NCBI RefSeq assembly: GCF_006345805.1
Contig: NC_042998.1
Location: forward strand, 21,328,001-21,392,000
Origin: Octopus sinensis
Lineage: Eukaryota
Direction of reading: 5' to 3'
Length of the DNA: 64,000 nucleotides
Part shown: one piece after another, positions 1 to 64,000 of the stretch
Position numbering within the stretch: position 1 is the stretch's first letter
How the letters are laid out: the number at the start of each line of letters is the position of its first letter
Notes under the pieces: generated by a model
What the model was told of the DNA's origin: nothing
Seen by the model: the letters and a program-made list of their open reading frames with translations, nothing else
The model's database searches: none
Position numbers and translations under genes: made by a program

Positions 1-12658: not shown

Positions 12659-13107
12659 ATGACTCAAAAACCGAAGAACCGAAAGATGAACCACCAGGGT
12701 ACTGTGAAAACTCTGGAAATGACACTGCTTTCGATAATCATTTGGCACTTGAACATCCTGAACAACCTGAATATCCACCACCACCGGCATATACACCACG
12801 ACCTGAACATCCACAACCTGGATATTTACCACAATCCGGATATCCACTACAAACTGGATATCCACCACAATTCGGATATCCACTACAAATCGGATATCCA
12901 CCACAAATTGGATATCCACCACAACCTGGATATCTAGCACAACCTAGATATCCCCCACAACCCGGGCATCCCCCACAACCCGGATACCTGTTACAGCCAC
13001 CACTACCTCTGCAGCAACGACTACAACAACCACAACAACCAAGAGCATCAGCACCACCACCACCACCACCACCACAACAACAACAACAACAACAACAGTC
13101 TGTTATT
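12659..13107 (+). CDS. Gene A exon 2: Pro/Gln-rich N-terminus with 10 GYPPQx hexapeptide units, poly-P/poly-Q and PPxY motifs (CD225/dispanin family protein)
   Basis: ttttacAG acceptor (phase 1), open frame DSKTEEPKDEPPGY...QQSVI, GTAAGC donor at 13108; exon and both flanking introns align with gene B exon 2. Confidence 0.85.
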
Positions 13108-13462
13108 GTAAGCAAATATTTTTTCGTTTCATTTTACGTCTTCACTATTCTTCAAGCATTTATCCTGAACAGAGATCTTATCTGTAGCAAGTTTTAGTCA
13201 TCAAAAGGTGAATATTCTAGGAAATCATCTTTAAGCGATTTTAGCCAGTCATATCATTATATGGAGCAGAATAAATGATTTAGTTTGGACTTTATTTTAT
13301 CAATCTTTTTTCATTGAATAACCGACAGGTTGTACTAAACTACAATGGTAACAGTAGCAATCGGAGTACCTGGCATAGAAGATATATATACGAATATATA
13401 CGTGTGTGCGTGCACGGATGTATGCTTGTGTATGTGTGTGTGTTTGTATGTATGTATGAATG

Positions 13463-15625
13463 CGTGACAGCACATTCTACACTGGCAAGTCAGTGCTTTT
13501 ATCGATGTGACATTTGGAGTAGTTTGTTCTGAGAGCTTGTTCTTGAGAGCTGCACACCGATGCCTGAGTGGGCCCTTTTAAGTCTACTTTCTGCAGTCAT
13601 TGCCAAATTCTATTCCAATCAGTCGCATCTTTAGTTTTCAAGAGCTGACTGCATTTGTTGTCCTGCCAAATTTTCCTCCTCTGCGCACTCAGATCTTTCT
13701 TAAATTGTGTTGGATCTACGGCTTCGTTCAATTTCAAAGTTCACTGCATTTTCACTGCTTCAATCATTTCTTTTTTACACTCCTTGATATACCAAGCTAG
13801 GCTATTTTCCTCTTCCTTTACACAACCTTCACAACACACTAATCCCCGTCCTCCTTCCTCTTTACATACAATATTTACACAACACTCTTGAGGTATATTC
13901 CCTTGTTCATTAATTTACGTGTTCTCCTGTCCATCTCTTGTAATTCATGCTTCTTCCACGATACAATTTCTGCCCCATATCACATCAAAATAACAGCCTG
14001 CTCTAATCTTATAGCGGCTATTTAGCAACGATTGGAGCACAAGCCGAGTTCTTTTCAAATACTCTTTCTTTAATCTTGTGGTCTTTCATCTTATCTCTTT
14101 CAATGATAACCATGTACTTATATTCTTCCTCTCCGACTTATTTTATAGTTTCACTACTTACCGTCTTGATCCCCTGTCTTTTACTGATTTTTGAGAATCA
14201 TTACACCTCGATCCCAAATTCCAAGCCATATATCTTTGCTAATCATCTGCACAGTTGCCGTCAAACTCTCAATTTAGGTCATTCATAAACCACAGATTAT
14301 TTACTTTTACCCTACCTAGCATGTACCCCCCACACAACACTCTTAAAACACTCGTTAGTGGAGAGGCGAAAGACTGCACCCTTGAAAAATTCCTCTTTTA
14401 ATGTTTAACTCTCTCAGCATATCTCTCCATGCTGTGAGTTCAGTACGCCATGTTGTCATTGAGTTTGGTATTAACTTCAGGATACTGTTTGATATAATGC
14501 CTGTTATCAGTTATTTCATCAGTGGCAAACAAGATATTGGTCGGAAATTTCCAACCGCATTCCCTTTACTTGGGTCCTTCTGGCATAGTACCTATTTCTT
14601 TATTGCCCACAAGGGGCTAAACACAGAGGGGACAAACAAGGACAGACAAAGGGATTAAGTCGATTACATCGACCCCAGTGCGTAACTGGTACTTAATTTA
14701 TCGACCCCGAAAGGATAAAAGGCAAAGTCGACCTTGGCGGAATTTGAACTCAGAACGTAGCGGCAGACGAAATACGGCTACGCATTTCGCCCGGCGTGCT
14801 AACGTTTCTGCCAGCTCGCCGCCTTCTGGCATAGTGTCGTTCTTCCTTTTGTCTGTTTAATCTTTACTTCTCAATTCTCTGTTTATATCACTTTAGTTTA
14901 TGTGCTTTAAATTTCAACCTCTGTTTTAATTCCTCAATCGCAACATTGATTCCCTTCCTATTCATCCTATACTTCCTCTCTAGCTCAACATATTTCTCTT
15001 ACTTAACTTGTTTTCTCTTTTTCCGTTTCAGAATATTAATATTCTTTCTGGTCTCGTTAATAGACTGCGTTATTCTCCTTTTCTACCATGGTTCCTTCAG
15101 GTTATGCTGATATTTACCTTTGGCTTTCAAACCTAACTTCCGGGCTATAAAGATCGAGATTGCATTTATCAGTTTGTTGGTGTCTATAATGTCAGTCCTG
15201 ATATCATCACTGATACCATTTATCTTCCTCACCCATTTATTGAGTTTCTTTCTGTTTACTTTTTAAACGCCAGATAAAAGCTCTGTTCACCAGACGTCCA
15301 AATATCAAAGATTTCATTTAAAATGGATAACTGTTCCTCGGTTCCGTTATCGCTTTCCTGTTCAATAATCTCAGCTTCATGCTCGTTTTCTTCACTTAAC
15401 TCTACGGCCATAATTTCACTATCTGCATTCTCTTCCTCATCCTTCTGTTCACTGCTGGTCTTACTATCCCTAAGCACCTGTTGCTTAATGCTTTCTAGTT
15501 CAACTGGAGATAACCATTCATTCTTTCTGATAGCTCTAGCTGGGTCACACAGATGTTGTTCACTTAATTCAAATATGTCTCTGTCAATCCATACCCTGTG
15601 TATTCCTTTGCTATATCCTGTAGGG
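13463..15625 (-). mobile_element. R4/Dong LINE, internally deleted (paralogous to 52640-55000 and 46082-46945)
   Basis: GYSKGIHRVWIDRDIFELSEQHLCDPARAIRKNEWLS N-terminal domain; RT remnants; AAQEQALRTN...CRMC. Confidence 0.85.
14590..14821 (-). mobile_element. SINE family A, full length, 14-bp TSD
   Basis: TSD ccttctggcatagt at 14576-14589 and 14822-14835; empty site visible in the paralogous LINE near 53676. Confidence 0.9.
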
Positions 15626-15999
15626 GGCAAGGCGGCGAGCTGGCAGAAACGTTAGCATTTCTAGCATGCCCAACATTACCCGGTAACCTTCTTTTCAGAG
15701 CTTCTATCTCCAATTCTGGTAAATAGGATTTGGGCTTGACTGTCACAGGACAGGACTTGCGCAAGCTATTGGGTCATTTTATATCAACTACCTTCACCAC
15801 CTAGGCATTTGAAGACAAATAGAAAAGATAAATAAATAAAAATAATACTAATAAACATTTTAATTTTTTTTTAAATAAAGCAATAAAATAAAAAAGAATT
15901 CTTAATTAAAAAAATAAAAAATAATGAAAAATAAAAAATAATAATAATAATAATACAAAAAATAAATAAAGATTAAAAAAATTAAAATCGTGATAATAA

Positions 16000-16990
16000 T
16001 TATTATTATTTATTGTCATTGCACAACTTCTAACGCTGGACATGTACTACGGTACCAGTTGTTCACTACCAGTAATACCCCTACTTTTTCAAGCAAATTC
16101 ATCGAAAACAGATACATCCACTCACAGAGATTCGATCACTTTTCTTTTGCTACTTACCACTTAGGAGATCTATTGACATGGTTGGTCCTTTTCTGTGACG
16201 TTCTGATATCTAATTGAGCAGTTACAACTTTAGCAGTGGAATAGATAAGGTTATTTAAGGTTGTTAGGTCATTTTCCTAATTTTTTAAGATCTGTCTAAG
16301 CCCAATGTGATGTATCATGATTATTTTCTATGCTGCTTGAGAGTTTTGGTATCGGTTTTCTATTGATCATATCAGTAAACTAAGGCATGCTGCGTTCTTT
16401 CATAATAGCATATTTTACTTCTATGATTTCTTTATTATTCACTTCAAATTCTATCATTTCTATTTTGGTGTTATTGTGGTAGGCCCCGACATGCATCACT
16501 TAATTTATTTGCTTCTATATGTCAGCATACTTCGTTGCCTACTAAATTTCCCCGTGAAGTGAATGTTTTTACAATGAGGTTATTGTTTGGGTTTAGTTGG
16601 GCTGTATAGAAAGCATTCAACACATCTCTATAATCACCTCCAGTCTATTTTATGCACTTTGCTTTAGATGATGCTTTTGGTGGTGTCACTACAGGTCTAG
16701 GATTAGGGTCATCTTGGTTCAGGTTGCCTGGTACTTCGTTTGTTTTTTTTTTGAGAGTTTGTTCCAGCAGCAGACTTTTCGATATCAGTCTGGTTCCACA
16801 TTGAGTATCGCGGTGCTTGATGTCCCAGGCGATGATCGATCCGGCATGAGTTTTGGCTTGTCATTAAAGCATTGACAATAGGAGACGGGTCTGTATGTTC
16901 TGGGTTGACTTTTTGACATGACACCGTTTCCTTGTACTTCCAATGCTGGAACAAATTCTCAAAAAAAAGAAAAGAAACGAACTACCACGC
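16000..16990 (-). mobile_element. R4/Dong LINE 5' fragment (second subfamily), degenerate
   Basis: DYRDVLNAFYTAQLNPNNN and DLTTLNNLIYSTAKVV match the N-terminal region of the element at 37975-42170. Confidence 0.65.
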
Positions 16991-17137
16991 AACCTAAACC
17001 AAGATGACCCTAATCCTAGACATGTAGTGACACCACCAAAAGCATCTAATAGAGCAGTACAACTTTATCAGTGGAATATATATTCGTCGTAGATCGAAAA
17101 TCACCTCTATTTTTCTTGGTACCTGTTTCCGGGCATA

Positions 17138-17354
17138 ACTCTTTTACTCTCTTTACTTTTTTACTTGTTTCAGTCATTTGACTGCGGCCATGCTGGAGCA
17201 CCGCCTTTAGTCGAGCAAATCGACCCCGGGACTTATTCTGTGTAAGCCCAGTACTTATTCTATCAGTCTCTTTTGCCGAACCGCTAAGTGACGGGGACGT
17301 AAACACACCAGCATCGGTTGTCAAGCAATGCTAGGGGGACAAAGACAGACACAG

Positions 17355-17403
<49 letters not shown>

Positions 17404-17568
17404 TACGACAGGCTTCTTTCAGTTTCCGTCTACCAAATCCACTCACAGGGCATTGGTTGGCCCGGGGCTATAGCAGAAGACACTTGCCAAAGATGCCACG
17501 CAGTGGGACTGAACCCGGAACCATGTGGCTGGTTAGCAAGCTACTTACCACACAGCCACTCCTGCGCC
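17138..17568 (-). mobile_element. SINE family B
   Basis: Reverse complement of 11694-12122. Confidence 0.9.
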
Positions 17569-18067
17569 ATAACTGCTTAGAGATCTTTTAAACTGAGTGA
17601 CTAATTTGAACCTTTGCATATTCGTTTGTGGGGAATCGCTTTCTTTTTGTTTGGTATGCCATCCTCCTGATACATGTTTTTCTTTTATTTTCTGTATGTT
17701 TTGTGTTGGCATTATTTATGTTGCTTGTAAATACTAGGATGAATGGAGAGTTGCATGTACTTACTGCGTAATTAGTGTATTTTTACCAGGGTTCTTGGTG
17801 TTGGTTTCGTCGTCTTGCGTGTCTCGTTGAGATATCACGCATTTAAGAAAGAAAACTATACAGTGCGTAACAAAACTCTTTCCGATTGTTTTCATTCCTC
17901 TGCTTTCCCATAGTTGTATCTCGAAGTTTTCCTTCCATTGCACCAACATTACTGGATTAAGTTTGTTTTGTGGAGAGATCTTCTTAGAGTACGTCCATGT
18001 TGCGCTCATCATCGCCATATGCATCACTGGATAATTATGTTAATTTTTTGATTTCTTCTCTTTTCAG

Positions 18068-18151
18068 ACACAAAACCAAGAACTAGAATACTTTACATTT
18101 AAGTTGACCGCAGCAATTCTTGTCACCATTTTCTGTTGTAAACATCTCTAA
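18068..18151 (+). pseudogene. Truncated relic of original exon 3 of gene A (pseudo-exon / alternative acceptor)
   Basis: ttttcAG then TQNQELEYFTFKLTAAILVTIFCCKHL*; KLTAAILVTIFC is identical to gene B exon 3, and the upstream intron matches gene B's acceptor region. Confidence 0.8.
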
Positions 18152-18188
18152 ACAATTATACTATTTTTTTTACTTCTTCCATTTTCAG

Positions 18189-18299
18189 ATACAATACGAG
18201 CAACCACGATACTTTGTATGGAGTATGGTTAAAGCAGTTCTCGTCACCTTTTTCTGCTTTGCTCCAACAGGCATTGCAGCTATTTTTTATGCATCTAAA
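18189..18299 (+). CDS. Gene A exon 3: first half of CD225 domain
   Basis: ttttcAG...GTAAGT, 111 nt, phase 0/0: IQYEQPRYFVWSMVKAVLVTFFCFAPTGIAAIFYASK (P-x-Y-x-x-W-S...FC...P.G..AI CD225 pattern). Confidence 0.88.
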
Positions 18300-18361
18300 G
18301 TAAGTAAAATAGGAACATTTTTTGCAAGAAATTCTAAGTATTTTCATACATTTTATCCAGT

Positions 18362-18520
18362 TGCGGCTGTATGATAAAAAGCTTGCTTCTCAACCGCATG
18401 GCTCCAGTTTCAGTTCTACCACATCTGGGTCAAGTATTTTGTACAATAGCCTCGTGTTGATCAAAGATTTGGAGTGAATTAAGTAGATGGAACCTGAAGG
18501 AGCTCAGTCATACACACACA
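18362..18520 (+). mobile_element. Old SINE B head fragment shared with gene B (56980-57130)
   Basis: Same position ~60 nt after exon 3 in both paralogs. Confidence 0.7.
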
Positions 18521-18557
18521 TACGTACACATAAATACACATGAATATATGTGAGTAT

Positions 18558-18760
18558 TATTTCTTTATTTACCACAAGGGGCTAAACATAGAGGGGACAA
18601 ACAAGGTCAGACAAAGGAATTAAGCCGATTACATCGACCTCAGTGCGTAACTGGTATTTATCTAATCGACCCCGAAATGATGAAAGGCAAAGTCGACCTC
18701 GGCGGAATTTGAACTCAGAACGTAACGGCAGACGAAATACCGCTAAGCATTTCGCCCGTG
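18558..18760 (-). mobile_element. SINE family A
   Basis: Family A core. Confidence 0.85.
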
Positions 18761-18959
18761 TGTACGTGTGAGCATGTGAATGTGTGTGTTTGTGAGTGTG
18801 TGGAAGAGAAAGAGAGTATTTTTGTTTGTGTTGGTCAACTATCACCATTGATAACCGATGTGGGTGTGTTTACGTCCGCGTAACCTAGCGGTTCGGCGAA
18901 AGAGATAATAGAATACGATAAGTACCAACCTTAAAAATAAAATATCTACAGCCTTCAAG

Positions 18960-19330
18960 CCACTTGACAGCAGGGAGGTTGAAATCTAGAAAAAGTATTA
19001 TATGTCTGTCATATATTAATAGTTCTTCCATCTTTTCCAGGCTCTCTTCGAATGTGTACCTATGATTTGGCGCTTGTGGTGGGCGATATGTAGTAACTAT
19101 TACCGTTGTTATCTGTTTAATGTGTACCATCAGTGTGTCACAAATTGAGTTTGAGCGTCACAGGCTTGACACTTGCTGGATGTACATCTTGACATCTTGA
19201 CTGGACAGACATTTTCCCGGATGTACATCGCAATTCTATCAGGGGTTCTTTCACACGTTTCAGTGTGCCTCAGCAACTGTTACATCAGCCGTCAACTGTA
19301 TTTCCGTTTAGTCATGCATGCAGCTTAATT
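18960..19330 (-). mobile_element. CR1-like LINE APE endonuclease fragment
   Basis: IAMYIREN ... VTTYRPP ... IILFLDFNLPAVKW. Confidence 0.6.
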
Positions 19331-19935
19331 AAATGTAACTAATTCTCTCAGTTATGGGTTTTGTTGCTGGTGGGAGGTTGCCAAGTTCCTGTCATTCAAT
19401 AGCAACACTTACGTAACGTATGTGATATCAATAACGGCCACTTGTTCGATATTTGTGTTGGCGTCAGAACTGGCCAGCCAGTGTCTTTAACTATTTTTGA
19501 CGATCTAGTGTGCTGGTATGAGTATTTTATGCAGTGTTTAGTGTAATCAGATCAGCTGACGTACAATCACCTACACCATACACCCAAAAAGACAGTTGTT
19601 TAGCTGCTCCTATCTGAGTTATGACTACAGCTTGTTTTTCAGTGGAGCAGTGCATTCAACGGTCGACTATTTCCAAAGCGGTGGCAGTATGTGTTGCGAC
19701 CTGGTCTAGTGCTCTGAGTGATACTGATGGAAGTGTTTGTCCCTCAGAATGATTAAGTTGAGGCAAACAGTCAAGTCCTGCTATTAATATAAGACATACA
19801 CTTATTGCATTGACAAATTTTAACAACAACAGTTAGATATTTTTGAGCCAAGTTCAACATCAAATCATATGCAGGAGAACTGATCTATGATGTTTTAGGC
19901 ATTTTGATTACATTATCCAGTGTGATACTATATAA

Positions 19936-21078
19936 TACCTATTTCTTTACTACCCACAAGGGGATAAACACAGACAGGACGAGCAAGGACAAACGGATTA
20001 AGTTGATTATATCGACACCAGTGCGTAACTGGTACTTATTTAACCGACCCCGAAAGGATGAAAGGCAAAGTAGACCTCGGCGAAATTTGAACTGAGAACG
20101 TAGCGGCAGATGAAATACCTATTTCTTTACTACCCACTTGGGGCTAAACACAGAGGGGACGAACAAGGACAGACAGACAGATTAAGTCGATTACATCGAC
20201 CCCAGTGCGTAACTGATACTTATTTAACCGACCCCGAAAGGATGAAAGGCAAAGTGGACCTCGGTGGAGTTTGAACTCAGAACGTAGCGGTAGACGAAAT
20301 ACCTATTTCTTTACTACCCACTTGGGGCTAAACACAGAGGGGACGAACAAGGACAGACAGACAGATTAAGTCGATTATATCGACCCCAGTGCGTAACTGA
20401 TACTTATTTAACCGACCCCGAAAGGATGAAAGGCAAAGTCAACCAGCGGAATTTGAACTCAGAACGTAGCGGCAGACGAAATACCTACTTCTTTACTACC
20501 CACTTGGGGCTAAAAACAGAGAGAACGAGCAAGGATAAACGGTTTAAGTTGATTATATCGACACCAGTGCGTAACTGGTACTTATTTAACCGACCCCGAA
20601 AGGATGAAAGGCAAAGTCGACCTCGGCGGAATTTGAACTCTGAACGTAGCGGCAGACGAAATACCTATTTCTTTACTACCCACTTGGGGCTAAACACAGA
20701 GGGGACGAACAAGGACAGACAGACAGATTAAGTCGATTACATCGACCCCAGTGCGTAACTGGTACTTATTTAACAGACCCCGAAAGGATGAAAGGCAAAG
20801 TGGACCTCGGTGGAGTTTGAACTCAGAACGTAGCGGTAGACGAAATACCTATTTCTTTACTACCCACTTGGGGTTAAACAGAGGGGACGAACAAGGACAG
20901 ACAGACAGATTAAGTCGATTATATCGACCCCAGTGCGTAACTGGTACTTATTTAACCGACTCCGAAAGGATGAAAGGCAAAGTCAACCTCGGCAGAATTT
21001 GAACTCAGAACGTAGCGGCAGACGAAATGCCGGGAAGCATTTCGCCCGGCGTGCTAACGTTTCTGCCAGCTCGCCGCT
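19936..21078 (-). repeat. Tandem array of 6 SINE-A units (~182 bp), one full head; trimer higher-order structure
   Basis: Units start at ~19936, 20115, 20298, 20480, 20660, 20843; identical junction gaaatag|gtatttcgtc on the minus strand. Confidence 0.92.
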
Positions 21079-21689
21079 TTATATTATCCAATACCAATTT
21101 TAAAGAGAGCATTTTGTGATTTGAGGAATTTGGCTGCTCCTTCAAACAGGTTGAGTTGTATCCTAGTGGCTGTGGCATAGGCTGTTTGAGGTTCCCTCAT
21201 GGAGTCGATATGCATTTAGTTGATGGAGATTGCAGAGGAGAAGCAAAATTAAAGGTCCTAAACAAGATCAAACGAACATTATGATTGTAATAGTGAAAAT
21301 GTTGCTTATACAAAATGTTACCTGTAACACTTGTTTGTTCCATTATGTCTAACAATAACGTTTCAAGTATTTTAACCACAACAGTGTTGTTCCTCTGCCG
21401 ACATACCGTGTCATTATAAATCAGGTTTCTATTAATCCAATGTACATATAATAACTCTAACACTTATATAGCATTTGACTAAAAAACAGCATGGCATTTA
21501 ACAGTTTTGATTAAATTTCTTTGTGTTGTAAGAATAATGGTTATGAAACTGATAAATAATATCGGTTCACCATCACCACAACCAAACCAACTCTACAAAA
21601 ATATTGGTGAAATTTGTGGTCCCCTCCATTCACTCTTTTATTAAGAAGAAATTATATTGTTCATTCATATAATTCCTTTTTATTGCTGT

Positions 21690-21855
21690 TGTTTGTGCGG
21701 TGAGCTGGCAGAATCGATACCACGCTGGGGGAAATATTTAGCGGTATTTTGTCCGTCTTTACGCTCTAAGTCCAAATTCCTCCAGGTCGACTTTGGCTTT
21801 CATCCTTTAGGGATAGATAAAATAAATACTTTTTGAGTACTGGAGTTGATGTAAT
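21690..21855 (+). mobile_element. Old SINE A-like copy shared with gene B (59935-60110)
   Basis: gagctggcagaatcgat...aaatatttagcggtatttt occurs in both paralogs at the equivalent intron position. Confidence 0.7.
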
Positions 21856-21857
21856 TC

Positions 21858-22115
21858 CGAAAATCTCTACCTGCGACGATTTCATCTCAAACGAAGGAGA
21901 GGAGCTTTCTCCGTCCGGGTTGCGGATCCGTGGAACAAGCTGCCAGACGAGATGGTAAAGATGCCGACGACCGCTTTGTTCAAAGTCTCCCTTGACCTCA
22001 AGTGGCCTGAACTCTTTACATGAACACCACCCTGTACTTAACTCCATGTCCCCCTACATAGCCTTGCTATTTGCTTTTGAGTCAAATTAATTAACTAACT
22101 AACTAACTAACTAAT
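21858..22115 (+). mobile_element. CR1-like LINE 3' end with (AACT)n tail
   Basis: RRGAFSVRVADPWNKLPDEMVKMPTTALFKVSLDLKW*. Confidence 0.75.
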
Positions 22116-22238
22116 TCATTTACTCACACTCCAAAAATTCTGGCCTTGTACTAAAGTTAGAAACCAATATATTTGCTGTTGTTGAGTTTTATTAGCGTTC
22201 TTTATATATAAACTAATTCTTTTCTTTCTATCTTCTAG

Positions 22239-22388
22239 GCAAACGTAATGGCTGATATTTGGAATATAGAAGCTGCAAAGGAAGCAAACGCAGCTGCACG
22301 TCTATTAATCAAAGTATCGTTTGTTGTTGGTATTCTCGTCATGAGTTTTGGACTCATCCTACCTTTAATAAATGCCGTCACGAAATAA
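22239..22388 (+). CDS. Gene A exon 4 (terminal): second half of CD225 domain + TM helix
   Basis: tcttctAG acceptor; ANVMADIWNIEAAKEANAAARLLIKVSFVVGILVMSFGLILPLINAVTK*. Confidence 0.88.
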   Translation, partial: ANVMADIWNIEAAKEANAAARLLIKVSFVVGILVMSFGLILPLINAVTK

Positions 22389-22717
22389 CTTTCACATAAC
22401 GTTATAAACTTTAGGAGATTCATATTGAATGAAAGGTCTTCTTTTTTATTAGAGGTATTTCTCAACATAACTTCATTGATTGTTAACATGAAATACTCTC
22501 AGCCAAAAATGTTTAAATATATTGAGAACTTCAGTCAATAAATGGTATATTTCATACTAAGTGATACAATTTTAAATAATGAATAATGATATATACAGTT
22601 CGATAAACTCTATGGCTTCAGTTTGATAGCTACAACCCATAAAGTAGTAAAACTACGAGAGTATAAAGACTCTTGTACCATCCCTCCTGTTTCCCACGAA
22701 AGCAATGGGTGATGTTA

Positions 22718-22934
22718 CTCTTTACTCTTTACTCTTTACTCTTTACTCTTTGCTTCTGTCATTTTGACTGCGGCCATGCTGGAGCACTGCCTTTAGTCGA
22801 GCAACTCGACCCCGGCACTTACTCTTTTGTAAGCCCAGTACTTATTCTATCTGTCTGTTTTGCCGAACCGCTAAGTGACGGGGACATAAACACACCAGCA
22901 TCGGTTGTCAAGCAATCCTAGGGGAACAAACACA

Positions 22935-23006
<72 letters not shown>

Positions 23007-23166
23007 TACGACGGGCTTCTTTCAGTTTCTGTCTACCAAATCCACTCACAAGGCTTTGGTCGGCCCGAGGCTATAGTAGAAGACACTTGCCCAAGGTGCC
23101 ACACAGTGGGACTGAACCCGGAACCATGTGGTTGGTAAACAAGCTACTTACCACATAGCCACTCCT
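22718..23166 (-). mobile_element. SINE family B (3' of gene A stop codon)
   Basis: Family B sequence; (ctctttta)n tail. Confidence 0.9.
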
Positions 23167-23369
23167 GTTGTTGCATTTTGCTATTACTTGAATGTTCCTT
23201 ATCATTATCTCTGGAACTACCAAACATTAAAATCATTTTATAAACATTTTTAAACTCTTTCCTAGTTTTGAAGATGTTACCTTAAAGCCAATTATTTATT
23301 TCAGCTGTTAAAATCTACATGAGAGTTTAAAATAAAATAATAATGAAATTATTGTACACGGTGCTCAGG

Positions 23370-23860
23370 TGCACCACAACTTGTCAAAAGTGCGTATAAA
23401 GTATATGCGGTAATGTACAAATATCTGAAAAGTGAACAGCGTATGGTTCAGATACATGCTTACGTGTGTATGGAGGGAAGAAAATCAGGTGTAGTGTTGG
23501 TGAATCTCAGGAAGCATGGACGTTTTGAAGGATGCAGTGCTCCGACAACTAACAACTGATGCCGGCAGTTTGTTCCATGCTTCAACAACTCTTAGCGTGA
23601 AAAAATGTTTCCGAAAGTCATGGGAGCTGTGCTGTTTTCTGACTTTCTAAACATGTCCACGGGTGTTAGACAGATGGAGTTTGAAAAGGTGCTCAGAGTT
23701 AATGTTTGTAAGATGGTTAATAATTTAAAGGGTGTCTGCCAAGTCAGCTGCCAGACGTCGGAGTTTCAATGTATCCATGCCCAGGGAAGTAAGGCGTTCA
23801 GAATATGGCAAATGCCTGATGGAGGGTATTCTCTTGGTTGCACGTCGCTGAACGGCTTAA
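23370..23860 (-). mobile_element. CR1-like LINE 3' end
   Basis: RRATKRIPSIRHLPYSERLTSLGMDTLKLRRL...TRGH...RKHFFTLRVVEAWNKLP. Confidence 0.8.
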
Positions 23861-24087
23861 CATTATATAAGTATTGAACTCAGTTTAACATAAATTAGAA
23901 ACTAGATACACACAAAAAAATATAAATAAACTGTAACATACATACATTGACAAATCTCGCTATACACGCCTAAAGAGTATTTTAGATAATGGCAGACAGA
24001 AATGGCTAAAGGTGAAAACTACATTTGTATATTAACCACAAATGTAGATAAATATTTCTGGTAGCTTTCGTTCATAGATATTTGAGT

Positions 24088-24250
24088 TAATGTTGGCTTA
24101 ATGGGTTAATGTTGGTTTAATGGGTTAATGTTGGTTTAATGGGTTAATGCTGGTTTAATGGGTTAATGTTGGTTTAATGGGTTAATGTTGGTTTAATGGG
24201 TTAACGCTAGTTTAATGGGTTAATGCTGGTTTAATGGGTTAATGCTGGTT
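24088..24250. repeat. 19-bp minisatellite (aatgggttaatgttggttt) x ~8
   Basis: Direct reading; period 19. Confidence 0.9.
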
Positions 24251-24570
24251 TCTTCTGTCATGTTATACAATGGGAAGTGGAGTTCACAACAAACATACAA
24301 ATTGCATTTTCAGACAAGGGAGTAGATCTCCAAAGCAGCGGAGCCGTAAGGACAGCAACGAAAGATGGGGTACATACCCCGTATAAAACGGACAAACAGC
24401 TGACAGCGGGAAGCAACTGGACTTCAACCCGTACCTAAGCTAAGCTAAGCGGTATCCACGATAACAATCACGTGAAATTTAAAGCTAAATTACAGACATT
24501 CGAATGTGATAACATTTTATAAACAAACGCCAGATGTGGTTGGTAATTTGGAGAACAGAAATTAATGAAA

Positions 24571-25246
24571 GGCGGCGAGCTGGCAGAATCGTTAGAACGC
24601 CGGGAGCAGTGCTTAGCGGTATTTCGTCTGCCGTTAGGTTCTGAGTTCAAATTCCGCCGAGGTCGACTTTAGCTTTCATCCTTCCGGTGTCGATAAATTA
24701 AGTATCAGTTACGCACTGGGATCGATGTAATCAACTTAATCCATTTGTCTGTCCTTGTTTGTCCCCTCTATGTTTAATCCCTTGTGAGTAATAAAGAAGC
24801 AAGTATTTCGTCTGTCTTTACGTTAAATGCGGCGAGCTGGCAGAACTGATAGCACGCCGGGCGAAATGCGTAGCTGTATTCCGTCTGCCGTTATGTTCTG
24901 AGTTCAAATTCCGCCGAGGTCGACTTCGCCTTTCATCCTTCCGGTGTCGTTAAATTAAGTATCAGTTACGCACTGGGGTCGATGTAATCGACTTAATCCC
25001 TTTGTCTGTCCTTGTTTGTCCCCTCTATTTTTAGTCCCTTGTGGGCAGTAAAGAAATAGATATTTCGTCTGCCGTTACGTTCTGAGTTCAAATTCCGCCG
25101 AGGTTGACTTTGCCTTTCATTCTTCTGGGGTCGATAAATTAAGTACCAGTTGCGTACTGGGGCCGATGTAATCGGCTTAATCCCTTTGTCTGTCATTATT
25201 TGTCCCCTCTATGTTTAGCCCCTTGTGGGCAATAAAGAAATAAGAA
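24571..25246 (+). repeat. SINE-A cluster: monomer + 22-nt read-through, then dimer
   Basis: Heads at ~24571 and ~24828; headless unit from ~25060 with the same junction as the 19.9-kb array. Confidence 0.88.
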
Positions 25247-25739
25247 ATTAATGATTTTATTGTACTTCAATGGTTTTATTTCCACTGTTGTATTGCATTT
25301 TAGAACAATATCTCAAAGTGTTTTCTGCTAATAAAATTTAATATTTTACTAATGAATTTTATAACAAAATAATATTTATTTAATATTTGTAAATACATCA
25401 ATAAATCAACTTGTATAATCTATAACGAGTGGCAGCAGCAGCAGCAACAGCAGCCGTTCAAGAATTTGGACCTGGAGATCTCCATTTCCAGCGACTTCGA
25501 GGGCCACCTCCCAGTGGTGTCGGGCGTCAACGAAGAGCCCTCGACTACAATAAGACGACCAAAGTTTTTTTTTTCCAAGGTCTGGGGTCTCCCGCCCCTA
25601 AGCCCTAAACCATCACCTAATCACCCTTAACCGTCTTGTTGCTTAACAACAACAAGAACAGCAGCAGCAGCAACAGCAATGGCAATGACTACAACAATAA
25701 CTAATACTACTAATACTTCAGATATTGTTGCTACTACTA

Positions 25740-26260
25740 GTATTCCAACTATTTCTACATGCCGAGCATTCAAGTGGAAAGGCACTAACAAGAAATGTAG
25801 GCAAATATAGACATCATCAACCGAGACTAACCAGATGGCGCCGCCCAAGTGCAATTCTTAATGGAGACCCTCGTAGTAAATCATTCTGCTTTCCTTTGTA
25901 GTAGTGAAGAATTTATCCTTATTCCCATTTATCTGGGAAAACAAAGAGCGAGGGTGAATATAACTGGTGAGCCACCAGAAGTGGTTATCTGGTGAGTGGT
26001 GTGCGGAGATCTGGAGGTAAGTGACATTCTCCCGGAGAATCGCAAGAAGAATAGATTTGGAACAGCACTGGAAATTTTATTATATGAAACTAGAACTTCT
26101 CGAAAAGATTTTGACCTAATACACTTTACAAATAAGGCAGATTTTCACGTCAGTGTGGAATGAAGAAGACCAAAATTCATGAATGTGGTGATGCCAACCA
26201 CCAGAGAGCCTTCTGCCTGCAATAGATGGTGAAAATATGGAGACATCGCTGTTTCTAGCA
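25740..26260 (+). mobile_element. Degenerate Tx1/L1-type ORF1 (gag-like) remnant shared with 61700-62170
   Basis: EFILIPIYLGKQRARVNITGEPP and RPK.HECGDANHQRAFC (decayed CCHC knuckle) resemble the ORF at 48853-49580. Confidence 0.55.
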
Positions 26261-26389
26261 TCACAAACACAATTACAATACCAACAAAAAACATGCAACG
26301 TAATATCAGCGAAAGTAATAGCAACAAAAGCCGCAACAAAAAATACTTTTATGAATGTCTGCATTAGGCATCCGTGACCTCTTTAAGGG

Positions 26390-26618
26390 GCTTGATTTGG
26401 CAGAATTGTTAGCACGCCGGGCGAAATACATAGCCGTATTTCGTCTGCCGTTACGTTATGAGTTCAAATTTCGCCGAGGTCGACTTTGCCTTTCATCCTT
26501 TCAGGGTCGATAAATTAAGAACCAGTTATGCACTGGGGTCGATGTAATTGACTTAATCCCTTTGTCTGTCCTTGTTTGTTCCCTCTATGTTTAACCCCTT
26601 GTGGGTAGTAAAGAAATG
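26390..26618 (+). mobile_element. SINE family A
   Basis: Family A core. Confidence 0.85.
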
Positions 26619-29599
26619 GGTCTTTTGCTCAAGGTCATTTCGGTCAAAGATGTGCTGAGATTCACTTGGTATACCTTAAAGTCTTATGGGTGTAGTTTCT
26701 TATACGGAGAGGGGGATATGAAAACAGGATAGGCGTATGCGTGAGGATCGGCTTGCGAGTATGTGGTCTAATGTGCGTGCTTATGTTTTTGGATAGGTTT
26801 TGTGAGTGAACGTGTATGATCGTATGTATGTGTGTGTGTGTTATTAGGACAAAATCTCCGGAGGAAAAATTCTTCTCGGACAAATTTTTCCACAAAAATC
26901 CCCACCCAACTTCGAGTCTAGCATAGCAGCCTTTAATAAACAAAAGCTTTCTCTCTACTATCAAAATTCACACTATAACAACTCTGAATGCACGAGCGGC
27001 TAACATATACACAGCTCCAGCATTGAACCCTTTACGTTAGACCACAGCCATAACCCAACCTATCCTATTAACAGTATCCAGAATTCTACCACAACTTTCA
27101 CCACCGTTACAGAGAGAATAAGGAACAACAACGATAGCAATAATAACGATGATAGTAATTATGATACTAGTAACTTAGACCTTTCTACCCTCATCGCTAA
27201 CCTCTCCTCTAACAGTATTATCTCTTCTATTCCTGGAAATAATCTCCAAGGTACACCCACTTGTAACAGCCGTCCTGGGTCCATCTGCTCTCTACAAACC
27301 CATTGTAGAAATGTAATGTAATTTATAAATGCATATAATTTATAATGAAAGAGCCTTGGCTCTAGGCTAGAAACCAGCTCTTTCTCTATTGGCAAGAAAT
27401 CTTGAAATAAAACTGAACAATGACATACATACATGTACATGAACATGACACCGTCAACATCAGTGGTGCAGACAGCGAGGACCGCTTAAAATCCTTTGAA
27501 CACTGGCTTCTTAAATAATACCAGTTCCTCTCACCTAGGTCTGTAACTGATTAATTTCTCCTGTTATAAACGAAAGAAGCACTTGACCGGATTTTTTAAC
27601 ATATACATTAAACCACGTGGAATTTCGGTAGCGATATCATAGCTTATTCCAAAAACAACACCGAAGAAAACAGAACTACGTCACCAATTAGCTATCCAAG
27701 AAAACATAAGTATTTCTCTCATTTTACGTGAACTTTACATCGAAACCAAGACTTAAGTCAGTGCTGTCAAAACGCTCGTGCTGAAGCGATTAAAAAATAC
27801 TGGAAAGAAATTAACCCCATCTTAAATAACTTTACGACGAAACATTTTCGGCAATAAGCATTTTTCTTTAAAAGCATTGCTGACTACGATGTCCGGAATC
27901 TACCAGCGGCTATCATTAAATTCGTATGCCTCTCAAAATTTACTTGAGTCAACAAAGACGGCTGTGGAATATATCCAGCTTAGGGACATCTTGAAACTAC
28001 AGCTCAGGGAATTTTTCTACTTTTACAAAAATATCGTTCAGCGACAGGTTATTCTAAACAACTTTAAGAAAAAGAATCTAACAGCATTAATGCTGAAAAT
28101 AACCGATGTCGCTGGAGAGTGCGTAGAAGAATGTGATATTAGTTATTTGAATATTTATATCCTTATATACACAGGTACTATTACTGTTCGAGAGCACATG
28201 ATAAATCTGTACTTTACATGGTAATGAAATTTCTGAACGGAAGCAACCTAGATTGAAAACAAAATGTGATGAAAACATCAGCAATCTGCACTGCCATATT
28301 GGAAGGTTAACCACAATGATAAGATGTAAGGGGTATAATGAGTTTACACCACATCAAGTGCATCTTATGCATCAATTCAGAAAACTCGAAGGTGACTTTT
28401 CCCACAAAGCTCTTATGAGAAAGCTAAATGCAATAAATCATGAACTCAGAACACTGAGTTACAAACTCCACTGCTGTAGGAGATTTTCTAATGAGCCAGG
28501 ATATATCACAAGTTTGCTTCCAGTCCGCAGACATTGCATAAAGAGAGGAGGAAGTGAAACATTACTGTGAAGAAAGCTTCCCTTCTAGGAAAACTTGAAA
28601 CATTCTGATCTAAAGACTGAAATCGCAAGAGGAATCTCAACCTTTATGCATCATGGCTAGGTACAGTTAGGAGAGAATTCTGCATCAGCATTGACAGTAA
28701 AGTATTCAGAATTGCCTCGGAATATTTTATGATTGTAGGCAAAATGCATAACGGAAAGGTATCTGGAAGAGACATAATAGTTGGATTCTGGTAAAAGACA
28801 TTGTCATTTTACAGGAAACATTTAATATGCATATTCAAAGTGACTATGGACGGTCATACTGATGGGGCCTACTTGACTTGCTTACAGCCTGGACGTGCCT
28901 AGTGGTCAAAAATGAAACCACCGATTTGGTAGGAAATTATAGGTCCTTTCCTTGCCTAAATATTATGTTTGAATTGTATGCAATGCTGCCTCAACCAATT
29001 TATCCAGGGTCATTTTAAATCCAGCAACCTAGCCACTGTTGAGCAACAGGTGAAAGAAGAGAGTGTTAGGATGTACTGTTAAGCTTACAGCTTTCATAAG
29101 CAAAGCTGTACTGTCTGGAGCATGAAGATATTCTAGAAATCTTACGAATGTGTGTCTTAATTATAGGGAAAACGTTTGACTGTATTTCATACTCATGGCT
29201 AATAAAATGCCCTCATCTAGCAAAATTGAGTTCCATCTTAGTTGTTACTATCGAAGGACTCACAATGACCTGGGCGACGATTCTCACATTTACAAGTGAG
29301 AGCGAATAGATAATCTCCACTGTTGTAAATATATCAAAGGGAATATTCCAATGGGATCATCTTCCTGTAATTCTGTTCATTTTGTAATTAAACCCATTAT
29401 CTCATTCCTGCAACAAAAGACAAATGGTTACATGCTAGCGTCTGCAACTGCTAGAGATATTAATGTAACAAATAATTTCTTTTTGGTTGACCTTAATATT
29501 TATGCTAAAATGTTAACAATGCCAAAAACCAGTTGGAATTAATAACATTTTCGCTTGACATAGGAATGGGAAATATGCCCAAAAGAAGTGTTCCTATTT

Positions 29600-30965
29600 G
29601 ATTGCTGAACCTAAGATGAGATGGAGGTAGTGTTGCTACTTGACAACCACAACTCCCATATCTCGTTAGCTATCATTGATTTCTGCCGAAACAATGGTAT
29701 TGTTCTGCTATCAATCCCCCCACGCTGCTCACATAAACTATAGCCACGCCATCGGAGTGTCTATGGTCCTCTTAAGAAGTACGGGAATAGGGCGTGTGAT
29801 GGATGGATGAAATCGCACCCAGGTAAAACGATGACCATTTACGACATCCCTGCGATCCAGAAAGGATTTCAAGACAGTGGCATCTGGCCCTGTAACAGGG
29901 ATGTCTTTGGTAATGATGAATTCCTTCCAAGTTGCGTCACATACCGTCCTGCTCCAAAAGAAGACCAGTCTGAGGTGCAACCAGACGACCAGGCTGACGT
30001 ACAGCCAGATAACCAGCCTAACTTGCAGCCAGACGACCAGTCAGATGTTCAACCAGGGGACCAGGTCAATGAACTGCAAAACGGTCCGACAGACCAACAT
30101 ACACCAGGCCCAAATTTTCCTGCTGGTGTCGTTACAAGCCCAGAGATGTTGCACCCATTAAGGAAGGCTTCCCCCAGGAAGACAGGTTGAGGTCGTAAGT
30201 CGCAAGAGGTGCCAAGAAGCCATCTAACCCTAACCCCCGTAAAACAGCGCATAGTAGATGAAATAAAAGAACGGAAATCCAAACCAAAAGAAGGCAACTG
30301 ATGCAGAAAAGGCAACAAAGGGGAAGGGAATTTCAACTAAAACAGGTAAAGGCAAAGGGAAGCAGCCACGCAGCAAGCAAGTCGCTGATTGAAAATGCCT
30401 TGTCTGCTCAGATTGGTATTCCAGATCCCTTCCAGGTGAAAAATGGGTGCAATGCATGATCTGTAAAGACTGGGCACTCACTGACTCTACCGATGGACGA
30501 CAGGATTTTCTGTGTGATCTGTGTGGTGAGAAGTTAATGGAGGACGATTCCGATTAGATGGCACATGTAATAAAGGGGAAATTGGCTGATGAGGACTCTC
30601 GGTATCACAGTTAGGATATGAAGTAGTTCAAAGCACAGTTAATTAATTAAAATAATACTTTCTAGAAGCAAGAAGCAGGAAACATATTCATTTTAAACTT
30701 GTTTGTTAACATAATTCCGAGTTATCGATAGTTGTAACAAAGTGTCACACCGTATCACGTACACGGGGAACATTGTTACAGTTGACACCACCTCATTAAT
30801 TAGAACCTGTATAATTAATGTTATGTAATTTCTATTTTTCGCTAGTGATAACAATAAATAGAGATATATTACTAATTAAACCTGAAACGAAACTTCAGCT
30901 GTGTGCATTTATGTGGTGCCAAGGCAAAAAAATGAAAAAATGTAGCAACTAGACCCGGTCTCCCC
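29600..30965 (+). mobile_element. pogo/Tigger-like DNA transposon, 5'-truncated (DDE_1 + C-terminal PHD-like finger), right TIR intact
   Basis: VLLLDNHNSHISL...LLSIPPRCSHKL*P...VYGPLKKY; C..C...WVQCMICKDWAH...CDLC; ends tgtagcaactagacccggtctcccc|TA. Confidence 0.85.
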
Positions 30966-31109
30966 TACATACATACATACATACATACATACAGACAGAC
31001 AGACAGACAGACAGACAGATAGACAGACAGACATATATACATGCATGCATACACACACACACATACATACATACATACATACATACATACATACATACAT
31101 ACATACATT

Positions 31110-31560
31110 ATGGCTGCCCCCTCGTTATCGAGTATGGCCATTGCACGAAGCCTAACTGTTACTGGTGCCGTGATCGAATGTGACATTTTAGCCCAGCTCA
31201 AGATCTACAATGCCTTGTACAAAATTGGCAACTAAAACCTTTACTGGTAATAGCCGGCTGTAGTTGTAACTGGGCTTCATGTACTTTTGCATGTCGTTTA
31301 AGTCCTCCTGCCGAATTACACTCTCTTCCACATGCCCGACAGATATGATTAGTATGGTGTGTTACACCACCATCAGTGGCCAGGTTGTCACTCATCTGTC
31401 TCGTTTTATGACTACGAAGATGACTCATGAGTCCAGCTTTACTGAGACAGGGTCTTGCACAGACATTGCATGTCAGAATCAAAGGAAGACCCTTCCCTTC
31501 TGGAAGTGTAACAGCGATGCCCTTCCTGACGTCCCTCCTTACTTTCTCATGGTTTTGTAA
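31110..31560 (-). mobile_element. RTE-clade LINE 3' end with three C2H2 zinc fingers and (ATGT)n tail
   Basis: VRKGIAVTLPEG...CNVCARPCLSKAGLMSHLRSH...CRACGRECNSAGGLKRHAKVH...CQFCTRHCRS*AGLKCHIRS, then short UTR and microsatellite tail. Confidence 0.75.
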
Positions 31561-32439
31561 GTAAATGCTTAACTGTCTGGATAAGCTTCAACTTTCAGAA
31601 AAAGAAATCAACCGACTGATTCACACATTACAAATACAATCTCTAAGAGAAACACTAAAACCACGTAAGACTTATATCGGGTTTAAAATGTGACATTGTT
31701 TTAGTTATCTACATTCCAAAGGTGGGCTTTGTATCTTTTTCAGAGGTAGAATAATTTGAATGCATAAAAACAGAGAATACATACAAACATACTTGCTTGT
31801 GCCTCCTAAAATACATGAACACCGATTTCCAAAAGTTCTTTTCAAGGGAACATTTAGGGGCTTCACGAACGCATACATTTTGTTTGGTTATTAAATACTT
31901 GCTATCATTATTTGATTCTATGTAATCGCGGTTAACACCATACGAAGCTTACGTAAATATATCGCCGTTGAAGAGATCTTAATAAATAGATTATCCTTTT
32001 TTAGGCGTTCACTACCTCAAACTTCATACGATATAGCTTTTAAATCTTTCAACACTGTACGATGTGGTTTCATGCAAATTTGCCGGGAATTTGTTCATAG
32101 GTTGGGCAACTACGCGGCGTTAGTGTTCGTACTAAAAATAAACTGCATCGAACTTTATGCTCAATTTAGGTCATGTTAGATATAACGCGCTTCTTCCTTC
32201 CTTCCGTACCTGATAGCTCCGTCATAAAACAGAGATTATAGTTCAATAAATTCATATCGGCCGAAAATGAATTTAATTTCCAAAAATATCCTAGCTGAAC
32301 CTTGAAAATACCTAACAAAAATTAAAGATTGTAACAGTTGATTATACAGCTGTTGTTTACGTGTAAGCTTTTCAAGAACTGCTGTACGTCTCACGGAAAG
32401 TATTTCATAAAGAAAACTGTTACACTTCATAAAGCAACC

Positions 32440-32623
32440 TGTTCACTTTAGTGACGTATCCTGTCACACTGGTTACGTGATTACTGCTAACACTGCCCTC
32501 ATTTCACACTAATAAGAATAATACTACTACTGAGAGAAAGGCGAGTAGGATCCCGTCTAATTTCGGATTTTACTAATTCACTGTTTTATCGGGAGTTGCA
32601 CGAAACAGCGGAGGTTCACAAGC
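32440..32623 (+). promoter_or_regulatory. Putative promoter / 5'UTR of gene B
   Basis: Repeat-free, CpG-richer stretch immediately before the ATG exon; GTGACGTA and TTACGTGA bZIP/CRE-like sites. Confidence 0.4.
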
Positions 32624-32633
32624 ATGGAAGACA
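32624..32633 (+). CDS. Gene B exon 1 coding part (ATG GAA GAC A)
   Basis: agcATGG Kozak context, GTAAGT donor at 32634; phase 1 matches the exon 2 acceptor, giving MEDNNKTTEE. Confidence 0.65.
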
Positions 32634-33032
32634 GTAAGTAATATTAATGGATTTTCGTGAGTATATAATAATACATTTTCCTGAGGATATCCTTATGAAT
32701 TTTCGTAAGTTCTCGCTACATATCCGCTTCTATAACTCTTTTGTAAACACATCCGACGATTCGCTCGATAAGGTGTTAACAAAATTCCAATTTACCGTTC
32801 TGTCAGTTCACGGATGTTAATTAAAGACTAGTATATACGCAGGACTAACTGAACCCAACTTAAAAAAATATTCTTGAGTTCTGATCAAAATATATACTTT
32901 TTTTTTAAATGCGTAGATATGCGTACATATGTATGAATTCAAATATTTCTCCTACTATGCATGTGCGTGTGCGCGTGAGGGTGTGTTGATATGCTAGACA
33001 GAGAAAAGGAAAACGTCAGAGGTAAAAAACAA

Positions 33033-33067
<35 letters not shown>

Positions 33068-33077
<10 letters not shown>

Positions 33078-33585
33078 GGCTTAGTAAAATAAATTACTTT
33101 GCCACATACTGAACTCATTAGAAATAGTAGCTAAAAAAACTTTTTTAAAACTATTTCTAATACTTAAAGAAAATCTCTCTCATATAGTGTTTGCTCAATT
33201 CAACTCACGAAAGTATGGGGGTAAAGACATTAAAAAATCAAATGCAAAGGTTATTTGAGAACGTACGTTTCAAGATTAGTCAACTCGACATTTCTATCAT
33301 CAGCTCAGAACTCCTTGGTTTGGATTTGAAAACACTGAAAGTGGGAGCATACCCTTTCGGCTTCTTATCGCTTCAGAAGATCTGCTCGAAACTAACAGTG
33401 CCAGTTTAAAAAAAATTTTTTTAGCTACTATTTCTAATGAGTTCAGTATGTGGCAAAGTAATTTATTTTACTAAGCCCTTTTATATAATGTAATAATTTG
33501 AATTCGCCTTAAATGGTCCCTTTACATACTGAATACTTGGTGAAATTGATTAATAATTAATTAATTTTACCCTCAATTGTTGAAA
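33068..33585. mobile_element. PLE-pLTR-like repeat with ~72-bp perfect inverted arms (33068-33139 / 33416-33487)
   Basis: Arm and downstream segment both match 4636-4832; flanked by (TA)n. Confidence 0.65.
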
Positions 33586-33744
33586 TTATATATATATATA
33601 TATATATATATTAATATATATATATATTATATATATATATATTAATATATATATATACTTTATAATAGACAGTGTCATTGATAATCTTTCAGTAATATGC
33701 ACACACCATTAATACATAATGAAATAACTTTTGAACAAAACAAA

Positions 33745-34521
<777 letters not shown>

Positions 34522-34946
34522 AGGGGGGAAGTCTGTGTGTATGTGTATATACAAATCCATAAACAAAAATGACCGCAAAACAATTAGACATACTTCTGTA
34601 TCTAAATATAAATAACATATAAGATATATAACTAATTGACCTCTCACCATAATGACTTCATACCTTAGAACCAATATAATAGTTTAGGAAGAAAATGTTA
34701 ACACATATGAATATGTAACACACTTACTCGCATTAACAAAAGGATGTGAAGATGTGGGTTCGACTCCCACGCGGATTGGGAATCCTTCTTTTTTCTGTCG
34801 AGGGCTTATATGCCCCTTTATTAGACTATTTTCCTTAGTCATTGCACGGTGATCGCCATAAGCTATAAGCTTGTATAAAAAATACTATTATTATTTTTTA
34901 CAGGTTTGTAAAAACGGCACCGTATAAAAGACCCTTCGCACCGAAA

Positions 34947-34986
<40 letters not shown>

Positions 34987-35018
34987 ATATATATGTATAA
35001 AATTAACAAAATGAGATA

Positions 35019-35097
<79 letters not shown>

Positions 35098-35576
35098 CCA
35101 CACACAACAAAAAGAATTGGGAACCTCAGGTATCTCACAAGTATCCAGCATCATGATCAGCTGTATCATTTGTAAAATAGCTGCTTTTTAGAAAAATTTC
35201 CAATGAGAAATGTAAAGTTGGACAATTTACTTCCGACATTATAAATGTTTTTAAATTATAAAAACAGTTTTGTCCTCATCCTAAAACAGTAAATAAAATA
35301 GTGAAAAAATAAAATGATAGTAGCTGGATTAACTCCAGCTTTGTGATTTCTGAAAGGGAGATTGCTGTTAGTTGTATCATACTCCTAATGAGTTCTTCGT
35401 AACCTGGCAGCAGAAATTCTGTTTTTATTCTATGTTCTTCAGCAATTAAAGAACCGCTGAAGTGAAACCATAAAATTATCTAAATATCCTGCTCTTTCGT
35501 TAATGTAATAGTGATAATATGAATTGATTTTGTTTTATTATAAGCAATTTTCACAAGAATATTAAAGTCACCAATC

Positions 35577-35809
35577 CGTTTCTTTACTACCCACAAGGGG
35601 CTAAACACAGAGAGGACAAACAAGGACAGACAAAGGGATTAAGTCGATTACATCGACCCCAGTGCGTAACTGGTACTTATTTAATCGACCCCGAAAGGAT
35701 GAAAGGCAAAGTCGACCTCGGCGGAATTTGAACTCAGAACGTAGCGGCAGACGAAATACAGCTACGCGTTTCGCCCGGCGTGCTATCGGTTCTGCCAGCT
35801 CGCTGCCCT
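35577..35809 (-). mobile_element. SINE family A, full length, 17-bp TSD
   Basis: TSD tattaaagtcaccaatc at 35560-35576 and 35810-35826; empty site in gene A near 12555. Confidence 0.9.
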
Positions 35810-35913
35810 TATTAAAGTCACCAATCAGCATATAACAATTGTTGATTAATTATATTTATGAGGAATGTACACTTTGAAATATCGCTTTTGGAATCTAATT
35901 TCTTTTTTTACAG

Positions 35914-36269
35914 ATAACAAAACAACTGAGGAACCGGAAAATGATCCACCAGAATACTCTGAAAAACCTGGAAACACACCTGCTTTTGCGAATCCTTTGG
36001 CTTCTGAACATCCCGGAGAATCTGGATATCCACCGCCACCAGCATATGAACCACCACCCGGATATGAACCACAACCCGGATATCCACCACAATTCGGATT
36101 TCCACCACCACACGGATATCCACCACAACCCGGATATCCACCACAATTTGGATATCCACCACAACCTGGATATCAACCACAACTCGGATATGCACCACAA
36201 CCCGGATACCCGTCACAACCACCAATTGTGCTACAAGCACTGAATCAACAACACCAAAACCCTGTTATT
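35914..36269 (+). CDS. Gene B exon 2: Pro-rich GYPPQx repeat region with PPxY motifs
   Basis: ttttacAG acceptor; NKTTEEPENDPPEY...QNPVI; GTAAGC donor at 36270. Confidence 0.87.
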
Positions 36270-36581
36270 GTAAGCAAATGTTATTTCTTTTCATTTTACC
36301 TCCTTACTGTTCTGCAACCATTTATCCTAAACAGAGATCTTATGTTTAGCAAGTTTTAGTCATCAAAATGTGACTGTACTTAGAAATCATCTGTAAGAGT
36401 TTTTAGTCAGTCATATCATTATATGGAGCAGAATAAATATTTTAGTTTGGCACCTATTTTACCAAACATCTTTATAGAATGGTCGACGGTTTGTCCAGAA
36501 CTACAATGGCAACAGTAACGATCGAAGTAACTGACATAGAAAATATGTACACACGATATACGTAGGTGCAGGCATGTATAC

Positions 36582-36622
<41 letters not shown>

Positions 36623-37974
36623 CGTGCGTTGTGTGTGTGTGTGTGAATGCAAGACGGGATTCTTCAAATTCTCCATCAGTCTACCTTCCTGTTGTCCAAG
36701 GTATCATGCAGCAGGAACAAACCTGGAGACCTATGGTTCTGCAGAGAATTTCTTTGCTATAAATTGATGTGTGCACCTGTAAGAGTAATAGACTTAAATT
36801 TAGTGAATTTACTTCTCCAATGAATTTAATATAATTAAGGCTTAAGCACGTAATGAAGGTTGGTGAACTCAGGAAGAATGTTTGACAGATGTGGCCAAAA
36901 CAGTAGACAGGAAAACCAGGTTTTTATACGCATCTTCACTTCCTAAAATCTGAGTTCTGTTGCTACTTCATCAGTTGGAAGTTTCAAATTTTGATGTAAA
37001 CGAAATTTGCTACAGGATGAAATGTTCCCCACTTCTTTTATAGAGGCTCCATGAGCTGAAGTAAATATCTTACATCATGTTATGCTCCTAATTTGAATAA
37101 TTATCGATTAACTTTGTCATCATTCAAAGGCTGAAAGTTTCTGTCACATAATCGATTTGATTCAATTTTATACGTCTTTGCACAGTTGGACCAATGAAAG
37201 AAATCTTTATTTATACTTAAATGGAGAGCAAGGTTATTCAGTACATTAGCTACATAAATTATATCATAGCAGATTGTGGGGTTCAGAAAAATTTCAAATT
37301 TAAAAAGTTTCTCATTTTAATTTTAATGTATACATTTCTTCATCTCCAAAACATCATTTCATTATATTAAACATTTGAATTCAATTAGTTAAACATGTTT
37401 GAATGTTACATTGACGATTGTTTTGTCATACTAGAGATTACAATAATGCCTTCAATTTTATTCTCCACAGACATTTTAAGAGGGTAACACTCAGACACAT
37501 ACAATGACTGATGAAACGATATTAAAGCTTCATTGGGAACTTGAGACCATGTCTGTTTCAGGGTAACTCTAGTGAAGGATGTTTTAATACAAATACACAG
37601 GATCAGCCGGGATCCCCTTATGGATATCCAAACAGTTTCTATCTATCAAATTTTAAACACATGCATTTGTTGATTCAAAGGTATGATTAATAGCATCTGA
37701 TCAAAATACTGTGCAGTACGAGAAGCAAACTACTGAGTCATATAGCTATGTCTATGCTTTATTATCATACATTGAGCAAGCTATCAGTTAATACTACACA
37801 GATGATACAGCAACGTTCGTGTCCCCGTCGGATAACTATAGCTCGTTTTCACCGAAAGGCAGAGAACTAATATTCTGTTTTTCACAACTGAACTCTTGTT
37901 TAATTTCAAGCTCTTGCTTTTGTTTAACTTCAAGCCAATTCTTACTGACCAATTTTGCTTTCTTTATATTATTA

Positions 37975-38917
37975 TTCAGTAGTATTAGTTTTATAGCGTG
38001 CTTTCACTTCACTACCGAGCACAGCTCTGTGTGCCTTGGGTATGTGCTGTGATTTGTTGTGATGCTCTGATGGTTATTGTATGGAAAGTGTTCAGCGTAG
38101 GATGTGTGCAGTGCCTAGTAGTGCAATTTTCTGTATGTTATATGTGTTTGTAAGTCCTGGTGTTTTTGTTATGTATTTGTCTGAATATTTTTTTATCATG
38201 CCTAATGCACCTACTATGATAGGAATTGTTTCTGTTTTTAGATTCCATATTCTGGTTACCTCTATTTCTAGGTCTTTGTATTTTGAAAGTTTCTCCATTT
38301 CTTTTAGAGAAACGTTGTCATCTGCCGGTATTGATACATCAATTAGAAAGCATTTTTTGTCTTCATGATCTCTGACAACTATATCTGGTCTGTTGGCCTT
38401 AATTTCTCTATCTGTGTGTATCGGCATATCCCAGAGTATGGTTGCTTTCTCGTTTTCTGTGACCTTTTCTGGTGTGTGTCTATACCATCTTTTTTCTGTT
38501 GTTATTCCACAATGTTGGCATAGCTTCCAGTGTATGTAGGTTCCAACTCTGTCATGTCTGTGAATATAGTCCTTCTTAACCAGGACTGGGCAGCCAGAGA
38601 TAATATGATTTATTGTTTTTTGTCCATCTCCACATATTCTGCAGTTACTTGTTATATTTCTTTTCATTACATGTTTTTGGTAATTTCTGGTGGGGAGGCT
38701 TTGGTCCTGTGCTGCAATTAAAAATCCCTCTGTCTCTGCTTTGAGTCCTGAGCTTCTCAACCATTGCTGGGATTTTTCTTTGTCTATTTCTTTTGCATTT
38801 AGTTTAGTCCAGTATTTACCATGAAGGGGCTTTTCTTGCCATCGTTTTATCATGGTTCGTTGGTGTTCTATTTTTAGTTTGGATTTCATTTATTTTATAG
38901 CTTTTGTTGTTTCTTCC

Positions 38918-38948
<31 letters not shown>

Positions 38949-41900
38949 CTTCTTCTTCTTCTTCTTCTTCTTCTTCTTCTTCTTCTTCTTCTTCTTCTTC
39001 TTCTTCTTCTTCTTCTTCTTCTTCTTCATCATATTTATTAGGTGGTATGATTTCTTGTTTGTATTTGTCAGCTTCCTTAAATACTGAGAACAGTTTTTTT
39101 GTTTTGCTCGTGTTTTACCGCTATTTGTATCAGTTTTCCTTCCTTCTGAAGTAGGTATTTTTGCAGTCCTATGGTGGTTATTTTATAGTAGTTTTCCAGC
39201 TGTATAAGGCCTCTACCACCTTCTATGCGTTGTATATATAGTCTTTCTATGTCAGATTTTGGGTGATGTATCCTAGATCGTGTCATTATTTTTCTTGTTT
39301 TCCTATCAATTTTGATCAGTTCATTTAGAGTCCAGTTAAGGATATTGTAGCTGTAACTTATAACTGGGACAGCTAAAGTGTTAATACCTATTATCTTGTT
39401 TTTAGCATTGAGCTCTGTTTTTAGTATTGATCTAACTCGTCTATAATATTCTTTTTTTATTTTCTCTTTCATTTGTGTGTGTTGTGTCTTATCTAGTTCA
39501 TGGATTCCTAAGTATTTGTAAGTTTGGTTTTGGTCTAATTCTTTTATTTCATTGGTTTTATCTAGTGTGATGTTGCTACTCTTAACTAGTTTTCCTCTTT
39601 TCATGGTTACTTTGGTGCATTTTTCTAATCCAAATTTCATATCTATTTCTTTGGTAAATCCATGAACTGTCTTTAATAGTGTTTCCAGCTGTTTGTCATT
39701 TGCAGCGTATAGTTTTAGGTCATCCATATATAAAAGGTGGCTGATCGTTTTGTCGTAACATTTATATCCGCATCCAGTTCTATTTAGCATATCAGATAGA
39801 GGCGACAGTGCCAAGCAGAAAAGGAGTGGAGAGAGCGTGCCTCCCTGGAATATTCCTCTTCTAATGGGGATGGCTTTGGTTTTTATGAGTCCCTCTTTTG
39901 TTTGGAGCTGTAGCACTGTTTGCCATTTATTCATAGAGTGCCCTATGACTTTTATAATTGTTGGTGCTACTTTGTTAATGGCTAGTGTTTCGAGGATCCA
40001 TGTGTGGGGGATGCTAGCAAACGCCTTTTTGTAGTCGATCCAGGCCATACTGAGGCCTTTCTTCTTTCTGTGGCTGTCTTCAGTTATGGCTTTATTAATC
40101 ATTAGTTGATCTTTACAGCCATATGAGCCTTTGCGGCATCCTTTCTGCTCTTCTGGAAACAGGTTGTTTTCGTCCAGGTGCTTGTTCAACCTTTGCGATA
40201 TCACTGCAGTAAATGCCTTGTACATTGTAGGGAGACAGGTTATTTGTCTGTAGTTTTCTGGTTTTGCTGTCTCATTTGATTTGGGAATTAAGATGGTTTT
40301 CCCCTTCGTGAGCCATTCAGGCATTGTCTCTGGCTCTGCTAGTATGTTGTTAAAATTTTCAGCCAGCTTTTTGTGCATTCCTGTTAGATATTTCAACCAG
40401 AAGTTGGGGATCTTGTCATGCCCAGGTGCCTTCCAGTTGCTTAGTCTTTGCAGTGCCTGGGTGACCTCTTCAGTTGTTATGGGGGTCCAAAGTTGCTCAG
40501 ATGCTGAGTTTGTTGTTTTAATACTCCTTTTTTTTGGTTGTTCGTTCGCCGACCATACTTCTCTCCAGAATTCTTCCACTTCTTCTGCCGTTGGTGCTGC
40601 AGTGATTTCTATTTTATTTTTGCCAAGTTCTTGGTAGAACCTTTGGGGGTTGGAGTTGAACTTTTTGTTTTGTTCAAAGAAGCGCTGGCGTTTCTCGTAT
40701 CGGCGGATCCTTTGTGCTTTGGCAAGGATATCTTGTTTCAGCTTTTCTTTTATCGCAGGTAAATCTTTTTCTGTGATGTTATATTTGCGGAGTATTTTTG
40801 TTTTCTTTTTGTTGCTCAGTAGCGTTGATTGTCTACTGATTTCATTAAGAATCGACAGATTTTTTCTTATTTTTTGTATTTTGTTTTGGATGTTATTTAC
40901 CCACAGGGTTTGTTTGGGTGGTGGTACACCTGTTTGGATGGGTTTGAGTGAGTATCCAGCTTCTTTTGTGGCTGCAGTGGCTGCTGCGTATACTAAGTCA
41001 TTTAGCTTAGTGATATCGCTTTTTGTTTCAGTGGCTATTAGTTCCGCGACGGCTAGGTTTATGCTGTTTATAATTGGTGTTGTTGTTTCGTCTATTTTGA
41101 TTTTTGGGAGGTATGGTCGGTGGTCCATTTTGAGCTCTGTGGTTTTCAGTTCTTTGATTATTTTACTTTTTATATTATCATAATCATTAGGCTCCCCTTC
41201 GTTGTTTCCAGGTTTTAGATTTGTGTCGCTTTCTTTCTTATTTATATGTTTGTTTGCCGTGTTTTGGCTTGCTGTTTGTCGTGTATTATTATGCATCCTT
41301 ATGGTCTGGGTTTGTTGTTTTTTGTTTACATCGTGTTTGTTGGGAATGTTACGTTTGTCTTCGTGTTTTACTGTTTCAGTGTTTATATTATTGGGCATTG
41401 TTGCGTGGCTTCTATCCACATTTTCCTGGTGTATTTTTTCTTTTAGATGTTCTATTTCTATTTCTGATATTTGTTTTTGCGTTGAGAATGTATCTTCGTA
41501 CGTTAGCTAGTTTATTAGGGTTCATTGCTGTATCCAAGTCTATATTTATGTTATTTTCCTTCCATATTTTATATGTATGTGTTGTTGTGTTTTCATTTTT
41601 TGGGTAGAGCACTGCTGTGAAGTATGCGTGTAGGATAGAAATGTATTCCTCACGTGTCCATTTATGCCTTTTGGGTTTTATTTGCGGGACATGAGGATCA
41701 ACGTCCGGCCCATTATTTTGACGGTCGTCATTTTCGTAGGGTACCGGTCCGTTCATTTCTGTTGTCACATTGTTTTGCACGTGTAGTTTTTCGTACATTT
41801 TGTGTTGTAAGTTTAAAATACGTACCTCCCGATTGTTATTCTTGGGTTGAATAATATCGGTGGTATTTAATTTCTTCGTAGTTCCTTTGTACATGGTGTT

Positions 41901-42170
41901 TGGGGTCGGAGATGATCTGATGTTGATGGATCGTAATGTTCCACGCATGTTTACATGTGTTGTGTTAGAGGTGGAGATGATATCGAGTCAAAATACATCA
42001 TTTCGTTTCGAAAATAGTAATAAATTTCAATGAGTATTACTTACTCGGATACAGTCTAATCCTTTGTTAGTAAATCTTTGGCTCCATACGATGTCCTTGT
42101 TTTCGATGTTTATGGATAGATTTCGGAGCTCTGCTGTATCGTTCTTACATCTTAAACGTCCCCCGGTGTC
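37975..42170 (-). mobile_element. Near full-length R4/Dong LINE (RT + restriction-like endonuclease), inactivated
   Basis: ORFs 41412-41948, 39077-41419 (WIDYKKAF, GIFQG, YMDD) and 38092-38889 (CRIC..HIISGC, RHD, NRPD, IDVSIP, K..KY); frameshifts; (TAA)n at both ends. Confidence 0.95.
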
Positions 42171-42172
42171 TT

Positions 42173-42240
<68 letters not shown>

Positions 42241-42244
<4 letters not shown>

Positions 42245-42460
42245 TAGTTTTATTTTTATAGTGTGCTTTCACTACCGAGCGCAGCTCTGTGTGCCTTGTG
42301 TATGTGCTGTGATTTGTTGTGATGCTCTGATGTTTATTGTATGGAAAGTGTCCTGTGTAGGATGTGTGCAGCGCCTAGTAGTGCAATTTTCTGTATGCTA
42401 TATATGTTTGTAAGTCCTTGTTTTTGTTATGTATTGTCTGAATATTTTTTTATCATGCCT
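42241..42460 (-). mobile_element. 3' end of same Dong family
   Basis: Near-identical to 37975-38210. Confidence 0.88.
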
Positions 42461-42461
42461 A

Positions 42462-42517
<56 letters not shown>

Positions 42518-42570
42518 CATTATTATTATTATTATTATCATTATTATTATTATTGTTATTATTATTATTA

Positions 42571-42640
<70 letters not shown>

Positions 42641-42779
42641 TATCATCATCAGTAGTAGTAGTAGTAGTATCATATTTGCTGCGGAACACATAGGACGCAT
42701 TTCGAACGTTACAGGTAGAGTTCAAAATATATATTTGCACCAGGAATGGTGTCCTTTGTCAATAATCCTTTTATTCCAA

Positions 42780-45700
42780 GTTGTGAATAGAAACACTAGG
42801 AACCTATTACTGTTCTTTTTATGGTTGTGTTGGCGCCAGAGAGCCGATTTTCGGTCCACCAGATAATTTCGTTGGGCGTTAAATTTTATTGAATCAAATA
42901 CAACTAAACAAGATGGCGGAGCGCGTCTTGAAAGAGTTGACAGAAAAAAAAACACTCCTACCAATATGGTAATGAAGGAAGACTTCCCTCCCGTTCCCTC
43001 CGCCAAGGACAACAATACAGGGAAAGGGGAGGAGGAGAAAAACAAGGCAGTCATGGTACAAACTTCAACAGTAACAACAATAGTAGCAAAAACACTAACA
43101 GCGGTAGAAATGACAGCAGCAGCCGCCGCAACAGAGATAGCAGCAGCCGCCGCAACAGAGATAGCAGCAGCCGCCGCAACAGAGATAGCAGCAGCCGCAG
43201 CTGTAGTGGTAGTGATGCAAGCAATAACCCCGAAAAATGCAACGGTAGTGCAGTATCGATAGCACCAAGAACAACAAAGAGAGCAAAAGTGACAACAGCA
43301 ACAACAACAAGAACAATACTAATAACATCGATAAGAACATATCAATACCAATAACATCGATAACATCGATAAGAACAACGGCAGCAACAGCAACAGCACC
43401 TGCAGCAACAACAGTAACAAGAACAAAAACAACAACGAGAGCAATATCAATAGCAACAACAAAAATACGTTCGCAGCAGCAGCAGCAGCAAAGGCCATAC
43501 ACCACTTTACCGTAGTCTTCACAAACAGGAAGCAGATGCTGCCACAAGCATGAAAACTAATAAAACAAGAGAAGACTTGGGCCAATCTGACAATCCCATA
43601 TGTGGCAATTGAAGTAGTGGAGAGAAGAACAGTACTTTTCAGATACATTTCAGCAGACACGAAAAGAGTGGCTTTGATTGCCCAAGTAGATTTTGTGGCG
43701 GCGCTGAAGTGCATCAGAAATGACATCGAATACATAGCGAGGGGCAAACAAAACGGCACCATTTCGATGCTGTTTAAGTCGGAAGATCTCGCTATGAAAC
43801 ATTCAATGACCCCCCCTGCAAAACCAAGAAAGTCATCACGTACCGCTACCACAAATATTTTCCAGGCAAACATTTTCCCCAAGACATCAACACAACCAGC
43901 ATCATCACTATCACCAGAATCCCCCAAATGCAAACAACCTAAGCAAAGACAGACACAAACATTTAGAATTGCAGAGTTCACACTCACAGCACTCGCAGAA
44001 ACAACAGAAACAACAAGCCCATCACCACTACAGTCAAACAAACAGTTAAACAAAACCAACACAAAACACTCAAACTTCGTACTCATCAGAACGGACAACG
44101 AGGAACTGATGGCACCCGTAACACAAAACACAGAAGCTGAAACAGGGGTGGAGGTGGGGGTGATATTCGAATCGAACACATTTCGCGTACCAGAAGATTT
44201 ACTTCTGGTGCAAATGTCGCTCGATCCCTACACAAAAATTCGGGAGAGCTTTCCGGAGGACGTGGTAACCCTGACCGTGAGACCCACATTGAAGCTCTTA
44301 AAGGGGTTCCCCAAAGAGACCCCACCAATTATAGAAGTCGAAGCACTCGACTTTCACAAGGCACCGGGCAGTAAGTAATCCCTTCACTTCTCTCTTTAGC
44401 TTGCCAACATGACCTTATTAAGAGTAGGATTTTTAAATGTGCGAGGCCTTGGGTCACCTTGGAAGCAAGGGCGCCTGCTCTCAGGTCTCAGGTCTCTGGT
44501 ACTGGATATAATTGCTGTCAGTGAGACCAGGATTTCCAATACACATGCACTGGCCCCCATATTCGACGACTATCAGATCTTTGCATCTGTTAGTCGGCCG
44601 GGAATGGGAAGTGGATTGGCAGTGTTTGCAACTCGGTGGGCTTGCAACTCGGCACCTGGAGAGGCAAGTCCATGCCGTCCAACAGCGTCGCTGGAAGCTT
44701 GACGGACGGACGGACACATAACGTTGCTTGAGGTTTGGTTCGGATCAGACCTCCAGGTGGATAAGAATTGGGACGATGTGACAAGCAGGGTAGCTAGTCT
44801 CGCCTAGAAATGGGCTGGAAGCTATCACTGAAAGATCGAATGGAGGTGGCAAATGTGCTCATTGCGTCCGTCATCTACCACAGCTTGACCGTCGTGCCTT
44901 CAAATTCTTGTGGAAGGGACGGACTCCATTGGTTTGGCGACCCATCTGCTGCCAACACCCTCTTCGCGGAAGGCTTGGCATGCCGTGGTTAATGATGCGC
45001 AGATGGGCGCTGCAACTGCAGCATCTCCAGATATTCTGCCTAAACGGTGAGCAGGTGGGGTCGCCGTTTGTCAAACAGGCTTTTCCACAGCTCGTCTCCT
45101 AGACTGAGCTGAAGTCCTGGGTTAAGAAGTGACCGAGGTGGGGTAACTGGCATCTGGAATGTTGCCAGGCACTCACTGCCCTCTACCAGGAGGGCATTGC
45201 GATCAATGGAACGTCTACTCTTGAGATCTATAGAGGATTAGTGGAGGGAAAGAGCGATGACACATTTGAGGAGACGCTAGTTTGTTCGGGAGGACTTTTT
45301 AACCGGGGACGATGGATAACTTCCAGAAATCCCTAGCTTGGCAGTGCTACCAGGGGGAATTACCGGTCCAAGATAGGCTCTACAGGCACGGAAGTGCTGT
45401 CAGACGGACTTGCTCGAGATACGCGCAGAGCGACGAAACCGTTCTGCACGCACTCGTCCAGTGTCCTTACATTACAGACTTGTGGAGTTATGTTGAACAT
45501 GTAGGACGGACCCGGATATCTGCCGATTCCATAGTGAAGATCGATCCGCCATCTTCCATCGGTCTCGAAGAGCAGGAAATTTTCCTCTGTCTGTTTCACA
45601 GTAGTGAAAGAGGTTGTATAGTGGACCAAGTTGAACGGACAGAAAACAGACACTTTTCTCTTCGACCAATCCCTCATCAACATCTTCAAATTTCACTTGG

Positions 45701-46070
45701 AAAGGAAGATGAGGATGGAGAGAGAAGTGCTACCTCCCAGTACATTTGCTAAAAGGGTGAATGTAGCGAAATTGTCACGTGTGAGTGGACCTGCTCTAAT
45801 AATGCGCCTGTAGGCCAGTGAATTTGAGACGGAGTACAGTGCTCTTACCAGATGCCCTCGAAGGGTCCAGTGGTTCAGGATTAGTGAGGTACTTGAACCA
45901 ACTACAGGTGGTTACTCCACCCTATTCGGGAACTTTCATTGTTTTATTCTTTTGTTGGATATCATTCTTATTGTTTTAATTGTGTACTCGTTGCTTCTGT
46001 GTAAAATCTTCACTGTCTATGTCTACTGTGTCCTCCCCTATATGTCGGCTCTAGTGTTTAATAAATGAAA
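42780..46070 (+). mobile_element. Tx1/L1-clade LINE with internal deletions (ORF1, APE start, RT C-terminus/zf-RVT)
   Basis: ORF1-like 43602-44378; MTLLRVGFLNVRGL...DIIAVSETR APE start; FQKSLAWQCYQGELPV...CSR...ETVLHALVQCP; AATAAA at 46060. Confidence 0.85.
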
Positions 46071-46081
46071 TTATTATCATC

Positions 46082-46945
46082 ATTTCAACTATATGAAAAC
46101 TCACAGCTTAATTTTCTGGGTATGATGGAAAGTGTCAGCTGTCCACAGCCAGCACACTAAGGTGACACTTGTTTACTGGTCATGCTTCACGGAACCTGCG
46201 AAGAATTCCCCTGTGACTCAAAGAGACAATACTCTCCTTTGAATGCGAGCTGTACCCAACAATGCTGTCTTCTGGATCACCTCAAGCCTGAAAGCAGCTC
46301 CAATATTCTTAATATGTTTTTCATAGCCCTTGGAAACTGCTCCTAATGCCTCAGTTACCACCCATATCACCATTACTTCATGCCTCATAACTTTCCTGTC
46401 TTGTCCTGCAGTGGCGGATATTTCTCACACTTTTCTGTTTCCTTACATTTCACCCTCGAATCGCCTGGTATTGCAACATCTATTATCTTTACTTCTTTTT
46501 CATTTTTATGGATGATCACGATATCTGGTCGTCTCGCCTCTTTGACTTGGTTGCACTGCATGTTAAAATTCCAGAGTATTTTGTAATGTTCCTTGTCCAT
46601 TACTCCCTCTGGCTTTTGTCCATACAATTGTTCGGCTGTCTCGAGGTTTGCTTTACCGCACAACAGCAAGTAACATATCTGGCCACATTATCATGTTTCC
46701 TTTTATAGTCGCGTTGTGAGATATTACAGAACTCACCAACAATATGGCTGATAGTTTCTTCCTTCTCAGAGCATATCCTACACTGTGGCGAGTCAGTGCT
46801 TTTATCAATGTGATATATGGAGTGGTTTGTTCTAAGAGCTTGCTCTTGATCACTACACGCCAACCCTCAGTAGGCCCTTTAACGTCTCTTTTCTGCAGCG
46901 ATTGCCTTGTTCTATCCAATAACTTTAAGGCCTTGCACCTATAGA
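46082..46945 (-). mobile_element. R4/Dong LINE 3' part (RLE domain)
   Basis: QEQALRTN..CRIC..HDNVARY; KILWNF...RRPDIVII...IIDVAIP. Confidence 0.85.
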
Positions 46946-46973
46946 AAAAAGGATCATCATCATCATCATCATT

Positions 46974-47077
<104 letters not shown>

Positions 47078-47100
47078 TACTATTAATTCTGCTGCTGCTG

Positions 47101-47157
<57 letters not shown>

Positions 47158-47159
47158 TA

Positions 47160-47440
47160 TGAAAACTCACAGCTTATTTTGCTGGGTATGATGGAAAGAG
47201 TCAGCTGTCCAAAGACAGCAGACTAAAGTGACACTTGTTTACTGGTCATGCTTCTAGAACCCTGCGATGAATTCTTGCAGTCACAATGATGCTGATTTTT
47301 GTAGGTCACACTCACACCAATCTTCTGTAGCCGTGTTGGTAGTTGAGGGCTGATAATTCCAAGTGCACCGATTACTATTGGTATCATGTCTCCTCTCTTC
47401 ATTGACCACAACCTTCGTTTTCCCCACTTCAAATCGTCAT
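47160..47440 (-). mobile_element. R4/Dong LINE 3' end
   Basis: IPIVIGALG; 3'UTR similar to 46082-46220. Confidence 0.75.
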
Positions 47441-47446
47441 AGTTAC

Positions 47447-47991
<545 letters not shown>

Positions 47992-50287
47992 TATTTCATA
48001 AATTTGTCATATAGACAGTAGAAAGAGCTTTGCGGGCTATACAATCACATTAATGAATGAAATGAATTATAATGAATAGATGAGAGACGAAACCCAACAT
48101 CCGACGATTGGATTTTTCTCGAAAACACATTTTCTTTTTTTTTTTTTTTTAAATCAATATAAGGTTTCAAACCTTTTACAAGGAGGCACTAAAACCTCTT
48201 ACTTAACATATTTTCTTTTTTCTTTCTTAAAACACAAAATTGAGGTTATAAACCACTACAAAATAGTCTAATAAGGTGAGGTTTTAAACTCTGTAACGAG
48301 GGTCTTTCACCTCCTACTCTTTCGATATATCCATCGATATATTCATCATTATCTTCAGTGCCGCTTGAGTTCCTGTTATCCGCCATTTCCCATGCCTCAC
48401 TCATATAGGACATGTAAGTCGTGTAAGGGCCACCCGGCCATATGCGACACTCCCCAAAACCTTTAAGCCTTTCCCACAAGGGAAACCTTATGACCTCCAC
48501 AGCTATCTGTGGAGGTCATTCGGGATCCCGTGTGAAGGGCATATCTACTGTTTCTTTATGTTCTTCTACTATTTTTCCACCTCCCCGCCCTTGTAGAAAA
48601 AGATAATCAATTGATCATCTTTAAGGGTGGGGGTGGTTTCTTCCACCGTGGGTGGCACAACTTCGGGGCATGCAGTCAGCACATCATCTCCCTGCTGAGA
48701 TGACCCGTTCTTCTTTCTTTTTTTTCTTTTCTTCCTGGCTTCGGGAGAGTGGAGCTCTTCCGCTTTGTCCGGAGACTCTTCCCCGCCTCCCGAAGCCTTA
48801 GGTTCCTTCGGCGGGCAACTATTGTTGCCCGCCTTCTTCCTTTTTAATCCTTTTAGAGTTGAGGAGGCTGAAGCCTCCTCGACCACATCCACCTCTCCCT
48901 TTGACCGGGTAGAGGAGGTGGCATCTGGTGACTGTTCCAGGACCTACCATGGTCCTTGGGGCAGTTCCTTTTAATGTGGCCTGGCTGCAGGCACGAGTGA
49001 CACTTTGGGGGACGTCCCTCAAGTATCACCGGATACCTGCAGCCAGCCATTTTCAAGAAATCTGGAAAAACCAGTTCTGTTGCGGCCGATGGGTCCACAG
49101 GGTCAAAATCGCTTTTGACCCTTCCCAATCGACCGCCGGCAATACCCTTACATTTAAGAGCCTGGGCCAGCCATCCCCCAGTCCCCGTCGGATGGTATCT
49201 TCAATCCAATCTGCTTCGGTACCCGGGGGGAGCCCACATACCCAGGCTCGTATTAATTTTCTTCCACAATATGACGGGAGAAACAAAATTTCTTTGCCTT
49301 CTAAAGGCTGACTCGCAAACTGTCGAGCCTTTTCCCCGTTGTCAAACAGCAACCATACGGTTGCATGTTTGACACCACGGGATATATATTTTACAGAGGA
49401 CAAATGTTCTTTCAATTCATTTTTTATGACTTGTTTTGGGAACACGGTGATGGAATTAAGAACTTTAGAATACGCTCTAAGTACGACCGTCTTCTCTTCC
49501 ATATCTTTTAACCTTTGCTTAGGCGGGTTAATTTCCCACTCTAAGACAGAGTTTTTCTTTTTAAGTTCCTTCTCTGCCATGTCAAAAAACAGTTAAAAAT
49601 AGTTCAAAAGACAGTCTGCAAAAAAATTAAATCAAATATAAAAATAAAAGAAAATAAAAGAGGAGGGGAGGAAACTGAAATTAAAGTAATGAAAAGAGTG
49701 AACCAAAATTTAGAAAGAAAGAAAAATAGGAGAAGGGGAAAGTAAAAGAAAAACCTCACAGATGGCACAGACAGGGAATCCTTTGTATAATACTCCAAAA
49801 AGGTAATACAAAAGGTAATCCAAAAGGGTAATCCAAATGGCTTATTCTTATATTTTTCTGGCGAGATACGCCCACTAGAATTCACAAGAAGAATTCTCAA
49901 ACAAAAATTCTCAATTCACCGTTACGGCCAAAATTTAACACAACTGTAAAACAGTTAAAAAATCATTCTAAATTTCTTCTAGATAGTCCTTAACAGGAAC
50001 GACACTATTTTCAAACAAAAGTTTGGCAGGATACGCCTACCAAACCAATAATTTTCACAATTAAGTGAATAATATTTTCACTCAGCCTCCGGCAGACTAG
50101 AGCCCAGTGAAGCCTTGTTGCTTGTAAAAATAATTTACAACATACAACAGGTCCCCACTAGACCCCCAAAATTCTTACCTTACGGCTGAGTATTCAAAGG
50201 TTTTCAATTTAAGACGGCTTTCAAAAACACGTCTTACATCTTCGGTGTCAAGCACAACGCTGAGTTGCACATGCGCAGAAGCAACCT
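47992..50287 (-). mobile_element. ORF1-only (half-L1-like) non-autonomous retroelement, gag-like ORF with CCHC knuckle, 5'UTR intron
   Basis: TSD gtaagcaag (up to 15 nt with 1 mismatch); ATG at 49580; frameshifted ORF to ~48250 incl. CHSCLQPGHIKRNC; no EN/RT; ends at AATAAA; AAG|GTAAGA donor 50178 and polypyrimidine-GCAG acceptor 49616. Confidence 0.8.
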
Positions 50288-50324
50288 GTAAGCAAGCTAC
50301 TTACCACACAGCCACTCCTGCGCC

Positions 50325-52640
50325 TAGTTGTTTACTTTTCCTTCATTCCCATTGATCCAGTTGCCATCAGAGTATGCTATGTCGATTATCATAGGTATTC
50401 TTGCTTTTTTATTCACCACAACAATGTCCGGTTTCCGATATCTGCTCAGATGATCACACTGAATCATTACATCCCATAGGATTTTTGCAGTTCTCATTTC
50501 CGGTGACTCCTTTGCAGTTTGCTCATGCCACATCTTCGCTCTGTGCCACAGAGCTCCCAATGGATCATTCTTGCCACATAGTCATGGCGTCGTTTGTATT
50601 CGCTTGTGCCAATTTCTTGCATTCGCTAACAATGTGCCATACCGTTTCAACCCTCTCACCACACATTCTGCATTTGTTGCAATCGGTAGTGTTGTCTATT
50701 CTGCACTTCATATAGTTGGTTCTTAATGGTTGTTTCTGAGCTGCGTGTATGCATGCTTCTCTCTCTATCTTCAGTTCATAGCCATCGGCCCTCTGCGTCT
50801 GTATTGGCGTCCACATCACTTGCAAACTAACCGTACGCTTTGTTTCCTTCCATGCTCTTTCTTTTTTTCTTCTTTTGTTCATTTCTAGTATAAATTTTTC
50901 TTCATTTACATAATTATCGGTGTTGATTACGCCAGCATTCTTCGAGTGTTTCAATAGTGGTTCCACGGCATTTTTTATATACCACCCTAGGCTGTTTTCC
51001 TCTGCTTCGATACAGTCTTGGTAATTGATTAAAGCACTCCCACCCTTTCTTCTGGAGAAGTACAGCCTATTGGTGTCACTTTTAGGGTGGGAAGGTCCGT
51101 GTACCGCTAACATTTTCTGGTTTTGATATTAATTTTCTTCATTTCTCTCTTTTGCCATTTTATAATTCCTGCTCCATAACGAAGTGATGCTATCGCCCAC
51201 GTATTAGCTGCTTGGATTTTATTCCAGCTAGTGTATTTTGAACGCAACAACAACCTCAGACGTCGGAAATGTTCCATCCTCAGTTGAGCTTTCATTTTCT
51301 TTTCCATTATCTCATTGAACTCTATTACACCAAGATATTTGTATCCATCTGTTTCAGTTTCTTTAATCAAGTCTCTGATCGGAAATTATCCATGCTAGGG
51401 ACTGTACTTTTCCGCTTTTTAGATAGATTATTTCGCACTTCTTGAATCTAAATTCCATTCTAATATCAATATTAATTGGGTGGACCGTGTTCACCAAGGA
51501 ACTCACCTGTGTTTCATCTTTGTCATTCAATTTCAAATCATCCATGAAGAAGAGGTAGTTGACTGATTGAGATTTTTCTTGTAGTTGGTGCCCCAGATTC
51601 AATTTCCTTATTATCAAGGTCAGGGATATCATGCAGAAAGCAAAAAGCAATGGAGATAGGCTATCACCTGGAAAATCCCTCTTCTGATACCCAGAGTGCC
51701 CAAGGTTTTTTCCGTCAGATGTCGGTTCAGTTTTCCATCCCACCATACACGTTACATTCCTTGCAATTCCAAACAGATGTAAGCACTCAATGATCCACGA
51801 ATTTGGAATCATATCATAAGCTTTGCGATAATAAGTCCAGGCCATTCCCAGATTAGTTCTCCTTCGTTTACAATCTTGCATTACCGTTTTGTCTATAAGT
51901 AGTTGATCTTCGAAACCTCTGCATTTCCTTCGACTGCCTTTTTAGTCTGGTGATAATATATCGTATATAATTTATACAATTCTTCTGCAATTCTTCTTGA
52001 CAGTAATTTTCACATTAATAAGAGGCAGGAAATTGGTCTGTAATTGTCTGCAGCATTTCTCATTGATGCATCCTTCAGGCACAAAAACGTTCGTCCTTTC
52101 GTCAACTAGCCCGGGATTTCTTCTCAATTGATCAATGCATTAAATTTCTCTGTGATCAATTTTTGGCAATTAATGGACTTTTTATCCCAAATCTCTGTCC
52201 ACCTGCTTTCCAATTGCTTATCGTTTTACTCATATTTCTGATACTCTTTACTATGGAGTGGATAGCCTTCTAGCTGGGGATAAGAAGCTGTTTGCTTCAA
52301 GCTGCAGAGCCATTCAGCTGTAATATTACGTTGTTCTTGTTTGATTATATCTTACCCCAGAAAAGTCGACTTTCATCAGTATCACGGATTCATCTTTCAC
52401 GTTTTTTATCCCCACTTGTCTCTTGGTAAAATATTTTTTCTTCAGTTCTAACCAATTTGTTTTTCTGGTATTGCTTAATCCGTTGTTCAAACCTAGTTAG
52501 CTTTGCTTTTTATGCATCTTTGCGCTGTTTCAGTTCTTCAATTACAACATTCAGACCTTTTCTATCTACACCATACTGCTTCCTAAATTTTTCGAATTTC
52601 CATTCATTCTAAGTTCACCAGTTCTTTTTCTGACAACTTC
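50325..52640 (-). mobile_element. R4/Dong LINE, degenerate RT + RLE
   Basis: [57 protein letters not shown]. Confidence 0.88.
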
Positions 52641-55000
52641 TGATATTACACTGTTCATCTGATCTCTGGTCTTTTTAAAATTCTGTTGGATCTACGCCTT
52701 CATTGACTCTTAAGGTTCCCTGCATTTTCACTGTTTCAATCATTTTTTCTTTACTCCCCTTGACAGACCAAGCCAGGCTATTCTCCTCTTCCCTTACACA
52801 ACCTTCACAACACACCAATACCTGTCCTTTTCTCTTTATATACAATCTTGACACATCACTCTTCGGGTGTTGATACTTGTTGATACGTGTTCTCCGGTCC
52901 ATCTCTTGTAATTCATGCTTCTTCCACAATACAATTCCTGCCTCATATCTCATCAAAGCAACCGCCTACGTGTTGATTGCTCTAATCTTATAGCGGCCAT
53001 TTAGATTCGATTGGATCACAAGCCGAGTTCTCTTCAAATACTCTTTCCTGTACAGTTCTTTCATCTTCTGTTCATTCATCTTATCTCTTTCAGTGATACC
53101 CATGTATTTATATTCTTCCTTTCCGATTTCCTTTATAGTTTCACTACTTTCCAGCTTGATCCATGGCTTTTACTGATTTTTCCCCTTTAGAAATTACCAC
53201 ACTACATTTCTCGATCCCAAATTCCGAGCCAATATCTTTGCTAATCATCTGTACAATAGCCGCCAAACTCACAATTATTTTCAGTCTTAGCAAATAGCTT
53301 TATGTCATCCATAAACCACAGGTTGTTTACTTTCACCCTGCCTATCATGTACAACACAAGCATCATTCTTAAAACGCTCGTTTGTGGCAGTATGCAGACA
53401 ACAAATAAGAGAGGCGATAGACTGTCCCCTTGAAAGATTCCCCTTGTGATATTTACCTCTCCCAACTTGTCTCCCCATGCTGTGAGTTCAGTTCGCCACG
53501 TTGCCATTGAGCTTCCTGCTCTAACGTTTACACCCTAATTGTCCCGCTGGTAGCAGGTCGATATCATCTGGATACATGCGGATGCTGTTTGATATGATGC
53601 CCATCATCAGTTTCCATATCAGTGGCAAACAAGAAATTGGTCGGAAATTTCCAACCGCATTCCCTTTATTTGGGTCCTTCTGGCATAGTATCGTTCTTCC
53701 AATCGTCATACAGGCCGCCACTTGAATCTCACTACTCAGTATTTCGTCCATCTGTTTTGCAAATTCTCCTGAGCAGAATTGTCAAGTTTTTTAGCCAAAA
53801 GCCCTGAACCACATCTGGCCCAGGCACGTCCCATCTCTGAATTCTCCTGCACTGATCTCTACTCATATCGGTTATTCTCAAATCCTCCTGCTGATACTCC
53901 CCACTCTCATTGAGTATCTTTAACCACTCTGCTTCAGTTTCGGGTTGTTACTCCTGAGACCATATGTTTAATCAGAATCTCTTGCTTTCTTCAGCATCAG
54001 GAAAGAGTTCTTCACCTTTTTCTTTCCCATCAAGTTCCTGATAGACTCCTGCTCAATTCTTTGTTCATAACCCTTAGTTTATGTGCTTTTGCTTACAGCC
54101 TCTGTTTTAATTCCTCAATCAATCATAATATGCATTCCTTTCTCTTCACCCTACACTTCCTCTCTAGCTCAACATATTTCTCTCGCTGAACATCATTTCT
54201 CTTTTTCCGTTCCATAATATTAATATGCTTTCTGGTCTCGTTAATAGATTGCGTTATTCTCCTTTTCCACCATAGTACCTTTGGGTTAGCGTGACATTTA
54301 CCTTTGGCTTTCAAACCTAACTTCCGGGCTATAAAGATCGAGATTGCATTTATCAGTTTGTTGGTGTCTATAATGTCAGTCCTGATATCATCAGTGATAC
54401 CATTTATCTTCCTCACCCATTTATTGAGTTTCTTTCTGTTTACTTTTTAAACGCCAGATAAAAGCTCTGTTCACCAGAAGTCCAAATATCAAAGATTTCA
54501 TTTAAAATGGATAACTGTTCCTCGGTTCCGTTATCGCTTTCCTGTCCAATAATCTCAGCTTCATGCTCGTTTTCTTCACTTAACTCTACAGCCATAATTT
54601 CACTATCTGCATTCTCTTCCTCATCCTTCTGTTCACTGCTGGTCTTACTATCCCTAAGGACCTGTTGCTTAATGCTTTCTAGTTCAGCTGGAGATAACCA
54701 TTCATTCTTTCTGATGGCTCTAGCTGGGTCACGCAGATTTTATTCACTTAATTCAAATAGGCCTCTGTCGCCCCATGCCCTGCGCATTCCTTTCCTATAT
54801 CCCCTAGCAGATATTTCATTATCATTTCTCGGATTACCCAGAAAGTATCACTCCATTAAAACCACATTCATTTCTTTCGTCCACCTTCTTTTAGCAGTTG
54901 CTTGATGACGACTGAACCCACGCTGCTCAATCGTGGGGTCCCTGCCGGGCAAGAGACCGCGAGATGTTCCAGCCTCATTCACGCCGATTTTATTTGATAT
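52640..55000 (-). mobile_element. R4/Dong LINE 5' two-thirds (paralogous to 13463-15625)
   Basis: [43 protein letters not shown]. Confidence 0.88.
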
Positions 55001-55019
55001 TTCAGCACTCATGATGAGG

Positions 55020-56761
<1,742 letters not shown>

Positions 56762-56806
56762 AATCCCATGAGAATTATATTATGTTTTTGATTTCTTTCT
56801 TTTCAG

Positions 56807-56917
56807 ATACCAAACCAGCAATCACAATATGTTGACGATAAGCTGACTGCAGCAATTCTTGTCACAATTTTCTGCTTTTTTCCGACAGGTATTCCTGCTA
56901 TTATATTTGCATATCAA
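56807..56917 (+). CDS. Gene B exon 3: first half of CD225 domain
   Basis: ttttcAG...GTAAGT, 111 nt: IPNQQSQYVDDKLTAAILVTIFCFFPTGIPAIIFAYQ. Confidence 0.88.
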
Positions 56918-57147
56918 GTAAGTAAAATGCAAACATTTCTTGCAAGAAATTCTATTTATTTTCATACATTTTATCCGGTCGTGGCCGTATGGTAAGAAGT
57001 TTGCTTCTCAACTACATGGTTCCGGGTTCAGTTCTACCGCACCTGGGACAGGTGTTTTCTGCAATAGCCACGTGATGATCAAAGACTGGTGAGTGTATTA
57101 AGCAGATAGAAACAGAAAACCCCGTCACACACACATACAAACACACG

Positions 57148-57234
<87 letters not shown>

Positions 57235-57244
57235 TTGAATATAT

Positions 57245-57690
57245 GTTTTGTGTGGCTTCCCTTAACTTGAATATTTGTTTCAATGCGCCAGAGAAGAGAT
57301 GCGTGCAAATCCTTTCATCACATTCACAGTATTTGAGGCCATTCTCTGTGGCTGCTTTCCCCCAACTCTTGAAACTGCGTGGATTCTTCTGACAAACTTT
57401 TATCTTTAGTTCTGTCCACATTTGCTCGATGATGTTCAAGTCAGGGCTCAGTGCTGACTAAACTCTTGATACGGTAACTCTTTCATCGGCCAGACTCTGT
57501 TGTGTTGTACATGATCTGTTACAAGAAATTCCGTCATGCTGAAAAATCTCACCTTCATCCAAGTCTGGTAACAAATTGTCCTTCAGCAACTATACTTATT
57601 TGGTACTATTCAAGTTACCATCAATTTTAACCAACGTTCTTGAAACAACACTTTTCATGTATCCCCAAAACATCAGACTTCTACCCGCAA
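57245..57690 (-). mobile_element. Tc1/mariner transposase fragment
   Basis: SLMFWGYM...IDGNLNS..Y..LLKDNL...FQHDG...SPDLNIIEQMWTELK. Confidence 0.8.
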
Positions 57691-57699
57691 ACTAGTTAT

Positions 57700-58620
57700 T
57701 TCAGTTGGGGAAGTGAAGGAAATCAGCAACAAATGGGCAACTGGATATCCGCTGGGAGTCCAAGGCAACTGGATCAAACGATTTGGTGAATATCATGCAC
57801 GAATAGCTGCGCAAATCAACACCTTGTTAAATGCCGACCAAGGAACACCAGAGTGGTTGACATTAGGTAGGACAGTGCCGTGCTTGAAAAACATGGACAA
57901 AGGCAATACAGTAGACAATTACAGGCCGATATTCTGTTTGCCACTTATGTGGAAACTATTGACTGGAATACTCGCAGAGTCAATGTACGGACATCAAGAA
58001 AAAAGAGCAGAAGGGTTGCAAGCGTAAGTGCAAAGGTACGAAGGATCAACTTCTGATAGACAAAACTGTACTTAGAGATTTCAAGAGGAGGAAAACTAAC
58101 TTAGCCATGTCATGGATCGATTATCGTAAGGCGTACGATATGATCCCACTTCCAAACCATCTTTATGTCTCTCATCGAGCAAGCTATCACTGTTACTTTC
58201 CTGTAGTTTATAAGATATTTCACCTCTGTTTTCTGCTATCAGATTACTTTTATCAGTAGGAACAGTATTTTCATCGCTGCCTCTGCTGCTGTTTTGCAAT
58301 ACCCGTCTTTTGATAGCTTCGAGCTCTACTTCCTCACATAATCTCTGTACCGTGAGTTGAAACAATTCCCTGGTATACATCGCAACTCCACAAGGAGTTT
58401 TTCTCTCCTGTCATTTCGATATACAACACACTTCGGCATGTGTCTCTCAGCATTTGTTATATCAGCGATGCCATGCAATTCGCTTCATTACATGTATCCA
58501 AGTCTCTTAGGTATGAGGTTTTCTGCTGGCGGGAAGTTACCAGTTTCCTGGCATTCGACAGCAACAGTGGTAGGACGTGTTGGATGACAATAACGATAAC
58601 TTGTCTGACATTTGTGGTAG
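57700..58620. mobile_element. Two R4/Dong fragments in opposite orientation (57700-58160 +, 58160-58620 -)
   Basis: [38 protein letters not shown] (+); QRLCEEVELEAIKRR (-). Confidence 0.75.
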
Positions 58621-59427
58621 CGTCAGGAATGGGCTGCCTGGAAATTTAACAGTTTATGGTTGTCTGGTGTGCAGTTTTTATGCAGTGTTTGATGTAACCT
58701 AGTCATCTGACTTACAATATCTTACACCATACACCCAAAAGTTGTTCAGCTGCTTTTGTCTCGGTTATGTGTATAGGTTGTTTTTTTCTGCGGAGCAATA
58801 CGTTCAACAGTTGAATATGTCCAACGAGGAGGCAGTGTGTGTTGTGACCTTTTTTCGTGCCCTTGGTGATCTTGTTGGATGGGTTTGTCTCCTCAGAATA
58901 ATTAGGTAATGGCAAACATTCAAGTCCTGCTATTATTGTAAGGCATGAACTTATTGCATCAAAATATTTTAACAGCAACAATAAAGTATTTTCGAGCTGA
59001 GTTCAACATTAGATCATATCCAGATAAACCCATCTATGATATTTCAGGCATTTTGTTTCACTGTATTAAGATTACATAATACAATGGGATATTATCCAAT
59101 ATCATTTTTTAAAGAGATCATATTTTTACTTGAGGAATTTAACTACTATTTCAAACAGGTTAATTTGCTTCCTACTGGTTGTGACAGAAACTGCTGAAGG
59201 TTCCCTCGTGGACATCATAAGGATTTCGTTCTAGGGATTGCAGAGGAAAAGCAAAACAAAAGGTCCGAAACAAGATCAAACCAACAGCATGATTACGATG
59301 ATCCTTATATGAAGGGTCACTTGTAATACTTGTTTGCTCCATGAAGTCTAACAATAATCGTTTCAACTATTTCAACCACATCAATCTTGTTTTACTCATC
59401 TTTAATATCTCTGCCAACTTACCATTA

Positions 59428-59660
59428 TATTTTTCTTTACTACCCACAAGGGGCTAAACACAGAGAGGACAAATAAGGACAGAAAAAGGGATTAAGTCGA
59501 TTACATCGACCCCAGTGCGTCACTGGTACTTAATTTATCGATCCCGAAAGAATGAAAAGCAAAGTCGACTTCGGCGGAATTTGAACTCACAACATAACGA
59601 CAGACGAAATACGGCTACGCATTTCGCCCGGCGTGCTATCGTTTCAGCCAGCTCGACGTC
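59428..59660 (-). mobile_element. SINE family A
   Basis: Family A core. Confidence 0.88.
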
Positions 59661-60202
59661 TTAATCTAGTCTACATATAATAGCTCTAACACCTCAGTAG
59701 CCATCAACAAAGAAAAAGCATGACTTTTCGCAGCTTTGATGAAATATCTACTTCTATAAGAGCAGCGGTTATGAAACTGACTAATAATATCAGTTCACTA
59801 CCACCACAACTACACCCGCCCTGCAAAAATATCGGTGGAATTTGTCGTCAAGGTAACACCCCCACCATGCGTTCCTTTATTAAGAAGAAACAATATTGTT
59901 CATCCTTATAATTCTATATAATTGCTGTTGTTAAGGCGATAAGCTGGCAGAATCGATTGCACGTCGAGAAAAATATTTAGCGGTATTTTGAACGTCTTTA
60001 AATTCTGAGTTCAAATCTCTCCAGGTCCACTTTGTCTTTCATCCTTTAGGGATAAATACAATATGTACTTGTTGAGTGCTGGGCTCGATGTAATTCACCT
60101 ACCCACTCACCCCAAATTGCTTAGAAACCAACATATTTGTTGTCGTTGGGTCTTATTAGCGTTCTTTAAATGTAAACTAACTCTTGTCTTTCTGTCTTCT
60201 AG

Positions 60203-60364
60203 GCAAACTCAATGGCCCGAATGGGAAATATAGCAGATGCAAACGAAGCAAACATTAAGGCAAGACATTTCATCAGAATATCAGTAATTTTTGGTTTTAT
60301 AATTACGCTTGGAACCATCCTACCCCTTATTATAGTATTTTCGGTTGTTAGCGGTATTAATTGA
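60203..60364 (+). CDS. Gene B exon 4 (terminal): second half of CD225 domain + TM helix
   Basis: tcttctAG acceptor; ANSMARMGNIADANEANIKARHFIRISVIFGFIITLGTILPLIIVFSVVSGIN*. Confidence 0.88.
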   Translation, partial: ANSMARMGNIADANEANIKARHFIRISVIFGFIITLGTILPLIIVFSVVSGIN

Positions 60365-61329
60365 AGTGTGTTCTTTTTTTATATACTCGATTAATTTATT
60401 TTTAAATATATTGAGGACTTCAGTCAATAAGGGGTATATTTCACAACAAATGGCGAATTTAAATATTGAACAATGATATATAAGCTTATCGGTGAATTCT
60501 ATGGCTTCAGCCTGATTGCAAGAATCCATAAAGCAGTAAAACTATGAGAGTATAGAGATATTCCTGAAAGACTTTTACCATTTCTTCTCTCCAATTTTAT
60601 CATCCTCGAAAGCAATTGATGTTGTTGTATTTTGTTTTTATCTGAATCTTCTTCTTCATTATGACAAGAACTATCATATTTGAGAATAATTTTATAAGCA
60701 CAATTGTTAAATAAAGCAAACTTTAAAACATTTTTGAAAATGTTGGCTTAAAATCAGTTATTCATTTTCGGGTTTAACATTTATGTGAGCCTTAATTCGG
60801 TTCAACACAAATTAGACACTAGATACACAAAAAATTAACTGTTATACACATACCTTGACAAATATCGCTATACATGCTAACGCAATATTCTAGTAAATTG
60901 TAGATAGAAACGGCTAAACCTGAAATCTATATTCAAACATTGACCACAAATGTAGAGGAATATTTCTTTAGCTTCCATTCATAAATATTTTGGTTAATAT
61001 TGGTTTAAATATTTCTTGTTATCATGCGAAATAATGATAAGTGGAGTTTACGACAAACATACGTATGGAATTTTGCAGACAAGAAACTGCAGACAAGAAA
61101 GTGAAGCTGTATGGACAGCAGCGAAAGACGGGATATCTACCCTTATAAAACTGAAAAAATATACCTTACCAGTGGACGGCAACGACATTCGAATCTGCAC
61201 TCGTCAGATAACGTCTACTAATGAATTTTATAACAAAATAATAGTTATTTAATATTTGTAAATATATATCAACAAAACAATTTAGATATTCCACGACATC
61301 GACAGCAGCGGTAGTAATGACTACAATAT

Positions 61330-61650
61330 TGACTGACCATGGGATTGCACCTAGAAAGATACCCTCCCAGGCACAAGTCCGGGCGAGGTTGTTTATGGAA
61401 GACCAGTAGTCGCCCATGCATACCGGCCTCTCCTCTCCACGCCACTTGTGTTATCCAAGGGAAAGGCAACGACAGATACAGCTTAGCACCTGTGACGTCG
61501 CAACTCATTTCGACAGCTGAGTGAACTGGAGCAACGTGAAATAAAGTGTCTTGCTCAAGAACACAACACGCAGCCCGGTCCGGGATTCGAACTCACAACT
61601 TTCCGATCGAAAACTCGACGCTCTAACCACTGAGCCATGTGCCTTCATTG
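61330..61650 (-). mobile_element. tRNA-derived SINE family C
   Basis: ggctcagtggttagagcg A-box, gttcgaatccc B-box, gttcttgagcaagacacttt central domain. Confidence 0.85.
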
Positions 61651-62261
61651 ACCATAATAATTACTTCTACTAACACTTCTGCTGTTGTTGTTGCTGCTGC
61701 TACTACTACTACTTGCCAAAGACTCAAGTGGAAATGCACTAACGAGAAATGTTGGCAGGCATGGACTTCATCAGCCGAGACTGACCAAACAGCGCCGTCC
61801 AAGTGCAATTCTTAAAGGAGATCCTCGGAAAGTAAATCATCCAGCTGACCTATGTAGTAGTGAAGAACTTATCCTCATTCCCACTTATCTGAGAGCTAGT
61901 GTGAATATATCTGATGTGCCACCAGAAGTGGTCATCTGGTGAGTGGTGGTATGCAGAGATTTGGAGTTAAGTGATATTCTCCCGGAGAATCGCTAGGAGA
62001 ATTGATTAGGAAAAGTACAGCAAGTTTCATTAGATGAAACTAGAATATCTGGAAAAGAACTTGAGCTGACGCAGATCACTAACAAGGCGGACATTCACGT
62101 CATTCTGGACCAAACATCACGTACGGGGTGATGCCAACCGCCAGGTGGCATTCTGCCCGCAATAGATTTTGAAATTAAGGAGGCAACGCCGTTTCAAGCA
62201 TCACAAACACCAAGGCAGGATTACAATGCCAGCATTAATAATAATGACCCCCTTCGGTCAG

Positions 62262-62581
62262 ATACTGACCATGGGTTTGCACCTAGAGAGTTACCCTCTG
62301 AGGCACAAGTCTGGGCAAGGTTGTTTTATGGAAGACCAGCAGTCGCCCATGCATACCGGCCTCCCCTCTCCACGTCACCGATGTTGTCCAAGGGAACGGC
62401 AAGGGCCGATACAGCTTGGCACCTGTGACGTCGCAACTCATTTCTACAGCTGAGTGAACTGGAGCAACGTGAAATAAAGTGTCTTGCTCAAGAACACAAC
62501 ACGCAGCCCGGTCCGGGATTCGAGCTCACAACCTCACAATCGTAAGCTCGACGCTCTAACCACTGAGCCACGCGCCTTCAC
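62262..62581 (-). mobile_element. tRNA-derived SINE family C, second copy
   Basis: High similarity to 61330-61650. Confidence 0.85.
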
Positions 62582-63388
62582 TTCTAATGCCAGCATTAGA
62601 ACACAATTATAATATTAGCAATAGTAATAGCAAGAAAAGCAGCATCAAAATTGCGTTTATGAATGTGTTCATGGTCATTTCGTTCTCAGAAATTTATGTT
62701 TGAGCATCTGCGTGCGAGTATGTGGTCTAATATGCGTGCATACATGGTCGGATCGATGTTCTGAGTGAATATTGTATGATCGTATGTATGTGTTGTGTGC
62801 AAATGAGTGAGTGTTTGCTTATGTGATCGCATTCATGCATGTGCGTGTGTGCATAACTGGTGAGTGTTTGCGTCGTGAAGGTTTTTGAATAGGCAAGCGT
62901 CTCGATATCTGTTAGCTTGTGCGTGTGTGTTATTATCATAGGTGAAATGGCTCTCTCAAAATACAAATTTACGTCCCACTCCTTCTCAATTTTTTTCTTT
63001 TTTCTTTTTTCTTCTCTCTTGCTTGTCAAGGTCAAAAAATATTTTATATATAAAAAGCCCAAGAAATCTAACTTTAATCCAATTTTTGACAAATCCGATA
63101 ACGGAAGAGAGCGCTAAAAGTGAAAATAAAGTGTAAATATTAAATATATATATATATATATTTATATTATATTGAGGGTACTACTATTCGTAGATACCAA
63201 CACGCTAAGAGGGACCAATGCGGTCAAAACTACTAAAAATAAACAAAATTTTACCGAATGCAAAACTTCAAAACACATCATTTTAAAAAAGAATTCAGTT
63301 ACATATCACATGTGATTTCGCATTTAATGCAGAATATGCATTTCATGTTCATCAGTGCAACAAACTCAAGAAATATAAGAGAAAAACA

Positions 63389-63575
63389 TAACATTACAAG
63401 CTCGATAGCCAACCGTAGAATTCGTCGTAGCATGTACGAATGTTTATCTTTACATATCTATGAAAATGGCGGGCTTATTCGCAATGCATTTCGGTAACAA
63501 ATTGTCTAGTCGGAATAAAAATTCCGGGACCAATTCAGTATTGAACTATTACAAGCTATCGAGCTTGTAATGTTA
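63389..63575. mobile_element. Small MITE-like inverted repeat (TA + 19-bp TIR)
   Basis: taacattacaagctcgatagc (63389-63409) / gctatcgagcttgtaatgtta (63555-63575), perfect. Confidence 0.55.
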
Positions 63576-63957
63576 AGAAATGATTATAGTAGTAGAGAAA
63601 TCAATTCGATATAAATATAGTCGCTCATCAGCTTAAAAATAAAGTGATTTCTCTACTACTATAATCATTTCTTAAATATAGCCGCGAAACACGTGTCGTT
63701 TTTCTACCTATTATATACGTTTTTATTATTATTTTTGCAATTTACCTAATCTTTACATTTTATTGTTATTTTAATTTTAACTTATCTATTATATGTAATT
63801 TTCTAGATGATGTAATTTAATTGTTCATTTTGAATTGATAAAAGGTGTTTTTTTTCTAATTTATATATATATATATTATATTGTGTGAAATTTTATTTAG
63901 TATTTCTAAATTGAATTTCTTCCTTGTAAGTTTATATTTTATTCCCTCAAATAATAA

Positions 63958-64000
<43 letters not shown>

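Follow-up and report, generated by a model that had tools for sequence, protein, structure and literature searches.

The 64,000-nt stretch of the Octopus sinensis chromosome CM016860.1 analysed here (the window) contains two CD225 genes, A and B, with four exons each, both of which are members of a dispanin cluster comprising at least four PRRT1-like CD225/dispanin genes. The proteins encoded by A and B evolve unusually fast, CD225 being normally a conserved domain, and they change almost as fast as junk DNA; the finding is a modest curiosity. Taken as a whole, the data are probably accounted for by a PRRT1-like cluster with weakly constrained coding sequences and conserved splice flanks. On present evidence the main value of the analysis is corrective, and concerns the intron yardstick, the gene names and the origin of the family.

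Structure of the cluster and of genes A and B

The cluster genes on CM016860.1 are arranged in the order Z, A, B and P0003, the last being a fourth copy located 144 kb downstream, and all lie on the same strand; each is already present at NCBI as a predicted protein. The region 12659-60364 is not one unit and comprises two separate genes together with intergenic DNA. The initial annotation of A and B as tandem CD225/dispanin paralogs is upheld, since both are encoded on the same strand with intact frames and splice sites, and in a profile search for PF04505 they score 42.7 (A) and 55.1 bits (B) against a Pfam cut-off of 27.1, with profile positions 3-65 of 68 covered. A PDB profile search gave no CD225 relatives by sequence, and an Rfam scan of the window no matches.

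All copies share one exon plan, in which exon 1 contributes 10 coding nt, exon 2 is Pro-rich and CD225 is spread over exons 3 and 4. The plan and the phases (1, 0, 0 in every copy) are identical in Z, A, B, P0003, P0008 of O. bimaculoides and the O. vulgaris orthologs, and the protein identity of P0003 to its paralogs is ca. 36%. In O. vulgaris B is intact and an ortholog of A is annotated, its position corresponding to a 28-kb gap between two of the loci retrieved (L003 and L002).

Exon 1 of gene A was looked for within the window and not found there; it lies 7.9 kb upstream of it (26559-26568 of locus L001), in agreement with where the O. vulgaris gene model begins. Exon 2 (12659..13107, plus strand; acceptor AG at 12657-12658, donor GTAAGC at 13108) is entered in phase 1 and codes for a Pro/Gly/Tyr/Gln-rich N-terminal region with the PPxY-type motifs PPGY and PPPPAY, the C-terminal half of the region being identical to XP_036367721. 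The ATG at 12659 was rejected as the start of the gene, as it is out of frame with the Pro-rich frame and its position is that of the phase-1 acceptor of exon 2. Downstream of the 5.1-kb intron 2, exon 3 (18189..18299, plus strand) codes for the first hydrophobic segment of CD225 (…VKAVLVTFFCFAPTGIAAIFYASK). It is preceded by a pseudo-exon 3' (18068..18137, plus strand), a tandem duplicate of the acceptor and the first ca. 70 nt of exon 3, which is truncated, would shift the frame if included, and resembles exon 3 of B and Z more than the functional exon 3 of gene A. The conserved 3' tail of intron 3 (22157..22238, plus strand) contains a candidate branch-point region and a long polypyrimidine tract, and is followed by exon 4 (22239..22388, plus strand) with the cytoplasmic loop, in which W-N replaces the G-D motif, the second hydrophobic segment and the stop codon. 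A conserved 3'-UTR block with an AATAAA (22509..22669, plus strand) has counterparts in gene B (60398-60558) and gene Z (17592-17752 of L001).

In gene B, also on the plus strand, the coding part of exon 1 (32624..32633; ATGGAAGACA, then GTAAGT) matches the N-terminus MEDN of XP_029655251 / CAI9718712. Exon 2 (35914..36269) codes for the Pro-rich N-terminal region, in which the motifs PPEY and PPPPAY occur. Intron 2 is 20.5 kb long, as against 5.1 kb in A, and the ca. 16 kb of extra DNA includes an antisense non-LTR retrotransposon (38092..41948, minus strand) with RVT_1 and zf-RVT open reading frames. Exon 3 (56807..56917) codes for the first hydrophobic segment (…LTAAILVTIFCFFPTGIPAIIFAYQ); the conserved 3' tail of intron 3 (60121..60202), aligned to positions 22157..22238 of gene A, leads into exon 4 (60203..60364) with the loop, the second hydrophobic segment and the stop codon, and with GNIAD in place of GDxxG.

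A splice site conserved in the loop, placing the two hydrophobic segments on different exons, is common to all eukaryotic dispanins (PMC3282796), and in A, B, Z, P0003 and P0008 the phase-0 boundary of exons 3 and 4 falls between …YASK and ANxM…. The conserved core consists of F-C-x-x-P-x-G-I-x-A in the first hydrophobic segment and A-x6-A, a known dispanin motif (PMC3282796), in the loop, whose alanines A155, A158 and A162 are shared by all four aligned paralogs and retained in P0008; across the five genes there are no indels in exon 3 or in the first 31 codons of exon 4. Two further dispanin motifs, G-D in the loop and a C-C pair in the first hydrophobic segment (PMC3282796), are less uniform: G-D is retained in Z and P0008, replaced by G-N in B and P0003 and by W-N in A, and the cysteine is single in Z, A, B and P0008, with CC only in P0003. 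Both motifs are common in the CD225 family, and the Pfam assignment does not need them. Exons 3 and 4 of Z, which retains GDxxG, show 1 difference in 330 positions between species.

Owing to their low-complexity N-termini the cluster genes are misnamed in public annotation as "annexin A7-like" or "atg1-like kinase". NCBI and UniProt use PRRT1 or PRRT1-like for copy Z, the O. bimaculoides homolog and the Mercenaria, Bulinus and Lymnaea homologs. Homologs of the cluster occur in bivalves and gastropods, clearly so in these three genera and others, and every homolog found carries PF04505. The array was thus wrongly described as cephalopod-specific; to judge from sequence, the cluster is a PRRT1-like lophotrochozoan dispanin expansion and not a cephalopod invention.

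Divergence of introns and exons

The exons of A and B had been claimed to diverge faster than their introns, and the counts behind the claim were all reproduced exactly. The intron 3 tails (22157-22238 vs 60121-60202) differ at 10 of 82 ungapped positions (87.8% identity) and the first 93 nt of exon 4 (22239-22331 vs 60203-60295) at 30 (67.7% identity), with 16 replacements, 3 codons with synonymous changes only and 12 identical codons; as reported, both exons 4 follow an AG acceptor and are open to the stop codon. The contrast between tail and exon gives a Fisher p=0.002 for a segment picked after looking. Across the alignable bulk intron (3289 nt), A and B have 75.2% identity (24.8% mismatches). 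The intron 3 tail is more conserved than this (12% mismatches, p=0.009), whereas neither the first 93 nt of exon 4 (32% vs 24.8% mismatches, p=0.11) nor all coding sequence (p=0.14) differs significantly from it. The claim therefore holds for the ca. 60-100 nt of splice-proximal intron and fails for the bulk intron, relative to which coding divergence is about neutral; the original contrast was misleading because this 60-100 nt of intron beside each internal exon is conserved. A relative-rate test of the pseudo-exon 3', used as a neutral control, against the functional exon 3 with B as the reference counted 13 vs 9 unique changes (p=0.52) and gave no evidence of acceleration.

Whichever two of the four O. 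sinensis paralogs are compared, P0003 included, the final 82 nt of intron 3 show 83-90% identity, and the identity to O. bimaculoides is 76-87%. Over the five genes, mean identity is 70-87% in the 60-nt flanks of exons 2-4 and 59-69% in the exons. Judged by these identities, the last 82 nt of intron 3 are a conserved splice-proximal element, and conservation of this kind between paralogs makes the ends of introns ill-suited as a neutral standard for these genes. The tail was rejected as a dispersed repeat, being found only at the cluster genes themselves, and as a structured RNA, its consensus fold being weak (-8.8 kcal/mol) and essentially free of covariation. Elsewhere in the introns a collinear 755-bp block (14867-15618 in A, 54049-54802 in B) is 92% identical between A and B, while the stretches next to it are 74% identical, which shows that these introns can undergo local homogenisation or else receive transposons in parallel.

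Selection and possible explanations

Codon models were fitted with our own code on a star-like tree of five effective lineages with synonymous sites near saturation. As all 15 topologies of the paralog tree lie within 3.3 lnL units, none being favoured, the tests were run on the star and on alternative trees. Pairwise dN/dS is 0.75-1.10 and the M0 omega 0.68-0.86; in the CD225 domain omega is ca. 0.8 and indistinguishable from 1, and over the whole gene it is 0.68 and lower than 1 (p=0.005). M0 puts it at 1.5, not significantly different from 1, in the opening 31 codons of exon 4. The comparison of M1a with M2a is borderline (LRT 5.9-7.7, p=0.02-0.05, with five effective lineages and our own code); M2a places ca. 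35% of CD225 sites at omega ca. 2.2, with candidates concentrated in the cytoplasmic loop and the second hydrophobic segment, and ca. 37% of sites are at omega ca. 0.2. A branch test of A and B against the other lineages showed no difference (0.71 vs 0.84). As an independent hint of positive selection, exon 4 of B differs from that of O. vulgaris at 6 of 162 positions (4 replacements, 2 synonymous changes), which corresponds to 4.4 times a local rate of 0.84% (p=0.003). An origin of these differences by conversion of the O. vulgaris exon with A or Z as donor was rejected, since the derived states D, V, I and M match neither paralog. Positive selection, asserted initially, is thus not established by the pairwise, M0 or M2a values, but the excess in exon 4 of B and the M2a signal may reflect some real positive selection on top of weak constraint.

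An array under arms-race selection, acting as an invertebrate IFITM-like restriction factor or a fast-evolving fusion regulator, would fit an omega of 0.8, which is very high for a conserved domain, the preference for M2a with its candidate sites in the loop and second segment, and the rapid change of B exon 4; immune genes are, besides, typically tandem-expanded, and vertebrate IFITMs evolve adaptively (PMC6907390). This is nonetheless unlikely: mean omega never significantly exceeds 1, the A and B branches behave like the others, the argument from introns and exons fails once the bulk intron is the yardstick, A and B have neither the G-D/GxxxG motif nor the 0-layer Arg of IFITM3 (PMC7665892, PMC11730294), and IFITMs proper are a vertebrate subfamily, the invertebrate dispanins being DSPC/DSPD-like (PMC3282796). 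An omega for CD225 indistinguishable from 1 and the LINE inserted in the 20-kb intron of B would also be expected if A, B or both were redundant duplicates drifting towards pseudogenes, their high dN/dS due to loss of function. We regard such drift as unlikely, because the ORFs and all splice sites have stayed intact through ca. 25% neutral divergence, the probability of a stop-free ORF under neutral change being 0.01-0.03 per gene; the exons are free of frameshifts even though indels abound in the introns around them, over a third of the sites are strongly constrained and gene-wide omega is below 1, and B and A persist in O. vulgaris as described above.

Gene conversion confined to introns, with exon-bearing tracts purged by selection, would make introns look younger. 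The identity of the A and B introns is indeed patchy, from 68% to 92% with the 755-bp block included, and the closest pair shifts along the gene (A-B near exon 2, Z-B near exons 3-4), which suggests a mosaic history. The conserved stretches, however, lie at the splice sites of every exon and are not random tracts, and since the flanks are kept in P0003, 144 kb away, and in O. bimaculoides, conversion between A and B cannot account for them; we consider this explanation improbable. Equally improbable is that Z, A, B and perhaps P0003 are lineage-specific, diversifying modulators of fusion or trafficking, with the loop and second segment in conflict with, e.g., viruses or intracellular parasites, forming an independent analogue of IFITMs derived from PRRT1-like ancestors, in which the splice flanks might allow mixing of exons. 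Such mixing as a system in its own right, i.e. a splice-compatible cassette array whose read-through transcripts combine paralog exons into combinatorial isoforms, is very improbable: the common strand and phases and the conserved splice flanks would permit it, and the gene range of XP_036367721 ('isoform X4') at NCBI begins at exon 1 of Z and ends at exon 4 of A, but its Z/A junction lies inside the repetitive exon 2 without GT-AG and looks like a modelling or template-switch artefact, and every gene begins with an exon 1, and a start codon, of its own.

The reading we prefer is that of a weakly constrained PRRT1-like cluster with conserved splice flanks. The A and B proteins are probably real, their ORFs kept open by selection, and residues outside the small conserved core are mostly free to change or change adaptively, so that coding divergence about equals the neutral divergence of the bulk intron. 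Purifying selection probably acts on 60-100 nt of intron beside every internal exon and thereby creates the picture of introns more conserved than exons. These flanks may most simply be strong splicing signals for three small exons in transposon-filled introns of 3-20 kb. The proteins would act like other dispanins, as membrane proteins with two segments, in which the Pro-rich, PPxY-bearing cytoplasmic N-terminus would recruit WW-domain ligases or adaptors and the CD225 loop would modulate vesicle trafficking or fusion; copy Z would retain the ancestral loop (GDxxG), and A and B would have come to differ in partner specificity once duplicated. If the adaptive signal is true, the cluster would be an invertebrate dispanin cluster diversifying as vertebrate IFITMs do, and a concrete candidate for cephalopod immunology or neurobiology. 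An antiviral system of the octopus is not demonstrated, and nothing in the sequences favours an antiviral role for A or B.

Comparison with known dispanins and other fast-evolving families

PRRT1/SynDIG4 (DSPD) and the lophotrochozoan PRRT1-like proteins share a long Pro-rich N-terminus on its own exon and a CD225 domain split at the loop. The octopus genes differ from this type in the single Cys of Z, A and B in place of the C-C pair, in the absence of G-D from A and B, and in forming a tandem, fast-evolving cluster; the likeness to PRRT1 is one of exon plan and of source names (Z, P0008, the bivalve and gastropod homologs). A role as an AMPA-receptor auxiliary is known only for vertebrate PRRT1. 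PRRT2 (DSPB), reported in tetrapods only, shares the Pro-rich N-terminus and CD225 with the octopus copies, and at the position of its G305 B has Asp and A has Ala; its loop is the surface through which it binds SNAREs and oligomerises (PMC11730294, PMC7665892).

With IFITM1-3 the octopus genes share CD225, an N-terminal PPxY, clustering of the genes and elevated protein evolution. IFITMs (DSPA), however, are a vertebrate-only clade with two coding exons and a short N-terminus, and invertebrate dispanins resemble DSPC and DSPD, which have an extra N-terminal exon (PMC3282796); in the octopus genes there are four coding exons, one of which is given over to a Pro-rich N-terminus of 110-150 residues. 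Restriction by IFITM3 depends on the G-D/GxxxG motif and the 0-layer Arg, R85 (PMC7665892, PMC11730294), the GxxxG (G91/G95) being the oligomerisation motif (PMC7665892). Among the octopus copies the motif is intact in Z (GDIAG) and P0003 (GNLEG) and lost in B (GNIAD) and A (WNIEA); six residues before the motif G/W, in ungapped register, the position of R85 is occupied by Asn in Z, A, B and P0008 and by Tyr in P0003, and Z, A, B and P0008 have one Cys in place of two. The PRRT1-like annotations, the extra N-terminal exon and the loss of G-D/GxxxG and of the central Arg from A and B contradict the label IFITM-like in its narrow sense.

Like the genes of snake venom PLA2 and conotoxins, the paralogs described here are more similar in non-coding than in coding parts. 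In venom PLA2 and conotoxin genes the exons are accelerated, whole introns and UTRs are conserved and dN is clearly higher than dS, whereas in the octopus genes conservation is only splice-proximal, bulk intron and exons have diverged to the same degree, and dN/dS does not exceed ca. 1.

Gene models and relatives of the two paralogs

By exact matches, the window was placed on O. sinensis chromosome CM016860.1 (assembly GCA_006345805.1, ca. 21,328,001-21,392,000); coordinates below are those of the window, and adding 34504 converts them to positions in L001, the enclosing locus record. The DNA is AT-rich, with the SINE arrays, microsatellites and LINE fragments typical of octopus sequence. Six-frame inspection, tblastn and database proteins delineate two complete four-exon genes of the CD225/dispanin family, A and B. 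Gene A comprises exon 1, situated beyond the window (L001 26559-26568, ATGGAACCCC/GTAAGT), exon 2 (12659-13107), exon 3 (18189-18299) and exon 4 (22239-22388), while the exons of gene B lie at 32624-32633, 35914-36269, 56807-56917 and 60203-60364. A start codon at 12659 was rejected, since the ATG there is not in the proline-rich frame and the position is a phase-1 acceptor. The spliced proteins match Pfam CD225 with 42.7 bits (A) and 55.1 bits (B), the gathering threshold being 27.1. XP_029655251 ("annexin A7-like") is gene B, and XP_036367721 ("annexin A7-like isoform X4") equals the C-terminal two-thirds of gene A.

Two further paralogs flank the pair: gene Z (XP_029658084, "PRRT1-like"; exons at L001 10001-10010, 13567-13871, 16642-16752 and 17311-17529), upstream of A, and P0003 (XP_036355051, misnamed "atg1-like kinase"), in the same orientation as B and ca. 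144 kb downstream of it. O. vulgaris possesses orthologs of both Z and B, and the start of one of its annotated genes coincides exactly with exon 1 of the A ortholog; in O. bimaculoides at least one homolog (P0008) is present. The four-exon plan and the exon phases are identical across Z, A, B, P0003, P0008 and the O. vulgaris orthologs. The inconsistent public names of the four paralogs ("annexin A7-like", "atg1-like kinase", "PRRT1-like") result from the low-complexity N-terminus. Between O. sinensis (L001 13567-13871) and O. vulgaris (locus record L003, 13537-13877), exon 2 of gene Z has changed by one Pro-rich repeat unit of 12 residues (PEYPPQPGYTPQ), so that the number of N-terminal repeats is labile in evolution. 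The array had initially been taken for cephalopod-specific, a view abandoned because a profile search revealed CD225 homologs with the same Pro/Gly/Tyr-rich N-terminus in Mercenaria, Bulinus, Lymnaea, one sponge and one rotifer, mostly named PRRT1 or PRRT1-like in their sources. Ten CD225 genes have been reported in Aplysia (PMC9334734). The octopus genes are already predicted in public annotation, though misnamed, and the family is already known in molluscs.

Intron 2 is 20.5 kb long in gene B vs 5.1 kb in gene A. Part of the ca. 16 kb of extra DNA in B is a LINE inserted antisense (minus strand, 38092-41948), with a 780-aa ORF that matches RVT_1 at 110 bits, plus zf-RVT; a second reverse-transcriptase fragment lies on the minus strand at 51363-51881. 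A 755-bp collinear block shared by intron 2 of A (14867-15618) and B (54049-54802) shows 92% identity vs ca. 74% in the neighbouring intron, its minus strand resembles a retrotransposon ORF fragment, and Z, P0003 and P0008 do not have it; either gene conversion or a transposon insertion, parallel or younger, may have produced it. Intron 1 of gene A contains, at 1-7333, two very long degenerate microsatellite arrays inverted to each other, (ACAT/ACATAT)n at ca. 1-3885 and (TATG/TATATG)n at ca. 4820-7333, separated by ca. 950 bp; as reverse complements the two arms match at 86-92%, their GC skews are -0.66 and +0.43, respectively, and they might fold into a large hairpin or cruciform. A SINE-like unit of ca. 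182 bp is found in about six tandem copies in intron 3 of gene A (19934-21080) and singly elsewhere in both genes (18555-18758, 35579-35802 and 59428-59658) and near gene Z. Directly upstream of exon 3 of gene B lies a trinucleotide microsatellite (ATT/TAT/ATC-type) of ca. 1.6 kb (55100-56770); Z and P0003 have shorter versions ahead of their exon 3. Gene A also carries a truncated tandem duplicate (18068-18137) of the exon 3 acceptor and the first 70 nt of exon 3, which retains the ancestral …KLTAAILVTIFC common to B and Z, in contrast to the diverged …SMVKAVLVTFFC of A's functional exon 3.

Divergence of exons and intron ends

According to the initial annotation, the exons of A and B diverge faster than their introns. 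The underlying counts were exactly reproduced: the last 82 nt of intron 3 (the intron tail; 22157-22238 in A, 60121-60202 in B) differ at 10 positions and the first 93 nt of exon 4 at 30, with 16 replacements, 3 synonymous-only changes and 12 identical codons, and both copies have AG acceptors and frames open to the stop codon. The contrast between tail and exon 4 gives a Fisher p=0.002, a nominal value for a segment picked after inspection. In collinear BLAST blocks, the 100-350 nt adjoining each exon are 82-90% identical between A and B, and the bulk intron 73-78% (weighted mean 75.2% over 3289 nt, JC distance ca. 0.30). Coding identity is 72% (77% in exon 2, 69% in exon 3 and 63% in exon 4), which does not differ significantly from bulk intron either for all coding sequence (p=0.14) or for the first 93 nt of exon 4 (p=0.11), even though these tests are generous to the claim because alignable intron is biased to conserved sequence. 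It is the tail that stands out from bulk intron, being more conserved (p=0.009). The faster divergence of exons thus holds relative to the splice-proximal tail and not relative to bulk intron, and under this proper neutral yardstick the headline anomaly vanishes.

Any two of Z, A, B and P0003 share 83-90% identity in the tail, and P0008 matches them there at 76-87%, while the adjoining exon is just 65-77% identical and the protein identity of P0003 is ca. 36%. Across the five genes, mean identities are 70-87% for the 60 nt flanking exons 2, 3 and 4 vs 59-69% for the exons. The tail holds branch-point-like CTAAT/TTAAT motifs and a long pyrimidine tract; a consensus fold gave no supported RNA structure, Rfam gave no match, and its identification as a dispersed repeat was rejected. 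Gene conversion limited to introns might account for similar A and B introns around diverged exons, but it has the lower probability, and since the tail is conserved in all the paralogs and in O. bimaculoides despite the diverged exons, we conclude from these alignments that the flanks are probably splice-proximal elements under purifying selection rather than a neutral clock or the product of recent A/B conversion.

Selection on the coding sequences

Pairwise comparison of A and B (NG86, LWL85 and YN00) gives dN 0.33 and dS 0.40, a ratio of 0.83 (0.78 in exon 2, 1.0-1.1 in exon 3, 0.75-1.06 in exon 4, and 1.0-1.1 for the 31 codons originally singled out). Seven sequences (Z and B from two species, A, P0003 and P0008) were analysed with our own GY94/F3x4 likelihood program; the 15 topologies of the paralog tree differ by no more than 3.3 lnL units, which makes it essentially star-like. 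Under M0, omega is 0.80 for the CD225 domain (p=0.18-0.20 against omega = 1), 0.85 for exon 4 (p ca. 0.5), 1.5 for its first 31 codons (p ca. 0.24), 0.82 for the N-terminus (not significant) and 0.68 for the whole gene, for which omega = 1 is rejected (p=0.005-0.007). On three trees and on a trimmed alignment, the comparison of M1a with M2a yields an LRT of 5.9-7.7 (p=0.021-0.052), with ca. 35% of sites at omega ca. 2.2, most of them in the second hydrophobic segment or in the loop stretch enclosed by the conserved alanines; these models draw on only five effective lineages with synonymous sites near saturation, and on our own code rather than PAML. Omega on the A and B branches (0.71) is not distinguishable from that on the remaining branches (0.84, p=0.68). 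Orthologs supply independent data: in gene B, O. sinensis and O. vulgaris are distinguished by 8/639 nt (6 replacements and 2 synonymous changes, a ratio of 0.91), and six of the eight differences fall within the 162 nt of exon 4, an excess over both the locus-wide mismatch of 0.84% (p=0.0026) and the exon flanks (16/2356, p=0.002). Gene Z shows the opposite, with 1/330 differences in exons 3 and 4.

The codon models are thus suggestive at best of positive selection, which had been claimed for the array: the M2a result and the excess in exon 4 of B speak for it, and nowhere is omega significantly above 1 under M0. An arms race, to which the same signals might be attributed, has a lower probability, as does the reading of A and B as incipient pseudogenes, to which ratios near 1 might lend themselves. 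Had each lineage taken up 0.15 neutral substitutions per site, the ORF of A would have stayed free of stop codons with a probability of 0.011 and that of B with one of 0.032, and among the five genes no indel falls in exon 3 or in the first 31 codons of exon 4, which argues that the two genes are not decaying. Cross-paralog splicing, also of lower probability, might be read into the NCBI model XP_036367721 (L001 10001-56892), which fuses exons 1-2 of gene Z to mid exon 2 of gene A; the junction lies within a GYPPQ repeat, without a GT-AG site, and the fusion is probably an annotation or template-switch artefact.

The best-supported interpretation is a lineage-specific tandem expansion of PRRT1-like dispanins. 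Constraint would be limited to a small structural core; Z would have kept the ancestral loop, and A and B would have diverged at a nearly neutral rate, possibly with some adaptive change, for which exon 4 of B is the best candidate. The intron ends by each exon would be held constant, most plausibly for the splicing of small exons in large, transposon-rich introns. Still notable are the rapid evolution of this dispanin cluster, the unusual conservation of its splice flanks and a selection signal of borderline strength.

Comparison with IFITM and PRRT1 proteins

By analogy with the dispanin family, the products may be embedded in membranes and regulate vesicle trafficking or fusion, their cytoplasmic tail bearing the PPxY motif. 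PPxY near residue 15 is invariant (P15, P16, Y18), and PPPPAY is found in A, B and P0003. In a motif survey, A-x6-A was present in every copy; in Z, A and B a single Cys stands in place of the C-C pair. Z has the complete G-D/GxxxG motif (GDIAG) and P0003 keeps GxxxG (GNLEG), and the motif is lost in B (GNIAD) and A (WNIEA); the position six residues ahead of it (R85 in IFITM3) is occupied by Asn, except in P0003, which has Tyr. Oligomerisation, SNARE binding and restriction by IFITM3 require G95 and R85 (PMC7665892, PMC11730294), and several defining IFITM features are therefore missing here. IFITMs (DSPA) and DSPB, both of vertebrate origin, have genes with two coding exons, an additional N-terminal exon is present in DSPC and DSPD1, and invertebrate dispanins are similar to DSPC/DSPD (PMC3282796). 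The designation "IFITM-like" is therefore not tenable in the narrow sense: unlike IFITM3, the octopus copies lack R85, A and B lack GxxxG, and, like DSPC and DSPD1, the octopus genes possess the extra N-terminal exon, together with the conserved loop splice site of the dispanin family.

What the first reader, a model, noticed from the sequence alone, without database searches (positions are those of the whole stretch)
18030..18299. Exon replacement caught in the act: relic half-exon followed by a divergent replacement exon 3
Seen: the acceptor region and half-exon 18068-18136 match gene B's exon 3 (KLTAAILVTIFC identical; 4 differences, all synonymous). It then breaks into ~50 nt of unrelated intron end and a second acceptor, whose exon has a different 5' half (PRYFVWSMVKAVLVTFFC); the downstream intron is again gene-B-like. 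Inference: a ~120-bp segment from a third paralog (or an older duplicate) was inserted at the conserved VTxFC codons, swapping the N-terminal half of the CD225 domain. Use of the upstream acceptor gives ...VTIFCCKHL*, a probable NMD target or a truncated protein ending in a CC/CaaX-like motif.
Basis: partly seen in the sequence, partly recalled or inferred. Interest (0 to 1): 0.75.

Follow-up and report, generated by a model that had tools for sequence, protein, structure and literature searches.

The report
Old duplicated splice site, octopus CD225 gene
One octopus membrane-protein gene carries a 121-base duplication across an intron/exon border, which leaves a spare splice site and half-exon stranded in the intron; the two copies are about as diverged as separate genes of the family, so this is a known kind of gene-structure scar rather than a replacement in progress.

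Summary
The window is Octopus sinensis chromosome CM016860.1 (about 21.328-21.392 Mb). It holds two PRRT1-like CD225/dispanin paralogs, A and B.

- There are two acceptors exactly 121 nt apart (exon starts 18068 and 18189).
- Each acceptor is followed by a version of the first 23 codons of exon 3.
- The upstream one reads ...KLTAAILVTIFCCKHL*.

One claim is wrong. The "~50 nt of unrelated intron end" is a homologous copy of the intron end, with its own branch-point-like motif, polypyrimidine tract and AG. The feature is therefore a head-to-tail 121-bp duplication (18019-18139 and 18140-18260) spanning the intron 2/exon 3 border.

The only protein model for this gene, a chimeric RefSeq model, uses the downstream copy. 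The upstream copy would give a stop codon 148 nt before the next junction.

The copies differ by 31%. Outside an 18-nt scrambled patch (18216-18233) they differ by 25%, no less than paralogs Z, B and C differ from each other. No donor paralog turned up.

Gene A is a mosaic of exchanges between paralogs, so I cannot separate an old in-situ duplication from an out-of-register exchange between paralogs. I could not reach RNA-seq data or the O. vulgaris ortholog. "Caught in the act" is not supported. Interest is low to moderate.

The parts
12659..13107 (+). Gene A exon 2. It encodes the proline/glutamine-rich N-terminal region and ends in phase 0 at the donor 13107|GTAAGC.
   Evidence: Translation and tblastn of P0001. 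Joining it to exon 1 (outside the window, L001:26559-26568) gives an intact 239-aa ORF.
18019..18139 (+). Copy 1 of the 121-bp unit: 49 nt of intron end plus 72 nt of relic half-exon (the upstream, stranded copy).
   Evidence: Aligns in register with 18140-18260 (83/121 identical) and with the intron 2/exon 3 borders of paralogs Z, B and C.
18043..18067 (+). Upstream (decoy) 3' splice site: yTnAy motif with its A at -17, a tract with 18/20 pyrimidines, and AG at 18066-67.
   Evidence: Simple counts cannot tell it apart from the working acceptors of Z, B and C.
18068..18151 (+). Reading frame opened by the upstream acceptor: TQNQELEYFTFKLTAAILVTIFCCKHL, ending at TAA 18149-18151.
   Evidence: The stop lies 148 nt upstream of the exon 3 donor, and the product has no Pfam hit.
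18140..18260 (+). Copy 2 of the 121-bp unit: intron end, working acceptor and the first 24 codons of exon 3.
18189..18299 (+). Working exon 3 of gene A: 111 nt, phase 0 at both ends, first half of the CD225 domain.
   Evidence: Matches residues 119-155 of XP_036367721.1 exactly. The 236-aa part of the gene A protein encoded in the window (exons 2-4) hits Pfam CD225 at 42.7 bits against a cutoff of 27.1.
18216..18233 (+). 18-nt hyper-divergent patch GTATGGAGTATGGTTAAA, which contains the direct repeat GTATGG-a-GTATGG. It encodes VWSMVK.
   Evidence: 12/18 mismatches to copy 1, Z and B, against 20-25% elsewhere in the unit (Fisher p 2e-4 to 1.5e-3).
22239..22388 (+). Gene A exon 4: second half of the CD225 domain, plus the stop codon.
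   Evidence: tblastn at 100% to P0001 residues 156-204; ORF check.
13108..13283 (+). Start of intron 2, a tract nearly identical to paralog C. It marks a recent exchange between paralogs.
   Evidence: A-C differ at 11/207 sites (5.3%) against 16-21% for the other pairs; quartet split ZB|AC 9:1:0.
14867..15618 (+). Tract in intron 2 that is 92% identical to gene B intron 2 (54049-54802), against a background of 74-78%.
   Evidence: I found only these two copies (plus the O. vulgaris ortholog of B) in all loci held, so it is not a dispersed repeat there.
56807..56917 (+). Gene B exon 3, the single-copy counterpart used for comparison.
   Evidence: It is the ortholog of O. vulgaris CAI9718712.1.

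Best explanation
The feature is an old 121-bp direct duplication spanning the border between intron 2 and exon 3 of a PRRT1-like CD225/dispanin gene (gene A) in Octopus sinensis.

Each copy carries a complete 3' splice site (branch-point-like motif, polypyrimidine tract, AG) followed by the first 23-24 codons of exon 3. Because the downstream copy runs straight into the rest of the exon, splicing from 13107 to 18189 restores an ordinary 239-aa reading frame. The upstream copy is then simply removed as part of the intron.

If the upstream acceptor is used, the mRNA gains 121 nt (3n+1) and stops after 27 codons, 148 nt before the next exon junction. That gives a product without a CD225 domain and a likely target for nonsense-mediated decay.

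The upstream copy is therefore a stranded relic and decoy acceptor. The unusual peptide of the working exon reflects paralog-level divergence plus one 18-nt complex mutation, not a recent imported cassette.

What is shown: the anatomy, the homology of the "unrelated" spacer, the age (paralog-level divergence) and the reading-frame consequences.

What is inferred: that the downstream acceptor is the one mainly used, which rests on a single RefSeq model; and that the duplication arose in place rather than by exchange between paralogs.
For: - Exact 121-nt period with register-perfect alignment of both copies to each other and to the single-copy borders of Z, B and C.
- Both acceptors have 18/20 pyrimidines, a yTnAy motif with its A at -17 as in every paralog, and no intervening AG.
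- The RefSeq protein XP_036367721.1 uses 18189. The canonical ORF is intact (239 aa) and the window-encoded part (236 aa) hits Pfam CD225 (42.7 bits). The upstream-acceptor product is 180 aa with no Pfam hit.
- Outside the 18-nt patch, all four copies (Z, B, upstream A, downstream A) are equidistant at 19-25%. In the neutral intron part they differ at 11-14 of 49 sites.
- The working copy's excess difference is confined to 18216-18233.
- No donor paralog exists in the protein databases.
- Tandem duplication followed by intronization of one copy is a documented route (PMC2891723).
Against: - The two copies never group as sisters (under 11% bootstrap). The upstream copy shares 4 derived sites with paralog C, at 61% bootstrap.
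- The upstream copy's own-branch changes are distributed like those of a working exon: 0 in the 23 alignable sites of the polypyrimidine tract/AG region, 2 (both synonymous) in the 36 membrane-segment nt, and 5 in the 33 variable nt. The chance of 2 or fewer in those 59 sites under neutrality is 0.03-0.10. This fits a relic that was retired recently, has been refreshed by gene conversion, or is still in use.
- Gene A is demonstrably a mosaic of tracts from paralogs C, B and Z, so an exchange origin is mechanistically plausible.
- No RNA reads were examined.
Confidence: 0.55

Rival explanations
1. Out-of-register exchange between two diverged paralogs. A non-allelic recombination, gene conversion or template switch joined one paralog just after its FCC codons to another paralog 49 nt upstream of its acceptor. 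The two copies then have separate paralog histories. The upstream copy was gene A's working exon start until the event.
For: - The copies are no closer to each other than to other paralogs, and they never group together.
- The upstream copy ends in TGTTGT (Cys-Cys) exactly as in paralog C, and shares 3 further derived sites with C.
- Its left flank (17826-18013) is C-type.
- Its substitution profile looks like that of a working exon.
- Gene A contains clear exchange tracts with other paralogs: 5.3% from C, 8% from B, 16.7% from Z.
Against: - No donor was found at the protein level or in any locus I fetched.
- Outside the 18-nt patch, the downstream copy is as close to Z as the upstream copy is.
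- Quartets on the right flank are unresolved (5:4:3), so no change of phylogeny at the junction can be shown.
- The C-type left flank may only reflect a rearrangement specific to Z and B.
- The signal is weak: 121 sites carry very few informative characters.
Confidence: 0.3
2. The upstream acceptor is kept because it is used. One possibility is a regulated unproductive splice choice that lowers gene A output through a premature stop. Another is an alternative half-exon: acceptor 18068, weak donor GTT|GTAAAC at 18137/18138, and an internal acceptor CAG|G at 18270/18271. That route is in frame and would give ...VTIFCC-IAAIFYASK...
For: - The upstream polypyrimidine tract and AG have no lineage-specific change, and the membrane-segment codons have only synonymous ones (pN 0 with pS 0.43 against B).
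- The alternative path is in frame.
- O. vulgaris annotates a 196-aa product with no Pfam hit that starts at the orthologous exon 1. This would fit a truncated isoform, but I could not retrieve its sequence.
Against: - The counts are tiny (p 0.03-0.1) and gene conversion from working paralogs would produce the same pattern.
- The internal donor matches only 4 of 9 consensus positions.
- The in-frame product would lack the conserved F-x-P-T-G.
- The region has no stable RNA structure (z +1.4).
- No protein with the relic peptide exists in the databases, although its words were included in the query.
Confidence: 0.12
3. Gene A is a decaying duplicate gene, and the duplication is one of several lesions with no consequence for the animal.
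For: - It has the lowest CD225 score in the family (42.7 bits against 48-51).
- W-N-I-E-A replaces the G-x-x-x-G/small motif that Z, C and D keep (motif function in PMC7665892).
- RefSeq has no clean model for it, only a chimera with Z.
- The O. vulgaris product at this locus has no Pfam hit.
Against: - The 720-nt ORF is intact across four exons, with all splice sites canonical.
- With about 9% lineage-specific change, I roughly estimate (not computed) that a stop-free ORF would occur by chance only about 5% of the time.
- Exon 4 evolves at pN about equal to pS in all paralogs, not only in A.
Confidence: 0.1
4. The feature is an assembly artefact: a falsely duplicated segment.
For: None specific. 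I could not check the site in a second assembly.
Against: - Artefactual duplications are near-identical, whereas these copies differ at 38/121 positions.
- The spacing from paralog Z to paralog B is 57.1 kb in O. sinensis and 57.0 kb in the independent O. vulgaris assembly.
Confidence: 0.01

Closest known systems
Tandem duplication within a gene followed by intronization of one copy (Rogers-type model; Drosophila cases in Lehmann et al. 2010, PMC2891723; potato RdRp, PMC4974935)
   Same: - A short head-to-tail duplication doubles a splice signal.
- The segment between the two equivalent sites is removed from the mRNA.
- The coding sequence is therefore unchanged, and one copy ends up as intron.
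   Different: - In those cases the duplication lies inside an exon and creates a new intron from a proto-splice site.
- Here it spans an existing intron/exon border. No new intron arises; the old intron is lengthened by 121 nt and gains a decoy acceptor.
- The copies here are very old (31% different).
Tandem exon duplication giving mutually exclusive exons (own knowledge: Kondrashov and Koonin 2001; Letunic, Copley and Bork 2002)
   Same: There are two diverged versions of the same coding segment in tandem, and only one can be used per mRNA.
   Different: - Only the acceptor and the 5' half of the exon are duplicated.
- The upstream copy has no good donor.
- The unit is 3n+1 nt long.
- Using the upstream copy gives a stop codon.
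Non-allelic gene conversion or unequal exchange in tandem gene families
   Same: Gene A carries tracts that are 5-17% from paralogs C, B and Z against a 20-30% background. The family phylogeny is star-like and conflicts from segment to segment.
   Different: - Conversion replaces sequence; here 121 nt were added.
- Neither copy has a close donor.
Competing tandem 3' splice sites coupled to nonsense-mediated decay (unproductive or 'poison' splicing)
   Same: The upstream acceptor is as strong as the working one by simple measures. Its use places a stop codon 148 nt before the last junction but one.
   Different: Use of the site, regulation of it, and conservation beyond neutral expectation were not shown.
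PRRT1/SynDIG-type CD225 (dispanin) proteins, Pfam PF04505
   Same: - Proline-rich N-terminus followed by a CD225 domain.
- Paralog Z aligns to human PRRT1 in PDB 9zks (E 6e-10).
- The window-encoded part of gene A passes the Pfam cutoff.
   Different: Gene A has Trp and Ala where paralogs and IFITM3/PRRT2 have the two small residues of GxxxG. It also has a Lys in the first hydrophobic segment.

Membership tests
CD225/dispanin (PF04505) | Profile match above Pfam's gathering score | tested here: met
   The 236-aa window-encoded part of the gene A protein (exons 2-4) scores 42.7 bits against a cutoff of 27.1. B scores 51, C 49.8 and D 48.2. The upstream-acceptor product has no hit.
CD225/dispanin (PF04505) | GxxxG / small-xxx-small motif in the loop after the first hydrophobic segment (needed for IFITM3 and PRRT2 oligomerization, PMC7665892) | tested here: not met
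   Gene A has W-N-I-E-A. Z has G-D-I-A-G, C has G-N-L-E-G and D has G-N-A-T-G. The paper notes that IFITM5 and IFITM10 also lack the motif, so it does not define the family strictly.
Boundary-spanning tandem duplication with one copy left in the intron | Head-to-tail repeat whose period equals the distance between the two equivalent splice sites | tested here: met
   The exon starts 18068 and 18189 are 121 nt apart. The units are 18019-18139 and 18140-18260.
Boundary-spanning tandem duplication with one copy left in the intron | Both copies keep the splice signal, and the mRNA regains the unduplicated frame by using one of them | tested here: met
   The signals are intact in both copies. The RefSeq model uses 18189 and the ORF is 239 aa. 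No RNA reads were checked.
Boundary-spanning tandem duplication with one copy left in the intron | The two copies descend from one locus (in-situ origin) | tested here: inconclusive
   The copies differ by 25-31%, are not sisters in any analysis, and the quartets are unresolved.
Exon replacement by gene conversion from a paralog | An identifiable donor that is closer to the tract than to its flanks | tested here: not met
   The best match of 18140-18260 is paralog Z at 77-80%. No protein with YFVWSMVKAV exists apart from this gene. I could not search the whole genome.
Exon replacement by gene conversion from a paralog | Sequence is replaced, so length is conserved | tested here: not met
   121 nt were added, and both versions are present.
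Mutually exclusive tandem exons | A whole exon with both splice sites is duplicated, and both versions keep the frame | tested here: not met
   Only the acceptor and 72 nt were duplicated. The best downstream GT is GTT|GTAAAC. The unit is 3n+1, and the upstream version ends in TAA.
Unproductive splicing / NMD-coupled alternative acceptor | Premature stop more than 50-55 nt upstream of a downstream exon junction | tested here: met
   The stop at 18149-51 lies 148 nt before the donor at 18299. Whether octopus NMD follows this rule is not known to me.
Unproductive splicing / NMD-coupled alternative acceptor | The site is actually used | not testable with these tools
   No read data were available. 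Two exact-ORF look-ups in public assemblies found nothing.
CaaX prenylation motif | C-terminal Cys, two aliphatic residues, then any residue | tested here: not met
   The C-terminus is C-K-H-L, and Lys and His are not aliphatic. The rule comes from established knowledge.

The most novel reading that the evidence does not exclude
The stranded upstream acceptor and half-exon may be kept by selection as a working part of the gene. It could be a decoy that diverts a regulated share of transcripts into a premature stop. Or it could be an alternative first hydrophobic half of the CD225 domain, spliced in frame through the weak donor at 18137/18138 and the internal CAG|G at 18270/18271. In the second case one gene would make two versions of the membrane-inserting segment: the ancestral LTAAILVTIFCC and the derived MVKAVLVTFFCF.
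Probability: 0.1. Interest if true: 0.55.

Novelty: new member of a known kind. Interest (0 to 1): 0.28.

Why it matters
This is a clean natural example of how a duplication that straddles a splice site can be tolerated. The gene keeps its reading frame by using the copy that is contiguous with the rest of the exon, and the other copy stays in the intron as a full-strength decoy acceptor.

It sits in a young, fast-evolving cluster of PRRT1-like CD225 genes in octopus. These genes exchange sequence with each other. Such a system is useful for studying how gene conversion, small duplications and splice-site competition shape new paralogs.

It also has a practical side for annotation. The RefSeq model for this gene is a chimera with its neighbour, and an upstream decoy acceptor can mislead gene predictors. 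It does not open a new mechanism.

Tried and rejected
- **Tandem Repeats Finder** on 17800-18500 found nothing, because the copies are only about 70% alike. The repeat had to be shown by BLAST and alignment.
- **"Gene A has no exon 1."** I first concluded this because pattern and BLAST searches found nothing in the window. That was wrong: exon 1 (ATGGAACCCC|GTAAGT) lies 20.6 kb upstream of exon 2, outside the window.
- **"The two A copies share derived sites."** Two candidate sites turned out to be ancestral states shared with paralog C.
- **"A_down was converted from paralog D (P0005)."** They share ATGGT and TTT, but the intron end and variable part of D are very different, and those states are common in outgroups.
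- **Reaching the O. vulgaris ortholog failed.** The fetched loci stop 23.7 kb before the site and 4.7 kb after it. The 196-aa O. vulgaris product was returned by no search.
- **Exact-ORF look-ups** for public read assemblies covering the site found nothing. P0134 is not on record.
- **RNA structure** that might hide the upstream acceptor: none (z +1.4). Rfam: no match.
- **Dating by phylogeny** did not work. Quartets and neighbour-joining bootstraps on 121-270 sites are unresolved.

Full report
**Where the window comes from.** Window positions 1-32388 are 100% identical to positions 34505-66892 of a locus fetched from Octopus sinensis chromosome CM016860.1 (assembly GCA_006345805.1). The window is therefore about 21,328,001-21,392,000 of that record.

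It holds two paralogous genes of the PRRT1-like CD225/dispanin family.
- Gene A: exon 2 at 12659-13107, exon 3 at 18189-18299, exon 4 at 22239-22388.
- Gene B: exon 1 at 32624, exon 2 at about 35914-36269, exon 3 at 56807-56917, exon 4 at 60203-60361.

Other family members lie outside the window:
- Paralog Z (XP_029658084.1) lies upstream of the window.
- Paralog C (P0003) lies about 140 kb downstream on the same chromosome.
- A more distant paralog D (P0005) lies about 0.5 Mb away in O. vulgaris.
- An O. bimaculoides relative (P0118) was also fetched.

Gene A's exon 1 (ATGGAACCCC|GTAAGT) is 20.6 kb upstream of exon 2, outside the window. With it, the canonical product has 239 aa. The 236-aa part encoded in the window passes Pfam's CD225 threshold (42.7 bits, cutoff 27.1).

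**Checking the observation.**
- There is an acceptor before 18068 and another before 18189.
- The 36 nt encoding KLTAAILVTIFC differ from gene B at four synonymous positions.
- The second exon encodes ...PRYFVWSMVKAVLVTFFC...
- Reading from the upstream acceptor gives ...VTIFCCKHL*.

Two points need correcting. First, "four differences" applies only to those 36 nt. Across the whole half-exon, 18 of 69 nt and 11 of 23 residues differ from B. Second, the ~50 nt between the half-exon and the second acceptor are not unrelated. They align base for base with the 49 nt before the first acceptor (36/49 identical) and with the intron ends of Z and B.

The feature is therefore a head-to-tail repeat with a period of exactly 121 nt: 18019-18139 and 18140-18260. 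Each unit contains 49 nt of intron end and the first 72 nt of exon 3. The similarity is far beyond chance (E 2.8e-9 between the copies, E 9e-22 to gene B).

**Anatomy and consequences.** Both units carry a complete 3' splice site: a yTnAy motif with its A at -17 (as in every paralog), 18 of 20 pyrimidines, AG, and no intervening AG.

The downstream unit is contiguous with the rest of exon 3, so splicing 13107>18189 gives the normal frame. This is what XP_036367721.1 uses.

Splicing 13107>18068 adds 121 nt (3n+1). It stops at TAA 18149-51, 148 nt before the exon 3 donor. The 180-aa product has no detectable CD225 domain. Its C-terminus CKHL is not a canonical CaaX box.

The best GT after the relic (GTT|GTAAAC, 18138) is a poor donor. 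The region has no stable RNA structure (z +1.4) and no Rfam match.

**Age and relationships.** The copies differ at 38/121 positions. In the neutral intron part, every pair among Z, B, upstream A and downstream A differs at 11-14 of 49 sites.

The excess difference of the working copy is confined to an 18-nt patch, 18216-18233 (GTATGGAGTATGGTTAAA, with an internal GTATGG repeat). This patch mismatches every other copy at 12/18 positions. Outside it, all pairs are 19-25% apart (Fisher p 2e-4 to 1.5e-3).

O. sinensis and O. vulgaris differ by only 1-2.5% here. The two copies therefore separated long before those species did.

Phylogeny on so few sites is unresolved:
- Four-copy site patterns split 2:3:2.
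- The right-flank quartets split 5:4:3.
- A neighbour-joining bootstrap gives under 11% for the two A copies as sisters, 61% for upstream A with C, and 36% for Z with B.

**Context: a mosaic gene.** Gene A's relationship to the other paralogs changes along its length.
- It is 16.7% from Z at the end of intron 1 and the start of exon 2.
- It is 5.3% from C in the first 207 nt of intron 2.
- It is 8% from B over 14867-15618.
- It is 20-27% from all of them around exon 3.

Its intron just upstream of the relic (17826-18013) is homologous to that of C but not to those of Z or B. Sequence exchange between paralogs has therefore happened repeatedly in this gene.

**How it most likely arose and works.** Two origins fit the data.

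(a) An old in-situ tandem duplication across the border, with both copies diverging since. This is a single common kind of mutation and needs no donor. Once the patch is set aside, it explains why both copies are about equally distant from Z.

Several observations favour it:
- The copies are not sisters.
- The upstream copy shares four derived sites with C, including the terminal TGTTGT (Cys-Cys).
- The upstream copy's own-branch changes look like those of a working exon. None fall in the 23 alignable sites of the polypyrimidine tract/AG region. Two fall in the 36 membrane-segment nt, and both are synonymous. Five fall in the 33 variable nt.

That last pattern has a chance probability of only about 0.03-0.1 under neutrality. 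However, conversion from working paralogs after an in-situ duplication would produce the same pattern.

No donor exists among 5.8 billion clustered proteins or the 1.84 billion representatives, nor in any locus I fetched. These searches are not a whole-genome scan.

I put (a) at about 0.55 and (b) at about 0.3. Under either origin the present-day mechanism is the same. The downstream copy is the working acceptor and exon start. The upstream copy is an intronic relic that can act as a decoy.

**Comparison with what is known.** The nearest described process is tandem duplication followed by intronization of one copy (PMC2891723; PMC4974935, listed). The difference here is that an existing border, rather than an exonic proto-splice site, was duplicated.

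It is not a pair of mutually exclusive exons. The duplication covers half an exon, there is no good donor, and the unit is out of frame. It is not a classical conversion-type exon replacement, because sequence was added and no donor is known. It could work like an NMD-coupled alternative acceptor, but use of the site is untested.

The gene family is PRRT1/SynDIG-like CD225. Paralog Z aligns to human PRRT1 in PDB 9zks (E 6e-10).

**Verdict.** It is wrong on the "unrelated" spacer, on recency, and probably on a foreign cassette.

This is a new instance of a known kind of event, of low to moderate interest. The decisive data are splice-junction reads, the orthologous site in O. vulgaris and other octopods, and a whole-genome donor search. 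None of these could be reached with the tools here.

Noticed in passing
L001:13569-13724 joined to window 12910 (inside gene A exon 2): The only RefSeq protein covering gene A (XP_036367721.1, 'annexin A7-like isoform X4') is a chimera. It joins exon 1 and part of exon 2 of paralog Z to the middle of gene A exon 2. The join lies inside the GGxTATCCACCA (GYPP) repeat and has no GT-AG boundary. It is probably an artefact of reverse transcription or of the gene model.
   Followed up: partly
L001:26559-26568 (about 7.9 kb upstream of window position 1); L006:27078: Gene A's real exon 1 (ATGGAACCCC|GTAAGT, M-E-P) lies 20.6 kb upstream of exon 2. O. vulgaris annotates a 196-aa product with no Pfam hit starting there. 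That product is probably CAI9718711.1, judged only from its neighbours' consecutive accession numbers. None of my searches returned it, so its exon use is unknown.
   Followed up: partly
window 13108-13283; 14867-15618; 12463-12735: Gene A is a mosaic. These tracts are 5.3% from paralog C, 8% from paralog B and 16.7% from paralog Z, against a background of 20-30%. This indicates repeated gene conversion among CD225 paralogs that lie up to about 140 kb apart.
   Followed up: partly
window 22260-22274 (exon 4 of gene A): Gene A encodes W-N-I-E-A where paralogs Z, C and D have G-x-x-x-G. In IFITM3 and PRRT2 this motif drives oligomerization, and Gly-to-Trp at its second glycine causes loss of function (PMC7665892). 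In gene A the Trp is at the first position and Ala at the second.
   Followed up: partly
window 22239-22340, 60203-60304; L001:17311-17412: The first 34 codons of exon 4 evolve with pN about equal to pS (0.31-0.34 against 0.33-0.40) between all of A, B and Z. The 12 membrane-segment codons of exon 3 in Z, B and the relic, by contrast, have pN of 0-0.04. Constraint within the CD225 domain is very uneven.
   Followed up: no
window 19934-21028; single copies at 14589-14825, 18555-18758, 24568-25242, 26398-26625, 35579-35807, 59428-59662 and elsewhere: A SINE-like element of about 184 bp forms a six-copy tandem array in gene A intron 3 and is scattered through both genes. The C-terminal ~50 residues of another family model (P0134) match translations of this element, which suggests the element was taken up as an exon or that the model is wrong.
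   Followed up: partly
window 687-3873 and 4832-6678: Two degenerate microsatellite blocks of several kb, (ACAT)n and its complement (TATG)n, form an inverted pair about 92% alike. They account for the extreme GC and AT skews at the start of the window. They lie inside the 20-kb first intron of gene A.
   Followed up: no
window 18365-18498 and counterparts at 56983-57117, L001:16818-16985, L004:19709-19875: An element of about 135 bp sits at the same place in intron 3 of A, B, Z and C, with further copies at 11705-11844, 17418-17557, 23021-23160 and 47863-48000. It is absent from paralog D and from the O. bimaculoides gene, so it marks A, B, Z and C as one subfamily.
   Followed up: no
window 56720-56760; L001:16565-16595: Paralogs Z and B share a (CAT)n microsatellite and a rearranged sequence just upstream of the exon 3 acceptor region. 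A and C lack this, which supports Z and B being a pair.
   Followed up: no
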